64,000 bases of DNA, taken from assembly GCA_963664875.1 (NCBI GenBank), contig OY761611.1, positions 2,048,001 to 2,112,000 of the forward strand, written 5' to 3'. Position numbers and translations under genes: made by a program. This DNA comes from Candidatus Kapaibacterium sp. (GTDB lineage: Bacteria; Bacteroidota; Ignavibacteria; Kapaibacteriales; UBA2268). Below are positions 1 through 64,000 of the stretch, one piece after another (position 1 is the first letter of the stretch; each line of letters opens with the position of its first letter). The notes beneath the pieces were generated by a model. That model was not told the origin of the DNA. It saw only the letters and a list, made by a program, of their open reading frames with translations, and did no database searches.

Positions 1-10
1 AGAGGCGTTA

Positions 11-1033
11 GTGCTTACCCATTTGCCAAATATAAGATATATGACAAATTTCTCCGGCTCCAATGCTGTTCTTTTTATCACAGAAACTGAGTTACATTTA
101 CTCACAGATGACAGATACGAAGAGCAAATTAAAGAAGAGCTGTATGGCTTGCCTAATCTGAAAACTCACATCACCCGTGACCCTTGGACTTATGCTATTG
201 AAAATAAGATTCTCAAAAAAACTGTTTCTTTAGGATTTGAAGCAGACCACTTAGAGTACTCTGCTGCTATTAACATCAGAAACCAGATTAGACCGATTAA
301 ATTCAAACCGGCTTCTAATCTTGTTGAGCCTTTCACCCAACCCAAGGCTGATGAAGAATTGGAGTACTTAAAAAAAGCTGCTGAAATAGCGGAAACTGTT
401 TACAAAGAAATGTTAGATTTCATTGAGCCGGGCAAGACTGAAAAAGAAATTGCTGCAGAAATTTCTTATAGAGGAAGAAAACTCGGAGCAGAGGACGAAT
501 CGTTCGATATAATTGTTGCAAGCGGCGAGCGTGCTGCATTTGTACATGGGAAGCCTACAGATAAGAAAATTAAAAAAGGTGACATTGTCATCATGGATTT
601 TGGCTTCAAGGTCAATGGATTCTGTTCTGATATAACAAGAACAATTGCAGTAGGGAAAGCCACTAAAGAGCAAAAAGATGTTTATGCATTGCTACGCAAC
701 GCTCAACAGAAAGCTATCGAAAGTGTTCGCCCTGCCATGAACGGAAAACATTTGGATAGCATAGCCAGAGATCTTATCGCAGAAGCCGGCTATGGCAACT
801 ACTTCCAGCATAGTCTCGGACACGGCATCGGACTCGAAGCACACGAAATTCCAACTATTACTTTCAGAATGGAAGATCAGATGATTCCCGAAAATGCCGT
901 TTTGGCTATTGAGCCGGGCGTTTATATTCCGGGAAAATTTGGAATGAGAATAGAAGATATGATTCAAGTAACAAGAAGTGGTGGTGTGAAAATTACCAAC
1001 GCTCCCGACGAACTTGTAATTATAGACAAATAA
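11..1033 (+). CDS. Xaa-Pro aminopeptidase/dipeptidase, M24B family (5' end probably outside window)
   Basis: Creatinase-like N-domain (YMTNFSGS, TDDRY); pita-bread metal ligands DFG..SDITRT, HSLGHGIG, EPGVY, RIED. Confidence 0.93.
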   Translation: MLTHLPNIRYMTNFSGSNAVLFITETELHLLTDDRYEEQIKEELYGLPNLKTHITRDPWTYAIENKILKKTVSLGFEADHLEYSAAINIRNQIRPIKFKPASNLVEPFTQPKADEELEYLKKAAEIAETVYKEMLDFIEPGKTEKEIAAEISYRGRKLGAEDESFDIIVASGERAAFVHGKPTDKKIKKGDIVIMDFGFKVNGFCSDITRTIAVGKATKEQKDVYALLRNAQQKAIESVRPAMNGKHLDSIARDLIAEAGYGNYFQHSLGHGIGLEAHEIPTITFRMEDQMIPENAVLAIEPGVYIPGKFGMRIEDMIQVTRSGGVKITNAPDELVIIDK

Positions 1034-1057
1034 AATATCTTGCACAAGATTTAAGCT

Positions 1058-1096
1058 CAGCCTGTTGGATAGTATTCGACAGGCTGTTTTTTTTTT
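1058..1096 (+). terminator. Intrinsic terminator
   Basis: CAGCCTGT..ACAGGCTG hairpin followed by a T10 run just after the peptidase stop. Confidence 0.85.
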
Positions 1097-1420
1097 GATT
1101 TGACTATAATAAAATCAACTTTAATTTCCATTAGAAAGTATGAGATAATCATCCTATAATACTTTGAATTATAATTTAATCCCCCATTTGGTCTTAATCA
1201 TAGTGAATAATCCATAAAGGATTAGGAATCCCTATTGTTTTGATTTTGTTTTATTAAAAACAGCATATTCTTATATAAATTATATACATTCATTATTTAA
1301 CCCCTTTCACATGCGAACTCTCTGAAGCTGAATGAAATGACCTTATAGAAATACAACAATATATACTGACTATATGCATCTATTTATTATAAAGTCAAAT
1401 TTTGGGGAATTGGAGGCATT

Positions 1421-3421
1421 ATGAAACTGGTTGGATACTCTTTCTTATTATTAGCATTGGCTATAAGCTCACTATCTGCACAAGATTCAGAGGACTTGTT
1501 AGAAATGTCCCTGGAAGATTTGATGAATATTGAAGTCACTGTGGCTTCGAAATCTAAGGAATCGCTTAGCGATGCTCCTTCCTCTGTCACTGTATTTACT
1601 GGTACAGAAATCAGAAATATGGGTTTGCATACTTTAGAAGATTTACTAAACTATGTTCCCGGTTTCCAAACAACAAGAGACGTTGAACAAGGAACTGCAA
1701 CACGAATTTCTTCTCGTGGACGTGGCTCAGCTCTTTCTGAATCAGTATTATTCTTATTAAACGGACAAAGACTAAACGACCTTTATACAGGTGGTGTTTC
1801 TATTTTAAATAGACTTATCGCTGTTGATAATATCAAACAGGTAGAAATTATTAGAGGTCCGGGGTCAGCATTATATGGATCTAATGCTTTTTTGGGTGTA
1901 GTCAATATTGTTACAAATGATGATGAAAATGATATACATCTTGGTTATGGTACTCATAACTATAAATCTGCTTCTATTAATGCCTCTAAAGATTTAGCCA
2001 ATGACATCAAGGCTTCTGCTTATGTAGGTATCTTCTCAGAAGACGGACATGAATATGAAAATTTGTCAGATATTTATGGGAACACTCAAAAAACTCACGA
2101 CCCAAGCAGAGGTTTTGATGCCTTAGGTACTATCAGCTATAAAGCTCTAACGTTCTCAGCTCGCTTTATGGAAAGAAATGTAGCAGACTTCCTTACCTTC
2201 GGTACTCTTGCTAATCACCTTAACGACGAAAACACAAGCCAATCAAGCTTTAGTTTAGATTACGACTTTGATGTAAATGAAGACTTTAATGTATCTTTGA
2301 GAGCTGCATACTCTTATGACCACTGGGATGCGAAATCTATCTTAATTCCTAAGGATCTTGAAATTGCTCCGGACTTTGCTCTTTCTGAAAACTTTGCAGG
2401 TGGCCCATTCTTAGAGTCTCACAATATGGGATTGTTTGCTGATATGGGCTATCAACTAATGGAAGATAACAATTTGATTTTTGGCTTCTCTTATGAGCAA
2501 TCAGGGATTGACGAAGTCATGAATGTTATGACTCATAATCCAATTACTCTTGAATATCAGGGCAATTATCAGGATTATGATGGGAATTTGAGTTTTAATG
2601 AATTAAATGACAGAACTATACTTGGCGTATATGCTCAGGATAAACATAACTTTGGCAAGTCTTTAGCTATTACTGCCGGTTTTAGATATGACAATTATAA
2701 CGATTTCGGTTCTTCGTTCAATCCAAGAGCAGCAGTTGTATATAACACTCCATTCAAATCAACTCTAAAGGTAATGTATGGTAACGCATTTAGGGCACCT
2801 AATTTTTTGGAGCTTTACGACAAAAACAATCCAGTTGACTTTGGTAATCCTGATTTGAAAGCTGAAAAGGTAAGTACCATTGAGTTTGCTTATATCCAAA
2901 AATTTGAAGGATTCCAGGCAACGGTAACTTATTTCCAAAATAACATTAAAGATTTGATTACACTTGATTTTGCTAACCCTGCTCCTGAAGATGAAAATAA
3001 TCCACTTGGAGCTCCGGGCTTTATCAATGCAGGTGAAGTAGATACAAAAGGTATTGAGTTTGAAGTAAAAACATCTCCTGTTAAAAATCTATTGATTTAC
3101 GGTAGTTTTACAAACTTGTTTGATGCAGAAACTCTTCCTGTATCTGCTATGTTTGGCTCTTTATTTATAAATTATTCAGTGGCTGGCTTTAATCTTAATG
3201 TAAATGGTATTTACAGAGATAAAATGGAATTGTTACCAACTCAAGATGGTTACTTTGTCTTAAACACAGCAATTTCTTACAAACTTACAAACAATCTGAA
3301 AATCAAACTTAGTGCTCTTAACTTGACAGATGAAGAGTATTATACTATCACTAATATGCTTCCTACCGGTGTTGTAAACAGAGGTATGAGTCTTGTAGGT
3401 GGTGTACAGGTTAGTTTGTAA
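1421..3421 (+). CDS. TonB-dependent outer-membrane receptor
   Basis: Signal peptide, MSLEDLMNIEVTVAS N-terminus, plug motif VEIIRGPGSALYGSNA, barrel motifs AFRAP, NPDLKAE, NLTDEEY; GGAGG upstream. Confidence 0.93.
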   Translation: MKLVGYSFLLLALAISSLSAQDSEDLLEMSLEDLMNIEVTVASKSKESLSDAPSSVTVFTGTEIRNMGLHTLEDLLNYVPGFQTTRDVEQGTATRISSRGRGSALSESVLFLLNGQRLNDLYTGGVSILNRLIAVDNIKQVEIIRGPGSALYGSNAFLGVVNIVTNDDENDIHLGYGTHNYKSASINASKDLANDIKASAYVGIFSEDGHEYENLSDIYGNTQKTHDPSRGFDALGTISYKALTFSARFMERNVADFLTFGTLANHLNDENTSQSSFSLDYDFDVNEDFNVSLRAAYSYDHWDAKSILIPKDLEIAPDFALSENFAGGPFLESHNMGLFADMGYQLMEDNNLIFGFSYEQSGIDEVMNVMTHNPITLEYQGNYQDYDGNLSFNELNDRTILGVYAQDKHNFGKSLAITAGFRYDNYNDFGSSFNPRAAVVYNTPFKSTLKVMYGNAFRAPNFLELYDKNNPVDFGNPDLKAEKVSTIEFAYIQKFEGFQATVTYFQNNIKDLITLDFANPAPEDENNPLGAPGFINAGEVDTKGIEFEVKTSPVKNLLIYGSFTNLFDAETLPVSAMFGSLFINYSVAGFNLNVNGIYRDKMELLPTQDGYFVLNTAISYKLTNNLKIKLSALNLTDEEYYTITNMLPTGVVNRGMSLVGGVQVSL

Positions 3422-3448
3422 ATATTATTTAGAATTATACTTTTTAGT

Positions 3449-3490
3449 AAAAAAACAGCTGTAAGGTTAAGACTTACAGCTGTTTTTTTT
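3449..3490. terminator. Bidirectional intrinsic terminator
   Basis: A7-CAGCTGTAAG..CTTACAGCTG-T8. Confidence 0.85.
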
Positions 3491-3522
3491 GTATCTTTGA
3501 TAAAATCATACTCATATAGAAT
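3483..3522 (+). repeat. ~40-bp direct repeat copy 1 containing a TAnnTTTG promoter element (copy 2 at 4522-4561)
   Basis: TTTTTTTGTATCTTTGATAAAATCATACT(C/T)ATATAGAATA occurs upstream of both the 3535 and 4567 genes. Confidence 0.85.
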
Positions 3523-3534
3523 AACAGATTTATC

Positions 3535-4215
3535 GTGAAAACAATTTACTCCAAGTCAATTTATATACCCCTTCTCGTAATGCTAATTGCCTTATTGTCC
3601 TGTAGTAGGGAGAAATTTGTTGATTTAGATTATTACGAAGCAAAAATTTGCACATCTTTTGATACTATTGATATGAAGGATTCCCTCAATATTATCATTA
3701 CTATCAAAAATGTGGATACTATTCCAATTATTTATCCGGGAGTGAATGGATTCTTTGCAGCATACGGATTCAATATTATTGAGTATGCAACAACATCATT
3801 TTATTCAGGTTTCATTCTGAAAAACTATAAGGCTGGGTGGTTGCTTGGTAGTTCAGGATTGGACAACGTTCTACCTTTTTTTTATAGAATTTTACCTAAC
3901 AAGTCTTTGAGGCTATCTTTATATGTGCCTTATTATGTGGAATATGATTCTTTGGCAAAACATTATAAAACTTTTGTTTCTCTTGATAGTTACGATTCCC
4001 TACCTAAAAGAATATGTGGTGAATTGTATTCTGGTCAGGATAGCTTGACTTATGATTTTATCACATTCCCGGAAAAGATTACTGATGTATATTTAGATAA
4101 TTACATTACACTAAATATTGATACTCTATTCTACTCAACTACAATAATGGGAGGAGCTGCGACAAAACATACAGTCCCATACAGTCCCATACAGTCCATA
4201 TTATTATGGTCATAG
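3535..4215 (+). CDS. Hypothetical lipoprotein, probably frameshifted near its 3' end (alternative stop at 4315)
   Basis: Lipobox LLSC; CATACAGTCC x3 at 4168-4197; removing one unit extends the frame to TGA 4313-4315. Confidence 0.65.
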   Translation: MKTIYSKSIYIPLLVMLIALLSCSREKFVDLDYYEAKICTSFDTIDMKDSLNIIITIKNVDTIPIIYPGVNGFFAAYGFNIIEYATTSFYSGFILKNYKAGWLLGSSGLDNVLPFFYRILPNKSLRLSLYVPYYVEYDSLAKHYKTFVSLDSYDSLPKRICGELYSGQDSLTYDFITFPEKITDVYLDNYITLNIDTLFYSTTIMGGAATKHTVPYSPIQSILLWS

Positions 4216-4372
4216 TAAAAAAGTAGAGAAATTTTTTGATCTCTTAAATATACACAGGCAAGAAATCGTTTTAGATTTTAAAACACCAGGGTTGAAGCGA
4301 AAACATTGGCGTTGATTGCTATATTGTAGTTAGTATTTTCATTTGTCATATCACAAAATTTTATATATTGTA

Positions 4373-4429
4373 TTCAACATGCTTGCCCCGCTTCCCATTA
4401 GAACAGCGCGCTAAGGGTAAGCTTTTTTT
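4373..4429 (+). ncRNA. Orphan abiF-type structured RNA (putative antitoxin RNA)
   Basis: Same fold and inner loop as the element upstream of the Abi gene at 52.3 kb: GCTTGCCC/GGGTAAGC outer stem, CGCT-TCCCATTAGAAC-AGCG inner hairpin, T7 tail. Confidence 0.72.
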
Positions 4430-4521
4430 GCCTGCCATTAAATGAACTTTAGATATAATATACAAAATCTTTTGTTTATTGTTTTGAATATTTCCTCTCC
4501 TCTTAAGCTTATAATATCTCC

Positions 4522-4561
4522 TTTTTTTGTATCTTTGATAAAATCATACTTATATAGAATA
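4522..4561 (+). promoter_or_regulatory. ~40-bp direct repeat copy 2, likely promoter of the response regulator
   Basis: Contains TATCTTTG (Bacteroidota-type -7 element) about 30 nt before ATG 4567. Confidence 0.6.
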
Positions 4562-4566
4562 CTATT

Positions 4567-5937
4567 ATGGCTGATATAAAACTTCTTATTGTTGATGACG
4601 AGCAGTCGCAGGCAGATGCTCTTGCCGGCTTTTTCAAAAAGCGGGGATTTGCCGTTTTTACTGCTTATAATTTGAATGATGTAAAAAATGTGCTCGAATC
4701 TGAGGCAGTTGACATTTGCTTATCGGATTTGAAGCTGAAAGATACAACCGGAGCGGAAGTGCTATCGCTTGTCAAGCAGAAGAATCCTCACACTCCCGTT
4801 GTGATTATGACGGCTTACGGTTCGGTAGATGATGCTGTCGGTCTAATGAAAGAAGGTGCTTTTGACTTTATCCAAAAGCCAATCGATCTTAAAGAGCTGA
4901 CTGCTATAATCTCCAAGGCTGAAGACAACTGCTATCTTGTTTCAGAAAATACTAAGCTGAAAGAAGAGCTTGCCTGCTCCACTTCCTTTGATAATATCAT
5001 TTCTCACAGCAAGGCTATGGAGCAGGTTCTTAATACTGCTGCAAGAGTCGCTCCGTCAAAGGCGGGTGTGCTTATTCGCGGGGAAAGCGGAACAGGTAAG
5101 GAACTAATTGCTAAGGCAATTCATCTTAACTCCCCTCGCAAGGATAAACCATTTATTGTTGTGAACTGTGCGGCAATGCCTGATACGCTTTTTGAAAGTG
5201 AACTATTCGGACATGAAAAGGGTTCGTTTACAGGTGCGGTGAAACAGCGCATAGGCAAGTTTGAGGAAGCTAACGGTGGAACACTATTTATAGACGAAGC
5301 TGGCGACATCCCTCCCCAGATACAGGTCAAACTCCTTCGAGCTATTCAGTTTGGCGAGATACAGCGCCTTGGCAGCAATGAAGTCATAAAACCCGACGTT
5401 AGAATCATTGCTGCAACAAACAGAGATTTAGAGAAAATGATTTCCGAAGGTGATTTCCGGGAGGATTTATACTACCGTTTTAATATAGTAACTATCAAAC
5501 TCCCTGCACTCAGAGAGCGTAAAGAAGATGTGCCTTATCTGATTGACCATTTTATAAAGTCGTTTAGCGAAATAAACGGCAAAAGTGTTAGCTCTATCAG
5601 CAAAGAGGCACTGGCAGAACTGATTAACTACAGCTTCCCCGGCAATATCCGTGAGCTCGAAAATATAATACAAAGGGCTGTTGTTCTTTCTCGCGACAAT
5701 ATGGTTAAACTGCAGGATTTGCCTGAAGAAATCAAAGGACACTCCCGAACAGAATCAGTTGACTGCGACCATCTATCTCTGGGCAATCTCAACCAAAAAG
5801 TAGAGAATTTAGAAAAAGCACTTATAAACAAAGCCCTTTCGGAATCAGGCGGCAATCAGGTAAAAGCCGCAGAACTCTTAGAAATATCGGAACGCACTCT
5901 GCGATATAAGATATCTAAGTATAAGATAAAGGGGTAA
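4567..5937 (+). CDS. Sigma-54-dependent response regulator, NtrC/AtoC family
   Basis: REC domain (VDDE, SDLK, TAYG, KP), AAA+ (GESGTGKE, ELFGHEKGSFTGA, FREDLYYR, PGNIREL), Fis-type HTH. Confidence 0.95.
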   Translation: MADIKLLIVDDEQSQADALAGFFKKRGFAVFTAYNLNDVKNVLESEAVDICLSDLKLKDTTGAEVLSLVKQKNPHTPVVIMTAYGSVDDAVGLMKEGAFDFIQKPIDLKELTAIISKAEDNCYLVSENTKLKEELACSTSFDNIISHSKAMEQVLNTAARVAPSKAGVLIRGESGTGKELIAKAIHLNSPRKDKPFIVVNCAAMPDTLFESELFGHEKGSFTGAVKQRIGKFEEANGGTLFIDEAGDIPPQIQVKLLRAIQFGEIQRLGSNEVIKPDVRIIAATNRDLEKMISEGDFREDLYYRFNIVTIKLPALRERKEDVPYLIDHFIKSFSEINGKSVSSISKEALAELINYSFPGNIRELENIIQRAVVLSRDNMVKLQDLPEEIKGHSRTESVDCDHLSLGNLNQKVENLEKALINKALSESGGNQVKAAELLEISERTLRYKISKYKIKG

Positions 5938-6074
5938 AGTTGGTAAACTAATTGAGGCTAAAGAAATTAACAACAATTGATTATATAATTATATATTTAA
6001 ATGCGTTATAGTAAATTATATTACATTATATTTGCATTTATATAATCTATTTATACCTTTTTGGAATTTATCTA

Positions 6075-7154
6075 ATGAAAACTTTAATATTGCTAATTTC
6101 TATTGCTCTGACATCCTCTGTATATGCTGACATAATAGAACTTAATGTAATAGACTACAGAACCGGCGAAAAATTAGTTCCTGAGCAGCTGGTAGTTACA
6201 GATTTAGCTACTAATGCAGATTACATATTTGAAAATACTTCCTCTTTTGATACAGACGCATTGACGAGTGTAACTCAAAATGCTTCTATATCCCAAGGAC
6301 TCAAAATCTATCCTAATCCTGTCGCAGACAGATGTTATATCGAAATATTTTCTAACGGAAACAAATCAGATAATCTGCTTATCTCAAACTCATTGGGACA
6401 GTCTCAAACAATTCCTATTTCCTTGGTGCAAGGCGATAATGTATTTGAATTGAGTCAGCATAATTTGACAGTTGGCACCTATTATGTAACAACTTCTGAA
6501 TACAGTTCAATTCTCAATCTGACAAATACGGGGAAAAGCAATTCAACTACACTGGAACGAGTTTCAACATCCGAAGCAATGTCGAGTATGATTCTGACTC
6601 CTGTTGGCGGTATATATAGCGTTTTTATTAGAAAAGCAGGGTATAGCAATTATAAATTCTCAAATACCGACTTAACTACAATAATGGATACAGTAAAATT
6701 AGTCAACCTTGACGATTTCATTTACGAATCTACAAAATTTTCATTTAGAAAAATGTCTGCAGTAATTACCGAAATAATTCAGGATCAGTACGGGAATGTT
6801 CAAGAAACACATACTCCCTATGAGCCACACTTTGAAGGAGAAATAACAGATAGTAAAATCTTTTTTGATGAAGATTACGATAGTGATTATATGCATGTCA
6901 CCATAGAATCAAGCACGAATATTAAAGGCATAGAATTTACTTTAGATGGCTGGTGGCGCTTCCCTTTTGATTCCATAGTCGTTGACGAAAATAGAAAATT
7001 TAGTCTAAAATTTAACTACGAATACCTTCAAAAATATCATAATCCTGTTTATATCACAAGTCCAACCATTGAATATCGAAGATGGCTGGAAACATTCTAC
7101 GAAGATTACACAAATTCTGACTTCATTGAAGTGTTTGGAAGTGTAGCAAAGTAA
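6075..7154 (+). CDS. Secreted hypothetical protein with internal T9SS-CTD-like segment
   Basis: Signal peptide; LKIYPNPV...NSLGQ...GTYYV segment in the N-terminal half. Confidence 0.65.
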   Translation: MKTLILLISIALTSSVYADIIELNVIDYRTGEKLVPEQLVVTDLATNADYIFENTSSFDTDALTSVTQNASISQGLKIYPNPVADRCYIEIFSNGNKSDNLLISNSLGQSQTIPISLVQGDNVFELSQHNLTVGTYYVTTSEYSSILNLTNTGKSNSTTLERVSTSEAMSSMILTPVGGIYSVFIRKAGYSNYKFSNTDLTTIMDTVKLVNLDDFIYESTKFSFRKMSAVITEIIQDQYGNVQETHTPYEPHFEGEITDSKIFFDEDYDSDYMHVTIESSTNIKGIEFTLDGWWRFPFDSIVVDENRKFSLKFNYEYLQKYHNPVYITSPTIEYRRWLETFYEDYTNSDFIEVFGSVAK

Positions 7155-7258
7155 GATAGTTCAATTATATCTAAACATAGTATATCTAAGTACAAGATGC
7201 AGGGGGTGGCTATTGGTATTTAGTTTTGTTGGACGAGGTCAAACTATAGATTAATAAG

Positions 7259-7648
7259 TTGATTTTTGGAATATTGTTTATTGCTATGCAACATATATCT
7301 GAACCAATATTTAAAAGATATAATTTGGATAAGATTGTTCTACAAAATTCAAATAACAGTGGAAAATCGAATTTATTTGCTGATTCAGTAATAGATGTTA
7401 GTTTTAATCTCTACATGAAAGACACATTTTTGACGGTTGTTTCTGAAGTTTACAATTCAAAAATTAGCTATCCTGTTCATATCGTTGGGGATACTCTTCG
7501 GGTTTATGACTTAATGCGTTTTATTGATTTTATTCCAAATGGTGATTCTATTATAACCGGATTAGGTAAATTTCCTTCAACAAAAGTGATTACAAAAGAT
7601 CGGGATGTTGTATTTAATGAAAGACCAAATTGGTTTTTATTGAATTAA
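7259..7648 (+). CDS. Hypothetical protein or gene fragment
   Basis: AT-rich 129-aa ORF with TTG start; no recognisable motif. Confidence 0.4.
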   Translation: MIFGILFIAMQHISEPIFKRYNLDKIVLQNSNNSGKSNLFADSVIDVSFNLYMKDTFLTVVSEVYNSKISYPVHIVGDTLRVYDLMRFIDFIPNGDSIITGLGKFPSTKVITKDRDVVFNERPNWFLLN

Positions 7649-7668
7649 TGTGGCTAAAGAGGCTAAAA

Positions 7669-8298
7669 ATGAAATTTTTGTATAATATAATCCTGATAAC
7701 ACTGATGTTTACTTGTAATACTGGATTCAGTATAAAACTTGATACTGATACAAGTATAAAATATATTACTTTAGATGTGAGTATTACTAATTCTCGAAAT
7801 CAATTTGACAGTTTGAATGTATTTCAATATGATTTTGATATGATATATCAAACTTCTATAAAGAAGAGAGAAGATTTGCAAAAAGAAAGCCAGACATACA
7901 TTTTTAGTTATATTTATTCTTGTAGTCGGGCTCGAATTATATATATTCCTTACAAGTATAACCAAACTTTTATGATAAGTTTAAATGATACTTTGTTTAA
8001 TGGAGATTATATTGAGTCAATTGTTAAGTCATATGGAGGATTAAGGGTTTATTCATCAGAAATATTGTTAAAAGAACCAGATTATTATAAAGAATGGATT
8101 GTTATAAGAATCCATACAGAAGAAAAGCTTGATACTTCGAGTAAATATAAAAGTTACACTTATATTACTAAAGAAGATGTAGAAGAAAAAGATAAAGATA
8201 AAAATAAGCAATATATAAAGAAAACTACCATTAGTGGAGATACTTTGTATATCAATCTTTTTATCGATTTAGACAAAACTTCTGTAATAAGATATTAA
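7669..8298 (+). CDS. Exported hypothetical protein, candidate orphan immunity protein
   Basis: MKFLYNIILITLMFTC signal-like start at 7669; very AT-rich; immediately followed by an Rhs-core repeat like the immunity genes of the main array. Confidence 0.55.
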   Translation: MKFLYNIILITLMFTCNTGFSIKLDTDTSIKYITLDVSITNSRNQFDSLNVFQYDFDMIYQTSIKKREDLQKESQTYIFSYIYSCSRARIIYIPYKYNQTFMISLNDTLFNGDYIESIVKSYGGLRVYSSEILLKEPDYYKEWIVIRIHTEEKLDTSSKYKSYTYITKEDVEEKDKDKNKQYIKKTTISGDTLYINLFIDLDKTSVIRY

Positions 8299-8356
8299 AG
8301 AATATGTTATTGATTAGGTTGACAAAAATGGCAAATTCCTATACTTAAAAACATTT

Positions 8357-8517
8357 AAACAATACGAGCTAACAGACCACCTTGGCAATGTACAGCTTAC
8401 TTTTTCTCATTATAAATATAGAGAAAGCTATAGTCTGCCACGTTTGAAAGTTCTTTCAAAAAGTGATTACTATCCCTTTGGGATGTTAGTGCCGGATAAC
8501 TACTATCAGGATGGCAG
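8357..8517 (+). repeat. Rhs-core repeat without toxin tip
   Basis: Encodes KQYELTDHLGNV...LPRLKVLSKSDYYPFGMLVPDNYYQDG; near-identical to repeats at 28-45 kb. Confidence 0.92.
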
Positions 8518-8524
8518 AAAAAAA

Positions 8525-8708
8525 ATTCCCCTCGTTGAGGGGTGGCACGCAGTGCCGGGGTGGAATCTCTCGATGCACAACTGTTTCAATGTAGGAAAAT
8601 GTAATTTATATAGATAAATTTTGCGATATTTTTTTCGGGGGAAGTGATTTATATTAGGTTTTATCCACCCCGCCCTCGCTTCGCTCACGCACCCCTCAAG
8701 AGGGGAAT
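8525..8708 (+). mobile_element. 184-bp MITE/REPIN-like element, intact copy
   Basis: Terminal inverted repeats ATTCCCCTC(G)TTGAGGGGTG / CACCCCTCAAGAGGGGAAT; further copies at 30454, 37306 and 41145. Confidence 0.85.
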
Positions 8709-8731
8709 GGAGCAGGTTTTGAGATGTTTTT

Positions 8732-8941
8732 CGCCAAATCGGTCACAAACAATACGAACTAACTGACCATTTAGGCAACGTGCGACTAACTTTTGAAGAT
8801 TATAAATATTTTACTGATACTCTGCCAAGACCACGCTTAAAAGTTCTTTCAAGAAATGATTATTATCCCTTTGGGATGTTAGTGCCGGATAACTATTATC
8901 AGGATGGCAGCACATTAGCTCGCTTCAAAGGTCTCTGAGCG
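8732..8941 (+). repeat. Rhs-core repeat, divergent allele (YKYFTDTLPRPRL), ending in ARFKGL-stop
   Basis: RQIGHKQYELTDHLGNV...YYPFGM...STLARF then AAAGGTCTCTGAGCG, the start of the hairpin insertion also seen at 33.66 and 40.88 kb. Confidence 0.88.
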
Positions 8942-9185
8942 ATTCTATCCATACACTCAAGATAAAAAAGATGTAGATTGTATTACGGCATATTTTTCTT
9001 ATGTATTCAAACCTATTGAAGGGATAACAAGAGCTTCGGATGATGATAGATTAGGACCTTTGGATTCTCATTATATCGAAAATTATAAGTGAGTTTTCAA
9101 TATTAAACCAAATAAACCTGGATATATTGAACCTAATCAAAATAAAACTATTGACTCAGAAGCAGGAGAATCAGATGAACCATAA
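8937..9185 (+). pseudogene. Remnant of an Rhs toxin tip
   Basis: Frame ERFYPYTQDK...EAGESDEP with one internal TGA (9090-9092); its stop overlaps the ATG (9175) of the next gene, as in the toxin/immunity pairs. Confidence 0.55.
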
Positions 9186-9762
9186 AATTAAAATTTTATT
9201 GATGTTTTTGTTCGTAATTATTATAGGTTTTATAATGTTTGGGAAAATCTTAAAGACCAAATATTATTTATATAATTATAAAAAAAGTAGTGATGCGATA
9301 TTTTATCAAAATGTACAAGATGTAGTTAGTGATTCAATTAGATCTTGGATAGAAAAAAACTATAGAGGTTTTGAAAAAGATGATAAAGTTATATATAAAT
9401 CTTCAAAATATTTATATTTTAACTCAAGTAAAGATAAATGTATTACATTTATATATGAATTTAACGCAAAGCCGGGGAATAGTAATATAATTAGGACAGT
9501 ATGTTTGTTTAAAAAAAACGAATACTGGAATGTTTTCACATACTCACTTCCTACATGGTATTATTTTGATGATGTGATACGTGGCTCTAATGTTACCTAT
9601 CAAATACAACAATATTACGACAAATATGAAGAAGAGTTTTTGGATAGAATGGTTCCAAAGTATTATAAATACTTCTTTTGTATAAACGATGGTATGTTTA
9701 ACTACGAAGAAAAACAGCTTCTTAAAAAACATAATAAACTCAAATATAGACATTTAAAATAA
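9175..9762 (+). CDS. Membrane-anchored hypothetical protein, candidate orphan immunity protein
   Basis: N-terminal TM helix; lies between a toxin remnant and the next Rhs repeat. Confidence 0.6.
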   Translation: MNHKIKILLMFLFVIIIGFIMFGKILKTKYYLYNYKKSSDAIFYQNVQDVVSDSIRSWIEKNYRGFEKDDKVIYKSSKYLYFNSSKDKCITFIYEFNAKPGNSNIIRTVCLFKKNEYWNVFTYSLPTWYYFDDVIRGSNVTYQIQQYYDKYEEEFLDRMVPKYYKYFFCINDGMFNYEEKQLLKKHNKLKYRHLK

Positions 9763-9797
9763 GTAACATTCTGATTATTTTTTGAAATTCATTCTTT

Positions 9798-9910
9798 CAA
9801 GTAGCCAAAGCAAAAGGCATAATGCGGCAAGCATTACGCCAAATCGGTCACAAACAATACGAGCTTACTGACCACCTTGGCAATGTGCGTTTAACTTTTG
9901 CAGATTATAG
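9798..9910 (+). repeat. Truncated Rhs-core repeat
   Basis: QVAKAKG..ALRQIGHKQYELTDHLGNVRLTFADY; same leader as copies at 38.9 and 41.5 kb. Confidence 0.88.
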
Positions 9911-9990
9911 ACATGGCTTTTTCCCCAAGACATTTGATACTGCGACAACATCATTTACCTCAATTCCATATTATTTTGTATGTTTGTTGT

Positions 9991-10578
9991 ATGGAACATC
10001 CTTCGCTATATATTATATCAGGTTGCAACGGTGCTGGCAAAACTACTGCTTCTATTACGGTGTTGCCGGAGGTACTACAATGCAATGAATTTGTCAATGC
10101 TGACGAGATTGCCAAAATTATCTCACCTATGGATCCTCATGAGGCTCGCATTGAAGCCGGGCGGATAATGATTGACAAAATCAGCCAAAATCTTAAAGCT
10201 ATGACTACTTTTGCTTTTGAGACGACTCTTGCAACCAAGTGCTTTTCTAATGTTATAAGAGAGGCGCACTCACTTGGCTACCTTGTATCTTTGCTATATT
10301 TCTGGTTAGACTCACCGGAGCTGGCTATTGCAAGAGTAAAACAGCGAGTTGCCTCTGGCGGACATGACATACCGAACGATGTTATAAAAAGAAGATATTA
10401 TGCAGGTATCAAAAATTTGTTTAAATTATATATGCCTATTTGTGATTATTGGATGGTGTTTGATAATTCTTCTTCACATTCTGAGCAGATATGTGAAGGG
10501 CATTTAGCAAACAGACCGTCGATATTTAACGAGAATTTATTTGTCAAACTACGCAGGCTTTGCGAGAATGAAATGTGA
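9991..10578 (+). CDS. Zeta-toxin-like P-loop ATPase/kinase
   Basis: GCNGAGKTT Walker A, FVNADEIA, FETTL, RVASGGHDIP; likely start ATG 9991. Confidence 0.85.
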   Translation: MEHPSLYIISGCNGAGKTTASITVLPEVLQCNEFVNADEIAKIISPMDPHEARIEAGRIMIDKISQNLKAMTTFAFETTLATKCFSNVIREAHSLGYLVSLLYFWLDSPELAIARVKQRVASGGHDIPNDVIKRRYYAGIKNLFKLYMPICDYWMVFDNSSSHSEQICEGHLANRPSIFNENLFVKLRRLCENEM

Positions 10579-10738
10579 TTGTTGTGATTTTCAGGAATTG
10601 AAACGCAAAATACTAAACGGCTTGAAACTATCTCACAAAAAGTTAGTTGAAGAAAAAATTACAACTAATGATAAAATTATAGTTTCCGAAGAAGGCAAAG
10701 TAGTTCACAAAGACCCAAAAACAATCAAAACCTCATAA
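10568..10738 (+). CDS. Small basic protein overlapping the zeta-like gene, possible antitoxin partner
   Basis: ATG 10568 overlaps the upstream stop; KILNGLKLSHKKLVEEK...IIVSEEGKVV. Confidence 0.6.
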   Translation: MKCDCCDFQELKRKILNGLKLSHKKLVEEKITTNDKIIVSEEGKVVHKDPKTIKTS

Positions 10739-10795
10739 CGAGCTTTCTGTCGGCTCAGTTGTTATTTCGACCTGTGTATATCCAAGTTAAGTCAA

Positions 10796-11620
10796 TTAAA
10801 AAAGATCTTCTACTTTGATTTCGAACATAGTATTCCAATATTTGCCTGTGATGTAGAAGGTTTTTGTGGTTTCGTCAAAAGCCACTCCGTTAAATGCCTC
10901 TGCGTCAGGGTTGTCTTTAAGAGTTTTTCTTAGTTCGCTGCAATCTATAATACCCTTCATTTCGTGCGAATTCAAATCAATAACAGCGATTACGTCCGAA
11001 GTATAGATATTAGCAAAGAGCAAATCACCTACTCTCTCTATTTCATTTAGTGCATTAACCGGCGAACCAAGGTAGTAAACAGCAGAAGTGTTTTTTACAG
11101 AAAAATCAGCAGGATTAACATAGCGCAGGTAATTAGAGCCGTCAGTCATAATAAGCGAATTGTCTTTAGCAAGGGTCAATCCCCAGCCTTCTCCGGGATA
11201 GGAATATTCTCTTTTCAGATTAAAACTATGCAAATCGAACACAAAACACTTTCCTTCTGTCCAAGTCAGCATAAAGATTTCGTTATTGAGTAAAGATATA
11301 CCTTCGCCAAAGTATTTGGCGTCTAATTCTTTTTTTTGCAGAACTTTGCCTGTTTCTTTGTCAACCTTTCTTAGCGAAGATTCCCCACGCTGACCTGTGG
11401 ATTCATATAAAAAACCATCATGCACAAAAAGCCCTTGAGTGTAAGCCATAGGGTCATGATGGAAAGAGCGAATAATCTCAAACTCGTATCTTTTAAGTTC
11501 CTGAGTTACTTCTTTTTTAGAATTATTTTGTGCGGAGCTGCTGTTTGTCATTTTGGACTCTGTTTTATTGGCACAAGCTGCAAAACAAGCACATAAACAT
11601 AGAATAAGAATATATTTCAT
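10796..11620 (-). CDS. Glutaminyl-peptide cyclotransferase (lipoprotein)
   Basis: YTQGL, ESTG, YFGEGI, LTW, GEGWGL, LNEIE, NGVA, TGKYW; lipobox FAAC. Confidence 0.92.
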   Translation of the reverse strand: MKYILILCLCACFAACANKTESKMTNSSSAQNNSKKEVTQELKRYEFEIIRSFHHDPMAYTQGLFVHDGFLYESTGQRGESSLRKVDKETGKVLQKKELDAKYFGEGISLLNNEIFMLTWTEGKCFVFDLHSFNLKREYSYPGEGWGLTLAKDNSLIMTDGSNYLRYVNPADFSVKNTSAVYYLGSPVNALNEIERVGDLLFANIYTSDVIAVIDLNSHEMKGIIDCSELRKTLKDNPDAEAFNGVAFDETTKTFYITGKYWNTMFEIKVEDLF

Positions 11621-11922
11621 GATAGCCGGAAGCCATTATTAAATAAAACAAATTTATATCAAATATTCCACAGATAAAAGATATTTTACAAGTATAGGCT
11701 GTAAAAGAATATCGAGTTTGCAAATTCACTTCAGATTATAGAAAGTAGTCAAACTTTTCAGATATTTGTTTAGTCAATTTCGGAAGTCAGAAATAATTTC
11801 TCCAAAAAATGAAATTTGCTAAATATTATTGTGATTATGCCGTTTCTTAAAATAGTTGCTTGATATTACTATAATTTTTACTATATTTATTACGATTTTT
11901 TAAAATATATGATATAAAGACT

Positions 11923-12957
11923 ATGGCTGTTATGTACAAGATACTTGTGGTAGAGGATGAGCTTACCAATGCGATACTTCTAAAAAGAATATTGTCAAAA
12001 GCCAATTATTCTGTGGTAGTAGCAAATAACGGACAAGAGGCGATAGATCATCTCGGTAGAGAAAAATTTGACGCAGTATTGACCGACTGGATGATGCCGA
12101 AAATGGACGGCATTGAGTTAATTCGCCAAATGCGCGAAAAGATGGAGCAACTGCCTTACATTATTATGATTACTGCTCTGGTGTCCGAAGGTGCCCGCAC
12201 CTATGCTTTAGAATCAGGAGCAGATGATTACATCGCTAAACCAATTGATGTGCAGGAATTACTAACAAGACTGGAAGATGGACTTGCAAAGAATATGCAG
12301 GCTGCTCCTAAGCAAGCAGATACAACTGTTACACTTGACACAGACACACTGCCTCCTTTTGTCGGGGTTGTGATTGGAACATCTACGGGTGGGCCTCCTA
12401 CTTTGATAGAGCTATTCAAACACGTAGAAGCTAATACTAATGCTGCCTTTTTTATAGTGCAGCATGGTCCTGCGTGGATGCTAGAAACATTTTCGCAAAG
12501 ACTGCAAAAAGAGACTTCATTGCAGGTAAGGCTTGCCACTCACAATCAGGAAGCAGAAAAAGGGCATATCTACATTGCACCCGGTGATAAGCACATGAGA
12601 ATTGAAGCAAATACATTTAGAATCAAACTTGATGACGGCCCTAAAGAAAACTTCGTTCGCCCTGCTGCTGATGCTTTATTTAGAAGTGCAGCAAGTGCTT
12701 TCGGAAAATACACTGTTGCCGTAGTACTAACAGGTCTTGGTAGGGACGCCGCACAGGGAGCATCTCAAATTTCTTCGGTCAAAGGCACCATAATAGTACA
12801 AGATCCAACTACAGCAGTGGCACCTTCGATGCCGAATACTGTTATCGAATCCGGTGTGCCTCACCGCTTAGTAACTTTGAACGAATTAGGTAAAGCAGTT
12901 TCTGAAGCAGTATTCCCAATATCTGCTTCACTAAAAAAAGCAAAAGCAGGAAAATAA
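11923..12957 (+). CDS. cheB: REC + CheB methylesterase protein
   Basis: N-terminal receiver (DWMMPKMDG); CheB motifs GTSTGGP, VQH, RPAAD, LTGLGRD, SMP. Confidence 0.8.
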   Translation: MAVMYKILVVEDELTNAILLKRILSKANYSVVVANNGQEAIDHLGREKFDAVLTDWMMPKMDGIELIRQMREKMEQLPYIIMITALVSEGARTYALESGADDYIAKPIDVQELLTRLEDGLAKNMQAAPKQADTTVTLDTDTLPPFVGVVIGTSTGGPPTLIELFKHVEANTNAAFFIVQHGPAWMLETFSQRLQKETSLQVRLATHNQEAEKGHIYIAPGDKHMRIEANTFRIKLDDGPKENFVRPAADALFRSAASAFGKYTVAVVLTGLGRDAAQGASQISSVKGTIIVQDPTTAVAPSMPNTVIESGVPHRLVTLNELGKAVSEAVFPISASLKKAKAGK

Positions 12958-12984
12958 AGTTTTATTTACTTTGATTATTATTTA

Positions 12985-13028
12985 TAAAACCGAGCAGAAC
13001 AGATTGTAATTATGCTCGGTTTTTTTTT
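12985..13028 (+). terminator. Intrinsic terminator
   Basis: AAAACCGAGCA...TGCTCGGTTTT followed by a T run. Confidence 0.75.
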
Positions 13029-13141
13029 CGTAATTCAGAACATTTAGCTTACAGTACAACAGCTTTTCTCAATCTCCATTCTTTTGGAAATGCCGAATAA
13101 ATAGTTATATTGCATATAATATTTAGATGTGACTAAATCAA

Positions 13142-14470
13142 GTGATTGATATGACTACTTTATTTTTAGAGATATGGAGACTTTTTCTTGAAATGTCTCC
13201 TTATATGCTTTTTGGATTGTTTTTTGTGGGCATACTGCACCTTTACTTTACTAAAGATTTTGTGCTTAAGCATGTTGGTGATAGCAGTATAAAGTCAGTT
13301 TTCAAAGCAGCACTCTTTGGCATACCACTGCCTCTATGTTCTTGTGGGGTAATTCCTACTGCTGTTTACATGAAAAAAAACGGTGCTTCGAGTGCTTCTA
13401 CAAGTTCCTTTTTGATTTCTACTCCTCAGACAGGTATAGACTCCATAGTAGCAACCTATGGAATGATGGGAGGAATTTTTGCAATTTTCAGACCTTTTGC
13501 AGCTCTGATTATGGGTATAGTTGGTGGCGGTATTGTCTCTTTGTTTGACAAACCTGTAATAAAAACAGAGCAAACACCCCGGCAGAACAAAAATATGTTT
13601 ACTATTATCGGACAGACAGCGACTACTCAAACCAATTCACAAGATACCTGCGAAGACGGCACATGTGACTGTAGTAGCGAAAGCGACAGTGTTCCGACTT
13701 CAAAATTTGCTAAATTTGGCAAGTACGCTTTTATAGATTTTTTAGATGATATTTCTGTCCAATTTATTATTGGGGTGATCATCTCGGGTCTCATCTCTTA
13801 TTTTATACCGGATAATTTTTTTGACAGCGAAACTCTCAACAGCGGCATTGTAGGAATGTTGCTAATGATACTTGTTGGCATTCCTATGTATATATGTGCT
13901 ACAGCATCTATACCAATTGCAGTCGCTTTAATGATGAAAGGTTTTTCTCCGGGTGTAGCTTTTGTTTTCCTTGCAGTCGGACCTGCAACTAATGCTGCAA
14001 GTTTGACTATATTACTGAATACACTCGGTAAAAAAATAGTCTCAGTATATCTTGCCACTCTTATTATTATGTCCATAATTATGGGATATTTGCTTGATTT
14101 TATATTTAGCTTCTCGGGAAGCTCTCCTGAAATGATAGCAATGCACCACACTCATGATTTGCTTAGCGATAACTGGAAGCTTATTTCAGGCATCGTTTTT
14201 GGCGTGCTTCTACTTCTTTCTGTTTATAGAAAATATATCGGTGTGCATCTCAGGAAAGAGAAACCGATTGCAGATTTGGAACTAACTGTTACCGGTATGT
14301 CCTGTAATCATTGCAAAAACAATGTAGAATCTGCACTTAAGCAGCTAAAAGGTGTAGAAAGTGTATCTGTAAATCTATCGAATCAAAAAGTTATAATCAA
14401 AGGCAATACAGACAGAGCTTTAGTTATTAAGACTATAGAGAAAGTCGGTTATAAAGTGATACAAAAATGA
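13142..14470 (+). CDS. Heavy-metal permease (ArsP/SO_0444 type) with C-terminal HMA domain
   Basis: PLPLCSCGVIP, STPQTG, PMYICATAS, GPATN motifs; C-terminal GMSCNHC. Confidence 0.9.
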   Translation: MIDMTTLFLEIWRLFLEMSPYMLFGLFFVGILHLYFTKDFVLKHVGDSSIKSVFKAALFGIPLPLCSCGVIPTAVYMKKNGASSASTSSFLISTPQTGIDSIVATYGMMGGIFAIFRPFAALIMGIVGGGIVSLFDKPVIKTEQTPRQNKNMFTIIGQTATTQTNSQDTCEDGTCDCSSESDSVPTSKFAKFGKYAFIDFLDDISVQFIIGVIISGLISYFIPDNFFDSETLNSGIVGMLLMILVGIPMYICATASIPIAVALMMKGFSPGVAFVFLAVGPATNAASLTILLNTLGKKIVSVYLATLIIMSIIMGYLLDFIFSFSGSSPEMIAMHHTHDLLSDNWKLISGIVFGVLLLLSVYRKYIGVHLRKEKPIADLELTVTGMSCNHCKNNVESALKQLKGVESVSVNLSNQKVIIKGNTDRALVIKTIEKVGYKVIQK

Positions 14471-14733
14471 CGCAAATTAAGTTTTCTTCTATAGGTTGTT
14501 TATCGAGCATCTTAAAGTATTTCAATATTAGTCTGCTTAAAGGCAATTAGGGATTGAGAGATAAATCCAATCATAAAACTTTTATTAAATCTATTGCAAA
14601 TTCTACTCGATTTTTGCAGTTCATAATACTTAACTGTTTTATTTGCAAATATATGCTTATCTTTATATAGTTTACACATAGTGAATGTTATGTTAACTTG
14701 AAAGATTGTTAAATTATATAATAGTGATTTGCC

Positions 14734-16242
14734 ATGTCCCAAAAGCCGTTAAGACTTTTTTTGAATGGTGTAGAAAAAGTGGGGAATATGCTTCCACATC
14801 CTGCCACCTTGTTTGGTGTTTTTGCACTTTCTGTAGTTATTTTATCAGGAGTTTTTGCTTACTTTGGTCTCCAGGCAACTGATCCTGTAACCGGTGAGGT
14901 TTACAATGCAATCAATCTGATGAATAAGGAAGGCTTGCATAATATCTTATTAAAAATGGTAACTAATTTTACCTCATTTGCTCCATTAGGTATAGTAATT
15001 GTAGCCATGTTAGGTATTGGCTTAGCTGATGATTCAGGTTTGATAGCCGTACTTATCAGAGGTTTAGTTATCTATTCACCAATGAAACTACTGACCTTTA
15101 TCATAGTATTTGCCGGAATCATGTCTAATTTAGCATCGAGTGTCGGTTATGTGTTGCTTGTGCCTCTGGCAGGTACAATCTTTATGGCAGTCGGTAGGCA
15201 TCCGATAGCCGGTATGGCAGCAGGTTTCGCAGGTGTTTCGGGAGGATACTCTGCTAATCTCATATTAGGTACAATCGATCCATTACTTGCAGGGCTTTCG
15301 CAGGAAGCTGCAAGAATCGTAGATCCTTCGTATGTGGTTAACCCCACTTCCAATTATTACTTCATGGTAGCTTCAACATTCCTTGTTGCTCTCATCGGAA
15401 CATGGGTAACAGAAAAGATTGTTGTCCCTCGCCTTGGTAAATTTAATACAGATGGTCATGAGCAGGAAAAAATAGAACATCTGACTACACAGGAGAAAAA
15501 GGGACTTCTCCGTTGTGCTATTCTGTTTTTTGCCTTTGTGCTTTTGATTGCAATAGGTATAGTTCCTGAACATGGCATTCTGCGTGGAATGGATGGCAGT
15601 ATTTTGTCTTCTCCGTTGTTGGAAGGAGTTGTAGCGGTGTTGTTTGTAGTAGCAGGTCTAATGGGTATTATTTACGGTTTTAGCATTGGCAAATACAAAA
15701 ACGACAGCGATATTATGAAGGGAATGACTGACTCTATGAAATCACTTGGAGCTTACCTTGTCCTAGTGTTTTTCGCAGCTCAGTTTGTTCAATATTTCAA
15801 CTGGAGCAATCTCGGAATAATTATAGCTATTAAAGGTGCAAATTTCATACAAAGCATGGATTTGGGATTGTTCCCGTTAGTAATTATGTTCTTGCTGTTT
15901 TCGAGCATGATTAATTTGGTTATGGGCAGTGCTTCTGCAAAGTGGGCTTTGTTAGCTCCTATTTTTGTACCTATGTTTATGTACTTGGGGTACACACCTG
16001 AGCTCACTCAGGTAGTTTATAGGATAGGTGACAGCACGACTAATATTATCAGTCCAATGATGAGCTTTTTCGCTTTGATTATAGTATATTTTCAGAAGTA
16101 TGATAAAAATGCCGGAATAGGAACCTTGGTAGCCACAATGCTTCCCTACACTATGATGTTCCTAATAGGCTGGGGCATATTTTTGCTGCTGTGGTTGTGG
16201 CTTGGCATTCCTTTAGGCCCGGGAGCCGGAGTACATCTATAA
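14734..16242 (+). CDS. abgT: AbgT-family transporter
   Basis: EKVGNMLPHP, NFTSFAPLG, GRHPIAG, GSASAKW, RIGDSTTN, C-terminal PLGPG. Confidence 0.92.
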   Translation: MSQKPLRLFLNGVEKVGNMLPHPATLFGVFALSVVILSGVFAYFGLQATDPVTGEVYNAINLMNKEGLHNILLKMVTNFTSFAPLGIVIVAMLGIGLADDSGLIAVLIRGLVIYSPMKLLTFIIVFAGIMSNLASSVGYVLLVPLAGTIFMAVGRHPIAGMAAGFAGVSGGYSANLILGTIDPLLAGLSQEAARIVDPSYVVNPTSNYYFMVASTFLVALIGTWVTEKIVVPRLGKFNTDGHEQEKIEHLTTQEKKGLLRCAILFFAFVLLIAIGIVPEHGILRGMDGSILSSPLLEGVVAVLFVVAGLMGIIYGFSIGKYKNDSDIMKGMTDSMKSLGAYLVLVFFAAQFVQYFNWSNLGIIIAIKGANFIQSMDLGLFPLVIMFLLFSSMINLVMGSASAKWALLAPIFVPMFMYLGYTPELTQVVYRIGDSTTNIISPMMSFFALIIVYFQKYDKNAGIGTLVATMLPYTMMFLIGWGIFLLLWLWLGIPLGPGAGVHL

Positions 16243-16280
16243 GCATATTCCCATAGCATAATTGGATTTGAATAATATAA

Positions 16281-17159
16281 TTACTCTTCACTGCTATTAA
16301 AAATATAACGACTGAGCTCGGCTGAAAGCAATAATATCAGTGAGGAGTAATAAATCCATAATGCAAACGACACAATGATTGCATAAGTTCCGTAAAATCT
16401 ACCATAATTACTAACGCTGCTGATGTACCATGCAAAAATATTTCTACCCAATTCGATACTGACAACACTGATTCCGGTAGCAAGCAGTCTGACTTTGCGG
16501 GGAAGTTTCCTATTCGGGACTGACCTTAGGATAAAATAGAAAAGCATAGCAGTAGATAGAAGCGGTACGAATATTTTTAACAAGTCAGAAAGTGCTAAGT
16601 CTATATACACAGAAAGATTATTAATATTGGTTTCAAGTATTTCGATTGCAATAAGAACAATCGGCACAACATAAGAATAAACCAAGATCAGCACAGTCAA
16701 TATTACAGTCAAAAGTATATCCTTCACTCTGTAGAAAAAATAAACTCTTGGCGAAGGAATTTCAAAAACAGCATTCAAGCCTGTCCTGAGAGAACTTATT
16801 AAAGTAGAAGAAATCCACAGCAAAGCTGCAAACCCTATGTACCCAAATACGGAACTGTATTCGATGATATTATTGACTTCAATTATTACTTCATGCAGGA
16901 TAGTTTCTGTTGAGGCTGTAGGAGGCAATAGCTCCTTGAGTAGAGCTGTAAGAGTTGTCTGAAAGTTTGCCGGTTCCACAAATAGGTTAACTATATACAA
17001 AACAACAAGAAAAAGCGGTATCAGATAAAGCAAAATATTAAATGCAATCCCACCTGCAATCATAAATAAGTGATGCGACTCCACTCTATCGACAAAAGTA
17101 TCAATATACTTATAAATTTTGCTGGTTTTCGGATGCCGCTCTAAAAATTTATCTATCAT
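16281..17159 (-). CDS. YihY/BrkB family membrane protein
   Basis: AGGIAF..L.PL, six TM helices, YGRFYG, WIYYSSLILLLSAE. Confidence 0.88.
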   Translation of the reverse strand: MIDKFLERHPKTSKIYKYIDTFVDRVESHHLFMIAGGIAFNILLYLIPLFLVVLYIVNLFVEPANFQTTLTALLKELLPPTASTETILHEVIIEVNNIIEYSSVFGYIGFAALLWISSTLISSLRTGLNAVFEIPSPRVYFFYRVKDILLTVILTVLILVYSYVVPIVLIAIEILETNINNLSVYIDLALSDLLKIFVPLLSTAMLFYFILRSVPNRKLPRKVRLLATGISVVSIELGRNIFAWYISSVSNYGRFYGTYAIIVSFALWIYYSSLILLLSAELSRYIFNSSEE

Positions 17160-17251
17160 TATCTTTTTTGCTTACTGAAACTTACGCTTTGTTTTGGTAT
17201 ATTTGAAAAATACGCAATTTGAATAAGAAATAATATACAATTTTTACCAAA

Positions 17252-18931
17252 ATGAACTATAAAAATCTCATAGCTATACTATCTGCATCGTTTATTATTT
17301 TTGCTTGTGCTAATATTAAAGATCCTTCAGGCGGGCCGGGAATAGTTGCACCACCGGTGATAGAAGAGTATTCTCCTGCAATGAATACTATCAACTTTAG
17401 CGGTGATGCAATCGAACTGGAATTTAGCGAATACATGAAGAAATCTGACGTGCAAGAGAATGTATTCATTAATCCTGCTGCGAAAATGGCTTTCGATTGG
17501 AGCGGCACAAGTTTGACGGTTGAGTTTCCTGACGGCTTAGATTCCAATACTACTTATTCATTTCAGCTTGGTACGAGCTACACTGACCACTATGGAAACA
17601 AGCCTTCTCAATCATTTTCACTTGTTTTTTCAACAGGGAGCGTATTAGATTCAGGAAAAATTGTTGGAAGACTCTTCGACAGCAAACCCGAAGGTAATTT
17701 TATCTATGCCTATAATCTTGGAGAATATGCAGAAGACACTTTGGATATTCGGGCAATTAAGCCTAAATACCGTACTCAGCTTGGCACAAACGGGAATTTC
17801 AAATTGAATGCATTGAAACCGGGCAGATATAGGCTATTTGTTGTCTCTGATGAATTTAAGGATAACAAATATACGGAAGGTATAGATAAATATTCTTCAG
17901 CTCCTGCTGATGTTGAAGAAAGAGATTCTATAGTACCGTTTGTTTCATTAAGAATCGGGAATGCTATAGACCTAACTCCCCCTGCTTTGCTGGATGCTGA
18001 GGCTGTACACGAAAAAATGTTTGTTGCTCGATTTAGCGAGACTATCGACACTTCTAATCTATCTCCGGATTCGTTCATAATCAGAAATGAGAATAATGAC
18101 TTTAGGAAAATTACAGGTATAATTGCCTCGCAAGAAGATGCAAGCAAGTGGTATTTGAGGATTGATATGCCAATAGATACTAATACTACATGGAATTTAT
18201 ACGCTAATAATGGATCAATTCTTAAGGATTCCACCGGAAACAATATGCAGGATAGTTCTGCTTTTTGTAGGCTTTTTGCCTCCGAACAGCCCGATACAAA
18301 CAATATTATTCTAAGAGCATTTAATTTGAAAGACTCTACTGAAAATATACTTATGACCCATTATCCGACTTTGAGCATGAGTGATGTTTTTTCTGTTTTG
18401 GACTCTTCGGCTATCGAATTTATCAGAATGGAAGATGCCACGGCTATTAATTTTACGCCCACTATTAAAGGAGCGGATTTAATAATTATTCCGGGGGCTG
18501 ACTACCTAAGCAATAAGTGGTATAAACTCAAGATAGATTTGAATAAAATATTGTGCCTCAATGGCACCAAACCAAAAGATACTGTGATTACAGTTCGATA
18601 TAAAACAGAAGATGTGAGAAATTATGTAAAGTGTTCCGGAAAAGTCAATCTACTTCCTGAGACAGATAGACTTGTAGTTGTTATGAAAGACTCCAAAGGT
18701 CTCAGCTATTACTCAACTGTTTGTGCTGACAGCACTTGGGAAGTAGAAAATCTAAGTGAGGGTGAATACTCATTTGAGGCATTTATTGACGCTAACGGAA
18801 ACGGACAGTATGACTATGGCACAGCTTTTCCATTTAGCTTTTCTGAGAAATTCTATTTGATAAATAAGAAAGTTACCCTCAAAAAAAGATGGGATACAGA
18901 AGACGTAATGTTGATTTTAGAAGAAATGTAA
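17252..18931 (+). CDS. Ig-like (Big_5-type) domain lipoprotein
   Basis: FACAN..PSGGP start, F.E/NTTY/FSTG motifs, C-terminal DANGNGQYD. Confidence 0.8.
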   Translation: MNYKNLIAILSASFIIFACANIKDPSGGPGIVAPPVIEEYSPAMNTINFSGDAIELEFSEYMKKSDVQENVFINPAAKMAFDWSGTSLTVEFPDGLDSNTTYSFQLGTSYTDHYGNKPSQSFSLVFSTGSVLDSGKIVGRLFDSKPEGNFIYAYNLGEYAEDTLDIRAIKPKYRTQLGTNGNFKLNALKPGRYRLFVVSDEFKDNKYTEGIDKYSSAPADVEERDSIVPFVSLRIGNAIDLTPPALLDAEAVHEKMFVARFSETIDTSNLSPDSFIIRNENNDFRKITGIIASQEDASKWYLRIDMPIDTNTTWNLYANNGSILKDSTGNNMQDSSAFCRLFASEQPDTNNIILRAFNLKDSTENILMTHYPTLSMSDVFSVLDSSAIEFIRMEDATAINFTPTIKGADLIIIPGADYLSNKWYKLKIDLNKILCLNGTKPKDTVITVRYKTEDVRNYVKCSGKVNLLPETDRLVVVMKDSKGLSYYSTVCADSTWEVENLSEGEYSFEAFIDANGNGQYDYGTAFPFSFSEKFYLINKKVTLKKRWDTEDVMLILEEM

Positions 18932-18938
18932 AAATCAA

Positions 18939-19532
18939 TTATGGAAGAAATTTACAATCTGCTACGAGTGCCTTTTTCAAGCGGTTCATGTAGTCGCTTC
19001 TTGTAATTTCTATAGCCCCGAGACTATAAGTGTGATGATTGATATATTGAGAATCAAGCAGCTTGAATTTATTTTTTCGCAAAATTCTAATTAGCTCATA
19101 GAAAGCAGCTTTTGAAGTGTTAGTTTCATAGTTAAACATAGATTCCCCAAAGAAAGCACCTCCGATGCAAACACCATACAAACCGCCAAGTAGCTTGCCG
19201 TTTTCCCATGTCTCTACAGAGTGAGATAATCCAAGTCGATTGAGCTCGCAAAAGGAATCAATGATTTCGTCATTTATCCAAGTTTCATCTCGTTCTGCAC
19301 AAGCTCTGATTACTTCTTCGAAAGAATAATTTATTCTGTATTCGAAATTCCGCTTAGAGATAAACTGTTTCATGGAACGGGACATTTCTGCAGTATCAAT
19401 AGGGATAACTGCCCGAGGGTCGGGGGAATGCCAATAAATCTCCCCATAGCGAGATTCCGCCATAGGGAAAAAGCCCTCTTTATAAGCATGTATCAATATT
19501 TCCGGTCCGAAGTATTCTCTACTCACAGTCAA
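18939..19532 (-). CDS. aat: Leucyl/phenylalanyl-tRNA--protein transferase
   Basis: AY..GFFPM, SPDPRAVI, TWI, HSVE, GGLYG, FFGESMF, SKAA. Confidence 0.95.
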   Translation of the reverse strand: MTVSREYFGPEILIHAYKEGFFPMAESRYGEIYWHSPDPRAVIPIDTAEMSRSMKQFISKRNFEYRINYSFEEVIRACAERDETWINDEIIDSFCELNRLGLSHSVETWENGKLLGGLYGVCIGGAFFGESMFNYETNTSKAAFYELIRILRKNKFKLLDSQYINHHTYSLGAIEITRSDYMNRLKKALVADCKFLP

Positions 19533-19568
19533 CTATCCCGAATCACAAATCTACAAAATTGCAATATA

Positions 19569-19596
19569 AAAAAAAGGTCGGCATATACCGACCTTT
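19569..19596 (-). terminator. Intrinsic terminator of the transaldolase gene
   Basis: AAAGGTCGG..CCGACCTTT with an A run on its left side. Confidence 0.75.
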
Positions 19597-19613
19597 ACTT
19601 AAGTAAAAATTGG

Positions 19614-20288
19614 TTACACATTCATAACTTTCTGACGTTCGGTCTGCATTTTGTCGTAATCGTTCAAAAATTGTTGCAATCCTGTGTCAGTTAGCGGATG
19701 TTTTAGAGACTGCATAAGTACATTATAAGGCACAGTTGCAATATCAGCACCGGCTTTTGCAGCATCAATCATGTGCATTGGGTGCCTTATAGAAGCAGCA
19801 ATAATTTGAGAAGAAATACCGTGAACATTCCAGATTTCACAAACTTCTTCGATTACCTGTTTACTGCTGATTGCTATGTCGTCTAATCTACCCATAAATA
19901 CAGATACATAAGTTGCACCTGCATTTGCAGCAGCCAAAGCTTGAGTGGCATTAAATATCAAAGTTACATTTGTAGGAATATCTCTTTTAGATAATTCTTT
20001 AACTGCAGCAAGGCCGTTTGGAATGATAGGAATTTTGATGGTAGCATCAGGGAACCAAGATAGTATTTCATCTGCTTCTCTTAGCATTCCATCAGTTTCA
20101 GTAGAAATCACTTCAACAGATAAGTGCCCACCAACAAGCTCGTGTATTTCCAAAATTCTTTTTTTGATATCAACATTAGGGTCTTCTTTTGCCAGCAAGG
20201 ACGGGTTAGTAGTAACCCCTGAAATAAAGCCTAAACGGGCAGCTTCTCTAATGTGCTGTATATTGGCGGTATCTACATACAATTCCAT
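19614..20288 (-). CDS. tal: Transaldolase / fructose-6-phosphate aldolase family
   Basis: VDTA, GVTTNPSL, IKIP Schiff-base Lys, NVTL, GRLDD, AASIR, HPLTD. Confidence 0.92.
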   Translation of the reverse strand: MELYVDTANIQHIREAARLGFISGVTTNPSLLAKEDPNVDIKKRILEIHELVGGHLSVEVISTETDGMLREADEILSWFPDATIKIPIIPNGLAAVKELSKRDIPTNVTLIFNATQALAAANAGATYVSVFMGRLDDIAISSKQVIEEVCEIWNVHGISSQIIAASIRHPMHMIDAAKAGADIATVPYNVLMQSLKHPLTDTGLQQFLNDYDKMQTERQKVMNV

Positions 20289-20495
20289 AATTTACTCCGG
20301 TTTTTAGTTATTAGGACTAAAACAAATTTACGGCTTTATTAGCTTTTTCCCTAATCCTTTTGGCATTTTTTATATATCAGAAAAAAGGGACTTGGATAGA
20401 TTGAAGAGCAAGATTAGACTCCGCATAAAATAAAGACAATATTTCGTGTATGTTATTTTAGAGAGTGAATCTGATAGGCATTTGGATATAATAAA

Positions 20496-21435
20496 CCCAA
20501 ATCCCTAATACAAACTTGCGTTTGTGGCAAAAAGTAGCTAACTGTTTGTCTATTTTTATCTTTATAAATATCATTTAGTCGGAAAAATATATATAATATC
20601 ATAGTAAATAGTCCGTGTATTGCCTATATATATTGCATCAGCACTCCATAATATAGAAATTTGTTTTCAGTAATTCCTTAATTAGATGTGCATCTTACGC
20701 TTAAACACTAGATGAGGAGAGGAGACAAAGCGTTTTTTTTTCTTTTTCTTTGGTTTCCGTTTCTTTTTCTTTTTTATCGCAAAAAAAAGAAAAAGAAATG
20801 GAAAAAGTAACACCAATCTCTTATTTATATCACCTGTAAAGGAAAGTCTTGCCGCCCTTACAGGGCTCTGTTTACTCAATACTTACAACCGTCCCATGGC
20901 GCTGCCATGGGCTATTATCTATCAGCCTTTCAGGCTGAAAATATATTCTTATTAACCAACATTATTCACCTGCAACGTTTAACTAATAAACTCAATATGG
21001 TTTAAAATAATAAAAATTTTTCTTCATATCGTTGTCTTTCATTCTAATAACTACTTACTTGCAATTAGTTAGATGGAAAATGTCATTAGAAAAAAAACAA
21101 TTGTAGATTCTATACATAAGTGTCTGCTACATTTGAACACCCCGTCACGTCTTCGACGTGCCACCCCTCTTTGAAAAGAGGGGAATTTTGATTCCCCTTC
21201 TTGGGAAGCGTCGTGCTGAGCTTAAGTTTACACTGAGCAGCGCCGAAGTGAAGTAAAGGGGTGCCCGAAGGGCGGGGCGATGCACTGAGCTTGCCGAAGT
21301 GTAGTTGACGCTTTATGATTATAAACTTACTTAAAAATGGTAAGCCAATCTTACTCATTTGACAACCTTTTTAATGTCATAACTCAATATAAAATAAGAC
21401 TATAGATTGAGTTTGATTTTTTCTAATGACAAATC
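20496..21435 (+). mobile_element. ~940-bp non-coding composite palindromic element, copy 1
   Basis: Nearly identical inverted copy at 45632-46569; several REP-like hairpins; nested 21081-21431 unit with 15-bp TIR TGTCATTAGAAAAAA. Confidence 0.85.
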
Positions 21436-21500
21436 AGGGATAAAAAAACCCGAGCATTTCAACCCGGGCTTCATTAAGTCATGCTATGCATATCCAAGTA

Positions 21501-22820
21501 CTATTTTCCAAATTTTTGTCTTAGCATATCACCGATTTTTGGGGAGCTGATTTCTGCCAACTCGTATCCTACTCTTGCACATGGTTTATCAATTTTGATA
21601 AAGCGGTTCAAATTGATAGGAGTACCAATCACAACAGCATCGCATTGTGTATTGTTGATTGTTGTTTCCAAATCTTTCATTTGTTCATTACCATAGCCCA
21701 TCGCAGGGAGTAATACACCAATTTCAGGATAAATTTCGAATGTTTCGCTGATTTTGCCAACTGTGTAAGGGCGAGGATCAACCAGTTCACTTGCACCGTA
21801 TCTGCGGGCAGCAACCACACCTGCTCCAAGATCCATTTCTCCGTGAGTAAGCGTTGGGCCATCTTCCACAACAAGCACTTCTTTTCCGCGGATAAGCTCA
21901 GGTCTGTCAACTACGATAGAAGAAGCAGCCATAACTACTTCAGCCGTCGGGTTGTATTCTCTTACGTTATCTAAGACATGTTCGATATCTTCAGGGTATG
22001 CAGAGTCAATTTTGTTGACTACAATAACATCTGCCATTCTAAGGTTCACTTCGCCGGGATAGTAAGCGATTTCGTGTCCCGGACGCAATGGGTCAACCAC
22101 AACGATATTCAAATCAGGTTTATAGAAACTCATATCATTATTTCCGCCGTCCCAGACGATAACATCTGCTTCTTTTTCAGCTTCACGAAGGATGGCTTCA
22201 TAGTCCACACCAGAATATATAACGCTGCCCATAGCGATGTGTGGTTCGTATTCTTCCATTTCTTCGATAGTACATTTATGTTTCACAAGGTCATCTAACT
22301 CAGCAAAACGTTGAACTTTTTGAGCTTCTAAATCACCATAAGGCATTGGATGGCGAACAGAAACTACTTTTTTGCCCATATTGATCAACTGGCGAACAAC
22401 TTCGCGAGTTGTTTGTGATTTGCCACAACCGGTACGCACTGCACAAACAGAAACAACAGGTTTGGTTGATTGAATCATGGTTGGGCAAGAGCCCATCATT
22501 GAAAATTTAGCACCGGCAGCCATTACTCGGGAGCCAATGTGCATAACGGTGTCATAAGGCAAGTCTGAGTAAGAAAGTACGCATTCGTGTACTTTATGAT
22601 CTTTGATAATGTTTTCTAATTCTTCTTCGGGCATGATAGGAATGCCTTCAGGGTAAAGCTCACCTGCAAGAGCAGCAGGATACTTTCTACCATCAATATC
22701 AGGAATTTGAGCAGCTGTAAAAGCAACTACTTCATTTGCTTCATTATTACGATACATTGTGTTAAAATTGTGAAAATCACGACCGGCAGCGCCGATAATT
22801 ACTACACGATTCTTTTCCAT
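21501..22820 (-). CDS. COG2403-type P-loop protein (cyclic 2,3-diphosphoglycerate synthase-like / arginine synthetase-like)
   Basis: IIGAAGRDFHNFN, AVRTGCGKSQT, RHPMPYG, WDGGNND, EDGPTLTHG, LPAMGY. Confidence 0.8.
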   Translation of the reverse strand: MEKNRVVIIGAAGRDFHNFNTMYRNNEANEVVAFTAAQIPDIDGRKYPAALAGELYPEGIPIMPEEELENIIKDHKVHECVLSYSDLPYDTVMHIGSRVMAAGAKFSMMGSCPTMIQSTKPVVSVCAVRTGCGKSQTTREVVRQLINMGKKVVSVRHPMPYGDLEAQKVQRFAELDDLVKHKCTIEEMEEYEPHIAMGSVIYSGVDYEAILREAEKEADVIVWDGGNNDMSFYKPDLNIVVVDPLRPGHEIAYYPGEVNLRMADVIVVNKIDSAYPEDIEHVLDNVREYNPTAEVVMAASSIVVDRPELIRGKEVLVVEDGPTLTHGEMDLGAGVVAARRYGASELVDPRPYTVGKISETFEIYPEIGVLLPAMGYGNEQMKDLETTINNTQCDAVVIGTPINLNRFIKIDKPCARVGYELAEISSPKIGDMLRQKFGK

Positions 22821-23232
22821 ATAATCTCCCTATAACATATATTAAAAAATCGGAAATGAATGCATCTGATTATTGATTAAACAAGGGCATTGTAAAATCA
22901 TAAGTTAGCAAATTCTATTCATGTTGTTTAATTCTATCAATATATTACCTAAAAATAGTGTAATAAACAAGAAATATTTTTATACTTAATAAAATAATCA
23001 ATATGAATATTTCATATTTCTATTCGGTAATACTAAAAAATTGGGACAGAAAAAATGATTTGGACTGAACAGGAGTGTCAAAAATGCTTAAATATCGTAT
23101 AAGTATTTGTTATATAGAGAGATGTCGATACGATGTAAATCTTAGGAGTAAAAAGACCGAATTATTGTTTTTTTGCAAGGGTGTGATATTTAATGTCGTG
23201 TATATCTGCTAATTCGGTCTTTTAATCAAATA

Positions 23233-23568
23233 TTATTGCTCTAACTTGACTTTTAGCATTTTGGTTGCACCGGTGTCAAATTCTATGTAAGCAGAAAGTA
23301 TCTTATGGTCTGTAGAATCGATTTTAATTTCGACTTTTTCTAAATTTGTAGGAGCTTCAAATTTTTCGGCTTTTACTAAACTGCCTTTGCTGTCGAAAAG
23401 CATTATAGAATTAGCCTTTTGCTCTTTAGCATTTTCAAAAACAATTTTTTCTGCCTTTGTTGTTTTTGCAAATAGCTCCTGATTTCTGCTCTGCTCTACT
23501 CCTTCGGAAGCAAGTATGCCTACGGCGGACATAAGAAGTAATGATATGATTGCTATTATGTGTTTCAT
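23233..23568 (-). CDS. Small exported hypothetical protein
   Basis: Signal peptide; LFDSKGSLV segment reminiscent of a T9SS CTD. Confidence 0.6.
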   Translation of the reverse strand: MKHIIAIISLLLMSAVGILASEGVEQSRNQELFAKTTKAEKIVFENAKEQKANSIMLFDSKGSLVKAEKFEAPTNLEKVEIKIDSTDHKILSAYIEFDTGATKMLKVKLEQ

Positions 23569-23794
23569 CTTATTAGATTATTTGAATAATTCCAAAATTC
23601 TCCAATACAAACATAAGAAGTGATTTGCTAATAAACCAATTTAATTTTATACTAAACTATTGCGATTCAACGACTTAACACAATCTTAACATTTATTGTC
23701 ATTACAAAGCCTGTATTATTGCATTTAAAGGCTATTGTTAAGAGCTGCTCCCTCAAGAAACGGGAAAAATAAATTTTGTGTAAATTCTCAAAGC

Positions 23795-23829
23795 AAAAAA
23801 AAAGCTGCTCAATTTTGGTAGAGCAGCTT
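23795..23829 (-). terminator. Intrinsic terminator
   Basis: AAGCTGCTC..GAGCAGCTT with an A run on its left side. Confidence 0.75.
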
Positions 23830-23863
23830 GATCTAAGTTCACTTAGTAAAAGGATTGATATTA

Positions 23864-25882
23864 CTATTTTGCAATAGAAATTTTAAGCATTGTAGTCGCT
23901 TCTGCTGAATCGATACGCAATAGATACATACCATTAGTCAAATCAGGTGCGACAAATTCCATTTTGTTTATGCCTGCTGCAAGAGATACTGTTCCCAAAT
24001 CAGCAATTTTTACGCCTACAAGATCGTATAAGCTAACTTTTGCAGTGGTTGCTACCTCAGAGTTGATTTCTAAAGTTGCTTCGTTTACCATAGGGTTAGG
24101 ATATACTTTTGATTCGCCAAAATTCAAATTATCATTTACAGATGTATCATCATCAAACCAGAAAGTAAAGAAGCCGTCAGGAGCAGTGATAGGATATACA
24201 GTTTCTTTGCCGTTTTTTGTTTTACTTGCAAAGTAGTATTCTATCGTATCTTGATCGCTTGCGGCTGAGAAGTCAACAGCTGTTAAGAAGGTATTGCCGG
24301 TTGGAGCAAGTTCAACTTTCTGCCAATCATTTCCGCTGTTTTTAACTCTAAAGAAAAGATTTGCAACCTCTATGCCACTGTGATTCTCTATTTCAACTTC
24401 AAATTTATATATATTTTTCTCTTTTTGAGCTCCTCTGTAGCTTTTATGTTTATAAAGCACAGGGTTTTCAGCAGGAATTTGCATTGTGATGCAGTGGATA
24501 GCACCACCCATCGGAGCCAAATATCTTGCGTCTATCGGCACTATGTTGTAGCCCGGTAGAATCTCTTTGTATCTTGCGATGGCTTCTTCAGTGTCTTTAG
24601 AGTAGCCGTCTTGGTCGTTTGAAAATGCAGGGAATATAAATGTTTTATTTACAAAGAGACCATTAACAAAACCACGCGCCTGTAAATATTCATTTCCGGA
24701 TTTTGACAAATCAGATACATAAGTACCTTGGTCAGTGTGAGGTAAGAATATTCTATCAACATAGTACGGCGTGCCGTTTGTTGTAGTATAGCCGGCGATA
24801 AGATCCAAATTATTTTGTACGGTTTTGTAGTCTGTACTATTAGACATTACTTCAGGATATTCTGTCGCAATCATAGATTCATGATCATATTGCTTCAAAT
24901 AAATATCAATGTGCCCTGTGCCACCATCATATTGCAAGTGTTGCAAAACAATATTGTTTTTCAAGCCAAGAATTTTTGCCATTTCTTCGTCAACTTTTGC
25001 TTTATTCATTGGCTCTTTGTATTCGTAGAACTGACCAACTTGATCAGCATTATTTGAATACAATACGTTTGAATAAATACCATTTCCAAAACCATCAGTC
25101 ATGAAGTTACCACCTTCGATTTCAACAGGAGAATCATAACGAGGGTAGCCTTTCAATGTAGCCATCAATTCCGGAATTTCGTCATCTAACGGTCTGCCCG
25201 GGTAATATTTGAAATCCGCAAATGCCAAATCATTATTTTGACCATAATAGAATCCCCATGGACCGTAGTCTCTCATCCAAAAACCATTAACGCTATTTTC
25301 TGCAAGGATAAAACGGTGATTGGTTAGTGGCGTGCCAAGAGAAGCCATGTATTGCTTCAAGTAAACGGTATCGCCTGCAGCAAGTTCAGGTATAACTATC
25401 CAAACCTGTGCTTGCTGTTGTATAGCATTAGCAAGTTGCGACCAGATTACCGGTTGCTCGCTATATTGCGGGAACAAGTCCAAAATTTCAAATGCTATAT
25501 CTCTTTCTTCCCATTGTCCTGTCTGTTGGTTAGGATAATCGCCCTTGCCACCATAATAAGGATAAATTTGGTTTGTATCTTTGTCGAAAGAGTAAGAAGG
25601 CCATTGGATCATTACTGCCTGCACTTCTTCGAATTCACCGGGAGTGCGGATGCCTTCAGGCAAAGCGTTTAGTTTGGAGTCTGTTGGTTTTGAGATATAT
25701 TTTGCAGATCTGTGTTCGTTGGGAACTACAAAGTTTTTACTGCGTACATGCTGGTAAGAGTTTTCCCCTTTATCCTGCTGTATTTGTTTTACTTTTTCTG
25801 CGAATGCTGACCTATCCATCGATATCAAATTAGAAGACATCGCTGCTGTTAGTAAGCATGCTAAAGCGATTAGACGTTTCAT
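23864..25882 (-). CDS. Secreted agmatine/peptidyl-arginine deiminase family protein with T9SS C-terminal domain
   Basis: PGEFE, WMRDYGP, EGGN..TDG, GTGHID, GGAIHCITMQ; CTD VYPNP...GMYLL..KISIAK; signal peptide from ATG 25882. Confidence 0.9.
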   Translation of the reverse strand: MKRLIALACLLTAAMSSNLISMDRSAFAEKVKQIQQDKGENSYQHVRSKNFVVPNEHRSAKYISKPTDSKLNALPEGIRTPGEFEEVQAVMIQWPSYSFDKDTNQIYPYYGGKGDYPNQQTGQWEERDIAFEILDLFPQYSEQPVIWSQLANAIQQQAQVWIVIPELAAGDTVYLKQYMASLGTPLTNHRFILAENSVNGFWMRDYGPWGFYYGQNNDLAFADFKYYPGRPLDDEIPELMATLKGYPRYDSPVEIEGGNFMTDGFGNGIYSNVLYSNNADQVGQFYEYKEPMNKAKVDEEMAKILGLKNNIVLQHLQYDGGTGHIDIYLKQYDHESMIATEYPEVMSNSTDYKTVQNNLDLIAGYTTTNGTPYYVDRIFLPHTDQGTYVSDLSKSGNEYLQARGFVNGLFVNKTFIFPAFSNDQDGYSKDTEEAIARYKEILPGYNIVPIDARYLAPMGGAIHCITMQIPAENPVLYKHKSYRGAQKEKNIYKFEVEIENHSGIEVANLFFRVKNSGNDWQKVELAPTGNTFLTAVDFSAASDQDTIEYYFASKTKNGKETVYPITAPDGFFTFWFDDDTSVNDNLNFGESKVYPNPMVNEATLEINSEVATTAKVSLYDLVGVKIADLGTVSLAAGINKMEFVAPDLTNGMYLLRIDSAEATTMLKISIAK

Positions 25883-26193
25883 GGCTACTGACCACCTTTG
25901 TTGTATTATTGAATATAAAAACATGTTTTTTATCTTTTGCAAATCTCCGTTATGTATATACAAAATCGGAGACTAAAAGTTACAAGCCTATACAGATTTA
26001 TTTTAGCTTTTTAATTACAACTCTGAAAAGCCAAAAGGACTGTGCAAAAATACAACCCTTTCTTATTATAGCATCAAAAAATAAATTAGATACTGTATAA
26101 GTTTTGATAGTTTTGTATTTTGGTATATTGTTTAGACTGCAAAAAATCAGATAAGTTTAAAATAGATATAGTAATTATTTAAGTGAGGATAAT

Positions 26194-27981
26194 ATGTCCT
26201 GGAAAAAAAGAACCGTTACCTGCGGCGCTTTGAGAGAAGCTGACGAAGGAAAAAAAGTTATTCTTAACGGTTGGGTTGCTTCGCGCCGCGATCTTGGCGG
26301 TCTGTATTTTATCGACATGAGAGACAGATACGGCATCACTCAAGTTGTTATAGAGCCGGAGTTTACTCCTGAGCTTTCTGAAAAAGCTAAAGAAATCAAA
26401 TCTGAATTCGTTTTGTGGGTAGAAGGTACTGTAAGAAAACGCTCTAACCCGAATGCAAATATCCCTACAGGTCTTGTAGAACTTGTTGTTACGGATTATG
26501 GTGTAATCAATCAGTCTAAACTTCCACCATTTGAAATTTCGGACAGTGTGGACATCAGCGAAGAAATCAAATTGAAATACAGATACTTAGATCTTCGCAG
26601 ACCTAAAATGCAGAAATACCTTATTACTCGTAATAAATTATCTCAAATCATGCACAGATATTTCGAGAAAAACGACTTTGTCGAAATCGAAACTCCTGTG
26701 CTTATGAAATCTACTCCTGAAGGCGCACGCGACTTCCTTGTGCCAAGTAGAATCAACAAAGGTAAATTCTACGCTTTGCCGCAAAGCCCTCAGATCTATA
26801 AGCAAATCCTTATGATGTCAGGCTATGACAGATATGTGCAAATTGTAAAATGCTTCAGAGATGAAGATTTGCGTGCTGACCGTCAGCCTGAATTTACTCA
26901 GATAGATATCGAGATGTCATTTATCGACCAAAATGATATAATGGCTCTTATCGAAGGCTTTATAAATGAAGTATGGAAAGAGATTTTAGGAATGGATATT
27001 CCTGAAACTTTCCCTCGCATGACTTACCACGAAGCTATGACAAGATTTGGCTCTGATAAGCCGGACTTGCGCTTTGATATGGAAATCATTACTTTGAATG
27101 AGATAGTTAAAAATGCTGAATTTGCTGTATTTTCTGATACTTTGGCAAATGGTGGCGTTGTTGCAGCTATTAATGCTAAAGGATGTGCTGCTTACTCTCG
27201 CAAGCAAATAGACAACCTTACAGACTATGCTAAAAAGTATGGTGCAAAAGGTCTTGCATGGATGAAATTTGAAAACGGCGAAGTAAAATCACCTATCGCA
27301 AAATTCCTAAAAGAAGAAGAAATCACTGCTATCAAAGAAGCAATGAAAGCTGAAGAGGGTGATTTAATTCTTATTTCTTCAGACGCATGGACTCGCTGCT
27401 ACACTATCCAAGGTGCTTTGCGTCTTGAAGTAGCACGCCAGTCAGGAATCATGGATTCCGTTAAAGGCAAGTATGCATTCAGCTGGGTAGTTGACTTCCC
27501 TCTTTTGGAGCATGACGAAGAATCTAACAGATATATCGCTATGCACCACCCATTCACTCAACCTAAAGAAGAGCATCTTGATCTAATGGAAACAGCTCCT
27601 GAAAAAGTAAACGCAGTTGCTTATGACTTAGTAATCAATGGTGCTGAAGTAGGCGGTGGTTCTTTAAGGATTCATGACTCAAACGTACAGGCAAAAATGT
27701 TCAAATTACTTGGTATGACAGACGAAGACGCAAGAGAAAAATTCGGCTTCCTGCTTGATGCTTTACAGTACGGCGCACCTCCACACGGCGGTGTAGCTCT
27801 CGGTATGGACAGATTAGTGATGACACTTACAGGCACTGAAAACATCAGAGACGTAATCGCTTTTCCTAAAACCACAAGCGGCCTTTCACTAATGGACGGC
27901 GCTCCTTCTTTCGTAGATGAAGCCCAGCTCACAGAGCTTGCTTTGAATCTAATCAAAAAAGAAGTAGAAGAGAAAGAATAA
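26194..27981 (+). CDS. aspS: Aspartate--tRNA ligase
   Basis: RRDLGG, STPEGARDFLVPSR, LPQSPQ, FRDEDLRADRQPEFTQ, HHPFT, GAPPHGG, IAFPKT. Confidence 0.98.
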   Translation: MSWKKRTVTCGALREADEGKKVILNGWVASRRDLGGLYFIDMRDRYGITQVVIEPEFTPELSEKAKEIKSEFVLWVEGTVRKRSNPNANIPTGLVELVVTDYGVINQSKLPPFEISDSVDISEEIKLKYRYLDLRRPKMQKYLITRNKLSQIMHRYFEKNDFVEIETPVLMKSTPEGARDFLVPSRINKGKFYALPQSPQIYKQILMMSGYDRYVQIVKCFRDEDLRADRQPEFTQIDIEMSFIDQNDIMALIEGFINEVWKEILGMDIPETFPRMTYHEAMTRFGSDKPDLRFDMEIITLNEIVKNAEFAVFSDTLANGGVVAAINAKGCAAYSRKQIDNLTDYAKKYGAKGLAWMKFENGEVKSPIAKFLKEEEITAIKEAMKAEEGDLILISSDAWTRCYTIQGALRLEVARQSGIMDSVKGKYAFSWVVDFPLLEHDEESNRYIAMHHPFTQPKEEHLDLMETAPEKVNAVAYDLVINGAEVGGGSLRIHDSNVQAKMFKLLGMTDEDAREKFGFLLDALQYGAPPHGGVALGMDRLVMTLTGTENIRDVIAFPKTTSGLSLMDGAPSFVDEAQLTELALNLIKKEVEEKE

Positions 27982-27995
27982 TATTTAATCTATAT

Positions 27996-28024
27996 AGTGC
28001 AGGGGAGCTCGCTCCCTTGTGCTG
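27996..28024 (+). terminator. Probable terminator after aspS
   Basis: AGTGCAGGGGAGC..GCTCCCTTGTGCT hairpin; weak U tract. Confidence 0.55.
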
Positions 28025-28172
28025 TATTATTTATAGTAAATCAGACTCCTTTCTACACAAAATAGTCAGTGTGCATTTTGAAGTGTTCGTACATTTCAGC
28101 TAGTATTTGTTTGCAGTCCATACTGTTGCACTTCGATAGTTTGCTCGGCATAAACTAAGCTCAGCACATCGC

Positions 28173-28314
28173 TCAACGAGGTGAATTTTCTTTTAAGCGT
28201 GGCAGACTATAGTTTTCTCTATATTTATAATCTGCAAAAGTTAGTCCCGGTTACTGAGCCTGTCGAAGTACCAAGGTAGTCAGTTAGTTCGTATTGTTTG
28301 TGACCGATTTGGCG
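28173..28314 (-). repeat. Terminal degenerate Rhs-core repeat with REP insertion and MITE-end remnant
   Basis: Core repeat interrupted by CCGGTTACTGAGCCTGTCGAAGTA (28247-28270); CTCAACGAGGTGAATTTTC matches one end of the 184-bp element. Confidence 0.8.
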
Positions 28315-28396
28315 AAAAAAAATATTTAGTCAGCTAAGCTAAGTATAATAAATGGACTTGTATTCTTTATTATACTGTTTAGAACAGCAAAGAAAC

Positions 28397-29200
28397 TTAG
28401 ATATAATCATCATTATTCTTTACTGGAATCAAATCATCCCATTTAACTTGTTTGTCTTCAAGTAAGATATTTTTAAGTTCATTGTTGAAATAGATCTTAT
28501 TATATGCAAGCCAACCTTTTCCATATATCTCTGCTGATCTTACTATTGGAAGAGTGACTTTTTCTTTAAATGGCGGAATAAAATCATCTATAATTGGATT
28601 AAATTTCTTTGTCCCACAAACTTCACATGTTTTTTCTAAATATTTCTCAATGTCAATTGGGAATTTTAATCTGGGAATTTCAAGCTGTACTATCTCTTCA
28701 AAAGGAATATCCTTTTTATGATTAATAACTTCTCTGTTACCTATACCAAGTGGTTCTAATCTTTTTGTGTAATATTCTTTCTCAACAAAAATTGCATCAT
28801 ATTCCCAAGTTGTCGTAAAAAACTTATTTTTTTTCAGCGAAGGTATTTTTGATAATCTAAAGGGATTGATTTGGTATTTCAGAGCTTTACAACTTGGACA
28901 TAGTTTATTATCATAAACTATTGTTTTATAAATAATATTATTATCAGGCATAGGAAACCCATACTCTCTAAAACCGCCATATTCTACATATCGAGCCTCT
29001 AATACTTCTGGTTTTGTAAATTGTGCAATAATTCTGATTCGTGATTTTTCTCCTGTCATTAAAATATCTTCGTGTTCTTTAAAAAACATCAAAGGAACTT
29101 TTATGAAAGAATTATTTTTAAATTTAATACCATGAGACTGAATGAATATAATTTTTTTTTCTATTTCATGACGAGTATATACTATAACTACTTTTTCCAT
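28397..29200 (-). CDS. Putative immunity protein, cassette 7 (two CxxC motifs)
   Basis: Starts immediately after the toxin stop (29202); CPSC and CEVC. Confidence 0.7.
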   Translation of the reverse strand: MEKVVIVYTRHEIEKKIIFIQSHGIKFKNNSFIKVPLMFFKEHEDILMTGEKSRIRIIAQFTKPEVLEARYVEYGGFREYGFPMPDNNIIYKTIVYDNKLCPSCKALKYQINPFRLSKIPSLKKNKFFTTTWEYDAIFVEKEYYTKRLEPLGIGNREVINHKKDIPFEEIVQLEIPRLKFPIDIEKYLEKTCEVCGTKKFNPIIDDFIPPFKEKVTLPIVRSAEIYGKGWLAYNKIYFNNELKNILLEDKQVKWDDLIPVKNNDDYI

Positions 29201-29201
29201 T

Positions 29202-30275
29202 TTACTTTCCAATTTTATCAAGATATTCTAATAATATATTTTTTACTTCTGGCAATTCTTTATGAATTTCTTCTACGGCCTCCCTAAGATCTTCTGCAGA
29301 GAAATTTTTAGTATGCGGTAGATCTTTTGCATTCTTTCTACCTATCCAATTTACCCATACTTTGTTAAATTCCTTGTGTTCATCCCCAGTTAAAACAATG
29401 CAAGGTATATCATCTGCAGAAACTTCAAGAAATTCAGCAAATCTTTTTTCAATTAAATGATGTACTTCCAAACCTTTTATACCACTTTTATCAGCCGCCT
29501 CTCTAAGAACTTTATAAGTCCCTATCCCAAAATCATCAGCATATCGAAAAACTTTCAATCCTGTGCCAGCACCTTCTCTAATAATTAGTCTAGCAGTTTG
29601 TCGTACTGTACCTTTTACACAAGTTAATGGAAGAGCTGCTAATTGAACATTTCCTGATATTTCTGATATATCTGTAGCAATTTCTCTTTGAGCTGGTGGA
29701 AGATAAGAATATTCTGTTATTTCTCCTAAGAGTCCCCAAGTTGCAAACTCACTAAACGTAACACTGATGGAAGCATAAAAACCGTTTACGAAAGAAAGTC
29801 TTCTTTCAAATTCAGCCATTTTTTCATCATATACTCTTTTCTTTTCGGCTTGTTCTGCTTCATATTCAGCTCTTTCTTCATCTGTTCGATGAGCTTCTAC
29901 AACTGCTTTTCCTTTAGTGACACTCCACTTCTTCCCCCCTATATTTACAAATTTACTCCCTTCATGATCAATTTCATCTCCTGTTTCATAATCGGCAGGG
30001 TTATAAGTATCCGCAGGGTTGGTTTCCGCAACTAACCCCAAGGGATCCATAAAAAATATTGGATTATTATTAAATGTCGAATAAGCAGACTGATTAGAGA
30101 AAAAAGCACCCATTGGATCCAAATTCCACCTCCTCGCAGTCCGCGAGTCATACATCCAAAACATTGCATGATAGCTATTCCCCAATCCCGCTATCTCATC
30201 ATCACGCTCCATGCCATTGAATCCGAAGCGAGCTAATGTGCTGCCATCCTGATAGTAGTTATCCGGCACTAACAT
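29202..30275 (-). CDS. Orphan Rhs C-terminal toxin, cassette 7, HNH/AHH-like nuclease tip
   Basis: FGFNGMERDDE core end, DPLGL cleavage-type motif, tip EVHHLIEKRF...CIVLTGDEHKEF. Confidence 0.8.
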   Translation of the reverse strand: MLVPDNYYQDGSTLARFGFNGMERDDEIAGLGNSYHAMFWMYDSRTARRWNLDPMGAFFSNQSAYSTFNNNPIFFMDPLGLVAETNPADTYNPADYETGDEIDHEGSKFVNIGGKKWSVTKGKAVVEAHRTDEERAEYEAEQAEKKRVYDEKMAEFERRLSFVNGFYASISVTFSEFATWGLLGEITEYSYLPPAQREIATDISEISGNVQLAALPLTCVKGTVRQTARLIIREGAGTGLKVFRYADDFGIGTYKVLREAADKSGIKGLEVHHLIEKRFAEFLEVSADDIPCIVLTGDEHKEFNKVWVNWIGRKNAKDLPHTKNFSAEDLREAVEEIHKELPEVKNILLEYLDKIGK

Positions 30276-30430
30276 CCCAAAGGGACGCGTCCCAAGGGAT
30301 AGTAATCATTTTTTGAAAGAACTTTTAAGCGTGGCAGACTATAGTTTTCTCTATATTTATAATCTGCAAAAGTTAGACGCACATTGCCAAGGTGGTCAGT
30401 TAGCTCGTATTGTTTGTGACCTATTTGGCG
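30170..30430 (-). repeat. Rhs-core repeat with 14-nt palindromic insertion
   Basis: GGGACGCGTCCC hairpin within the YYPFG codons near 30281-30299. Confidence 0.9.
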
Positions 30431-30468
30431 AAAAACATCTCAAAACCTGCTCCATTCCCCTCAAGAGG

Positions 30469-31660
30469 CAGGGATGATTTGTTCTTTGTAAATATCATAT
30501 AATATAGTAAATTATAGAAAGCCAAACACAAACTTTTCTAATCTGGGGGGATTTATGGAAAAGCAAACGTTAGTAAATTATCTTGATAAGTTGACAGATA
30601 AGCGTCGCAGGGAAGGCACACGCCATAATCAATCATTTGTATTATTGCTGGTTTTGATGGCGACTATGAGCGGACAATATGGCTATCGTGGCATAGAAAG
30701 ATTTATAAAGAAGAATGCCGAAGACATACTGAAATATTTAAAGCCTCATAAAGATAGATTACCAACTTACGCAACAATTTTTAGAGTGGTAAATAATATA
30801 GATTTTGATGAATTTGCACAGATTTTTAAAGAGTGGTCAAAAGTTTATGCAAAGCCTCAAAGCGGTGAAATAATCAGTATAGATGGCAAAGCTTTGAAAG
30901 GCACATTAGTAGAATACAATTCGAAATACCAGAACTTTATAAGCATTGTTTCTGCACATTCTCAATCAAGTAAAATGTCACTAAGTATAAGCAAATATGA
31001 GAATAAAAAATCAAGCGAGATAAGCGTAGTTGAAGAAATGATTAGAGATTTAGAACTGACTGGCGTAGTCTTTACAATGGATGCTTTACACTGTCAAAAA
31101 AACTCTAAGAACAATTGTTAGTACTAACAACAACTATATTATTTGCGTAAAAAAGAATCAAGGTCGTTTGTACAAAGAACTGGAGAGTTTGAGTTCGAGC
31201 TGGTCAACAAAGATCGATTATTATAAAACCGAAGAAACTAATAGAGACAGACGAGAAACTCGTAAAGTATATGTATATTCATTAAACGATAAAATTAAGA
31301 ACGAGTGGTCCGGATCACAGCAATTAGTAAAGGTACAAAGGATTAGAAAAACAAAACAAATGCAGGAAGTTCATGTACATTATTATTTGAGCAGTCAAGA
31401 AAAACCAGCAAAGTATTATATGCAGAGCATACGAGGACATTGGGGCATTGAAAACCAGCTACATTGGGTAAAGGATGTGGTAATGAAAGAAGATGCTTGG
31501 AAAGTGAGAAATACACAAGCAGCTTCAGTCATGAGTATAATAAAGTCAATTTGTATCAATATTTTTAGGTCAAAGAAGCGTATTGATTGTACCAACTTTT
31601 TCTATGAGACTGCCGACAATGTAGAACTATTGGTGACTTTGTTAGAATGAATCAACCCTG
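30469..31660 (+). mobile_element. ISAs1-family insertion sequence, copy 1 (1192 bp)
   Basis: TIRs CAGGGATGATT / AATCAACCCTG; flanks CCTCAAGAGG and CCTCTTGAGG. Confidence 0.93.
30555..31650 (+). CDS. ISAs1 transposase split at an A7 run (ORFs 30555-31121 and 31081-31650)
   Basis: IDGKAL, SEI, TMDALHCQK, VKKNQ, RGHWGIENQLHWVKDV..KED. Confidence 0.9.
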
Positions 31661-31842
31661 CCTCTTGAGGGGTGCGTGAGCGAAGCGAGGGCGGGGTGGA
31701 TAAAACCTAATATAAATCACTTCCCCCGAAAAAAATATCGCTAAATTTATCTATGTAAATTACATTTTCCTATATTGAAACAGTTGTGCTTCGAGAGATT
31801 CCACCCCGGCACTACGTGCCACCCCTCAACGAGGGGAATTTT

Positions 31843-31937
31843 CTTTTATGCGTGGCAGACTATAGTTTTCTCTATATTTATAATCTGCAAAAGTTAGACG
31901 CACATTGCCAAGGTGGTCAGTAAGCTCGTATTGCTTC
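31843..31937 (-). repeat. Truncated tip-less Rhs-core repeat
   Basis: KQYELTDHLGNVRLTFADYKYRENYSLPRIK then directly the 184-bp element. Confidence 0.88.
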
Positions 31938-32166
31938 AACTATATGTGCAGAGCTTTTTTACCCTGCACATATTTTCCATCGAAATTTGGAAATAAATTT
32001 GCAAAGAGCTTTGAGGCTCAAATACAACATTCATAATTTTAAATCTTATTTGCCAATCTAAAGCACAATGACTATGTCTATGTCTATGTCCACTTCAAAT
32101 AAATAATACTATCAAATAGCATATACTTTTTTAGTATTTTTTTACATATTTCTAACTAACAGGACA

Positions 32167-32634
32167 TCACTTTATATGGAGTGAATCATCACCTATTGGT
32201 AGCTCTATAAATATATAGATACTATCTTGAACCGTTTCAAAGTAGAAATTACTGTTTTCAGGAAAAAACTGTTGTAATTTGATTTTGTCAGACTCTGGAC
32301 TTACATAGTTAAATGCCCCTCCGTAATTAAAGTGTAGCTCCTCAATAGATGAGTTAATACTGAAAGAAATATTCGTATCCAATAAACATCTTTCGTCAAG
32401 ATAACCTGGAATATCATCATTTAGATTTACTACACCTTTATTTACAATGATTTCCGCTATACTAAAATATTTTTTCTTCTTTTTTACAACAAAGAAGTAG
32501 TCGTAACTAATCACACCAGGATTTACTTTCTGAGACAATTTCAATTGAATACCTCGAAAAATATATCTTTTCTCGGAGTTCATACTCGAACATGCCAGTA
32601 ACATTGCAAATATAAAAAGATACAATCTATACAT
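32167..32634 (-). CDS. Putative immunity lipoprotein, cassette 6
   Basis: Lipobox LLAC; AAGGAG upstream; 18 nt after the toxin stop. Confidence 0.7.
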   Translation of the reverse strand: MYRLYLFIFAMLLACSSMNSEKRYIFRGIQLKLSQKVNPGVISYDYFFVVKKKKKYFSIAEIIVNKGVVNLNDDIPGYLDERCLLDTNISFSINSSIEELHFNYGGAFNYVSPESDKIKLQQFFPENSNFYFETVQDSIYIFIELPIGDDSLHIK

Positions 32635-32652
32635 TATAATCTCCTTAGTCTT

Positions 32653-33648
32653 CTAATATTCGTCAATTTCTCCGTTTTCAAAATTTGATGGTCGTGTACC
32701 TACTTCATCTAATGTTGATTGACCTTCAATAGTTTGTGCATTCCGATAATAATTATCAAAATCTTCCCCTTCATAATTATAAAATATTATTGGTTTTCCA
32801 ATTCTAATTTCCATAGGATATTTAGTATTAGACCAATGATCATCCCAAGTAGTGCGATTAAAAATAGTTTTATACTTACCAATTCCGATGTGTCCTAACG
32901 AAACTGCAATATCATTCAAATACCAATGTGTGTTTCCAGAAGTATTATCTGAAGTGATTCCAGCAATATTGCTATTCATATTAGAACGTGGATTACCCCA
33001 TGGATGAATCAAACCAAATGCATGTCCCATTTCATGCTGAATTATTGCAATAATTCCATCAACTCCAACTCCACTTACATCAGAAGGTTCTGAAACAAAA
33101 GTCTGATTGAAAGTATGAATACCTGCCATGGTTATAGGTAGTTCTTCTTCTTGATCATTGTCAGGATCTCTTACCACTGGAACTAGTTCAAAATTATCTC
33201 TACTCAAATAATTAAGTCGATTAGTAATTCCTTTAGGTTTTGTTGCTTGTTCTTCTTCAGAGACTTCCTCAATCATTACATCAAATTGTACATCATACTC
33301 TATTATTTCATCACCTGTATCAACAACATATTTAACACTTTGATCCCTAATATTCTCAGCAGCAGATTTTATATATCCCTTTTCAACATCTCCAAGATTT
33401 TTTGGGATAGTAAAAACAGCAGCCATAACTATAACTTTACTTTCATGATTTATATAAATCTCATAATCATCTCCACCTGGATCTTTATATATCACTGGAT
33501 TGTTTCCAAATGAATTATAAGGACTCTTAGTTGGATACTTTTTCTTTGCTGGATCCAAACTAAACCACCTCGCGATTCTTGCATCATAATTCCTGTTTGC
33601 AGTATTGTATGTATTCCCAACACCTGCAATCTCATCATCACGTTCCAT
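32653..33648 (-). CDS. Orphan Rhs C-terminal toxin, cassette 6, zincin metallopeptidase tip
   Basis: YDARIARWFSLDP, DPGGD, HEMGHAFGLIH (HExxHxxGxxH) followed by a Met-turn-like NM. Confidence 0.82.
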   Translation of the reverse strand: MERDDEIAGVGNTYNTANRNYDARIARWFSLDPAKKKYPTKSPYNSFGNNPVIYKDPGGDDYEIYINHESKVIVMAAVFTIPKNLGDVEKGYIKSAAENIRDQSVKYVVDTGDEIIEYDVQFDVMIEEVSEEEQATKPKGITNRLNYLSRDNFELVPVVRDPDNDQEEELPITMAGIHTFNQTFVSEPSDVSGVGVDGIIAIIQHEMGHAFGLIHPWGNPRSNMNSNIAGITSDNTSGNTHWYLNDIAVSLGHIGIGKYKTIFNRTTWDDHWSNTKYPMEIRIGKPIIFYNYEGEDFDNYYRNAQTIEGQSTLDEVGTRPSNFENGEIDEY

Positions 33649-33885
33649 GCCATTACACTTCGACTCGCTTTGCTCGCTCAGTGACCTTTGAAGCGTGCGA
33701 ATGTGCTGCCATCCTGATAGTAGTTTTCCGGCACTAACATACCAAAGGGATAGTAGTCACTTTTTGAAAGAACTTTTAAGCGTGGCAGACTATAGTTTTC
33801 TCTATATTTATAATCTGCAAAAGTTAGACGCACATTGCCAAGGTGGTCAGTTAATTCGTATTGTTTATGACCGATTTGGCGTAAT
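33615..33885 (-). repeat. Rhs-core repeat with 35-nt REP-like insertion introducing a stop
   Basis: CACTTCGACTCGCTTTGCTCGCTCAGTGACC near 33656-33686 replaces the GF codons, giving ARFKGH-stop. Confidence 0.9.
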
Positions 33886-33979
33886 GTATTATGTACTCTT
33901 TTCACCTTCGGCTAAGCTTTTTTGAAAATTATCTTTCAAAGAGCTATAGCTGCTTAATTTAATTATTTACTAAATCTAA

Positions 33980-34396
33980 TTACCAATGATACCCAGGGGC
34001 ATGCGCCTTTATCATACCATACTTTATAGTCATAATTTCGATCTTAGTAGATGAAACATATACTAAATATCCTACTCTTTGGTGATTTACATAAAAATAT
34101 CTTGTAATAGGATCATATGTTTTATAGAACTTCTTTAGATTCATACTATCTCCAGCTGCAAACTGAAATTCTCTGCTGAGCTTTTCTTCTAACTCTGGCG
34201 TATAAGTAAGTGTATCATTGATGTAGATCAAATCGAAATCTAGATCATTATGAGTTTCTTGTATAATCCATCGTCCGTTCAACAATGTGTCTATATTAAC
34301 ATCATGATAATTCATAACTCGGTAGAAACAAATTCCGAATAAAAGTAATATAACATAAACAACCATTTTAACTTTACTTACTACTGGCATCTTCAT
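33980..34396 (-). CDS. Putative immunity protein, cassette 5 (N-terminal membrane anchor)
   Basis: Overlaps the toxin 3' end; hydrophobic N-terminal helix. Confidence 0.65.
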   Translation of the reverse strand: MKMPVVSKVKMVVYVILLLFGICFYRVMNYHDVNIDTLLNGRWIIQETHNDLDFDLIYINDTLTYTPELEEKLSREFQFAAGDSMNLKKFYKTYDPITRYFYVNHQRVGYLVYVSSTKIEIMTIKYGMIKAHAPGYHW

Positions 34397-35501
34397 TCTT
34401 TTTTTCTCCAGCTTGAAATTGAGGATTTTTTGCTTCACCATTTTTTGTAACCATCATCGGATATGGTACATAATTACCTAAGTAAGAGCTAACTTTTTCT
34501 AAAAATGAGCTATAAGAGCCTGTTTCAGGTCTAGATACCATATAAGTTGGAATATGAATACTAAACCCAGGCAACCCTAAACTCCACCACATAAAAGCAG
34601 GATCTTTGTCATAAAAATTGCTTAATGTAGAAGGATATGATGAAGCAGGCTGACCATATATCAATACATTATTAAAGTTTTCAAGCTTAGAAATTCTAGT
34701 TGTGAATCTCTCGTCAAAATCCATTTTTAAACAACTTGTATTGCAACCGTAAAACAATGCTCTATTATTTTCGGAATTCTTATCCCAGTTAAAATTGATA
34801 CTTCCCCATCCTTCCATGCTCATGTGCCAGTCATCAACTGGAAACTTAGAAGTCTCAAGAGCCCCCATTGGTCCATCTTTTTCTCCACTGTGAGACCAAA
34901 TCCCAAATTCTACTGTATTACCATACTTCTCTTTATAAAAATGCACGTTTATATTAACTTTGGGAATTAATTCTGCCAAATCTTCATACTCAATCAAAAC
35001 CACTTTATCTCTTTTGGGATCAAAATATTTGCTTTTTTCTATATCGCTTTTTCTAGTTATAGCAGCAGATTTGACCATTTCGTTCCCTCCTAAAGGTTCA
35101 TTCACAACATATGCCAAAATATATAAGCTATCACCATTTTTGTCTATACCATTTATAGGTGTATTGGCAGCAAATGCAAAAGGAGATAAGTTATGAAATT
35201 TATTCTTGAATCGATCCAATTTTGGAAACCTCGCTATCCGACTATCATACTGCCTTGCCCCGAAATTCAAGCTATTCCCAACACCTGCTATCTCATCGTC
35301 TCGTTCCATGCCATTGAATCCGAAACGAGCCAATGTGCTGCCATCCTGATAGTAGTTATCCGGCACTAACATCCCAAAGGGATAATAATCATTTCTTGAA
35401 AGAACTTTCAAACGTGGCAGACTATAGTTTTCTCTATATTTATAATCTGCAAAAGTTAAACGCACATTGCCAAGGTGGTCAGTTAGCTCGTATTGCTTCA
35501 A
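34374..35501 (-). CDS. Orphan Rhs C-terminal toxin, cassette 5, possible His-Cys peptidase-like tip
   Basis: Uninterrupted core repeat, FGARQYDSRI, DKNGD; tip with WSHSG..DGP and FYGCNT. Confidence 0.78.
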   Translation of the reverse strand: MKQYELTDHLGNVRLTFADYKYRENYSLPRLKVLSRNDYYPFGMLVPDNYYQDGSTLARFGFNGMERDDEIAGVGNSLNFGARQYDSRIARFPKLDRFKNKFHNLSPFAFAANTPINGIDKNGDSLYILAYVVNEPLGGNEMVKSAAITRKSDIEKSKYFDPKRDKVVLIEYEDLAELIPKVNINVHFYKEKYGNTVEFGIWSHSGEKDGPMGALETSKFPVDDWHMSMEGWGSINFNWDKNSENNRALFYGCNTSCLKMDFDERFTTRISKLENFNNVLIYGQPASSYPSTLSNFYDKDPAFMWWSLGLPGFSIHIPTYMVSRPETGSYSSFLEKVSSYLGNYVPYPMMVTKNGEAKNPQFQAGEKKNEDASSK

Positions 35502-35626
35502 CTATATGTGTAGAGCTATTTTTACCCTACACATATTTCATTCTGTTTTTGAAAATAAATTTTAAAAGAACTTGATTTGTTTATTAGATTGGTTATACTA
35601 AATATTATTAAATTATTCTAAACAAA

Positions 35627-36082
35627 TTAACTTTGAAAGTCATTACCAGTATACCTTTCACCTTTCAGATAAGTTCGTAATCTTTCTATTACATGAATAC
35701 TATCATATACTTCACAGCGTTCTAACCCCATACACTTTTCTCTTGTCGATTCACTAATATCCCCAGTATTAGCATTATATAATAAAAACCTACCTGGTGT
35801 TACTGTATCTTCAATAAATTGATCAGGAAGTATCTGTAATGATTCTCTAATTAATAATTTTCCTACTCTTGGCCATTCCCCTTTAGTAATTATATCTCTA
35901 TAAATAGCGATTATGAACAAAACTTCGCTTTTAGCAAGTACTGAAATGTTTTCAATTGGTGCTGTACTATGATATTCGAAAAATGCATAACATGCATTCC
36001 CAAGGAATTGTGTATAAAAAAAGTAATTATCTACCCTCAACTCATATATAGCACCAATTGTCTGTTTCTGCCTTTTCATCAA
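35627..36082 (-). CDS. Putative immunity protein, cassette 4 (Imm26-like)
   Basis: IGAIYELRV..YFFYTQFLG...GEWPRVG...GLERCEV pattern; AGGAG upstream. Confidence 0.7.
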   Translation of the reverse strand: MMKRQKQTIGAIYELRVDNYFFYTQFLGNACYAFFEYHSTAPIENISVLAKSEVLFIIAIYRDIITKGEWPRVGKLLIRESLQILPDQFIEDTVTPGRFLLYNANTGDISESTREKCMGLERCEVYDSIHVIERLRTYLKGERYTGNDFQS

Positions 36083-36088
36083 ATTCTC

Positions 36089-37234
36089 CTATTTTTTTGT
36101 TTTGGTAGTTTTATTATATGCATCAATATATGCATCTTTTTTAGGATTTTTTGGACTAATACCATTTATAGCATTCCCTGAAGTTCCACCTGTTGACTGT
36201 GCACCACCATGCTTGTCAATTAAAATTTGCTCACGACCTCGAGCTTCCATATATTTATCAAACGAAGCATCAAGCTGTGCTTTTCCCCAGCCATCTTCAG
36301 TACGTTTATGATGAGTAGCATCTCGTCTAGCAACATTCTCCAAAGGAGTGCCTGTACCAGATGTCCTCCCAGAATAAACTTGACCTGTTTTAGAATTTGT
36401 TTTAGTATAAGTTTGATATGTCTTTTTTTTGTTAGTTTTGCTCTTTTCAGTTTTATTACTTACTTTTTCAGAAGTAGTACTTTCAACATTAGATTTTTTA
36501 CCTTTTTGAGATTGTTTTGCAACATCCTTTGTTTTATCGACTATTGCATCCTTGGTAGTTTCTTTCGTTGTTTCTTTAGCAGTCGTAGTGGTGACTTTTT
36601 TGGAAGTGGCTTCAACTGTTTTTTCTCCTACTTCTTCCAGTACTTCTTTACCAGTTTTTTCTAATGCTTCTTTACCAACATGTTCCACAACTTCTACTAC
36701 AACATGTTCTGTTACTTCCGCAGTAGCTCTATAAGTCAAACCTAAACATGTCCCACCAGGTGTAGCTAAACCAGCTAAATCCCAACCCAATGCACCTACA
36801 GAAATAGGGTTAACTTTTCCTGTAGTAAAATAATCGTATCCAATTTCACCAATATCATATATAATAAAACCAATATCTAGAACAAAATCTACTACAATGT
36901 CACCATCCAGCTCCTTTTTGTTAATAGGATTAAGCATTACATAACTATAACCAGAGTATTCAGGATATATTACAGTAGCTCCGTCTATTGATAACCATCT
37001 TGCGAGCCTTGGATCGTAGTTCCTTTCGGGATAATTTAAATTATTCCCCACACCTGCGATTTCATCATCACGCTCCATACCATTGAATCCGAAGCGAGCT
37101 AATGTGCTGCCATCCTGATAGTAGTTATCCGGCACTAACATCCCAAAGGGGTAGTAATCACTTTTTGAAAGAACTTTTATACGTGGCAGACTATAGTTTT
37201 CTCTATATTTATAATCTGCAAAAGTTAAACGCAC
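36089..37234 (-). CDS. Orphan Rhs C-terminal toxin, cassette 4, GIY-YIG/URI-like nuclease tip
   Basis: Uninterrupted core, RNYDPRLARW; tip YQTYTK...VYSGRTSG...RR...H...RGREQ...GNAINGIS. Confidence 0.8.
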   Translation of the reverse strand: MRLTFADYKYRENYSLPRIKVLSKSDYYPFGMLVPDNYYQDGSTLARFGFNGMERDDEIAGVGNNLNYPERNYDPRLARWLSIDGATVIYPEYSGYSYVMLNPINKKELDGDIVVDFVLDIGFIIYDIGEIGYDYFTTGKVNPISVGALGWDLAGLATPGGTCLGLTYRATAEVTEHVVVEVVEHVGKEALEKTGKEVLEEVGEKTVEATSKKVTTTTAKETTKETTKDAIVDKTKDVAKQSQKGKKSNVESTTSEKVSNKTEKSKTNKKKTYQTYTKTNSKTGQVYSGRTSGTGTPLENVARRDATHHKRTEDGWGKAQLDASFDKYMEARGREQILIDKHGGAQSTGGTSGNAINGISPKNPKKDAYIDAYNKTTKTKK

Positions 37235-37320
37235 ATTGCCAAGGTGGTCAGTTAGCTCGTATTGTTTGTGACCGATTTGGCGAAAAACATCTCAAAACCT
37301 GCTCCATTCCCCTCTTGAGG

Positions 37321-38512
37321 CAGGGTTGATTCATTCTAACAAAGTCACCAATAGTTCTACATTGTCGGCAGTCTCATAGAAAAAGTTGGTACAATCAATA
37401 CGCTTCTTTGACCTAAAAATATTGATACAAATTGACTTTATTATACTCATGACTGAAGCTGCTTGTGTATTTCTCACTTTCCAAGCATCTTCTTTCATTA
37501 CCACATCCTTTACCCAATGTAGCTGGTTTTCAATGCCCCAATGTCCTCGTATGCTCTGCATATAATACTTTGCTGGTTTTTCTTGACTGCTCAAATAATA
37601 ATGTACATGAACTTCCTGCATTTGTTTTGTTTTTCTAATCCTTTGTACCTTTACTAATTGCTGTGATCCGGACCACTCGTTCTTAATTTTATCGTTTAAT
37701 GAATATACATATACTTTACGAGTTTCTCGTCTGTCTCTATTAGTTTCTTCGGTTTTATAATAATCGATCTTTGTTGACCAGCTCGAACTCAAACTCTCCA
37801 GTTCTTTGTACAAACGACCTTGATTCTTTTTTACGCAAATAATATAGTTGTTGTTAGTACTAACAATTGTTCTTAGAGTTTTTTTGACAGTGTAAAGCAT
37901 CCATTGTAAAGACTACGCCAGTCAGTTCTAAATCTCTAATCATTTCTTCAACTACGCTTATCTCGCTTGATTTTTTATTCTCATATTTGCTTATACTTAG
38001 TGACATTTTACTTGATTGAGAATGTGCAGAAACAATGCTTATAAAGTTCTGGTATTTCGAATTGTATTCTACTAATGTGCCTTTCAAAGCTTTGCCATCT
38101 ATACTGATTATTTCACCGCTTTGAGGCTTTGCATAAACTTTTGACCACTCTTTAAAAATCTGTGCAAATTCATCAAAATCTATATTATTTACCACTCTAA
38201 AAATTGTTGCGTAAGTTGGTAATCTATCTTTATGAGGCTTTAAATATTTCAGTATGTCTTCGGCATTCTTCTTTATAAATCTTTCTATGCCACGATAGCC
38301 ATATTGTCCGCTCATAGTCGCCATCAAAACCAGCAATAATACAAATGATTGATTATGGCGTGTGCCTTCCCTGCGACGCTTATCTGTCAACTTATCAAGA
38401 TAATTTACTAACGTTTGCTTTTCCATAAATCCCCCCAGATTAGAAAAGTTTGTGTTTGGCTTTCTATAATTTACTATATTATATGATATTTACAAAGAAC
38501 AAATCATCCCTG
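37321..38512 (-). mobile_element. ISAs1-family insertion sequence, copy 2 (1192 bp)
   Basis: Same TIRs; perfect 10-bp direct target duplication CCTCTTGAGG (37311-37320, 38513-38522). Confidence 0.93.
37331..38426 (-). CDS. ISAs1 transposase split at the same A7 run
   Basis: Both ORF translations are identical to copy 1. Confidence 0.9.
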
Positions 38513-38701
38513 CCTCTTGAGGGGTGCGTGAGCGAAGCGAGGGCGGGGTGGATAAAACCTAATATAAATCACTTCCCCCGAAAAAAATATCGCTAAATTT
38601 ATCTATATAAATTACATTTTCCTATATTGAAACAGTTGTGCTTCGAGAGATTCCACCCCGGCACTGCGTGCCACCCCTCAACGAGGGGAATTTTTCTTTT
38701 G

Positions 38702-38930
38702 CTGCCATCCTGATAATAGTTTTCCGGCACTAACATCCCAAAGGGACGCGTCCCAAGGGATAGTAATCATTTTTTGAAAGAACTTTTATACGCGGCAGAC
38801 TATAGTTTTCTCTATATTTATAATCTGCAAAAGTTAGTCGCACATTGCCAAGGTGGTCAGTTAGCTCGTAATGTTTGTGACCGATTTGGTGTAATGCTTG
38901 CCGCCTTGTGCCTTTTGCTTTGGCTACTTG
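38702..38930 (-). repeat. Tip-less Rhs-core repeat with 14-nt insertion
   Basis: QVAKAKG leader, core repeat, GGGACGCGTCCC, ends at QDGS then the 184-bp element. Confidence 0.9.
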
Positions 38931-38980
38931 GGAAATTTTTAAAGAGCTTAGAAACTTTGAATCTTCCTAAATACTTTAGC

Positions 38981-39844
38981 CTATTTCTTGTTTTTCTTTT
39001 TCATTTCTTTCTTTGTTTTTGTCCATAAGTCAGAGCGGTATTGGAGATATTCTGTTGCAGTCATATTTTTTTTCTTTATTAAAGTTTGCTTGAAGTCATC
39101 AAGCCTATTTTCTAAATATAGTTTAGTCCAAAAATGTTTTTGTTTTTCCCAATTTTCACCGGGTTTATCTGCAAAATCAAATAACTTAATCTCTATTATC
39201 TCATGATTATTTATTTCAATTGGTCTTGCTCCATCTATTTTCAATAGCTCTTTACGTGGAATTATAGGATATATCTCATTCCCAAAATACATTACCGGTG
39301 CTGCTCTTAAAACAGCCACAAAAACAGCTTCTTTAAATTTACTCCATTTTAGCGGATTTCGATCATCCATTTCTTCATAATCACTAATACCCAATCTTTC
39401 TTCTTCATTATAGTAATATGAGGTAATCAATGAAACGTTTTTGTTCAAAACATTTCTTAATATATTATGATTGTCAAACAACATCTCATAACTATCAAAA
39501 TATCGGAATGATATGGTTAAACCTATCCTTGTTGAAACCATATCATTTATCAGTCCTAGAGTAATTCCAAAAGAAATAAAAGGTTGTAACTCCTTTTTTC
39601 TATCCTTTTTACATCTCAATGTTATAGAAGTATATCCAGTATCCATTTCAGATTTTGTATAACTTTCTAATGCTTTGGTTTTATCATATTTCATATCTTT
39701 GGGTAAATAAAACTCATGATAACCAAAGGACATTTTTTCAGGTTCAAAACCTGTTAAATTCAATACAGCCTCAAATATTTTTGAGTATTCAGTATGAAAG
39801 TTTTCTACATCTAATCTCAAATAAATCGCACATACATTCATCAT
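38981..39844 (-). CDS. Putative immunity protein, cassette 3
   Basis: Starts right after the toxin stop (39846); soluble; no recognised motif. Confidence 0.65.
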   Translation of the reverse strand: MMNVCAIYLRLDVENFHTEYSKIFEAVLNLTGFEPEKMSFGYHEFYLPKDMKYDKTKALESYTKSEMDTGYTSITLRCKKDRKKELQPFISFGITLGLINDMVSTRIGLTISFRYFDSYEMLFDNHNILRNVLNKNVSLITSYYYNEEERLGISDYEEMDDRNPLKWSKFKEAVFVAVLRAAPVMYFGNEIYPIIPRKELLKIDGARPIEINNHEIIEIKLFDFADKPGENWEKQKHFWTKLYLENRLDDFKQTLIKKKNMTATEYLQYRSDLWTKTKKEMKKKNKK

Positions 39845-39845
39845 G

Positions 39846-40874
39846 TTAAACCTCATCTATACTAACTTGAACTTTGTTATCTAAAGACTTGCCATGAGCA
39901 TCTAATTTTTTTCTTAAATCATTTAATTGCTCAGAAGTGTACTTGCCTTTCGGAACATAGATTTGTAATATTCTCTCACTTGAGCTATTTAACCCTCGTA
40001 ACCCTGATAAAGCAGTCATTTTTTTCTTAAATTGAGAAGGACTAATCTTTGTTGCTGCAGTACTAGTTACATCTACTACATTATCTATTGCAACATAAAT
40101 ATTACCTTGAAATAAGCCATATGTAGGATTGTTTTCCCTTAATTCTACATTTGCATTTTTATATCCTTTATACTTAGTTGCTAAAGCATATTTTTCTAAT
40201 TTTTTTCTATTTTGAATTCCACCTGAAAAAGCTCCTCTAGCAAGTTCTAAATCCGGGTCGCCATATTTCTTGCTCAACTTATTAAAATTATCTTCACCAA
40301 TCAAACTAACAAGTTTTGCTCGGGCTTTTTTGTTTGAAAGTAACTCAATAAATTTATCTGCAGTGAGCTCAGATACAAAACCAAGCATTAATGCACCGCC
40401 GACATCACTTGTTGAATAGGATTCCCCGTCTATAGTTTTCTTCACAAAAGTAGATGCAACATCTGCGGCTGCCTCTGCAAAAGCTTTTGCGTATTTGCCA
40501 CCCGGCACTGAAACAGCACCCCAGCATGCTGCCTTACCTACGTCCCACCAATCAATAGACTCAAAAGCTGCTCCAAATGAATTCACATTATCATCAAATA
40601 GATAATTTAAACCCATCTGCATAATCATTTCAGTACCGGCAGCAACACCCATTTGTGCTATAGTCTTTGCAATTATAGCGGCGATAACTGCTACATTGCC
40701 ATCTGCATCTCTTAGGAATATAGGATTGCTAGATGCAAATAGATAAGGGGAGATACTAGGAAATGTTGCTGAATACGGATCAATATCCCATCTTCTTCCG
40801 ATTCTTGAATCATAACCATGGCTACCGAATAAGTAATGATTCCCAATCCCAGCTATTTCATCCTCTCGCTCCAT
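39846..40874 (-). CDS. Orphan Rhs C-terminal toxin, cassette 3, tip of unknown class
   Basis: YDSRIGRRWDIDP, DADGN, hydrophobic helical linker, basic C-terminal domain. Confidence 0.78.
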   Translation of the reverse strand: MEREDEIAGIGNHYLFGSHGYDSRIGRRWDIDPYSATFPSISPYLFASSNPIFLRDADGNVAVIAAIIAKTIAQMGVAAGTEMIMQMGLNYLFDDNVNSFGAAFESIDWWDVGKAACWGAVSVPGGKYAKAFAEAAADVASTFVKKTIDGESYSTSDVGGALMLGFVSELTADKFIELLSNKKARAKLVSLIGEDNFNKLSKKYGDPDLELARGAFSGGIQNRKKLEKYALATKYKGYKNANVELRENNPTYGLFQGNIYVAIDNVVDVTSTAATKISPSQFKKKMTALSGLRGLNSSSERILQIYVPKGKYTSEQLNDLRKKLDAHGKSLDNKVQVSIDEV

Positions 40875-41120
40875 GCCATTACACTTCGACTCGCTTTGCT
40901 CGCTCAGTGACCTTTGAAACGAGCTAATGAGCTGCCATCCTGATAATAGTTATCCGGCACTAACATACCAAAGGGACGCGTCCCAAGGGATAGTAGTCAC
41001 TTTTTGAAAGAACTTTTAAGCGTGGCAGACTATAGTTTTCTCTATATTTATAATCTGCAAAAGTTAGTCGCACATTGCCAAGGTGGTCAGTTATTTCGTA
41101 TTGTTTGTGACCAATTTGGC
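40840..41120 (-). repeat. Rhs-core repeat carrying both the 14-nt and 35-nt insertions
   Basis: CACTTCGACTCGC...CAGTGACC near 40882-40912 and GGGACGCGTCCC near 40973-40984. Confidence 0.9.
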
Positions 41121-41144
41121 TAAAAACATCTCAAAACCTGCTCC

Positions 41145-41328
41145 ATTCCCCTCTTGAGGGGTGCGTGAGCGAAGCGAGGGCGGGGTGGATAAAACCTAAT
41201 ATAAATCACTTCCCCCGAAAAAAATATCGCTAAATTTATCTATATAAATTACATTTTCCTATATTGAAACAGTTGTGCTTCGAGAGATTCCACCCCGGCA
41301 CTGCGTGCCACCCCTCAACGAGGGGAAT
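41145..41328 (-). mobile_element. 184-bp MITE/REPIN-like element, intact copy
   Basis: Reverse complement of 8525-8708 with few substitutions; defines the empty ISAs1 target. Confidence 0.87.
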
Positions 41329-41338
41329 TTTTCTTTTC

Positions 41339-41552
41339 TGCCATCCTGATAGTAGTTATCCGGCACTAACATCCCAAAGGGGTAGTAATCATTTCTTGAA
41401 AGAACTTTTATACGTGGCAGACTATAGTTTTCTCTATATTTATAATCTGCAAAAGTTAGTCGTACATTGCCAAGGTGGTCAGTTAGCTCGTATTGTTTGT
41501 GACCGATTTGGCGTAATGCGTGCCGCCTTGTGCCTTTTGCTTTGGCTACTTG
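41339..41552 (-). repeat. Tip-less Rhs-core repeat
   Basis: QVAKAKGTRRHALRQIGHKQYEL...YYQDG then the 184-bp element. Confidence 0.9.
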
Positions 41553-41618
41553 GGAAAATAAATTTTTGAAGAACCATGTGTTTATTTGCAAATAATATTA
41601 CTTTTAAATGGATTTTAT

Positions 41619-42410
41619 TTATCTTTTCTTTTTTGCTTCTAATCTCTCGTCCATGATTTGATTGCAATCATGCCCCCATGATTGGAGGGAATCTAATATT
41701 TCCATTTTTGTATACCAATTTGAGGATCCCTTGGGATATTTTTCATTTATCAAATATTTACAAATATCAATCTCATTCCCTTCCATATCTACTGCCCATA
41801 TAATGTCATAATTAGTTTTCGTATTAAAAAGTAAGAATTTTACTACATCTAGTTTACTTCTAAGTAATGCCCACCTTAATGCAGTCCATTTACTCTCACC
41901 AGAAAATTGTTTATTCACCTTCATGTAGTCAACTTTTGCTCCATTGTTTACTAAATATTTTGTTTTTGTCAATGAAACTACAACAGCTCCAAACAAAGGT
42001 GTTGTACATTGAGGATGATTAGAGACAATATTAATTGCAGCCCCATTATCCACTAATACTTTCAATATATCAAAACTACAACTAGGATATGTTGAATAAA
42101 ATAAAGGAGTCATCTTCTTATGATCAAAGACATTAGGATTTGCACCATTGTTTAGTAATGATACACATGAGCTTAAATCATTTCTAAAAGTAGACCAATG
42201 TAATAGTGTAAATCCAAAATTTGGCTCTTGAATATTTAAAAGTTGCCTATATTTATAAACATTGGAAGTATCTCCAGCCTCTAAATCTTTAGCGATACTA
42301 TATACTTCAGTATCTGCAAATATTTCAATATCCCATCCTCTTAATTCTTTGTTGTCAGAGCAACCAATTATTACAATGTATAAAATTACCCAAATATACA
42401 TAGTTTTCAT
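41619..42410 (-). CDS. Ankyrin-repeat lipoprotein, putative immunity protein, cassette 2
   Basis: Lipobox IIGC; TLLHW..LLNNGANPN, TPLF..LVDNGAAIN repeats; TAATG coupling with the toxin. Confidence 0.85.
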   Translation of the reverse strand: MKTMYIWVILYIVIIGCSDNKELRGWDIEIFADTEVYSIAKDLEAGDTSNVYKYRQLLNIQEPNFGFTLLHWSTFRNDLSSCVSLLNNGANPNVFDHKKMTPLFYSTYPSCSFDILKVLVDNGAAINIVSNHPQCTTPLFGAVVVSLTKTKYLVNNGAKVDYMKVNKQFSGESKWTALRWALLRSKLDVVKFLLFNTKTNYDIIWAVDMEGNEIDICKYLINEKYPKGSSNWYTKMEILDSLQSWGHDCNQIMDERLEAKKKR

Positions 42411-43387
42411 TACTTAATTCCCTCTTCATCCATTATCTCTATAACTTTCTCCATTCTATGCTTTAATCCACTCTCGATACCTAAAAATAATAAACCTACT
42501 CGTTTTAAGAATAAAGCTCCCCAAGAAGTAGATGCTTCAAGGTATATTTTGTCCCCTTCTGCACTTTGATTAATTAAACTTTGTGCCACATCAACAAATT
42601 CACCTTCAACAATATAAGCTTTGATATTTGGTTTGGTGATTGCTGATACATTCTCTTTATAAACTTTAGCTAGTGAAGCTGCATTAAAAGTCACAGCATC
42701 AAATCCAGTTGAGTAACTATTTGCTGAAGCTAAAGCACCTCCCAATGAATGACCAACAAATGTTAAATCGACTGATTCTCCCATTTTAGTTTTCATTATT
42801 TGTGAGTTTTTTATTGAACGAACAAATTGATCATCTTTTTTTCCTAATACATTTTTTGCATCTGTTTTGCAATCTTCCCAATCATCAGTTCCTGCTGTAA
42901 CATATGCATATTCGTATACTCTTTTGCCATCTTTTTCTCCAATTTGGCGCCTATAAATAGCAGAATTAAAACCAGTCTTACTATCAGTTAATACTATGTT
43001 TTTATCAATATCATCATAATCATTATAAAGTCGCCAACCATTCAAATCATCTCTTGCTTCTCTTTTACCTTTTTCATCGTGAATATAGTACCCATTTTCA
43101 GTATTATATACATCCGCTGCCATCGCAGCTGCTTCTCGATCAGTGGGCTTATCTCCTAACGGATCTATTATTTTAATTGGATTCAGCAAAAATGTAGAAT
43201 ACCTACTTTGCCCATACATATCCACAGGATCCTGATTCCACCTTCTGGCAGTTCTGTTGTCATACATCCAAAACATTGCATGATAGCTATTCCCAACACC
43301 GGCAATCTCATCTTCCCTTTCCATACCATTGAATCCGAAACGAGCTAATGCGCTGCCATCCTGATAGTAGTTATCCGGCACTAACAT
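42410..43387 (-). CDS. Orphan Rhs C-terminal toxin, cassette 2, alpha/beta-hydrolase lipase tip
   Basis: DPLGD; AGTD oxyanion motif, GHSLGG nucleophile elbow, TFNA, C-terminal His. Confidence 0.87.
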   Translation of the reverse strand: MLVPDNYYQDGSALARFGFNGMEREDEIAGVGNSYHAMFWMYDNRTARRWNQDPVDMYGQSRYSTFLLNPIKIIDPLGDKPTDREAAAMAADVYNTENGYYIHDEKGKREARDDLNGWRLYNDYDDIDKNIVLTDSKTGFNSAIYRRQIGEKDGKRVYEYAYVTAGTDDWEDCKTDAKNVLGKKDDQFVRSIKNSQIMKTKMGESVDLTFVGHSLGGALASANSYSTGFDAVTFNAASLAKVYKENVSAITKPNIKAYIVEGEFVDVAQSLINQSAEGDKIYLEASTSWGALFLKRVGLLFLGIESGLKHRMEKVIEIMDEEGIK

Positions 43388-43542
43388 ACCAAAGGGACGC
43401 GTCCCAAGGGATAATAATCATTTCTTGAAAGAACTTTTAGACTCGGCAGACTATAGTTTTCTCTATATTTATAATCTGCAAAAGTTAGTCGCACATTGCC
43501 AAGGTGGTCAGTTAGTTTGTATTGTTTGTGACCGATTTGGCG
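43290..43542 (-). repeat. Rhs-core repeat with 14-nt insertion
   Basis: GGGACGCGTCCC near 43394-43405. Confidence 0.9.
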
Positions 43543-43596
43543 ACACGAATCATGAATCTCCTCCTCAGAACGTCAACAAAGAAACGTAAATACAAT

Positions 43597-44025
43597 TCAA
43601 ATATCTACATCTTTGTTAACAACATGTTTATGAACAGAGTACAAATCAAATACCAATACTGCCGTATTTATTGTAAATAAAGGTAGATACAATGCAAGCA
43701 ATAGCTTATAGTTATTTGAAACAATGTCAATTCCTAGACATACTTTCCATATAAGTATACTCATGGTTATATATAAGATCACCAATACAGTGCTCTTGCG
43801 TAGAGAAAAACTTTGCTGTTTCCTCAACAAATATCCATATGTTAACATATAAATACTGATAGGCAAAAACAATACGTTGCCTCTACTCTGATTGAAGATT
43901 ATTCCACAGATGAAGCCAGTCAATATTCCCAAAAAAGTTCCTAATACTGGTATAAATATAATATTTAATATAAATTGTTTAAAGATCTTTCTCTTTAGTT
44001 TCTTCATTAGTATTTTTTTCATCAT
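43597..44025 (-). CDS. Putative immunity membrane protein, cassette 1
   Basis: About four TM helices; overlaps the 3' end of the rhs gene. Confidence 0.7.
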   Translation of the reverse strand: MMKKILMKKLKRKIFKQFILNIIFIPVLGTFLGILTGFICGIIFNQSRGNVLFLPISIYMLTYGYLLRKQQSFSLRKSTVLVILYITMSILIWKVCLGIDIVSNNYKLLLALYLPLFTINTAVLVFDLYSVHKHVVNKDVDI

Positions 44026-45631
44026 TCTGGCCTTCAGTATTTTCTTTTATAATAGATACAGTATGTTTTTCAGCTACTGTTTTAGCTGCTTCAAATAATG
44101 TATTTTCAGTTCCTTCAATAACTTTGGAACCTTGAACTGAGTCATCACTATCCTTATTCATATTGTAATGTGAGTTTGGATCAGACTTCCAAGGGCCATC
44201 ACCAAACTTAAAATCAAACCATGTTTCATTGTTGTCATTGTCCCAAAAACCTGTTCTTAATCCATTTCTCTCCATAAAATTTTGTGCATCTTCATCAAGT
44301 TCAGTATAAATTGGTATCGTTTCAATATCAAATTCTTCCATTTTACCGCCTCTTGATTTGTAGAATTGAATATAAAGTTCAATGTAATTGGAATGCGCAT
44401 AGAAGTCTTGCACATTATGAAAATAGTGCCCTAATATGGTAGGTGAAATAAGATTAGAATTAATGGTCTTAAAAGCACTTTTGATTCTTGTATTTATTTC
44501 ATTAAATCGTTTGTCAATTTGATTCTTATTCTGCATGTTATCAAAATGATATTCTGACATTGAACCATAAATATCGATATTCATACTTCCTGATATTATG
44601 TCATAAATCTTAATACCTGAAATACCTAACGAATTAGTCGCTGCACCTGTAATTTTGCCGTGGATTGGAATTTTAAAATCTCCATTAGGATCAATATTAA
44701 TAATAGGATTACACATAAAGACAGAATATCTACTTTGATTATAGCTTTCCACCGGATCCTGATTACACCTTCTACCTATTCTCGAATCATACATCCAAAA
44801 CATCGCATGATAGCTATTCCCAACACCTGCTATTTCATCATCACGTTCCATACCATTGAATCCGAAACGAGCCAATGTGCTGCCATCCTGATAGTAGTTA
44901 TTCGGCACTAACATCCCAAAGGGATAATAATCATTTTTTGAAAGAACTTTTAGACGTGGCAGACTATAGCTATCTCTATATTTATAATCTGCAAAAGTTA
45001 AACGCACATTGCCAAGGTGGTCAGTTAGCTCGTATTGTTTGTGACCGATTTGGCGAATTGAGTGATAAACTTTTGAGTCAGGATCTCCCAGTCCGCTGAT
45101 TTCGCTCCCTTCGTCAGGGAAGGTATTAGGTCTTACCGCAGGGAATTCGCCCAAGTTGTAAGGCTCAACCACTGCCACACGCCCGTCGCCACCCGAACCA
45201 TAGAGATACCAAGCGTCATGTGTAAATTTAATAAAATCAGTTGTGTTGTTATAATCCGTAAAGCTTGCAAGCATCAAATTATTAGCATCATAGAAGTAAA
45301 GCTTAGCATACAAACCAAAATGCTTCATAGCCTTCAGCCAAGTCGGATTATTAATAGGGTCAGGATATTCATCTGCCAATTTGTTATAAAGCGATTGGGA
45401 TTTGACACTATTAAAAATTCGATTGCCGGCAGCATCATAAAAGTTGATAATTGTGAGATTATAAGTCCCAAAAAGATCCGGATTATTATCAAAAGTATTA
45501 TTATCATCAACAGTAAAAGATACAAAAACTGTATCAATTTTCCCATTAACATTCCAGCTAATATTTTTGTCGGAATTTACAGAAGTTAGATTGCCTTCGT
45601 GGTCGTAGGAGTGCAGAACTTGATAAACCGA
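43979..45631 (-). pseudogene. 5'-truncated Rhs/YD-repeat protein with Het-C/Zn-phospholipase-C-like tip (cassette 1)
   Basis: Frame stays open upstream of TTG 45379 to about 45634 (YDHEGNL, YDAAGNR repeats) with no start codon; DPNGD; tip HFDN...HNVQDFYAHSNY. Confidence 0.85.
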
Positions 45632-46569
45632 GATTTGTCATTAGAAAAAAGCAAACTCAATCTATCGTCTTATTTTATATTGAGTTATGACATTAAAAAG
45701 GTTGTCAAATGAGTAAGATTGGCTTACCATTTTTAGGTAAGTTTATAATCATAAAGCGTCAACTACACTTCGGCAAGCTCAGTGCATCGCCCTGCCCTTC
45801 GGGCACCCCTTTACTTCACTTCGGCGCTGCTCAGTGTAAACTTAAGCTCAGCACGACGCTTCCCAAGAAGGGGAGTCAAAATTCCCCTCTTTGCAAACAG
45901 GGGTGGCACGTCGAAGACGTGACGGGGTGTTCAAATGTAGCAGACACTTATGTATAGAATCTACTATTGTTTTATTTTCTTAAGACATTTTCCATCTAAC
46001 TAATTGTAAGAAAGTAGTTGTTAGGATGAAAGACAACTATATGAATACATATTTGTTATTTTAAACCGTATTGAGTTTATTAGTTAACATTGTAGTCGAA
46101 TAATGTAGGTTGATATGAATATATTTTCAGCCTGAAAGGCTGATAGATAATAGCCCATGGCAGCGCCATGGGACGGTTGCAACTATTGAGTAAACAGAGC
46201 CCTGTAAGGGCGGCAAGACTTTTCTTTACAGGTGATATAAATAAGAGATTGGTGTTACTTTTTCCATTTCTTTTTCTTTTTTTTGCGATAAAAAAGAAAA
46301 AGAAACGGAAACCAAAGAAAAAGAAAAAAGAACGCTTTGTCTCCTCTCCTCCTATAGTGTTTAAGCCTAAGATGCACATCTCATTAAGGAATTACTGAAA
46401 ACAAATTTCTTTATTATGGAGTGCTGATGCAATATATATAGGCAATACACGGACTGTTTACTATGATATTATATATTTTATTTCGACTAAATGATATTTA
46501 TTAAGAAACAAATAGGCAAACAGTTAGCTCCTTTTTGCCACAAACGCAAGTTTGTATTAGGGAGTTGGG
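45632..46569 (-). mobile_element. ~940-bp composite palindromic element, copy 2 (inverted)
   Basis: Reverse complement of 20496-21435 with scattered substitutions and small indels; abuts the truncated rhs. Confidence 0.85.
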
Positions 46570-46584
46570 CTAAAGACAGGCCAT

Positions 46585-46614
46585 AAAAAAAGCCATTTCA
46601 TCTGAGAAATGGCT
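46585..46614 (-). terminator. Intrinsic terminator of ppa
   Basis: AGCCATTTC..GAAATGGCT with A7 on its left side. Confidence 0.8.
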
Positions 46615-46647
46615 CATAGTATAAATATCGAAAGAAGTTTGTAATTG

Positions 46648-47403
46648 CTAAATCAGACCACGCTTTTGGAGCTGTTTGAAATTACGTAGAGTCTGCCCGG
46701 CGTCAATCGCTTCCAGCGCAGCTACAGAAAGTTTGTTTTCTACATTGCCGAAAGTCGTTTTGTAATCTTTACGACTATATCTGATAATCGCTTTAGCTTC
46801 ATCGGCACCATAAACCTGTGTAATTTCGCATTTGCTTTTTTGCCCCGGCATATCTTTGTATGTCAGAAAATAGTGTTTCAATCTTGAAACAATAGAATCA
46901 GGACAGTCGCTGATGTCGTTCCATTTCGAGTATATCTCATCCTGTTTCATAACAGCTATTATTTTGTCGTCCGCTTCGCCACCGTCAATCATCCTAAATC
47001 CGCCGATAGGTTTCGCCTGCACCAATATATCACCGTGAGTGATATTTCTTTCTGTGAGCACACAAATATCAAGCGGGTCGCCATCTCCCACGATATCCTC
47101 TCTACCTGTTTTTTTATTGCAGTATTCAGCTACTTTTTCACCACAAAAGGTTTGAGGGATAAACCCGTAAAGGGCAGGTACGATGTTGGAATACTTCTGA
47201 GGTCTATCCACCTTGAGGTATCCGGTTTTTTTATCAACTTCGTATTTGACAGTATCCGAAGGCACCACTTCTATAAAAGTAGTAACAACTTCAGGTGCAT
47301 CGTCACCGATTTCCACACCATGCCAAGGGTGCGATTTATAGCGTAGTCCGGCAAGTTGCCAAAACTGTTTTAGAGTATCCATATCAAAATCGTAATGTGT
47401 CAT
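46648..47403 (-). CDS. ppa: Inorganic pyrophosphatase, family I
   Basis: HPWH, KYEVDK, DR, YGFIPQT, DGDPLD, MIDGGEADDK, YK. Confidence 0.95.
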   Translation of the reverse strand: MTHYDFDMDTLKQFWQLAGLRYKSHPWHGVEIGDDAPEVVTTFIEVVPSDTVKYEVDKKTGYLKVDRPQKYSNIVPALYGFIPQTFCGEKVAEYCNKKTGREDIVGDGDPLDICVLTERNITHGDILVQAKPIGGFRMIDGGEADDKIIAVMKQDEIYSKWNDISDCPDSIVSRLKHYFLTYKDMPGQKSKCEITQVYGADEAKAIIRYSRKDYKTTFGNVENKLSVAALEAIDAGQTLRNFKQLQKRGLI

Positions 47404-47504
47404 AATGGTTTTACATCTTAAACGATTAGTACTTTATAAACTTGTATATATTCATATTTTTATTGAAATAAAAAGAGCAGAAAACATCCGACGATATCCC
47501 CTCT

Positions 47505-48758
47505 TTATCTGGCTATATTGTTTTTTTCAGAGATAAATGCTTCGAGTGCTTCAGGGAAAGGTTGCAGCACTCTCTCTATAACTCCGTGCATCAAAGAAAT
47601 AATCACACCGTAGTTAGTGATTGGCACTCCGTGTTCCTGAGCTTTAGAAATTCTATTTAGTTTTTCGTTTCTTGTAAGCATACACCCGCCGCAATGGATT
47701 ATAGCTCTATAATCTTTTATATTGTCGGGGTAATCTCGTCCTGCACTAATATCGAGCTGAACATCTCTACCCATAAATTCATTTAACCAGCGAGGAATTT
47801 TGACTCTTCCTATATCGTCCTGATTGGGGTGATGCGAGCAGGCTTCAGCAAGCAAAACTTTATCTTCAGGCTGCAAAGATGCGATAGCACCCACTCCGCG
47901 AGCCTCAGCAACCAAATCCCCTTTGAATCTTGAAAAGAGAATAGAAAAAGTAGTGCAAGGCACATCTTCTGGTGTGTCCCGAACCATAAGGTCAACCACC
48001 TGCGAATCGCAAACAACCAGATCAGGCTTACGCCCGAGTGCTGCAAGACTATCTTTGTAGTCAGTTTCCTTGACGACCACACAAAAAGAATCGTTATCTA
48101 AAATGTCTCTTATCGTTTGCACTTGCGGCAAAATAATTCTACCTTTAGGAGCTTCAGAGTCAATTGGGATAATTAGCACAACGAGCGAACCCTTGCGGAT
48201 AATATCTCCCAGCAAAGGTGGTTCGTGCAAAGCACTTTTTGGGGCAATCTGCAGGACATGTTGTTTGAATTGCTCAATATATCTGTCTCTGTTGAGCAAA
48301 TCAGTAGCCGAGCAGATAATAATATGTTTAGAGTAAGATTCTAATTCGAGTAAAAACGCATCAGAAGGCATTATCAAATCAGATTTTGTTACAGCAATAA
48401 CAAAAGGAATATTTTTTTTGTTTAAAGAATTACATATTTCAGTTTCAAAATCAGTCCATTTGTCAGCTTCAACGATTAGAACCGCAATGTCAGCTCTATC
48501 GAATATTTTTTTTGCTCTTTCGATTCTGTGCGACCCCAACTCAGAATCATCGTCCATTCCGGCAGTATCAAGGAAAACAACAGGGCCGACAGGGAGAAGC
48601 TCCATAGATTTTTCGACCACATCAGTAGTAGTGCCCGGAATAGGCGAGGTAAGAGCTACATCTTGATTTGCAATCATATTCAGAAAGCTGGATTTGCCGA
48701 CATTAGTCCTACCGAAAAGTCCGATTTGCAATCTAAGCGATTTGGGAGTATTTATCAT
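47505..48758 (-). CDS. hydF: [FeFe]-hydrogenase H-cluster maturation GTPase
   Basis: GRTNVGKSS, GTTTD, DTAG, APKGRIILPQVQ, EACSHH, HCGGCM, TNYG. Confidence 0.95.
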   Translation of the reverse strand: MINTPKSLRLQIGLFGRTNVGKSSFLNMIANQDVALTSPIPGTTTDVVEKSMELLPVGPVVFLDTAGMDDDSELGSHRIERAKKIFDRADIAVLIVEADKWTDFETEICNSLNKKNIPFVIAVTKSDLIMPSDAFLLELESYSKHIIICSATDLLNRDRYIEQFKQHVLQIAPKSALHEPPLLGDIIRKGSLVVLIIPIDSEAPKGRIILPQVQTIRDILDNDSFCVVVKETDYKDSLAALGRKPDLVVCDSQVVDLMVRDTPEDVPCTTFSILFSRFKGDLVAEARGVGAIASLQPEDKVLLAEACSHHPNQDDIGRVKIPRWLNEFMGRDVQLDISAGRDYPDNIKDYRAIIHCGGCMLTRNEKLNRISKAQEHGVPITNYGVIISLMHGVIERVLQPFPEALEAFISEKNNIAR

Positions 48759-48990
48759 AAGCGATAATCCTTAATAAAATCAAAACAATAGAGCAAAAGC
48801 AAAGCTGCACACCCAAAAGGGAGAAATGAAAATGCAACACCTTTGATTAACGAATATACAATAAAAATATTCGTTAAACCATAAACAAAACCGATATTTT
48901 GATACTGAAATAATAGGATATCTTCGAAGGAAGCAAAAAAGATTTGGATAAAAAGAAAAATCCACTTAAATTTGTATTCCTTTTTGAGGA

Positions 48991-49063
<73 letters not shown>

Positions 49064-49120
49064 CTGGAAGAAACTTATAAATCCTTATAGCTGATAAAGT
49101 TATAAGGATTTTTTGTTTGT

Positions 49121-49142
49121 AGTTGGGGCACAAGTTGGGGCA
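49121..49142 (+). repeat. Tandem 10-bp direct repeats, putative integrase arm-type sites
   Basis: AGTTGGGGCA at 49121 and 49133, after a hairpin at 49078-49112. Confidence 0.55.
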
Positions 49143-49207
49143 ATCCGTGCAAAAAATGATAATTTCTGTTGATCTACAATCTGTTTTTTTGGGGAGGAAT
49201 TAATCCC

Positions 49208-49477
49208 CTAAAGTATCGATTTAATATAATCAATATTTTGATTTATCCTATCTAATTTTATAAGTAACTCTGAACGGGCTACTCTGAGTTCAGAGAGTTT
49301 TGCTTTTATTAAACCTCTCCTGCTTGCTTCAGTAATAGACTCAATGTATTTTTCTTCTTCGGCAGTATAAGATTTTCTACAAGTCATGCATTTATACCTC
49401 TCTTCCTGCCTTTTATTATATTCATGGAATTTTGCTTTATGGAAGCAATAGGGACATATCAATAGTGGATGTTGCAT
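49208..49477 (-). CDS. Small zinc-ribbon / coiled-coil protein
   Basis: CPYC...RYKCMTC followed by a heptad-rich tail. Confidence 0.6.
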   Translation of the reverse strand: MQHPLLICPYCFHKAKFHEYNKRQEERYKCMTCRKSYTAEEEKYIESITEASRRGLIKAKLSELRVARSELLIKLDRINQNIDYIKSIL

Positions 49478-49577
49478 TGTGTATAGTAGGAAATAAGTGA
49501 AAATAACATCCTAAATGACGATATTAGGGTTTTGATATTGGATATATAACCTATAGTTGAACAATATAGGTTATGTT

Positions 49578-49844
49578 ATGACAGAACTTATCGCTTTGAG
49601 CAAAGAAGAATTGGCAGAATTGATTGAGAAAAAAGTGCAAGAAGAAGTAGCTAAACAGCTAAGTATGATTTCAATAAGAGATGATGAAACACTCTTATCT
49701 ATTGCGGATGTATGTGATAAATATAAAATCAGCAGTACAAAGTTTTGGAGAATTCGTAGAGATCATAAGATACCTTTTCAATTGGTCGGTAAGAATCCTC
49801 TTTTCAAAATTCAAGACTTAGAAGAATTCTTCCATATTCCATAA
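49578..49844 (+). CDS. Excisionase-like helix-turn-helix protein
   Basis: LLSIADVCDKYKISSTKFWRIR..IPF..VG..PLF...DLEEF. Confidence 0.8.
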   Translation: MTELIALSKEELAELIEKKVQEEVAKQLSMISIRDDETLLSIADVCDKYKISSTKFWRIRRDHKIPFQLVGKNPLFKIQDLEEFFHIP

Positions 49845-49854
49845 TTCAAATCTT

Positions 49855-49885
49855 GAGCTCCTGCATATGATGCAGGGGCTTTTTT
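49855..49885 (+). terminator. Intrinsic terminator
   Basis: GAGCTCCTGCAT..ATGCAGGGGCT followed by T run. Confidence 0.75.
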
Positions 49886-50102
49886 ATAAATACAAAAAGT
49901 GATTTGCATACTGTAAACAGAAATACTTCTTTTTTCATGTCGATCTAAACAAAACAATAATAATTTCTATGTTTATTTAATAAGTATATTTTATGAATTG
50001 TCCTGAATTATCCATATATTGTTTGTTTGTGTATGATATCCTAATCCATTAGGAATGGGTGTCTTTCTTTGGTAAGTAAGTAGATAATTAGGAATATTGA
50101 GG

Positions 50103-52178
50103 ATGACCCCAAATCAATATGCAGATTTTATATGGAATATTAAAGAATACCTTAGAGATGATTATTCGGAGAAAGAATACGAAGAGGTAATCCTTCCATT
50201 TACACTGCTCAGAAGAATAGATTGCGTGCTTGAAGGTACACATAGCAAAGTAGTTGAAAGTTTAAATAAATATAAAAAACTTCCTGCTGGTACCTTGCAG
50301 GGCTTGCTAAGAAAAGCAGCAGGGCATAATTTTTATAATACTTCTCCTTTTACCCTATCTACATTATTGAACGACCCAAACGGTTTAAAGGAAAATATCA
50401 ACAACTACTTAAATGGTTTTAGTGAGAATATAAAGGATATTCTATACAACTTTTCAGGTGGTAAAGAAAAGGGACTTTCTCCGATTTATGAAACTCTCGA
50501 CCGTAAAAATTTGCTTTTTTATATTCTGAGAGCTTTCACAGAAGTTGATTTACATCCAAATGTAGTGAGCAATCATAACATGGGAACGATATTTGAAACC
50601 TTAATTAGGAAGTCTAAAGAATCTACTAATGAAAAAGCAGGACAGTATTACACACCACGTGAAATTGTAAAGTTAATGGTAAATGTTCTTTTTGCCGACC
50701 AAAAAGAGAAACTATCACAATCGGGTGCTGCATGTATGATTTATGATCCTGCTTGTGGTACTGGTGGTATGTTAACTACTGCTAAAGACCATCTAAAAGA
50801 AACTATTAATCCGAATCTTGATGTTTATCTTTTTGGGCAAGAGTTAAAAGAGCAGACTTATGCCATTTGCAAAGCTGATATTCTTATCAAGAGCAGTGAA
50901 GAGAAAAATGATGATTCCGAGAATATCAAACAAGGTAATACCATATCTGAAGATAAGCTACAGGGCAAACGTTTTCACTATATGCTGACGAATCCTCCGT
51001 TTGGTGAAGATTGGAAAAAGATTGCAGACTTTGTAGAAAAGGAAGAAGCTCTTGGTTCACAAGGTAGATTTGAAGCTGGCACTCCTGATAAAAGTGACGG
51101 CTCCTTACTCTTTTTACAGCATATGATTTCTAAGATGGAAACCAAAGCCAAAATAGGAATTGTATTCAACGGTTCCCCACTATTTAATGGAGATGCAGGG
51201 TCAGGTCCTTCTAATATCAGGAAATGGATTATAGAAAATGACTTATTAGATTGTATAATAGCCCTTCCTAAAGATTTGTTTTATGGTACAGGTATCGGTA
51301 CTTATATATGGATTTTATCTAATTTTAAGCCAAGTGACAGAGAAAATAAAATTCAACTAATTAATGCAACTTCCGATAGACATTATACTCCACTACGCCG
51401 AAGTCTTGGAAAGAAAATGGTAGAAATTTCAGAAAATCAAATAGAAGATATAACTAATCTTTATACTGATTTTAAAGAAGTTGACAAAGTTGTTAAAATT
51501 TTTGATGATATTGATTTTGGATACACGAAGGTAGTTGTTGAAAGACCTCTTCGATTGAAATATGCAATAACAGTCGACAAAATTCAAACATTTAAAGAAC
51601 AAAAATCATTTATCAGTCTTGCTGAATCTAATAAGAAAGATTCTGAGAAAGCAAAGATTGAAATTGAAAACGGCAAGAAGAAACAGAAAGAATACATTGA
51701 TGCTCTTCTTGCTATAAAAGAACTTAATAAAGAAATCAATGATAGAGAGTTCTTTACTGAACTTGACAAGAGCTTATCGTATAAGATACCAAAGGGTTGG
51801 ATTAAAACAATGAGAAGTATTTTCGGAGACAAAGACGAAAGTGCTGATAAAGTTTTACTTGATCCGTTTGCTAAAAAGATTCCTTCTTTAGAAGAGATGG
51901 ATTCCAATCCAAGTAAATATTACGAAGTTGATACCGACTTAAGAGACTCTGAAAGTATTCCATTAAAGCAGAATATAGAAGAATACTTCAAAAAAGAAGT
52001 TTTGCCTTTTGCTCCTGATGCTTGGATGGATAGAGATAAAGATAAGATTGGTTATACTATAAGCTTTACTAAATACTTCTATGAATATAAGCCTTTGAGA
52101 AATTTAGAAGATATTATGTCGGAATTTAAAGCACTTGATGACGAAACGGAAGAAATGATTAAACAAATAGAAGATTAG
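50103..52178 (+). CDS. hsdM: Type I restriction-modification methyltransferase subunit
   Basis: ILPFTLLRRIDC, GQYYTPRE, YDPACGTGG, NPPF, GSPLF, FTKYFY. Confidence 0.95.
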   Translation: MTPNQYADFIWNIKEYLRDDYSEKEYEEVILPFTLLRRIDCVLEGTHSKVVESLNKYKKLPAGTLQGLLRKAAGHNFYNTSPFTLSTLLNDPNGLKENINNYLNGFSENIKDILYNFSGGKEKGLSPIYETLDRKNLLFYILRAFTEVDLHPNVVSNHNMGTIFETLIRKSKESTNEKAGQYYTPREIVKLMVNVLFADQKEKLSQSGAACMIYDPACGTGGMLTTAKDHLKETINPNLDVYLFGQELKEQTYAICKADILIKSSEEKNDDSENIKQGNTISEDKLQGKRFHYMLTNPPFGEDWKKIADFVEKEEALGSQGRFEAGTPDKSDGSLLFLQHMISKMETKAKIGIVFNGSPLFNGDAGSGPSNIRKWIIENDLLDCIIALPKDLFYGTGIGTYIWILSNFKPSDRENKIQLINATSDRHYTPLRRSLGKKMVEISENQIEDITNLYTDFKEVDKVVKIFDDIDFGYTKVVVERPLRLKYAITVDKIQTFKEQKSFISLAESNKKDSEKAKIEIENGKKKQKEYIDALLAIKELNKEINDREFFTELDKSLSYKIPKGWIKTMRSIFGDKDESADKVLLDPFAKKIPSLEEMDSNPSKYYEVDTDLRDSESIPLKQNIEEYFKKEVLPFAPDAWMDRDKDKIGYTISFTKYFYEYKPLRNLEDIMSEFKALDDETEEMIKQIED

Positions 52179-52261
52179 ATTGGATGCAGATAACTTATTT
52201 ATATAGCAATGTGTTTTTATATCCTAAACAAATATTTTTTATTTTGTTTTTGAAATTAATT

Positions 52262-52290
52262 TTTGTTTCTAAAAAAGTTTTGTACATTTG
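52262..52290 (+). promoter_or_regulatory. Bacteroidota-type sigma70 promoter for the ncRNA/Abi module
   Basis: TTTG at 52262 and TACATTTG at 52283-52290. Confidence 0.6.
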
Positions 52291-52350
52291 TTCAACAGTA
52301 GTCGCCACGCTTCCCGTTAGATCAGCGCATTATGGCGGCTCTTTTCATTT
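52291..52350 (+). ncRNA. abiF-type structured RNA (putative antitoxin)
   Basis: AGTCGCCA/TGGCGGCT outer stem, CGCT-TCCCGTTAGATC-AGCG inner hairpin, U-rich tail, directly upstream of the Abi gene. Confidence 0.78.
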
Positions 52351-52358
52351 TATGCCCA

Positions 52359-53297
52359 ATGGAATATAATAAACAAGCCAAGACCATAGATGAGCAGATT
52401 GCTCTACTGACTTCAAGGGGTATGCTTTTTGAGGATAATGAATATGCGAAAAACATATTATCCAAAATATCATACTACAGGTTAAGAGCATATTGGCTCA
52501 CCTTCGAAAAGGAAAATGTAACCCCTGACTCCCACTTTTTTAAAGCTAATACTTACTTTGAGCAAGTCGTAAAAACTTATGAGTTTGATAGAAATTTGAG
52601 ACATTTAGTATTCAATTCTATCGAAAAAATAGAGATTGCCCTACGAACTCAAATGATATACTGTGTTACGAATAACACTCAAGATATTACATGGTACACA
52701 AAAACTCAATATTTCGAAAAAGTGTATCACTTTAACAATCTTATGGATTTATTTGACAAGGAATATCAAGACAGTAAGGAAGTGTTTATTGAACATTTTA
52801 AAAGCAAGTATAACGACTCACCTTACCCTCCTGCTTGGATGGGCTTAGAAATTCTTTCTTACGGACAACTTTCTAAGCTTTTTAGCAATCTAAAAAGAGA
52901 ATACGGTAAATATGACATCGCTAATTACTTTGGTGTTCCTTTAAGATTGTTGTTGTCCTGGTTTGAAGCATTGACTTACTATCGGAATGTATGTGCTCAT
53001 CACGGAAGATTATGGAACAGAAAGTCACCTAAAGCTCCGATGTATCCTAACAAACCTAAACCGAACAAGCCCCCAATCTTCAAATGGTTAGATTTTGAAC
53101 CTGCTGAAGATAAAAAAGACAGATTGTATGGTAGCTTAGCTATTATTTATCTGTTGCTCAAACCTCTAAACTACCACGAAGAGTATAAAAAAGAGCTGTT
53201 CGATTTAATAAATTTATATAACTTTTTGCCTTTGCATTATATTGGCTTCCCTGAAAAATGGGAAGAGGATTCTTTTTGGAGCAGCGATAATGTATAA
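52359..53297 (+). CDS. Abi family (AbiD/AbiF-type) HEPN RNase
   Basis: EQIALL.SRGM, ISYYRLRAY, YEFDR.LR, IEIALR, PPAW..EILSYG, RNVCAHHGRLWNR (RxxxxH); likely start ATG 52359. Confidence 0.92.
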   Translation: MEYNKQAKTIDEQIALLTSRGMLFEDNEYAKNILSKISYYRLRAYWLTFEKENVTPDSHFFKANTYFEQVVKTYEFDRNLRHLVFNSIEKIEIALRTQMIYCVTNNTQDITWYTKTQYFEKVYHFNNLMDLFDKEYQDSKEVFIEHFKSKYNDSPYPPAWMGLEILSYGQLSKLFSNLKREYGKYDIANYFGVPLRLLLSWFEALTYYRNVCAHHGRLWNRKSPKAPMYPNKPKPNKPPIFKWLDFEPAEDKKDRLYGSLAIIYLLLKPLNYHEEYKKELFDLINLYNFLPLHYIGFPEKWEEDSFWSSDNV

Positions 53298-54621
53298 AAA
53301 ATATGATAAATATAAAGATAGTGGTGTTGTTGGAATTGAGCAAATTCCTGCGCATTGGAATATTAGGAGATTAGCAACTTTGGGTAAATTCTCTAAAGGA
53401 TTTGGTATTTCTAAGTCAGACATCTCAGAATTTGGTGAACCTGCTATTTTATATGGAGATATTTATACTAAATATTGTATTAGGACAACTACTTTTCAAA
53501 ATTATATATCAACAGAAACTGCAAAGTATGCAAAAAAAATCAGATGTAATACTTTACTGTTGACGGGTTCGGGAGAAACAAAAGAAGATATTGGCAAATG
53601 TATAGTGTATCGAGGTGCTAAATCTGCTTATGCTGGGGGTGACATTATTCTCTTTGAACCATCAGAAACCAATAGTCTATTGCTAAGTTATATATTAAAC
53701 AGTGAATATGTGAAAGCTCAAAAATATGCAATTGCGAGAGGAGATATTATAGTTCATATTTATGCTTCTGCTCTTAGAGAGTTAACACTTGCCCTCCCCC
53801 CATTACCTGAGCAACAAGCAATCGCTAATTTCCTTGAACATAAAACTAAGTTAATCGATAATATTACAAGCAATAGAAGGCGGCAAATAGAACTGCTGAA
53901 AGAGGAAAGAAAAGCTGTAATTAACCGGGCGGTTACTAAAGGTATTAACCCTGATGTTAAGTATAAGGATTCAGGTGTAGAATGGTTAGGCGATATCCCT
54001 GAGCATTGGGAGGTTGTGAAGTTGAAAAATATAGCTTCAATTAAAAATGGACGAGATCATAAACATGTATATGATGAAAATGGTAAATATCCTATTTATG
54101 GGTCTGGAGGAGTATTTGGTCGAGCAAATGAGTACTTATATGAAAAAACAAGTGTACTATTGGGTAGAAAAGGTACTATCGATAAACCTATTTTAGTAAC
54201 AGAACCATTTTGGACTGTAGATACAGCATTTTATACTGAAATTTCGCAGCAAGTTTTACCAACAATATTTTATTATCTATGCAAACAAATTGATTTTGGG
54301 AAATATGTTTATGGCTCAGCTCTTCCAAGTATGACTCAAAAAGATTTAAAAGAAATTCATTTTGCTCTTCCTACAATAAAAGAGCAACTTGAGATAGTAA
54401 ACTACATAGAAGAGCGAACTAATATAATAGACAAACTAATCAGCAAATATGAAAAACAGATAGAACTTTTAGAAGAATATAAAACTGTATTGATTTCAAA
54501 TGCTGTTACAGGACAAATAGATGTAAGGGATTGGAAGGCAAAAAGAATGGAATATGAAGATAGAGAAGAATCGTTCGGCTTGGATATAGCTGCTGAAGAT
54601 AGTGTTGAGTATGAGAAATGA
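53290..54621 (+). CDS. hsdS: Type I RM specificity subunit
   Basis: YKDSGV..IP.HW twice, LPPLPEQQAI, AVTKG/AVTGQID; start ATG 53290 overlaps the abi stop. Confidence 0.95.
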   Translation: MYKKYDKYKDSGVVGIEQIPAHWNIRRLATLGKFSKGFGISKSDISEFGEPAILYGDIYTKYCIRTTTFQNYISTETAKYAKKIRCNTLLLTGSGETKEDIGKCIVYRGAKSAYAGGDIILFEPSETNSLLLSYILNSEYVKAQKYAIARGDIIVHIYASALRELTLALPPLPEQQAIANFLEHKTKLIDNITSNRRRQIELLKEERKAVINRAVTKGINPDVKYKDSGVEWLGDIPEHWEVVKLKNIASIKNGRDHKHVYDENGKYPIYGSGGVFGRANEYLYEKTSVLLGRKGTIDKPILVTEPFWTVDTAFYTEISQQVLPTIFYYLCKQIDFGKYVYGSALPSMTQKDLKEIHFALPTIKEQLEIVNYIEERTNIIDKLISKYEKQIELLEEYKTVLISNAVTGQIDVRDWKAKRMEYEDREESFGLDIAAEDSVEYEK

Positions 54622-54683
54622 TTTTATATTATTAAATAGTTTTATTATTTTAAAACATTGTACATAAGTAAATTGGTGCAAAA

Positions 54684-55835
54684 ATGGGTGCAGCACTTAT
54701 AAATAATGCTATGCTAAAATGGGCAAGATATCGGGCAAAAGTAGAAATCGATGTTTTAACCAACAAATATCACAAATATAAAGATTGGGAAGAAGGGATA
54801 TCTAATCCCAGTTTTAAACAAGCTCAGAAGTTAGCATCATTATTGAAAGTACCTTTTGGCTACTTGTTTTTAAACACTCCTCCTTATGAAGTCAGACAAA
54901 CTGTAGATTTACGTACTATAGATGACATAAATTTATCTGAATTTAGTTTAGATCTTAAAGAAGTAATAGCTGATGCAATTCAGAAACAGGATTGGTTTCG
55001 GGACTACATTATTGATGCTGGTGCCAAACCACTCGAATTTGCATCTAAATATAGTCCGAGTTCTCCTATTGAAGAAGTTGCTGAGGACATAAGTACAAGA
55101 TTAAATTTGAGCTACTCTACAAGACAAGATATTTCCAGTAAAGATGCAATGTTACAATACCTAACTGAACAATCAGAAAAAGTTGGAATATTAGTAATTA
55201 GAAATGGGAAAGTTGGGTTTAATACACATAGATCTCTGAAAGTAGAAGAGTTTAGGGGCTTTGCTCTCCCTGATGAGTATGCACCTCTAATATTTATCAA
55301 TTCAGCTGATTACAGAGCCGCTCAAATTTTCACTTTAGTTCATGAGATAGCACATATATGGATTGGTATTGAAGGCGTTTCCAATTATTCAATATCTCAG
55401 CAAGCAAACAGACACTCAGAAATTGAGTTACGGTGCAATGCAATTGCAGCTGAAGTTTTACTTCCAACAGAGTTGTTTTTAGAAAATTGGCGTTTACACT
55501 CGGAAAGATTAGCACAAAAGTACGAAGCATTAGCAAATCATTTTAAAGTAAGTTCTATTGTTGTTGCGAGAAAAGCATTAGATATGGAGCTAATTGATAA
55601 AAGTGATTTTTTCGAATTCTATAATATTTTAGTTAAGAGATGGAACGCTTCAAAGTCAAAATCAAGTGGTGGGAATTTCAATGCGTCTTTTCCTATTTCA
55701 AATAGTAAAAGATTCACAAAGACAATTTTGTATGAAATCTCTAAGGGAAATCTGTTATTAAGGAATGGAGCGAGACTTCTAAATTCCAAAGCTTCTACTG
55801 TTTTTAACTACGGGAAGGACAGAGGGATTTTATGA
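54684..55835 (+). CDS. XRE-HTH + ImmA/IrrE family metallopeptidase
   Basis: LKWAR..WEEG..PSFKQ..LKVPFGYLF HTH; FRGF, FTLVHEIAHIW, CNAIAAEVLLP, FKVS. Confidence 0.9.
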   Translation: MGAALINNAMLKWARYRAKVEIDVLTNKYHKYKDWEEGISNPSFKQAQKLASLLKVPFGYLFLNTPPYEVRQTVDLRTIDDINLSEFSLDLKEVIADAIQKQDWFRDYIIDAGAKPLEFASKYSPSSPIEEVAEDISTRLNLSYSTRQDISSKDAMLQYLTEQSEKVGILVIRNGKVGFNTHRSLKVEEFRGFALPDEYAPLIFINSADYRAAQIFTLVHEIAHIWIGIEGVSNYSISQQANRHSEIELRCNAIAAEVLLPTELFLENWRLHSERLAQKYEALANHFKVSSIVVARKALDMELIDKSDFFEFYNILVKRWNASKSKSSGGNFNASFPISNSKRFTKTILYEISKGNLLLRNGARLLNSKASTVFNYGKDRGIL

Positions 55836-56317
55836 AATACTTAATTGATACTAATGTCTTTATTGAAGCTCACCGCATGCGATATCCTTTTGACCTTTTT
55901 CCTTCTTTTTGGGAATGGTTAGCTGCTAAATTTGATAATGGAGAAATTTATTCAACGGATTTGGTTTTACAAGAGATTATGAACGGTGGTGATTCGTTGG
56001 CAACATGGGTGAAACAAAAAAAGAACGATAATTGGTTTATATCGGAAAGTGCTGATGATTCACAGCATGAGTTTATAAACATTGCAAACAATGTTATGAA
56101 GGCGAATTTCAAAGATAAAGCAAAACAAGATTTTCTTGCTGTTGCTGATCCATGGCTAATTTCAGTAGCTGCTGTAAATAATATGACTCTTGTAACGCAA
56201 GAAAAATCAAATCCAGCAAGAACCAATAAGATTTTTATTCCTGATATCTGCAATCTCTACAAGGTTCCTTATATAGATACATTAGGAATGATTAGAGAAT
56301 TAAAAGGTAAATTCTAA
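55832..56317 (+). CDS. DUF4411-family PIN-like protein
   Basis: YLIDTNVFIEA..YPFD..PSFWEW, ADPWLI, VTQE, IPDIC; overlaps both neighbours. Confidence 0.88.
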   Translation: MKYLIDTNVFIEAHRMRYPFDLFPSFWEWLAAKFDNGEIYSTDLVLQEIMNGGDSLATWVKQKKNDNWFISESADDSQHEFINIANNVMKANFKDKAKQDFLAVADPWLISVAAVNNMTLVTQEKSNPARTNKIFIPDICNLYKVPYIDTLGMIRELKGKF

Positions 56318-59271
56318 TGCAAAACCCGAAAGAAAAGAATTTTGAAGATATAATATTTGATTACTTTTCTAAAAGTCCCTTATTTGTGGCACGTTCAAAA
56401 CATCAGTACAATCAGGAAAAGATGTTTGATGTTGAGCTCTTAGAAACTTTTCTCCGCAAGACACAGCCTGTAGAGTGGAAAAAATTAGAAAGGCAGTTCC
56501 CCGGACAAGAAATAGAAGAAGTAATAAAAGAATTTAATGCTTTAAGAAGAAAAAGAGGAATCCTCGACATACTTCGATTTGGATTTACACTTCGTGGAGC
56601 TAATCTCAAATTTGCATATTTCAAACCTGCATCTGGTTTTAACAAAGAACACAAAGAAAAATATGAAGCAAATAGATTCTCAGTTGTTCGGCAGTTCCAA
56701 TATAATACCTCACACACAAAAGAGATTGATTTAGTTATCCTTCTTAATGGTATTCCTCTTATCACAATGGAGTTGAAGAATGAGAACACAGGGCAAAATG
56801 TACATCATGCAATTAAGCAATATTCCGATCCGAATCAAAGAGACCACAGAGATCCTTTTTTTAAGGCATGTTTAGTACACTTTGCAGTAGATAATGAGTC
56901 AGTTTTTATGACAACACAGCTAAAAGGAAAAGATACTTATTTTCTTCCTTTTAATCGTGATACCAAAAATCCTCCAATAGAAAACAAGTATGCCTCTTCA
57001 TATCTTTGGGAAGAGATATTGCAGGCGGATAGCTTGCTAAATATTTTACAAAACTTTGTAATGCACCAAAAAGATAAAAAAGGTAAAATCCTTCGAGAAA
57101 AACCAATTATCTTTCCCCGATTTCACCAATTGGATGTAGTTAGAAAACTGCTGTCAGATGTAAAACAGACAGGAAGCGGTAAAAACTATTTAATTCAACA
57201 TAGTGCAGGTTCAGGCAAATCAAAATCGATCTCTTGGTTGGCACATCAGTTATCAAATCTGTTTGACAATGAGAATCAGAAAATATTTGACAGTGTTATT
57301 GTAATTACTGATAGGCGAGTTCTTGATCAGCAGCTACAAAAAGACATTTTAGAATTTGAAAATACTAAAGGTGTTGTAGAAGCAATTGGGAAAAACAAAA
57401 CAAGTAGGCACTTAGTAAGAGCTATAGAAAGCGGAGCTAAAATAATTGTTTCTACATTGCAAAAGTTCGGTACCGATAACATTGCACGTATTGCAGATTT
57501 AGGCTGCAGACGGTTTGCAATTATTGTTGATGAAGCTCATAGCTCACAGACAGGAGAAAACTCTAAGGATTTAAAAGTTGCCCTTACCTCCGAAGGTCAA
57601 TTAAAAGAGATGTTGATAGAAGATGGGTACGATAATGAAGATCCAATCGCAAATGAGCTTGAAAAATTGATGAAGCAAAGACAGCAATTACCACATTTAT
57701 CGTTCTTTGCATTTACAGCAACTCCAAAGCCAAAAACTTTTGAAATATTTGGAATACCCGATAAAGAAAGAAACTCAGGATTTAGAGCTTTTCACTATTA
57801 TACAATGCGTCAAGCAATAGAGGAAGGATTTATTTTAGATGTGCTTGAGAACTATACGACTTATAGTAGCTATTTTGAGTTGATAGAAAAAAGTGAAGAT
57901 GTAAAGACAAAAGAATATGAGAAGGGTACAGCTCGTAGATTGTTGCTCAAAGAAGTAGGCAAACATCCACATGCAATCAGTCAAAAAGTACACGTCATGC
58001 TTGACCATTTCATGAACAATACTATCAATAAAATCTCAGGTCAAGCCAAAGCAATGGTAGTTACAAGCTCAAGAGCACATGCTGTACTCTACAAAAAAGA
58101 GTTTGATAAAATACTATCAGAAATGTATAACAACAGAACAGAAGCACTTGTCGCATTTTCTGGGGAGGTGACTTTTGATGGAGAGAGTACTGTTTATACA
58201 GAAGAAAAGATGAACCCCAAAGATGCGAAAGATATTAGAAATGCTTTTGATACTGAAAAGTATAGGATATTGATTGTTGCAAACAAATTTCAAACAGGTT
58301 TCGATCAACCTAAGCTGCATACAATGTATGTAGAAAAGGTTCTTGGAGGAGTTGCTACAGTACAAACTCTAAGCAGATTAAACAGAAGAGCAGATAATAA
58401 AATTGATACAATGGTAATTGATTTTGTAAACGAACAAGATAAGATTAAAAGAGATTTTCAAGATTATTACCAATCAACGATGTTGGATAAAGCTACAGAT
58501 ACGCAGAAATTATATAATCAAAAATATGAAATCGAAAAGTATCAGGTATTTACCAAAGACGATGTGGATACGTTTATAGAGCTCATATTAGAGAAAAAAG
58601 ATAATAGTGGTAAGATTATTAGTTTAATTCAAAAAGTTATAGAAACAGGATATTTGACCTTAGATGATGAAGAAAAACCTGAATTTCGTAAGAAAACAAA
58701 TAATTACATCAGGTCATATTCTTTCTTATCTCAAATTATTACCTACATAGATATAGAGCTTGAGAAGTTCTATTTGTTTACTAAAATACTTTTTAAATAC
58801 CTGCCTTGGGAACGTGAGTCGCTGCCGTTAGAAATAACTGAGATGGTTGATATGGACAAATATGCTCTTCAAGAACAGGAAAACGGAAGTATATTGCTTG
58901 AAAAGCTTGATCAGATAATAGAAAACAAACAAAAAGACGGTCACGGGAAAAAATTAACTACTAAAGAAATGTTAGAAATAATTGTTACTGAAATCAATGA
59001 ACAATTCGGTTACGAGTTTAAGGACTTCCACAAAGTTATAAATGATGTTAAAGATTACCTCAAACAAAACGAATCTTTGAAAGCTACGATGCAAGCTAAA
59101 GATATTGGAGAAGCTAAACGTTTAAAATTCAACGAAGTCATAAACGAAGCTTTTATTGATAATATAGATAAGTTTATGGAAGTAGTTACAAAGATGGATG
59201 AAAACAAAGCATTTGAAAAATATCTTAAAGGTTCCTTATACAATTGGTTCCTAAGAGAACTTGACGAATAG
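56317..59271 (+). CDS. hsdR: Type I RM restriction subunit
   Basis: IDLV..NGIP..ELKN nuclease, QHSAGSGKS, DEAH, FTATP, KFQTGFDQP, VQTLSRLNR. Confidence 0.96.
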   Translation: MQNPKEKNFEDIIFDYFSKSPLFVARSKHQYNQEKMFDVELLETFLRKTQPVEWKKLERQFPGQEIEEVIKEFNALRRKRGILDILRFGFTLRGANLKFAYFKPASGFNKEHKEKYEANRFSVVRQFQYNTSHTKEIDLVILLNGIPLITMELKNENTGQNVHHAIKQYSDPNQRDHRDPFFKACLVHFAVDNESVFMTTQLKGKDTYFLPFNRDTKNPPIENKYASSYLWEEILQADSLLNILQNFVMHQKDKKGKILREKPIIFPRFHQLDVVRKLLSDVKQTGSGKNYLIQHSAGSGKSKSISWLAHQLSNLFDNENQKIFDSVIVITDRRVLDQQLQKDILEFENTKGVVEAIGKNKTSRHLVRAIESGAKIIVSTLQKFGTDNIARIADLGCRRFAIIVDEAHSSQTGENSKDLKVALTSEGQLKEMLIEDGYDNEDPIANELEKLMKQRQQLPHLSFFAFTATPKPKTFEIFGIPDKERNSGFRAFHYYTMRQAIEEGFILDVLENYTTYSSYFELIEKSEDVKTKEYEKGTARRLLLKEVGKHPHAISQKVHVMLDHFMNNTINKISGQAKAMVVTSSRAHAVLYKKEFDKILSEMYNNRTEALVAFSGEVTFDGESTVYTEEKMNPKDAKDIRNAFDTEKYRILIVANKFQTGFDQPKLHTMYVEKVLGGVATVQTLSRLNRRADNKIDTMVIDFVNEQDKIKRDFQDYYQSTMLDKATDTQKLYNQKYEIEKYQVFTKDDVDTFIELILEKKDNSGKIISLIQKVIETGYLTLDDEEKPEFRKKTNNYIRSYSFLSQIITYIDIELEKFYLFTKILFKYLPWERESLPLEITEMVDMDKYALQEQENGSILLEKLDQIIENKQKDGHGKKLTTKEMLEIIVTEINEQFGYEFKDFHKVINDVKDYLKQNESLKATMQAKDIGEAKRLKFNEVINEAFIDNIDKFMEVVTKMDENKAFEKYLKGSLYNWFLRELDE

Positions 59272-59305
59272 CATCAGAAGTTCCATATTACAAAAAACAT
59301 ATTTG

Positions 59306-59338
59306 AAAGCAGTAGGTTGATATTTACTGCTTTTTTTT
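59306..59338 (+). terminator. Intrinsic terminator
   Basis: AAAGCAGTA..TACTGCTTT with a T8 run. Confidence 0.8.
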
Positions 59339-59945
59339 GTTCTTAAGGACAATCAATTCATTGTAATTGCTTTGCATGAATTATACTTTCATATTATATT
59401 TATAAAATATGGATAAAAGTATAAAAAGTTTTCTTTTAATACACTTTTGGAGGGTTTGCAACTGATTGATATACAATGAGTTACTGTATGATTCTACACT
59501 TTTATATTTTTTATTCTATACCAAAAAAAAATTAAATAAATAAATATCTTATAAAAAAAACAATCTAAAATATCAAAAAAAAAGTGTAAAACTACATACG
59601 ACAATATATAAGTCCTTTATTATCATATTGTTACTGTTGTTTACGATAATCACAATAAAGTGATATCCCCTGATAAAAAAAAGGTGCAGCTCCCAATAGC
59701 TACACCCAAGGTTGATAAAATCTTTAATATTATACTATATATATCTGAATTTTAGAAACTTTAGATTTAACTCACTGATTTTTATCAATACCCTGCCTTG
59801 TTTTATAAAATTTTGCAATTCACATATATAAAGTGAAGAAGAGAAACTTTCAAAAGTAAAGATTTGTTTTTCAGATATATAAATAAGCAGTCCCAAAACT
59901 GCAAAAATAAGAAAGCAAAACATTAAAGATAAAGGTTGAAAAATC

Positions 59946-62333
59946 ATGAACAAAGTAAACATTACAACTGCAATCAATCCATTTGTGATTGATAAGACCG
60001 AAAAGCATTGGATATTGACCTCCAAATTTAGAAACTATTCAATCTCACCAGAAGAGATATTGGATTACATACAGAAAGGACATCCCATATGTAGTTGTAA
60101 ATTATTAGAAAATGATGAGGGTTTTTGTTATCGTGATAGTGATAATTTTGTGAGTGGACAAATTATTGGAGTGGATATTGACAATAAAATTGGAGACATA
60201 AAACTTTCGATTGCAGAAGGATACGTTAGTTATGAAGATGCTTTATCAGACCCGGTAGTTACATCAAAAGCCTCATTTTTATATACTACAAAATCATCAA
60301 CAGAAGAGCATAATAGATTCAGAATTATCTTTGTTTTAGAAGAGCCTATTGAAGATAAAGTTCAATATAAGACAATAATTAGTCACTTTGCAAATTATTT
60401 TAAGGGAGACAAAGTGGCAACAGCAGTTTGTCAAATATTTTATGGCTCAAAAAATTGCACTTCAAAAATTTTCGGAAATGTATTAACGACAGAAGACGTC
60501 AATGAGATTTTGGAAAAAGAGAAAGAAAAAATCTTATCTAAATCAAAGAGTAATAACAAAAATTATATTGCTTCTCATGATTCGAATTTCAAAAACAATA
60601 ATCTTGAAAAAAAGGATTTAGAAGAAATTATATCATACATTTTCAAAGATGGGCACACAGAAAATGATATTTGGTTTAAAACAATATCCATTCTTAAAAA
60701 CCACACAATTCTTTCCGATGAAGAAATTCGTACAATAGTTAGTAAGTATGTTGAATTGGGCGATATAGATAAAAAATTGGAATATGCAGAAAAATATAAA
60801 GATGTTGGCATAGGTTCTTTAATTTATTTTGCTCAGCAAAACGGCTATATAATTCCTAATCACATAAAAAATAAAAACTCTACATTTTGGATGATTGAGG
60901 AAGACAAAGACAAAAATAAAGTAACCATCAATTACACAGACCTAAACAATCATCTTTCTGCAAACGGATTCAGAAAATATAGAGATACATTTATTCATAT
61001 TGATAATATGATTATTGAAGAGGTAAAAAAAGAGGATATAAAGAAATATATATTTGAGTATATCCGCACTTATAATAGTATAACTCCTGCAGACAAAATA
61101 ATGATAGAGGAAAAGATTCGTAAGTCATCCAATACGTTATTCCCTGCAATTTTTTCAAACTTAGATTTTGTAAATGAAGAAGATATTCAAGTCAAATCTC
61201 AAGATACCTCTGATACGGTATTTAAATATTTTAAAAACGGAATTGTTCAGATAACTAAGCAAAGTGTGCTGCAACTACCTTACAATAGTTTAAATTATTA
61301 TGTTTGGAAAAATCAAATTATACAGAGAGACTATGTAGAATCAGATGATAAATTGTCAGAAATAGAACAATACATAACGGATGTATGTACTAACTCTCGT
61401 AATGGCATCTTTGAAGTACCTGATTCCGAACGTGTAACTTTACTCAAAAAAGCGATAGGGTATTTACTCACAGGATATAAAGACCCTGCACATTCTGTTG
61501 CAATTATTTTAACCGATGAAGAAATTTCAGACACTCCACAAGGAAGGACAGGTAAATCCTTATTAGGCAAGATGCTTATGCAAGTATCACAAGTAGCTGA
61601 TATAGATGGGAGAAGATTGAATCTCGATAATCAATTTTCATTTTCCAATGTTAGTCCATCCGACAAAATAATCTTTATAGATGATTGCAACAAAAAGTTC
61701 GATTTAACAAATTTATTTCATGTTATCACCGGAGGACTGACAGTAGAAAAGAAAGGTAGAGACAGCATTAAATTAGAATTCGATCAAACTCCAAAACTTC
61801 TACTGACTACAAATAATCTTATTAATCTTTCAGGAAGATCATCGACTGAACGTGTTGTCGAAATAGAATTTTCTGATTATTATGCGAATAAAACTCCTTT
61901 AGAAAAATTTGGACACCGTTTAATAACGGAATGGGATAATAAAGAATGGGCAAGATTCGATAATGCGTTAATACGGTATATTCAACTTTATCTACGTGAT
62001 GGGTTGAAACAAGAGAATAAAAACAATAGAAAACTAAAAACAATTTTGGAATCAATAGGACAAGCAATGTTTGAATTTATAGAAAATAATATTGAAATAA
62101 ACACAGCTTATCCAACCTCATCAGTTAAAGAAGCTTTTAAAGAACAAGAAGAATTAGAAGCTACAGAAATAATGAGTCAAACTGCATTTACTCAGTCTCT
62201 GCGAAAATATGCTGAACAGTATTTAGGATTCCAATTACTTACTGGTCATAAAAAGAAGAAAAAATGTTTTGTCATTACAGATAATAAAAATTCTAAATTT
62301 TCAGCTTTTGAAATAGCAGATGAATACAAATAA
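59946..62333 (+). CDS. Primase-helicase fusion (AEP-like primase + PriCT-like + P-loop helicase)
   Basis: GVDIDN, LYTTKS...RFRIIF primase-like motifs; YFKNG; GRTGKS Walker A, IFIDD Walker B, TTN. Confidence 0.78.
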   Translation: MNKVNITTAINPFVIDKTEKHWILTSKFRNYSISPEEILDYIQKGHPICSCKLLENDEGFCYRDSDNFVSGQIIGVDIDNKIGDIKLSIAEGYVSYEDALSDPVVTSKASFLYTTKSSTEEHNRFRIIFVLEEPIEDKVQYKTIISHFANYFKGDKVATAVCQIFYGSKNCTSKIFGNVLTTEDVNEILEKEKEKILSKSKSNNKNYIASHDSNFKNNNLEKKDLEEIISYIFKDGHTENDIWFKTISILKNHTILSDEEIRTIVSKYVELGDIDKKLEYAEKYKDVGIGSLIYFAQQNGYIIPNHIKNKNSTFWMIEEDKDKNKVTINYTDLNNHLSANGFRKYRDTFIHIDNMIIEEVKKEDIKKYIFEYIRTYNSITPADKIMIEEKIRKSSNTLFPAIFSNLDFVNEEDIQVKSQDTSDTVFKYFKNGIVQITKQSVLQLPYNSLNYYVWKNQIIQRDYVESDDKLSEIEQYITDVCTNSRNGIFEVPDSERVTLLKKAIGYLLTGYKDPAHSVAIILTDEEISDTPQGRTGKSLLGKMLMQVSQVADIDGRRLNLDNQFSFSNVSPSDKIIFIDDCNKKFDLTNLFHVITGGLTVEKKGRDSIKLEFDQTPKLLLTTNNLINLSGRSSTERVVEIEFSDYYANKTPLEKFGHRLITEWDNKEWARFDNALIRYIQLYLRDGLKQENKNNRKLKTILESIGQAMFEFIENNIEINTAYPTSSVKEAFKEQEELEATEIMSQTAFTQSLRKYAEQYLGFQLLTGHKKKKKCFVITDNKNSKFSAFEIADEYK

Positions 62334-62341
62334 TATTTTTA

Positions 62342-62375
62342 CAAACCCTCCTACACTCAACTTTAGGAGGGTTTT
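62342..62375 (+). terminator. Intrinsic terminator
   Basis: AAACCCTCCTA..TAGGAGGGTTTT. Confidence 0.78.
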
Positions 62376-62541
62376 CTATAACAAATCCAAATTTCTTACG
62401 TAAATCAATTATAAACGATTTTTTGTATCAAGAACACATAAGTGTACCAACCGAGCAAAAATGCCACGGTGGTAAAGTGATACGGCTTTTATAAGCAAAA
62501 ACCACTTCTTGGTACTCCATTTTAACATAGGAGTATTTTCC

Positions 62542-63144
62542 ATGCCATTAGCAAAACCAATACCCGGATTCTCAATTCCAACTCGGACAGAGAAAAAGTA
62601 TTACAGATATTACAACACGCGTTGCCTAATTCAATCTCGCTCAGCAGAATTCAAAGATTTCTACAAAAATCCGCAAGGCTCGAGATACCTTGCCGAAAAA
62701 ATGGGTTGGACAAAACTAAATAAGTTTATTGGAAGAAGAGAGGGATGGGACAATTTATTGATTCCAATTCCAAAGACTTATCTTGAACTTCTTGGACTAA
62801 GTAAGGAAGATATTGAATATACAATTTCCTTAGATCAAGAGTATTATGATGAAATCCTAAAGACTGAAACTACTTATAAAGAAAGTTATTTAGTCTTCCG
62901 ATGGGCGATAAGAACAATAAGATTTCCTCATCCTTTGACTGAAGAAGAAGCTATTGATTTCAGCAGACAGCAATTGCTGAAGGAAAAGGTTTATAAACAA
63001 GTGCTGATAAATAGGATGCCTTTATATCAGCTTTATGTTACAAGAGAAAAGACGTTTTATGATTACAACAGACCTGCTTTTGCTTATGATGGAAAGTGGT
63101 ATAAGTTTATTAGCACACAATTACCGGGATTGTCTTTGAAATAA
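62542..63144 (+). CDS. Hypothetical protein
   Basis: AGGAG before ATG 62542; TAATG coupling to the next ORF. Confidence 0.6.
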   Translation: MPLAKPIPGFSIPTRTEKKYYRYYNTRCLIQSRSAEFKDFYKNPQGSRYLAEKMGWTKLNKFIGRREGWDNLLIPIPKTYLELLGLSKEDIEYTISLDQEYYDEILKTETTYKESYLVFRWAIRTIRFPHPLTEEEAIDFSRQQLLKEKVYKQVLINRMPLYQLYVTREKTFYDYNRPAFAYDGKWYKFISTQLPGLSLK

Positions 63145-63611
63145 TGGAGAGAGATATGGCAAACGCATATTGGATTCTACCTAAGAATATAACTGAAGAG
63201 TCTGCTGTTATTGAAGTGAGAGCAAAACACATAGATACTGTAATTGATAATCCCAATCTTTTTGGTTTGACCTTGATGAACATCCGAAAGACTTATAAGA
63301 AGTATGACGAAAAAATTCGATTTGAAGGATTTGCAAGAGAAGAAATTGTAAAATCACTGATAATGAAAGGCTACATTCATATTCGCAAAAATTTAAAGAC
63401 TGATTGTTGGAGAATAACATCTACAGATTTCTTCAGCGGTCTAAATGAAGCGGAGCAAACTACACTCAGCAGATTAGCAGATTGGTACCTTGTTGTTTCA
63501 CAAGAGAGGGAGCATCGCCATTCTGATTTCGAAATAATAATAATTGAGGGTAATGGTAGAAGATATGGAAATCAAGAGTTTAGAAATTTGGTTTTAGGGA
63601 AAGTAAATTAA
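63144..63611 (+). CDS. Hypothetical protein
   Basis: 155-aa coupled ORF followed by hairpin ACAATCCTGCACT..AGTGCAGGATTGT at about 63668-63704. Confidence 0.6.
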   Translation: MERDMANAYWILPKNITEESAVIEVRAKHIDTVIDNPNLFGLTLMNIRKTYKKYDEKIRFEGFAREEIVKSLIMKGYIHIRKNLKTDCWRITSTDFFSGLNEAEQTTLSRLADWYLVVSQEREHRHSDFEIIIIEGNGRRYGNQEFRNLVLGKVN

Positions 63612-64000
63612 ATCAATTTTAGATATATAAAATAGTGATATAGATTGAAATTTCCCCTCAAACAACAACAATCCTGCACTCAAAAAAATGAAGTGCAGGA
63701 TTGTAATTAACCTACTATTTACGAAATTTTATATTTTCTATTTACATGAAAGAAAATATTTGATAATTTGAATCTAATATTTTATATTGCTATTATGTAG
63801 GACTTATTAACATTTTTATGAGAATCGCATATCAGAAAGAAAAATCAGAAAAATAACATATAACAGAAAATTTTAAATAAGAGTAATCTTAGATTCTTTG
63901 GGTCAGACAAAAACCGCAAATTTTTAAACAACCCCCAAGGATACTATAAGGACTCCACACGTGTGGATGTCTATATGTATCTATGAGTTGTGCCTTTTGC

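Follow-up and report, generated by a model that had tools for sequence, protein, structure and literature searches.

A hairpin RNA of the kind that precedes AbiF toxin genes stands without a toxin gene in the 64,000-nucleotide stretch of DNA analysed here (the window). By covariance-model score and predicted fold, this element (site A) genuinely belongs, over its full length, to the class of RNAs preceding AbiF (Abi_2) genes. By domain and profile searches it is truly toxin-less, and the complete type III toxin-antitoxin locus is found at a second element of the same class (site B), not at site A. The account that we favour, with a confidence a little better than even, is that site A would be the toxin-less remnant of an acquired subtype-1 abiF module, probably without a role at the resident AbiF.

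Neither the RNA class nor its mechanism is new. AbiF is a type III toxin restrained by an upstream non-coding RNA and tied to the origins of Cas13, and AbiF with its ncRNA has been proposed as the ancestor of Cas13 with its crRNA (excerpts of PMC12373285, PMC12737573, PMC13064643); these texts agree with the background on which the initial annotation of this DNA had drawn. The ncRNA occupies the HEPN site of AbiF and blocks the RNase (PMC12737573, PMC13064643). For PbAbiF and its RNA, AbiFr (PDB structure: 8VZ6; Zilberzwige-Tal et al., Cell 2025, via excerpts of PMC12737573, PMC12373285 and PMC13064643), single-stranded bulge nucleotides are described as obstructing the RNase site, and the inhibitory nucleotides are C32 and U38 in the numbering of PbAbiFr itself (PMC12737573). 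RCd22 of Clostridioides difficile, which holds two RF03085 motifs of 33 and 35 nt, terminates transcription upstream of the Abi_2 gene, binds AbiFCd directly and neutralises it in cis and in trans (excerpts of PMC12373285).

Site A is made up of the following parts:

4354..4375, plus strand: upstream block matching the promoter region of type-1 abiF modules (nhmmer alignment 4354-4429)
4373-4379, plus strand: TTCAACA, read directly
4376..4429, plus strand: site A, toxin-less AbiFr-class RNA of subtype 1 (match to covariance model R1, model positions 1-53 of 53)
4381..4388, plus strand: 5' arm of the outer stem, GCTTGCCC, pairing with 4415-4422 (minimum-free-energy structure and R1 structure line agree)
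4389-4392 / 4405-4408, plus strand: inner stem CGCT/AGCG, near-invariant in 23 leaders of other genomes
4393-4404, plus strand: 12-nt loop, TCCCATTAGAAC, inside the inner stem (4389..4408)
4409..4414, plus strand: 6-nt 3' bulge CGCTAA, a marker of subtype 1 (CGCTCA or CGCTTA in relatives)
4415..4422, plus strand: 3' arm of the outer stem, GGGTAAGC, giving 8 pairs including one G-U
4423..4429, plus strand: T7 run, a terminator-like tail, at which nhmmer homology to complete type-1 modules stops

Site B and the gene that it leads comprise:

52291-52297, plus strand: TTCAACA, read directly
52295..52347, plus strand: site B, abiF-linked RNA of a subtype-2-like kind, leader of the resident abiF (R1 53.3 bits, E 9.6e-14)
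52300-52307 / 52333-52340, plus strand: outer stem, AGTCGCCA / TGGCGGCT, 8 pairs including one G-U
within site B, plus strand: inner stem CGCT/AGCG, loop TCCCGTTAGATC and 5-nt bulge CATTA, read directly
52359..53297, plus strand: resident abiF, an Abi_2/AbiD-F HEPN toxin gene (Pfam Abi_2, E 2.1e-53)

The resident abiF is set between hsdM (50097-52178) and hsdS (53242-54621) of a type I restriction-modification operon, and its product matches the 'Abi family protein' of PDB 8VZ6 with E 1.2e-52. Its start is probably the codon at 52359, since the in-frame ATG at 52332 falls within the 3' arm of the site B hairpin. The features by which the two sites had originally been brought together, namely TTCAACA, the CGCT/AGCG inner stem, the 12-nt loop and outer stems that differ yet pair fully, are all present in the sequence, and the T7 tail ascribed to site A is read at 4423-4429. 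The two loops have 10 of 12 bases in common; the whole outer stem, the bulge length and the bulge sequence are all different.

In the covariance alignment, site A consists of a 5' AACAU, a two-stem hairpin, a 3' bulge and a U7 tail. Its minimum free energy is -15.4 kcal/mol (z -1.72), and 9 of 200 shuffled sequences are equally stable; for site B the folding z is -3.00, with 2 of 200 shuffles equally stable. The fold energy of site A is unremarkable, and the support for an RNA at this position is therefore comparative rather than energetic. The 8+4-bp stem is followed by T7, and a terminator scan whose loop limit is 3-8 bases returned 0 sites. The upstream block 4354..4375 is a putative promoter, and in the nhmmer alignment the upstream T-rich element has one base fewer than the consensus of the type-1 profile. 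The promoter-like sequence of the initial annotation does exist, as a sigma-70 match of 9 out of 12 (TTGTCA-17-TATTGT), but it is weak: the scan gave 3 sites against 2.6 expected, which is the chance level.

A 20-nt core common to both sites, searched as a pattern with two degenerate positions and at most 3 mismatches tolerated, is present at two places in the window, where 100 shuffles predict 0.00, and at two in the whole genome of 3,827,814 bases, both on the plus strand, with 0 occurrences of the reversed-pattern control. Homologues of the resident AbiF were found in 34 of 400 other genomes of the phylum (E<=1e-20, identity at most 46%; 35-40% for the best full-length ones). Upstream of 29 abi loci there is a hairpin of the same kind in 23 cases, a different, 'type 3', hairpin in 5, and none in 1. 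The covariance model R1 comes from an alignment of 23 hairpins from 21 abi loci, with 18 distinct rows, that omits two identical duplicates and all sequence of the window. Across these 23 leaders, 93.5% of cells in the two-stem structure are paired, compared to 27-44% in slid controls; five pairs are altered on both sides, and their covariation score was reached by 0 of 500 shuffles. Applied to the window, R1 finds site A at 60.2 bits (E 7.3e-16) and site B at 53.3 bits, with the next match at 13.6 bits, and in the whole genome these two sites are the only matches. Site A, read directly, forms 12 of 12 pairs and retains all 17 invariant columns of the leader alignment; site B deviates at 2 of the 17, one of them through a flipped pair. 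The original assignment of site A to the abiF-type RNAs is thus borne out by an independent model at E 7e-16.

The check that had been proposed for this assignment, a search with the Rfam abiF covariance model, came out differently. RF03085 (37 model positions, gathering score 37 bits) has no match in the window at the gathering score, nor at sites A and B or in the whole genome at E<=10. As it misses the gene-linked site B as well, this is a limit of the model with respect to the Bacteroidota-type RNA, and not evidence against an RNA at site A. By these model comparisons, both sites are leaders of the Bacteroidota, or PbAbiF, type, outside the coverage of RF03085. The likeness to the PbAbiF system, as the excerpts describe it, lies in the resident AbiF, which matches 8VZ6, and in the window RNAs, which form a class of Bacteroidota pre-Abi_2 hairpins with a single-stranded bulge; unlike PbAbiFr, site A has no toxin gene, and its identity to PbAbiFr in fold and inhibitory nucleotides is presumed rather than aligned. 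RCd22 is likewise an RNA upstream of an Abi_2 gene, but as described in PMC12373285 it has two motifs, is gene-linked and is of the RF03085 type, whereas site A has one motif, no gene and no RF03085 match.

Site A sits, with its T7, 3' of an ORF of 226 aa, and could on the face of it be a chance hairpin or the ordinary terminator of that ORF, unrelated to AbiF, the more so as its folding z is only -1.72. The number of core occurrences expected by chance (0.00), the R1 score and the nhmmer alignment to complete modules rule this out, and a gene-linked hairpin in another contig (L197, see below) is one base away from that of site A; such an origin is hardly credible.

The absence of a toxin gene at site A was established at several levels. 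The element is followed by 137 nt and then by the ORF of a sigma-54 response regulator (4567-5937), and a six-frame search of the whole genome with PF07751 gave a single match, the gene at site B, so the earlier statement that no abi gene follows site A stands. No Abi homology was found by an HMM of Abi homologues in the 1,500 nt 3' of site A. An nhmmer profile built on the DNA of 40 intact type-1 modules, which reaches from 40 nt ahead of the core to 340 nt past the core start, aligns to 4354-4429 (E 1.5e-22) and ends in the T-run. The eroded abi ORF that would have spoken against a stand-alone RNA was also sought with this profile: nothing significant lies beyond 4429, the second match (E 0.079) falling within the response-regulator gene.

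A short ORF at 4442 begins with MNFRYNI, loosely like the N-termini of type-1 Abi proteins; the resemblance is not significant and nhmmer does not extend into it.

Bulge and outer stem together divide the leaders into subtype 1, with a 6-nt bulge (CGCTCA or CGCTTA), and subtypes 2 and 2b, with 5-nt bulges; site A belongs to the first of these, and site B resembles subtype 2. A tree of 40 Abi proteins places all 19 proteins linked to subtype-1 leaders in one clade (support 99/98), with the resident AbiF outside it; the four linked to 2b leaders also form one clade (100/99), and the resident AbiF is on a long branch beside 2b (92/87), where its placement is unsure. In this tree, RNA subtype tracks AbiF protein clade. 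The closest relative of site A, in the metagenome contig L197, has identical stems and loop and differs by one bulge base, and it directly precedes an intact Abi_2 ORF of 300 aa (E 1.9e-56), 34% identical to the resident AbiF. Taken together, the pairing in L197 and the clade split indicate that site A would be the cognate RNA of an AbiF lineage absent from this genome, where the RNA would have no cognate partner as there is no subtype-1 AbiF.

The same evidence bears on the proposal, made when site A was first noted, that it controls the AbiF at 52359 in trans. Site A would then be a second antitoxin for the resident protein, acting from 48 kb away and giving extra dosage or tolerance. The loop and inner stem are near-identical across subtypes, so cross-binding of the site A RNA to the resident AbiF is possible; RNA antitoxins of AbiF do work in trans according to the excerpts of PMC12373285, and both elements are specific to the lineage of this genome. 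However, the two RNAs belong to different subtypes with unlike outer stems and bulges, the subtype-1 clade leaves out the resident protein, to which even the L197 protein is only 34% identical, and in 5 of 6 other genomes toxin-less copies have no Abi_2 target (see below). Control in trans is accordingly disfavoured, and we consider it improbable.

The neighbours of site A are a TonB receptor, an ORFan of 226 aa, the sigma-54 response regulator and a Por-tail protein, none of them phage-like. Site A and the ORFan together make up an insert of 1,038 nt flanked by repeats of 40 nt:

3484..3523, plus strand: left-hand 40-nt direct repeat (two copies in all, 98% identity, spacing 1038)
3535..4215, plus strand: ORF of 226 aa with a lipoprotein-like N-terminus, sharing the insert and lying outside the RNA module (ORF reading)
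4522..4561, plus strand: right-hand 40-nt direct repeat, immediately 5' of the sigma-54 response regulator gene

Searches of Pfam and NCBIfam gave no match to the 226-aa ORF, nor did a search of 300 other genomes of the class (E<=1e-4) turn up a homologue. In a genome of the same genus (G403) the gap between the TonB receptor and the response regulator is about 378 nt, against about 1,090 nt here, and the insert is missing; in four genomes of the same genus there was no R1 match, and no Abi_2 above the cut-off. The arrangement suggests that the arrival of site A was recent and lineage-specific. Contigs from four runs of DNA type have the insert wherever they cover the region, and none skips it; two of them match the window almost exactly, and it may derive from these. 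An upstream partner gene common to toxin-less copies was considered and rejected, the best BLASTP match between the 226-aa ORF and the 222-aa ORF upstream of the copy in G077 having an E of 3.0.

Toxin-less copies are not peculiar to this genome. We scanned species genomes for the exact subtype-1 core, which was found in at least 122 stretches, and classified 80 flanked loci, which hold 81 instances; since only an intact core can be matched in this way, decayed RNAs escape the scan. Among the matches listed, 40 of the 81 instances have an intact-looking abi gene, 16 a broken or truncated one and 18 no abi within at least 900 nt; the remainder, again among the matches listed, are 1 tandem extra copy, 2 partial cases at contig ends and 4 undecidable ones. 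With near-duplicates merged, the matches listed form 71 clusters (33 full, 2 mixed, 14 broken, 16 without abi, 1 tandem, 3 short and 2 at contig edges). Errors in the assembly of MAGs may be behind some of the 'broken' abi genes.

A sample unselected in this respect came from running R1 and PF07751 on the same 151 genomes. There are 16 R1 matches of at least 52 bits, followed by a gap down to 34.8 bits, in a sample where the stricter filters applied above 40 genomes lose weak matches. Seven of the 16 have a full abi gene, 2 an abi fragment and 7 no abi, which answers the earlier call for a survey of orphan copies. R1 was trained on linked copies, some of them from the surveyed genomes, so that linked scores are inflated by construction. 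Six genomes other than that of the window have a toxin-less copy; in five of these no Abi_2 is found at E<=0.1, and in the sixth there is just a fragment, the search of one of them, G082, omitting 17,447 bases. Toxin-less copies thus do not generally serve a resident toxin. One of them, in G077 (a genome of the same order, 100% complete and without Abi_2 anywhere), scores 56.8 bits and stands between a GmrSD_C-like ORF upstream and a convergent ribonucleotide reductase gene downstream. Pfam searches of 38 of the 78 flanking ORFs of at least 140 aa found no gene family common to the flanks of toxin-less copies, the contexts being diverse. An alternative partner or toxin of another fold beside these copies was likewise dismissed, none being found in the same 38 of 78 ORFs. 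Toxin-less copies are frequent, and intact, broken and missing abi genes make up a decay series.

The relic of a deleted module, which had been offered as the second possibility for site A, is what fits best: homology to complete modules ends at the T-run, and the decay series is seen elsewhere. A subtype-1 abiF module would have been acquired horizontally, and its abiF ORF then removed cleanly, just past the RNA terminator, leaving behind the upstream promoter-like block, the hairpin and the U-tail. As there is no abi coding remnant at site A, the deletion is inferred from other loci, and the RNA could have come alone. In a toxin-antitoxin pair, loss of the antitoxin first is lethal, and loss of the toxin first is therefore the order that such a pair permits. 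If transcribed, site A would give an RNA of about 50 nt in which an outer stem of 8 bp and an inner stem of 4 bp carry the conserved 12-nt loop, and 6 nt on the 3' side bulge out unpaired. In complete systems, this predicted fold is the one that binds the AbiF monomer and occludes the HEPN RNase site, and the RNA may bind AbiF likewise. Two states are then conceivable for site A: that of a neutral leftover, or that of a free antitoxin that could disarm subtype-1 AbiF toxins arriving later.

Antitoxins that persist without a toxin, whether as products of decay or as a shield against related toxins of mobile elements, are familiar from type II systems, with their orphan antitoxins and anti-addiction modules; these are proteins, unlike the RNA of about 50 nt, from a type III system, at site A. 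The second of these two fates, applied to site A, would make it a maintained anti-addiction or 'vaccination' RNA, retained by selection to pre-neutralise the subtype-1 AbiF of incoming mobile elements, which could then be lost or tolerated without cell death. Several observations point this way. Site A is intact at every conserved position, and its pristine state (17 of 17 columns, 12 of 12 pairs, a score above that of the linked copy) is more easily reconciled with selection, or with a very recent loss, than with prolonged neutral decay. Toxin-less and complete loci are equally numerous, 7 and 7, among the 16 strong matches of the unselected sample, and the five of six genomes without any Abi_2 are as expected if the target is foreign. 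Compensatory changes preserve pairing in the outer stem of the G077 copy, which is fully paired, and in the inner stem of the G139 copy; these hint at constraint on toxin-less copies, and may also predate toxin loss. Several toxin-less copies are alike only in an RNA unit of about 100 nt, with unrelated flanks, and RCd22, as described in the excerpts of PMC12373285, acts in trans. Against this, the toxin-less copies in G146, G139 and G082, which have the lowest scores (52-57 bits), deviate at otherwise invariant loop positions, and there are weaker, decayed matches (G066 at 34.8, G062:C48 at 33.5 and another at 25.4 bits), as would fit relaxed constraint. Orthologous toxin-less pairs yield no estimate of selection, since some agree completely (100%) over 1,400 nt and the others share nothing but the RNA unit; switching off a defence system may also have a cost. 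On balance, we regard maintenance by selection as rather unlikely in the case of site A.

Copies of the RNA are also found in viral contigs, where the subtype-1 core pattern matched 15 contigs and a subtype-2 core pattern 22. Two of the 37 loci have a full abi gene, 31 have none within at least 900 nt and 4 are too short, so that 31 of the 33 decidable loci are toxin-less; after merging of near-duplicates there are 24 clusters without abi, 2 with a full gene and 4 short ones (24 of 26 decidable). For subtype 1 only, 10 viral loci are toxin-less and 2 have abi, as opposed to 18 and 56, respectively, among the bacterial matches listed (Fisher p 1.5e-4 for the matches listed, on raw and non-independent counts). 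R1 scores 33 of the 37 viral loci at 53.7-74.9 bits. In a PHROGs search that covered 107 of 131 flanking ORFs at 25 toxin-less viral loci, near-duplicate loci having been dropped, 23 of the 25 loci have PHROG matches and 11 of the 25 have terminase/packaging, head, tail or lysis genes. Many of the viral copies have no T-run and are near genes for HNH endonucleases or QueC-like proteins.

The prevalence of toxin-less copies in phages, their scores and their phage-gene contexts, together with the small, repeat-ended insert in which site A lies, raise the possibility that site A is an anti-defence RNA, an antitoxin mimic of a phage or other mobile element, deposited in the chromosome by an element that has since decayed. 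However, no phage-like genes flank site A, its upstream block and T-run are the architecture of bacterial modules, whereas many viral copies are without a T-run, and its closest relative, in L197, is gene-linked. We give little credence to such an origin for site A itself.

For the viral copies as a group, a parallel is available. Phage PhiTE has a mimic of the ToxI RNA antitoxin, pseudo-ToxI (excerpt of PMC3475682), and the viral toxin-less copies look like the same strategy turned on AbiF. As in that case, a type III antitoxin RNA is found apart from its toxin gene; the toxin there, as far as the excerpt goes, is ToxN and not a HEPN Abi_2 protein, and site A is chromosomal and outside a phage context. 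The lytic cyanophage S-CREM1 carries an annotated abiF sRNA with an RF03085 match of 51.6 bits (excerpt of PMC9964418); this RNA is abiF-class like site A, but of the RF03085 type and not of the Bacteroidota type. More generally, stand-alone AbiF antitoxin RNAs may be a selected class of counter-measures and not debris, in which the lone hairpins of Bacteroidota phages would disarm abortive infection by host AbiF and chromosomal copies would guard against incoming modules, a proposal that we make tentatively and consider less probable than not. Toxin-less AbiF-type RNAs of Bacteroidota and their phages are undescribed in the literature searched, which excludes the primary Cell 2025 paper and its supplements, where they may be covered.

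The defence formed by AbiF and its ncRNA, a toxin-antitoxin system of type III, has only recently been understood. The RNA very often outlasts the toxin or moves without it: an intact toxin gene is missing at about half of the strong bacterial matches and at nearly all viral copies. Should the viral copies act as antitoxin mimics, they would amount to a widespread RNA-based anti-defence against AbiF; the chromosomal copies, provided that they are maintained, would count as RNA anti-addiction genes. Site A itself, should it be such a counter-measure, would be an expressed and functional 'RNA vaccine' against subtype-1 AbiF, and the tandem and solo copies would then show an antitoxin hairpin in the process of multiplying and detaching from its nuclease, which is relevant to the proposed route from AbiF to Cas13.

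The gene-less AbiF-leader-type RNA of subtype 1 at window 4376-4429 (+) lies, together with an ORFan lipoprotein-like gene (226-aa ORF), in a 1,038-nt insert that is enclosed by a 40-nt direct repeat (98% identity; window 3484-3523 and 4522-4561) and that G403, a genome of the same genus, does not have. The right repeat copy is the region immediately upstream of a sigma-54 response regulator gene, so that the ORFan and the regulator genes are preceded by the same 40 nt. The 226-aa ORF has, at its 3' end, the 10-nt unit ATACAGTCCC three times in tandem (window 4168-4197). Directly 3' of the TonB-dependent receptor gene there is an inverted repeat whose 17-nt arms pair perfectly and are separated by 7 nt (window 3449-3489); it has runs of A and of T at its flanks and is probably a bidirectional terminator.

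The resident abiF gene, 52359-53297 (+), is part of a type I restriction-modification operon with the order hsdM, abiF, hsdS. This operon lies roughly 1 kb 3' of a tRNA gene (48991-49063) and is followed by a gene for an HTH and Peptidase_M78 (IrrE/ImmA-like) protein. Genomes of the same genus contain no counterpart of the resident abiF, and the region as a whole (window 48991-55835) looks like an acquired defence islet. Further along the window, a SAM-I/IV riboswitch is located at 62420-62511 (61.7 bits, against a gathering score of 41.1).

At some loci, tandem pairs of RNAs of the same subtype precede a single abi gene, an array-like duplication that recalls the two motifs of RCd22, the abiF antitoxin RNA of C. 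difficile:

L016: RNA copies at 836-888 and 1416-1468
L089: two RNA matches, 711 nt apart

A single Hallella absiana contig (L057 and L058) carries two subtype-1 RNAs about 4.7 kb apart, and behind each of them there is no more than a fragment of Abi_2. Another set of Abi_2 genes (L018, L026, L027, L028 and L030) has upstream leaders of a third type, which differ in their loop and were missed by R1, the covariance model built from 23 leaders of Abi_2 genes in other genomes; the RNA class is thus broader than this model.

Viral gene-less copies often adjoin HNH endonuclease or QueC-like genes (L207, L215, L217, L218, L219, L221, L233 and L235); several of these have conserved flanks in common and lack the T-run, and such copies may belong to mobile cassettes or be segments of longer transcripts. 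In sequencing run X2, a 421-nt contig matches window 4375-4427 with four differences and has unrelated flanks; it is another organism's copy of the RNA from the same sample. GmrSD-type restriction genes, one in G077, a genome of the same order (L046:1773-2441), and the other at L118:96-1877, stand directly 5' of two independent gene-less copies, and therefore gene-less RNAs can occupy defence islands.

Follow-up and report, generated by a model that had tools for sequence, protein, structure and literature searches.

In the rhs loci of Enterobacteria (E. coli, Salmonella, Serratia), units of a partial core, a variable tip and an immunity gene are repeated along a single strand. The available text of PMC3032704 describes tips lying 3' of rhs genes as well as the H-repeat, and up to 11 orphan toxins are given for some Salmonella strains in that of PMC7043789. 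The latter text also describes Salmonella Rhs type II toxin-antitoxin (TA) modules with internal start codons in the core, just upstream of the junction motif, and with mapped internal promoters; it names the DPxG-type motif between Rhs core and tip. Snodgrassella alvi has long series of orphans with strictly linked immunity genes and a complete Rhs at the 5' end; delivery by the T6SS was shown, many of the orphans are intact and transcribed, and immunity genes sometimes persist beside toxins that have become pseudogenes (available text of PMC5727410). In the portion of the polymorphic-toxin survey of Zhang et al. (2012; PMC3482391) used here, arrays have a toxin-then-immunity order, the median ratio of active toxins to cassettes being one to three, Rhs repeats occur in Bacteroidetes/Chlorobi, and polyimmunity loci are those in which immunity genes are never interrupted by toxin genes or cassettes, full-length toxins between the immunity genes marking a regular toxin locus instead. 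Orphan immunity arrays of Vibrio cholerae (PMC5361080) and gut Bacteroidales (PMC12247911), according to the excerpts available, keep immunity without a usable toxin, presumably to defend against neighbouring cells, the immunity genes standing alone or with toxin remnants.

The locus described here lies in a 64-kb window (the whole stretch of DNA analysed) and belongs to this known kind: it is a classical C-terminal-displacement, or orphan cassette, array. It shares the one-strand tandem order with the Enterobacterial loci, the long orphan series and strict linkage with S. alvi, the toxin-then-immunity order and a Tox-URI1/Imm26 pair with the surveyed arrays, and internal start codons just upstream of the junction motif with the Salmonella TA modules. 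Enterobacterial arrays lie behind an intact rhs linked to the T6SS, whereas the present head is truncated and the searches revealed no second one; neither the complete 5' Rhs nor the T6SS delivery of S. alvi is seen, and active toxins stand to cassettes as zero to seven, both in the window and, apparently, across the contig. The core family is a divergent Bacteroidota/Chlorobiota type, unlike the Enterobacterial one. In contrast to the orphan immunity arrays, full-length tips are interleaved with the immunity genes. The array is not a polyimmunity locus, as a tip precedes every partner between 28 and 46 kb; a second islet at 7.2-9.9 kb comes closer. Salmonella promoters were mapped, whereas the present locus shows no promoter enrichment over shuffles.

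Layout of the array and its core repeat

The array runs on the minus strand from 45637 to 28172 (17 kb, one strand throughout) and is flanked by aspS and ppa. A repeat family of 78 nt together with self-BLAST gave 11 repeat copies within 28167-45072, which translation identified as coding, namely the C-terminal Rhs core on the minus strand. Seven of the 11 cores carry tip ORFs of 325-466 aa (modules A, B, D, F, G, H and J), each followed by a partner ORF of 142-291 aa (7/7), and four are tipless stubs (C, E, I and K) cut off by a MITE-like element. The modules, stubs and partners, all on the minus strand, are the following.

43979-45637, minus: module A, 5'-truncated rhs, first module, 552-aa open frame
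43597-44025, minus: partner of A, 142-aa membrane protein with three hydrophobic segments
42410-43562, minus: module B, core with a 14-nt insert and lipase-like tip (tip ORF 42410-43387)
41619-42410, minus: partner of B, ankyrin-repeat lipoprotein (Ank_2 E 1.9e-18, lipobox)
41338-41557, minus: stub C, core fragment to YYQDG, cut by the MITE-like element
39846-41141, minus: module D, core with 14-nt and 35-nt inserts, tip with hydrophobic start (ORF 39846-40874)
38981-39856, minus: partner of D, 291 aa, soluble, no family
38700-38935, minus: stub E, core fragment with a 14-nt insert, cut by the MITE-like copy at 38513-38709
36089-37302, minus: module F, in-frame core, hydrophobic start, long linker and C-terminal URI/GIY-YIG-like domain (TIGR03696 37.7 bits)
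35627-36082, minus: partner of F, Imm26 (PF15428 35.9 bits, cut-off 23.3)
34374-35520, minus: module G, in-frame core followed by a tip in which His and Cys are conserved (TIGR03696 39.1 bits)
33980-34441, minus: partner of G, 153 aa, N-terminal membrane anchor
32653-33901, minus: module H, core with a 35-nt insert, zincin-like tip (tip ORF 32653-33648)
32167-32634, minus: partner of H, 155-aa lipoprotein, lipobox
31843-32011, minus: stub I, core fragment, cut by the MITE-like copy at 31661-31851
29202-30450, minus: module J, core with a 14-nt insert and tip (tip ORF 29202-30275)
28397-29221, minus: partner of J, 274 aa, soluble, no family
28172-28319, minus: stub K, final fragment of the core, in which an internal piece is replaced and a MITE-like remnant persists

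The NCBIfam profile TIGR03696 (Rhs_assc_core) matched six of the seven tip ORFs at E<=0.01; against its cut-off of 32.5 bits, A (34.9 bits), F and G lie above and B, H and J below. Module D gave no match, yet its core aligns with the other cores at the DNA level and with P0001, a full-length relative. P0001 has an N-terminal sequence resembling a signal peptide, and no Pfam family matches the protein at E<=0.001. Module A consists of a YD shell of ~190-194 aa, the core, a DPNGD junction and the tip. The junctions read DPNGD, DPLGD, DADGN, ELDGD, DKNGD, DPGGD and DPLGL, strictly DPxG in 4/7 and with the D/G frame kept in the other three.

The sequence-only reading had counted eleven near-identical core repeats and took their homogeneity to be unusual. 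The count stands and the near-identity does not: pairwise DNA identity in self-BLAST is 78.7-97.3% over alignable stretches of 150-380 nt, 35 of 176 alignment columns vary among nine copies, and synonymous divergence between copies reaches 0.36, so the homogeneity was overstated. Among the seven tip-bearing cores pN/pS is 0.09-0.24 (pS 0.14-0.36), and in pairs including a stub it is 0.24-0.72; the low values indicate that the tip-bearing cores descend from translated genes. All tip and partner ORFs (14/14) are open. No site-specific recombinase was found near the array, the sole recombination enzyme in 26-48 kb being a split ISAs1 transposase, which does not fit an integron, shufflon or other recombinase-driven cassette system.

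Similar loci are common in related phyla. Of 77 related loci, 42 have the homologous stretch at the end of an open frame of 1000 aa or more, 34 have at least two core copies and 10 at least four, with a maximum of six in ~20 kb. The lineage, which had been called unusual, is so only in being little studied, judging from the same core family and kind of array in these sequences.

Tips and their partners

The seven tips proved mutually unrelated and coupled to distinct genes, as had been proposed: neither the tips nor the partners gave any BLASTP pair at E<0.1 among themselves. The core profile and the recurrence of pairs elsewhere likewise bear out the reading as an array of orphan Rhs cassettes, each with a cognate immunity gene. 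The B and G pairs, two of seven, recur together in other loci. Homologues of tip B end a 2733-aa Rhs frame in locus L011 and are present in L019, L035 and L058, and homologues of the ankyrin partner lie directly 3' of them in L011 and L019. In L001 a tip G homologue (53%) has a stop codon in its YGC motif and is directly followed by an intact homologue of the partner of G (42-47%). A tip H homologue (28%) is found in L059.

Partner type also tracks tip type, as claimed. The partner of A has three hydrophobic segments, those of B and H a lipobox and that of G one anchor, and the partners of D, F and J have no such features. Tip A matches VWA7_N at 32.1 bits (cut-off 27.5) and bears HxxxDxxxH, given as the Tox-HET-C signature in the available text of PMC3482391; both favour the Het-C/VWA7_N-like assignment, the match to Het-C itself being weak. 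For the lipase-like tip B and the zincin-like tip H the motifs hold (GHSLGG and HEMGH) and the profiles fall short, Lipase_3 at 21.6 bits being just under its cut-off of 22 and all zincin matches sub-threshold. Tip D is without known family, with a language-model lead to restriction-endonuclease-fold toxins (0.91; 123-138 shared features), and similar leads for tip G point to DUF4347 and Peptidase_C80.

The same text gives the Tox-URI1 signature as Y, YxG, R, [RK]xxE and N, with Imm26, Imm14, Imm44 or Imm51 as partners (PMC3482391). Homologues of tip F (n=461) are carried on Rhs, PT-HINT and pre-toxin TG proteins, and Y15, Y26-x-G28, R43, R71-x-x-E74 and N93 are invariant in 34 sequences. The GIY-YIG-like call for tip F is upheld by these residues and by the Imm26 partner, with weak fold matches (model pLDDT 85.4; no PDB entry at E<=0.001; I-TevI at probability 0.66). 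The data support the assignment of tip F as a putative Tox-URI1 adjoining its published partner.

The C-terminal 115 aa of tip J form a widespread unnamed toxin-end domain with 339 representatives, matched at C-terminal ends and without a Pfam family among 34 members. Its invariant residues are HH..E and EH, including H43, E46 and H70, and the model (pLDDT 87.8) has two strands followed by a helix; PDB entries that bear an HNH motif come up at probabilities no higher than 0.15, and there is no match at E<=0.001. The complex of this domain with its partner was modelled at a score of 0.74, against 0.00 for the best of three controls, with 90% or more of the contacts shared between runs and a pLDDT of 87 or higher for the partner. 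A score of 0.74 was reached by 116/157 solved complexes and 2/215 mismatched pairs, counts that are rough because our own alignment was used. The modelling supports binding of tip J to its partner. Family or pairing support for a cognate tip and partner is available for B, F, G and J, and the sequences and models predict that the cassettes are true toxin-immunity units, with toxic tips and neutralising partners.

Palindromic inserts and mobile elements

Layered palindromic elements, noted from the sequence alone, are real and comprise two small insert kinds and the MITE-like element. In modules B, D, H and J, four of the seven with tips, the core contains frameshifting palindromic inserts, and these leave only ~45-170 nt of uninterrupted homology ahead of the tip. 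The 14-nt insert sits at the DYYP|FGM codon boundary, and this position is identical in two related genomes and in the four window copies that have it. It comes in three variants, each a perfect 12-nt palindrome, distinguished only by changes that are symmetric and compensatory. The second kind, with conserved ends and a variable middle, occupies a second fixed site in four related genomes. Both kinds terminate the upstream core frame shortly ahead of an in-frame ATG.

Of all the features of the locus, only the conserved 14-nt palindromic insert is truly unusual. It is quite unlikely that the inserts are functional parts, not debris, of a headless cassette system specific to Kapaibacterium-like bacteria. 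If they were, they could uncouple the tip from a dead core and let it be translated independently, or act as sites for protein binding or recombination, and the array would be an autonomous toxin-antidote or immunity island without need of an rhs head. Larger elements in and beside the array are the following.

41150-41345, no strand assigned: MITE-like element, copy 3 of four in the window (others at 8510-8703, 31661-31851 and 38513-38709)
37309-38524, minus: ISAs1-family IS, copy 2, transposase in two ORFs, NF033564 on both
30457-31672, plus: ISAs1-family IS, copy 1, at the MITE/core junction corresponding to that of copy 2, in opposite orientation
45632-46569, no strand assigned: non-coding repeat of 940 bp adjoining the 5'-truncated end of the rhs remnant

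The MITE-like copies are 97-100% identical over 191-197 nt, and the element folds into a strongly self-paired structure (-58.8 kcal/mol), with an 80% relative in L002. The two ISAs1 copies are inverted and 99.8% identical. The H-repeat belongs to the ISAs1 family, which would extend the IS parallel with Enterobacterial loci to this array. An inverted copy of the 940-bp repeat lies at 20496-21435 (94.7% identity over 941 columns), and a near-threshold Acido-Lenti-1 match is present at 46128-46172 (36.7 bits, gathering score 37).

The absent head and the origin of the array

As stated earlier from the sequence alone, the 64-kb window holds no full-length rhs; the array begins instead with a 5'-truncated rhs (45637-43979), whose remnant corresponds to residues 2155-2466 of P0001 at 60% identity. 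The full-length rhs sharing the repeat that the sequence-only reading proposed to locate was not found in the window, nor among proteins of 967-4776 aa from the 3.83-Mb source contig in the best 120 matches of each of two protein searches. These searches covered predicted proteins of 967-2760 aa and 1500-4776 aa in a clustered collection and are blind to frameshifted or IS-split rhs genes, other replicons and proteins outside 967-4776 aa. The remnant scores ~380 bits, and a core-bearing gene is expected to do likewise and to stand in the first few ranks. Module A shares its 5' boundary with a copy in L004 whose upstream DNA is different, so that a head may never have existed here.

We consider it probable that a Kapaibacterium-like bacterium here carries an Rhs C-terminal-displacement array but has lost the delivery gene, the array being an archive of which the immunity genes are the working part. 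Each cassette would have come with the end of a functional rhs from another strain, displacing the previous tip downstream; under this proposed history the cores differ mainly at synonymous sites because they were displaced from functional rhs genes. Without a head, the tips would be neither packed into a YD shell nor exported. Since no full-length rhs with this core was found on the contig, we infer that the tips are not exported and that the immunity proteins are the working products. The seven immunity proteins would guard against the same toxins from relatives still armed, and the intact tips would be a reservoir reusable only by recombination with an incoming rhs.

The silent effector-switching library of the sequence-only reading, in which homologous recombination moves tips onto a main rhs elsewhere in the genome, would fit cores of 78-97% DNA identity over 150-380 nt and seven intact tips and partners, and tip switching by recombination is established for Salmonella (PMC3967940, as described in the available text of PMC7043789 and PMC5727410). 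However, it needs an acceptor rhs sharing the core, and the contig yielded no such protein of 967-4776 aa among the best 120 matches of either search; moreover, four of the seven cores are frameshifted near the tip, and stubs, MITE-like element and IS copies break up the array. The proposal is weakened accordingly and appears unlikely. The tips could alternatively be self-standing addiction or TA-like modules, translated from an internal ATG (MLVPDNYY or MERDDEIAG) and checked by the partner, an arrangement that would keep the island stable or control growth, as has been reported for C-terminal Rhs toxins of Salmonella. An in-frame ATG is present among the last 35-55 core codons of every tip ORF, the inserts of modules B, D, H and J close the upstream reading frame shortly before this ATG, and the tips are intact (7/7); precedents are the internal promoters and toxic internal products of main and orphan Rhs (PMC7043789, in part) and the transcription of orphan Rhs (PMC5727410, in part). 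We nevertheless regard this as improbable. Promoter-like sites are not enriched in the array (87 vs 80.9 +/- 9.5 in shuffles), the length of the invariant core stretch does not significantly exceed chance (a run of 28 in 782/20000 shuffles, and the third-position invariant run in 6029/20000), and tips A, B, G and H look envelope-acting with exported partners, needless for an unexported cytoplasmic toxin.

Plain decay of a dead rhs locus, with neither tips nor partners selected, might explain the truncated head, four stubs, two IS, four MITE-like copies and frameshifting inserts, and the tip G of a relative is already a pseudogene (L001). It is very unlikely given 14/14 open ORFs and low pN/pS in the tip-bearing cores; the IS copies are 99.8% identical, so at least the IS damage is recent. 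A repeat-driven assembly artefact is extremely unlikely. Repeats are many and the source record may be a metagenome-assembled genome, but, the IS aside, they are at most ~400 nt long, 3-21% diverged and each flanked by unique tips and partners; comparable arrays are present in independent assemblies, and the contig measures 3.83 Mb.

Returning to the array that lost its delivery gene, the "immunity array" half of the earlier reading is plausible. Immunity outlasts the toxin elsewhere, in L001, where tip G has a stop and its partner is intact, and in the second islet, which has no tip left. Immunity genes without promoters of their own might be silent.

All seven tips of the array are still open, a counterpoint in that relaxed selection should break some.

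The second islet lies outside the array, on the opposite strand.

7259-9914, plus: second islet, with two immunity-like ORFs, stubs X1-X3 and a membrane ORF, no tip left
7259-7648 and 7630-8298, plus: immunity-like ORFs
8357-8596, 8732-8926 and 9822-9914, plus: core stubs X1 (with a MITE-like copy), X2 and X3
9127-9762, plus: membrane ORF between stubs X2 and X3

The three core stubs at 8357-9914 had been overlooked in the sequence-only reading. In L059 an ORF immediately 5' of a core copy shares 92% identity with the ORF at 7259, and L001 has an ORF that shares 54% with the one at 7630.

Anatomy of the array and its core repeat

Repeat calling and self-BLAST placed eleven copies of the repeat family D4 on the minus strand within 28172-45637, in an array flanked by aspS and ppa/hydF. 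In translation the repeat is the C-terminal Rhs core, from RQIGHK through a DPxG-type junction, which excludes a non-coding element. The count of eleven agrees with the sequence-only reading, which had also called the copies near-identical; this description was too strong, because the copies share 78.7-97.3% DNA identity by self-BLAST and 35 of the 176 columns vary in an alignment of nine copies. The NCBIfam model TIGR03696 (Rhs_assc_core) matched six of the seven tip ORFs at E≤0.01, where the scores of modules A, F, and G exceeded the curated cut-off and those of B, H, and J fell short of it; module D had no match to this model, yet its core aligns with the other copies. The idea that the best-conserved stretch of the core hides a promoter or another special DNA element was rejected as unsupported, as no promoter enrichment was found and the invariant run was not significant.

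The row of cassettes begins as follows:

45637-43979, minus strand: module A, a 5'-truncated rhs with a 552-codon open frame

Module A corresponds to residues 2155-2466 of P0001, the closest full-length relative (2729 aa), at 60% identity, and retains ∼194 aa of YD shell upstream of the point where the other copies start. It is followed, in order, by B, stub C, D, stub E, F, G, H, stub I, J, and stub K, the stubs being cores without a tip. All seven full modules consist of a tip ORF (325-466 aa), encoding a putative toxin, and a downstream ORF of 142-291 aa, the putative immunity partner. In comparison with related loci holding the core, the flanks showed no synteny and the cassettes alone matched. 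The array is a Rhs orphan-cassette locus with every defining structural feature present save the full-length gene, and it is unusual solely in being apparently headless and in the conserved palindromes inserted within its cores.

Tips and their partners

The tips and partners are mutually unrelated, as had been read from the sequence; no pair within the 7 tips or within the 7 partners was detected at BLASTP E<0.1. The claim that partner type follows tip type was also borne out: A has a membrane partner, B and H have lipoproteins, and G has an anchored protein, and soluble partners accompany D, F, and J. Tip A scored above the cut-off for VWA7_N, matched Het-C weakly and carries HxxxDxxxH and NxxE motifs, the signature entered for Tox-HET-C in a table of PMC3482391. 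Tip B contains GHSLGG, with a Lipase_3 score slightly below cut-off, and tip H contains HEMGH, with all zincin matches sub-threshold. At E≤5, Pfam searches assigned neither tips D, F, G, and J nor the partners belonging to A, D, G, H, and J to any family, and a sequence search of the same four tips against solved structures gave nothing below E 0.09. Language-model leads, with feature counts or recognition under the guide values of the tool, were DUF4347 and Peptidase_C80 for tip G and restriction-endonuclease-fold toxins for tip D.

Tips F and J supply two widespread toxin-end domains without a Pfam family. Of 555 candidates (147-471 aa), 461 matched the 105-aa C-terminal domain of tip F at E≤0.001, the homologous segments belonging to Rhs, PT-HINT, and pre-toxin TG proteins; no match listed had a Pfam family attributable to the domain. 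Its structure was modelled confidently (pLDDT 85.4). Foldseek gave 0 matches at E≤0.001 for this model, and the weak matches within the first 20 ranks included the UvrC GIY-YIG domain, I-TevI, and Slx1, the latter two likewise GIY-YIG enzymes. The invariant residues of the domain (Y15, Y26-x-G28, R43, R71-x-x-E74, and N93) fit the published Tox-URI1 signature, and the partner of F belongs to the Imm26 family, listed as a Tox-URI1 partner in PMC3482391.

The 115-aa domain ending tip J also forms the C terminus of 339 representative proteins and contains invariant H43, E46, and H70; no Pfam family was found across 34 members. The model of this candidate HNH-like domain was likewise confident (pLDDT 87.8), with 0 Foldseek matches at E≤0.001. 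A complex model of this domain with its partner scored 0.74, and the highest of its 3 controls gave 0.00; scores this high were obtained for 116 of 157 solved complexes and for 2 of 215 mismatched pairs, benchmark counts that apply roughly because the complex was built from a custom alignment. Runs agreed in at least 90% of contacts, the partner had a pLDDT of at least 87, and the predicted interface comprises toxin residues 47-58 and 87-102, adjoining the invariant H43 and E46. The modelling supports binding of the tip J domain to its partner, making this family-less protein a predicted binder. Cognate pairing recurs elsewhere: tip B and its ankyrin partner are found together in L011 and L019, with the L011 homologue of tip B terminating a 2733-aa Rhs frame, and tip G and its partner recur in L001.

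The missing delivery gene and the origin of the cassettes

The window contains no full-length rhs, as originally noted, and no shell-encoding DNA beyond the module A remnant. The proteins of the window are present in a public collection on a 3,827,814-bp contig, in which a rhs sharing the array core would be expected at ∼386 bits, like the remnant, and top-ranked. One search ran the remnant against proteins of 967-2760 aa; for the size range of 1500-4776 aa, the query was the corresponding segment of P0001. The full-length rhs sharing the repeat, whose location had been proposed as a check, was not recovered: no protein of the source contig was among the best 120 matches of either search. The best full-length relatives were P0001 (64% identity) and then P0002 (52%), both on other contigs. 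An acceptor rhs gene might have gone undetected, leaving the array as a switching library; the searches cover predicted proteins, with pseudogenes and other replicons outside their scope.

Two non-coding repeats in inverted orientation, 94.7% identical, flank a 24-kb stretch containing the entire array:

45632-46569, unstranded: 940-bp repeat, copy at the array
20496-21435, unstranded: 940-bp repeat, inverted twin

The end at 45632 coincides with the truncation point of rhs, and each repeat has GC-rich TGAGC...CGAAGTG hairpin units. Rfam searches of the window and of the copy at 45632-46569 gave only a near-threshold Acido-Lenti-1 hairpin for the array, at 46128-46172 within that copy (36.7 bits versus a gathering score of 37). 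The twin has no adjoining rhs DNA, and an inversion between the repeats splitting a full-length rhs was rejected, as tblastn with P0001 and P0002 found no other shell DNA in the window. The core copy of the related locus L004 starts at the same residue as module A and has different upstream DNA, so module A may have been a long-form cassette from the start instead of the remainder of a gene lost at this site.

The 77 related loci listed do not include the source genome. In 42 of them, mostly from Chitinophagaceae and Flavobacteriaceae, the homologous stretch terminates an open frame that extends 1000 aa or more upstream of it. At least two core copies are present in 34 of the 77, at least four in 10, and the maximum is six. 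Tandem orphan cassettes are therefore ordinary for this Rhs core family, and eleven copies in 17.5 kb lie at the high end of the sampled loci; some Salmonella strains have up to 11 orphan toxins, according to PMC7043789. The source organism is Kapaibacterium-like by the 90%-identity clusters of its housekeeping proteins AspRS and pyrophosphatase, and the L046 locus encodes an AbgT transporter 87% identical to that of the window.

A second locus lies outside the array:

7259-10578, plus strand: tipless islet in which immunity-like ORFs accompany three core stubs, one copy of the MITE-like element, and an ORF for a membrane protein

Its immunity-like ORFs at 7259-7648 and 7630-8298 are 92% and 54% identical to ORFs of L059 and L001, respectively. 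The three stubs (plus strand, 8357-9914) have no tip; the membrane ORF is at 9127-9762, and a Zeta_toxin/AAA_33-like ORF at 9898-10578 overlaps the last stub. In L001 (15293-16424), the homologue of tip G has a stop within the conserved YGC motif and the downstream immunity homologue is intact. Together with the islet, this points to immunity outlasting the toxin.

The seven tip-bearing cores differ mostly by synonymous changes (pN/pS 0.09-0.24, pS 0.14-0.36) and thus diverged as translated sequence, a pattern more in keeping with cassettes imported one by one from functional rhs genes than with local duplication. Core pairs including a stub gave pN/pS of 0.24-0.72, and the stubs are drifting. 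The array was probably assembled by successive C-terminal displacement. With the delivery gene apparently absent, the tips would be neither encapsulated nor exported and would form a reservoir usable solely with an incoming rhs, and what selection retains would be the immunity genes, guarding against relatives still firing these toxins. Plain decay of the whole array is an unlikely rival account, and misassembly, which would make the row itself an artefact, is a very unlikely one. The tips may alternatively be internally translated as toxin-antitoxin-like modules, as PMC7043789 describes for Salmonella. Because tips are interleaved with its immunity genes, the array falls outside what PMC3482391 defines as a polyimmunity locus.

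In the library searched, no paper joined 'Kapaibacteri*' with 'Rhs'. With this array, the familiar architecture of Rhs orphan cassettes reaches a Kapaibacterium-like lineage that has hardly been studied; current understanding is not overturned. As a clean natural case of cassettes and immunity genes persisting after apparent loss of the delivery gene, it bears on whether orphan toxin modules are kept as a silent arsenal, an immunity bank or selfish addiction.

Inserts and mobile elements

Two short inserts and a MITE-like element recur at these positions:

30282-30293, 38743-38754, 40973-40984, 43394-43405; L001 near 7071; L002 near 15234: palindrome of the 14-nt insert
33656-33680, 40882-40906, about 8930; L001 7159; L002 12460, 15357; L003 2229; L059 5543, 10201: second insert
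8510-8703, 31661-31851, 38513-38709, 41150-41345; L002 7625-7765: MITE-like element of ∼190 nt, 97-100% alike in the window

The 14-nt insert, containing GGGACGCGTCCC, separates DYYP from FGM in B, D, E, and J, with constant length and at a fixed codon boundary of orphan cores. Its palindrome core exists in three variants (GGGACGCGTCCC, GGGGCGCGCCCC, and GAGGCGCGCCTC) that differ by symmetric, compensatory changes. In the 77 related loci listed, this site is uninterrupted in 115 cases and interrupted in 2, both in Kapaibacterium-like MAGs. The second insert, a 35-nt replacement (net +29) with ends GGTCACTGAGCG...CGAAGTGT, separates ARF from NGMER in D, H, and the islet stub X2; its ends are conserved, its middle is variable (26, 34, 35, or 80 nt), and it occupies one fixed site of orphan cores, with a nested-looking copy in L002. 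Inserts at both sites also occur in related MAGs. Both inserts shift the frame and terminate just 5' of the tip-ORF ATG. They may be relics of hairpin-targeting elements, or functional; one speculation is programmed -1 frameshifting at the 14-nt insert, where a slippery-looking C_CCT_TTG occurs, although the orphans concerned lack a start codon upstream.

The MITE-like element has hairpin ends and within the window is found solely fused to core stubs; stubs C, E, I, and K each terminate at it. Two ISAs1-family copies (1216 bp, 99.8% alike, opposite orientations) lie exactly between the outer end of the MITE-like element and the next core, and in both the transposase (30555-31650; 37331-38426) is split into two overlapping ORFs of 188 and 189 aa. 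The H-repeat found in E. coli Rhs elements belongs to the ISAs1 family, and an ISAs1-type insertion within a Rhs array is reminiscent of it. PMC3032704 mentions the H-repeat.

Elsewhere in the window, a defence island at 48991-59271 beside tRNA-Phe carries type I restriction-modification genes (HsdM, HsdS, and HsdR) interspersed with Abi_2 and with paired Peptidase_M78 and DUF4411 genes. At 23864-25963 on the minus strand, a protein with a peptidyl-arginine deiminase domain of the Porphyromonas type has a T9SS C-terminal sorting domain, which shows that the organism possesses a type IX secretion system. A SAM-I/IV riboswitch (62420-62511, plus strand, 61.7 bits) lies upstream of the ORF at 62509-63144.

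Follow-up and report, generated by a model that had tools for sequence, protein, structure and literature searches.

The analysed stretch of DNA (64,000 nt, referred to as the window) contains an array of Rhs-derived toxin and immunity genes on the minus strand. Its head is a truncated Rhs gene with a weak VWA7_N match. No full-length Rhs gene is present at the array in the window, and no RHS_repeat match above the cut-off was found across the whole genome. The array consists of the following parts.

43979..45622, minus strand: 5'-truncated Rhs gene (last YD repeats and end of the core, from the translation) fused to a C-terminal toxin domain.
43597..44025, minus strand: candidate immunity gene of 142 aa, an ORF without a Pfam family, assigned from its position after the toxin.
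41619..43551, minus strand: orphan cassette with core fragment 43551-43302, lipase-like toxin 43387-42410 and ankyrin-repeat immunity gene 42410-41619.
38981..41130, minus strand: orphan cassette with core fragment 41130-40881, toxin 40874-39846 and immunity gene 39856-38981.
37320..38700, minus strand: ISAs1-type insertion sequence (DDE_Tnp_1_assoc and DDE_Tnp_1, read as two ORFs).
35627..37299, minus strand: orphan cassette with core fragment 37299-37042, toxin 37234-36089 and Imm26-family immunity gene 36082-35627.
33980..35522, minus strand: orphan cassette with a core fragment, toxin 35501-34374 and immunity gene 34441-33980.
32167..33898, minus strand: orphan cassette with a core fragment carrying a 35-nt insert, HExxH metallopeptidase-like toxin 33648-32653 and immunity gene 32634-32167.
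28397..31960, minus strand: region with truncated core fragment 31960-31843, 204-nt repeat 31847-31644, an ISAs1-type copy and the last full cassette.
30555-31650, plus strand: second ISAs1-type copy, between the 204-nt repeat 31847-31644 and the last full cassette.
30447-28397, minus strand: last full cassette with core fragment 30447-30190, toxin 30275-29202 and immunity gene 29221-28397.

The array in the window is decayed, with a truncated main gene, two IS copies and frameshifting inserts. Core fragment 43551-43302 is interrupted by a 14-nt palindromic insert, and core fragment 41130-40881 contains inserts of 14 and 35 nt. A truncated core fragment (41530-41340) and a 204-nt repeat (41336-41133) lie just upstream of the cassette at 38981..41130. 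The ISAs1-type IS at 37320..38700 is likewise located within a 204-nt repeat, where it interrupts the core fragment at 38908-38700.

Between the stop codon of an immunity gene and the next orphan Rhs core fragment lies an element of about 70 nt, whose 5' end is the motif pointed out in the initial annotation. The five copies described there are present on the minus strand, and a weaker copy placed near 9776-9800 was borne out as a sixth one in a small plus-strand cluster. The start of the motif had been likened to boxA. This short signal in the RNA brings NusB and ribosomal protein S10, together with NusA and NusG, to RNA polymerase during transcription, and the factors bound there make the polymerase resist Rho-dependent termination. 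The copies and two variant linkers are given below, with mismatches counted against the boxA of the genome's own rRNA (rrn) operons.

43574..43585, minus strand: variant linker GTTTCTTTGTTG, 11 nt past the immunity stop codon, boxA-like with one extra T.
41510..41577, minus strand: element copy (nhmmer E=1.8e-14), boxA-like GTTCTTCAAAAA at 41574-41563, 2 mismatches, hairpin degenerate.
38888..38951, minus strand: element copy (E=4.6e-10), boxA-like GCTCTTTAAAAA at 38947-36, 2 mismatches, a 5-nt deletion directly past boxA, hairpin degenerate.
35504..35575, minus strand: element copy (E=1.3e-8), boxA-like GTTCTTTTAAAA at 35571-35560, 1 mismatch, hairpin 35536-35504 (counted by hand).
33878..33948, minus strand: element copy (E=2e-8), boxA-like GCTCTTTGAAAG at 33944-33933, 2 mismatches, hairpin degenerate.
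31942..32013, minus strand: element copy (E=1.8e-8), boxA-like GCTCTTTGCAAA at 32009-31998, 2 mismatches, hairpin 31973-31942 (counted by hand).
28385..28396, minus strand: variant linker GTTTCTTTGCTG, abutting the last immunity stop codon and followed by the terminal core remnant 28331-28167.
9779..9840, plus strand: sixth element copy (E=3.8e-9), boxA part decayed with 5 mismatches, 17 nt past ORF 9127-9762 and ahead of a core fragment and the Zeta-toxin-like ORF 9898-10578.

In the window, the proposed boxA lies on the transcribed strand, 17-158 nt past immunity-gene stop codons and directly ahead of the next orphan cassette. None of the six copies is exact (1, 2, 2, 2, 2 and 5 mismatches). 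Since the array is decayed, these sites may be out of use now. Not every orphan carries boxA. The main element is absent at two junctions, past the immunity genes ending at 43597 and 28397, which hold the only two matches to GTTTCTTTGYTG in the window. The core fragments at 43551, 41130, 37299, 30447 and 28331 are without the element, and no boxA-like match was found in a further array of the same genome (L054), in the 35-kb G034 array (L025-L027), or in L017, L021 and L029-L031.

The motif clearly exceeds the AT-rich background. With an nhmmer profile of the element, seven sites at E<=1e-7 were found in the 3.83-Mb genome; the next best had E=1.6, so that no match with E<1 was found beyond these copies. 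All seven are at the 5' edges of Rhs fragments and in the same orientation as the fragments. A search with the 25-mer consensus, allowing up to 4 mismatches, returned three sites in the genome, every one an element copy. The rrn boxA 12-mer with up to 2 mismatches was found 5 times in 726 nt of junction sequence versus 0.127 expected (Poisson 2.5e-7, for intervals defined after viewing the array). A degenerate 14-mer pattern gave 12 matches versus 0.64 expected, a count that is inflated because 7 of the 12 are Rhs coding sequence AGTTCTTTCAAAAA (residues KVLSK), with the intergenic motif making up the other 5.

The likeness to boxA was compared with the genome's own leaders. In all four rRNA operons, GGCGTTCTTTGAAAACAGGAAGC is located 102 nt ahead of the 16S gene, and the boxA 12-mer of these leaders, GTTCTTTGAAAA, is identical to the first 12 nt of the genus consensus of the element. 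The exact 12-mer occurs five times in the genome versus 1.55 expected from base composition. Four occurrences are the rrn leaders. The fifth belongs to a CRISPR array located downstream of cas3, where it is 7 nt ahead of the first repeat, at a site conserved in G004. Among nine leader loci inspected in relatives, eight have the same 12-mer just upstream of AGG(A/G)AGCA and one has GTTCTTTGACAA. The use of boxA in CRISPR leaders has been described (Stringer et al. 2020, as cited in passages of PMC13753749 and of bioRxiv 10.64898/2026.07.09.737519). The presence of the 12-mer alone is not diagnostic, since relatives such as G010 have it within other short tandem repeats, and in Rhs cassettes of G085 it is part of the coding sequence (DPFFEKF). 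The best reading, held with moderate confidence, is that the motif is a Nus-factor boxA that provides each cassette with one antitermination site.

Across the genus, the element was found in 21 distinct copies, in which the boxA start is exact in 5, has one mismatch in 3, two in 9 and three or more in 4. Conservation starts abruptly at boxA and the sequence upstream is unrelated, so the earlier statement that the flanks differ holds on this side. It fails downstream, where homology between cassettes continues for about 45-60 nt through a hairpin and then into the Rhs core fragment. TTTATTTTCC, which adjoins boxA, is equally conserved in the genus and is absent from the rrn boxA context. Within the genus, boxA conservation is, as far as the sequences go, inseparable from conservation of the whole repeat unit. 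The motif might then be just the first bases of a block of linker and Rhs fragment that is copied or homogenised by homologous recombination, and its likeness to boxA fortuitous or a functionless relic. The unbroken homology from motif into Rhs fragment, the conservation of TTTATTTTCC and the divergence of the window copies in a decayed array agree with this, and the Rhs core has GTTCTTTCAAAA as coding sequence, so similar words exist nearby.

Other genera make this explanation unlikely. At the eight orphan junctions of G028 array 1, the exact 12-mer is present in six, one has a single mismatch and one is decayed. In G028 array 2, two of three junctions are exact and the third has GATCTTTGAAAA; an extra exact copy lies 84 nt ahead of another fragment. 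In G034, both orphans have the exact 12-mer, 5-7 nt ahead of the start of Rhs homology. At the junctions of G028 and G034 the sequence downstream is unrelated and the Rhs join point is unlike that of this genus. What the three genera share immediately 5' of their orphan Rhs fragments is the 12-mer alone, in differing flanks. The 12-mer also equals a boxA of rrn and CRISPR leaders that occurs only five times in the genome. In addition, where the orphans carry boxA, the full-length main Rhs genes of G028 and G034 simply continue as ordinary coding sequence, which argues against a homology remnant of upstream rhs sequence. The copies stand ahead of orphans; the last cassette of G034 (L058) and that of G028 array 1 are not followed by any boxA that could be found.

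Downstream of boxA, the copies of this genus share a GC-rich hairpin with compensatory changes. In the covariation analysis, 83% of cells were paired versus 27-44% in slid controls, 6 of 10 pairs had changes on both sides, and the observed values were reached by none of 500 shuffles. The predicted folds of copies 35504..35575 and 31942..32013 have -18.1 kcal/mol (z=-4.1) and -25.2 kcal/mol (z=-4.6). Between copy 35504..35575 and the copy at 32010, both bases of one stem base pair are changed and pairing is kept. boxA is unpaired in the folds having a strong hairpin. This covariation indicates that the hairpin is under structural constraint. It was not found at the G028 and G034 junctions; judged from these alignments, the hairpin is genus-specific and boxA is not. 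The imperfect inverted repeat TTTGAAA-N6-TTTCAAA, proposed earlier for the 3' half of the motif, is not supported: it is not conserved, and its pairing was no better than in shuffles or slid controls.

The constrained hairpin could belong to another kind of cis element of the orphan cassette, that is, a promoter or operator, or a signal for RNA processing or stability in which the hairpin, as a 5' or 3' structure, protects the RNA or is cleaved to separate cassette transcripts. In G010, a repeated unit has promoter-like TAATTCTG followed by the 12-mer, so the family does contain promoter-boxA modules. Read on the reverse strand, the motif gives TAAATTTG or TAAATTTT, which we take as near the -7 box of Bacteroidota promoters. 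Such an element is nonetheless improbable here. Upstream of boxA there is no conserved sequence to act as a promoter, and the full promoter pattern TTG-N17-22-TAnnTTTG is absent on the array strand from 27.5 to 47 kb. No T-run in terminator register follows the hairpin on either strand, and the hairpin is limited to the genus while boxA is not.

The initial annotation had also offered site-specific recombination for cassette capture. In such a reading, a recombinase or transposase would recognise the motif, with or without the hairpin, and join cassette tails to Rhs; integron attC sites, Xer/dif-like sites and the ends of rolling-circle elements would be comparable. In favor, the element has a fixed end that, within the genus, meets Rhs sequence at four or more different positions, the G034 boxA is only 5-7 nt from the join, the hairpin could form in single-stranded DNA, and mobile DNA such as IS copies and small inserts tends to enter the arrays. 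We consider this quite doubtful, because the expected partner is missing (a tyrosine integrase is near one of nine arrays examined and eight have no linked recombinase; a scan of 55 of the 80 flanking frames >=230 aa, plus the window, turned up neither HUH nor rolling-circle genes), the inverted repeat is not conserved, the hairpin is missing at the G028 and G034 junctions, and identity with the rrn boxA is left unexplained. Moreover, the window is near the skew minimum, between divergently oriented rrn operons, and so near the replication origin, not a dif-bearing terminus. A conserved short element between unrelated cassettes, plus a hairpin, is also a feature of integron attC sites and of the orphan-immunity arrays that Bacteroidales carry together with recombinases; they differ in the linked integrase and in that the conserved part here equals the rrn boxA. 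The earlier interpretation is partly supported, in its boxA reading but not in the palindrome or the recombination site.

If the motif acts as boxA, recruitment of NusB and S10 at each cassette would make the polymerase resistant to Rho-dependent termination just where translation stops and a long, probably untranslated stretch opens. This stretch comprises an Rhs core fragment that lacks a start of its own and is often frameshifted, and then the toxin domain. Transcription begun upstream, from the main Rhs gene, would be licensed anew whenever it crosses a cassette boundary, and downstream orphan immunity genes would stay transcribed although internal promoters are not evident. boxA before each spare cassette probably serves to keep the spare immunity genes transcribed. 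It is inferred from sequence that Nus factors bind there and protect from Rho, that the array yields one polycistronic transcript and that the orphan toxin parts go untranslated. In favor of antitermination, no terminator-like sites were found past the immunity genes on the array strand. On the other side, Nus factors at a boxA can also enhance Rho termination in some contexts (10.64898/2026.07.09.737519). Rho loading sites are usually C-rich and G-poor. The fragments past boxA are not clearly so (C/G 0.74-1.14), which counts against the antitermination reading.

Polymorphic toxin cassettes are a related known system, and orphan Rhs or C-terminal displacement arrays have reportedly been found in Enterobacteria (Jackson 2009; Koskiniemi 2014). 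As in those arrays, units of core fragment, toxin C-terminal domain and immunity gene lie downstream of an Rhs gene and are associated with ISAs1-type (H-repeat-like) insertion sequences; the main Rhs gene is truncated in this genome. In a literature search, no description of a conserved boxA at Rhs cassette boundaries was found. The phage lambda nut site is boxA followed by the boxB hairpin, and the proposed boxA would similarly be the first part of an element that continues through a spacer to the structurally conserved hairpin. However, with about 30 nt the spacer exceeds that of nut sites, the hairpin has an unrelated sequence and does not occur in the other two genera, and we know of no N-like protein for the element. 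With CRISPR-leader boxA, the array shares the need to transcribe a long series of repeated, largely untranslated units from one end, whereas a CRISPR array has one boxA and here boxA stands at each cassette boundary, with translated immunity genes in between. Compared with rrn leaders, the element is outside an rRNA operon and occurs once per cassette within a protein-coding array, the rrn flank is AGGAAGCA instead of TTTATTTTCC and the downstream hairpin, and the window copies have 1-5 mismatches. Both are on the transcribed strand upstream of poorly translated or untranslated RNA, and the genes for Rho and NusB are encoded in the genome.

The motif lies in an orphan Rhs cassette array that spans about 45.6 to 28.2 kb of the window (minus strand), and a second, smaller cluster is located on the plus strand at 7–10.6 kb. 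In each cassette unit, a 120–260-nt Rhs core fragment (RQIGHKQYELTDHLGNVR...DYYPFGM...NGMERDDEI) is followed by a C-terminal toxin domain, which varies between units, and then by a small gene. Core fragments were located with the Rhs fragment of the window as the query, in place of Pfam RHS_repeat, which gave no match in this genome at E ≤ 0.001. With 9–11 core-fragment copies, the window has the make-up of an orphan Rhs toxin-immunity array. Pfam identified Imm26 and ankyrin-repeat immunity genes and gave weak metallopeptidase, lipase and VWA7_N-like matches for the toxins, and no Pfam family was found for most of the array ORFs. At its head, the array has an Rhs gene that is truncated at the 5' end and starts near 45622, and the genome searches detected no full-length Rhs gene. 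Full-length Rhs genes (2706–2754 aa) with orphans of the same kind behind them are present in some relatives, which database records name as Chlorobiota or Candidatus Kapaibacterium MAGs.

The window array is decayed. The core fragments have no start of their own at the 5' end, several are frameshifted through inserts, and internal ATG or TTG starts are present. The array is interrupted by two ISAs1-type insertion sequences (IS), a 204-nt repeat and small inserts, as follows.

30520–31660, plus strand: ISAs1-family IS (DDE_Tnp_1_assoc and DDE_Tnp_1), two overlapping ORFs
37320–38500, minus strand: ISAs1-family IS (DDE_Tnp_1_assoc and DDE_Tnp_1), two overlapping ORFs
31644–31847, 38496–38699 and 41133–41336: 204-nt repeat, copies 91–97% identical
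30282–30293, 38743–38754, 40973–40984 and 43394–43405: 14-nt insert with the palindrome GGGACGCGTCCC, in four core fragments
33655–33689 and 40881–40915, minus strand: identical 35-nt insert, in two core fragments, just before NGMERDDE

The left end of the IS occurs 7 times in the genome, and the same IS family (H-repeat) is associated with Rhs elements in E. coli. The 204-nt repeat interrupts core fragments, and the IS has inserted into two of its copies; its plus strand has a hairpin (CCCCTCAACGAGGGG) with a T-run behind it, similar to a terminator. The 14-nt insert is placed between the DYYP and FGM codons, which shifts the frame, and has no further copies in the genome. Other palindromic inserts are found at the same codon position in loci of relatives (L001 near 7050, L020 near 9300). 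The 35-nt insert looks like a very small dispersed repeat, since the genome has 17 sites for it when up to 4 mismatches are allowed.

Five minus-strand copies of a ~25-bp boxA-like motif had been reported between 31986 and 41575 in the initial annotation, and all of them were confirmed at these coordinates. Its statement that the flanks differ holds for the upstream sequence, which is unrelated among copies, but not for the downstream sequence, which is homologous. The motif is the first third of a ~70-nt element, in which AGTTCTTTGAAAATTTATTTTCC, a spacer and a GC-rich hairpin are followed directly by Rhs sequence. When the genome was searched with an nhmmer profile of the element, seven sites were obtained at E ≤ 1e-7 and the next match had E = 1.6, so the motif exceeds background. 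Six of these sites are in the window, one of them a degenerate plus-strand copy at 9779–9840, and the seventh (C1:3801925) has no boxA part; all seven mark the 5' edge of an Rhs fragment. The 25-mer consensus, searched with a tolerance of 4 mismatches, occurs at three sites only in 3.83 Mb, each an element copy. A degenerate 14-mer pattern gave 12 matches in the window versus 0.64 expected, a count that overstates the case because seven of the 12 are the coding word AGTTCTTTCAAAAA within core fragments.

In 7/7 copies of the genome, the element is oriented like the downstream Rhs fragment, toxin gene and immunity gene, and the same rule applies to every copy in the loci L001, L003, L004, L018–L020, L023, L024, L028, L057 and L058. 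The boxA sites lie 17–158 nt after an immunity-gene stop codon. In the junction sequence of the window (726 nt, intervals drawn by the analyst), 5 boxA sites with up to 2 mismatches were found versus 0.127 expected. GTTTCTTTGYTG occurs just twice in the 64 kb, at the two junctions that have no element, and by sequence it looks like boxA with an additional T. No boxA was detected at several orphans or across some whole arrays. An Rfam scan of 27–47 kb of the window with an E-value threshold gave no match at the motif.

The genome has four rRNA operons, and the leaders of all four carry GTTCTTTGAAAA, which the genus consensus of the element matches at 12/12 positions. The resemblance to boxA noted in the initial annotation was borne out by this comparison; the position of GGCGTTCTTTGAAAACAGGAAGC is 102 nt before the 16S gene in all four leaders. 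Five genomes of the genus gave 21 distinct element copies, and their initial 12-mers match exactly in 5, with one mismatch in 3, with two in 9 and with three or more in 4, so that 17/21 are within 2 mismatches of the rrn boxA. None of the window copies is exact (1, 2, 2, 2, 2 and 5 mismatches), and their variants have C at position 2, or A, T or C replacing G at position 8. Judged by sequence, these putative boxA variants are inside the range of variation of the boxA family.

The same 12-mer was found just 5' of AGG(A/G)AGCA in 8 of 9 rrn leader loci inspected in relatives, and the ninth has GTTCTTTGACAA. In two loci (L072 and L074), the 12-mer is present in the leader and again after the spacer tRNA, which is the usual rrn arrangement of boxA. 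The exact 12-mer occurs 5 times in the genome versus 1.55 expected from base composition. Four of the five are the rrn leaders. The fifth, conserved in the relative G004, is next to a CRISPR array that follows a cas3-like gene, 7 nt ahead of the first repeat.

C1:1388602 (L056:3603–4260): CRISPR array, ten or more repeats of 30 nt

The last repeat of this array is adjoined by the ISAs1-type IS that is also found in the window. In two reports, boxA is described upstream of rRNA, suhB and CRISPR operons, with the consensus UGCUCUUUAACA or GNTCTTTAANA in E. coli, AUGAUCUUUGAAA in B. subtilis and GCTCTTTGAAA in M. xanthus (PMC13753749; bioRxiv 10.64898/2026.07.09.737519). By sequence, the 12-mer of this lineage fits with these published consensuses.

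The motif was also found at orphan junctions in two other genera (G028 and G034). In the first array of G028, the exact 12-mer is present at six of eight orphan junctions, GTTCTTTGAAAC at another and a decayed copy at the remaining one; Rhs coding sequence begins ~10 nt after each boxA, at a point in the protein that differs from the window genus. The second G028 array has two exact copies, one GATCTTTGAAAA and another exact copy 84 nt before a fragment. In G034, an AHH-nuclease Rhs gene and an Imm11 immunity gene are followed by two orphans, both preceded by the exact 12-mer 5–7 nt ahead of the Rhs homology. The full-length Rhs genes of G028 and G034 have ordinary coding sequence at the position where the orphans have boxA, which indicates that the motif is not a remnant of Rhs coding sequence, an objection raised at the outset. 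No boxA was found after the last cassette in the G034 locus L058 or in the first G028 array.

In five relatives, the 12-mer was counted 49 times and its reversed control 11 times. Judged from coordinates, 15 of the 49 fall at Rhs junctions, 7 belong to rrn leaders and 1 to a CRISPR leader, and the others are unclassified or in ORFs. In relatives it also occurs within other repeats and coding sequence; the genome G010 has 46 copies versus 7 of the control word. In G010 (L066–L068, L071, L075) and G021 (L069, L070), the 12-mer lies inside short tandem repeat units with a spacing of 140–480 nt, and in G010 it is directly 3' of the promoter-like TAATTCTG. A word one mismatch from boxA, GTTCTTTCAAAA, encodes KVLSK in the Rhs core.

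8449, plus strand: KVLSK codons
30310, 33761, 37162, 38771, 41001 and 44935, minus strand: KVLSK codons

The word is also present in L054, the second Rhs array of this genome, where orphan fragments start ~25–30 nt before it and have no separate boxA. The Rhs protein of other genera differs across this stretch.

The hairpin downstream of boxA was evaluated on alignment A3. In the stem, 83% of the cells are paired versus 27–44% with the partners slid, and 6/10 pairs changed on both sides, with observed values reached by no shuffle, although these statistics overstate independence because the copies are related. Strong folds were obtained for the copies at 32010 (z = −4.6) and 35572 (z = −4.1). 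Between these two, a C-G pair is replaced by U-A, a compensatory change. The hairpin is weak, degenerate or absent in three of the five window copies. RNAalifold gave no consensus structure for the first 13 copies, because the degenerate copies break the hairpin. A conserved hairpin 3' of boxA resembles a nut site (boxA and boxB hairpin), but it is specific to this genus and missing from the G028 and G034 junctions. The hairpin was rejected as an intrinsic terminator: the terminator scan reported the element hairpins on neither strand, and on the coding strand they are followed by CAAAT or ATAG with no T-run in terminator register.

The motif could alternatively be a DNA-level recombination or cassette-capture site, which we regard as improbable. 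Within the genus, the element adjoins Rhs sequence at no fewer than four different positions (RQIGHKQ, KQYEL, YSYDPSGN and DYYFP), and in G034 boxA is tight against the Rhs join, as expected for such a site, but the same join pattern is expected from deletions sparing a selected element. The TTTGAAA-N6-TTTCAAA inverted repeat proposed initially did not hold up: 67.1% of the cells are paired, compared with 67.9% after shuffling and 72% after a slide of −1, so the arms, read as a tyrosine-recombinase core or attC, pair no better than the controls. A linked tyrosine recombinase was likewise not supported: among the flanking frames scanned (55 of 80 frames of at least 230 aa, and the window ORFs by Pfam), Phage_integrase was found near one of nine arrays (L018), with none near the other eight, including the window array, and no rolling-circle gene was found. 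A dif/Xer site was dropped, as the window is near the replication origin and away from the terminus, judging from cumulative GC skew (minimum at ~2.09 Mb, which is the window; maximum at 0.46 Mb) and from rrn operons diverging around 1.43–2.51 Mb.

For the boxA reading, the search of antitermination genes covered Rho and NusB, and both are encoded (Rho_RNA_bind match, 118 bits; NusB match, 100 bits, 202-aa frame). The terminator scan found no terminator-like site after the immunity genes on the array strand. A sigma-70-type promoter scan gave 87 hits, not above the 80.9 in shuffles, and a Bacteroidota promoter pattern had no match on the array strand; a promoter reading of the motif was rejected on these results. 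As no terminator-like site was found after the immunity genes and no match to the Bacteroidota promoter pattern on the array strand, the cassettes probably depend on read-through. A Rho loading signal was also rejected, as the C/G ratios of the fragments are unremarkable.

At boxA, ribosomes would leave the RNA after the stop codon and a fragment without its own start would begin. We infer that NusB–S10 binding at the putative boxA would keep the polymerase Rho-resistant up to the next translated immunity gene. According to one report, Nus factors at boxA are able to promote termination too (10.64898/2026.07.09.737519). We tentatively propose, as a possible but doubtful joint reading, that the cassettes are self-licensing through their own Nus-factor boxA, with the boxA tail serving assembly and KVLSK as a back-up. 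In this proposal, a silent array of any length and order may be transcribed from one upstream promoter, which may be the same solution as in rRNA and CRISPR arrays, by analogy, used for stored immunity genes. New cassettes may join Rhs sequence at a fixed end formed by the tail with boxA; if so, one 12-nt word would serve cassette assembly and expression alike. The near-boxA KVLSK codons may be the back-up, which L054 keeps within ~30 nt of its fragment starts.

Orphan immunity genes are thought to protect against the toxins of neighbours. They sit behind kilobases of promoterless, probably untranslated toxin remnants, and boxA at every cassette boundary offers a concrete, testable answer to how they stay expressed. 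No link of boxA with Rhs, orphan or immunity arrays was found in the full-text literature, a scope with most subscription journals outside it, and we rate the motif as a known signal, putatively boxA, in a new, reiterated setting. If this is true, Nus-factor antitermination would reach beyond its known settings (rRNA operons, suhB, CRISPR arrays) to polymorphic-toxin arrays and to this little-studied lineage. With boxA as a simple sequence marker, cassette boundaries can also be searched for in arrays of this type. Even if the boxA reading is incorrect, the conservation of this lineage-wide linker element with its sharp boundaries still needs explanation.

Three further features were found outside the array.

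46128–46172, minus strand: Acido-Lenti-1 RNA family match, 36.7 bits, just below the gathering score of 37
48991–49064, plus strand: tRNA-Phe gene, beyond the array head
50097–59271: type I restriction-modification locus with an HsdM-like methylase at 50097–52178, beyond the array head

The Acido-Lenti-1 match falls in the gap between a pyrophosphatase gene and the truncated Rhs gene.
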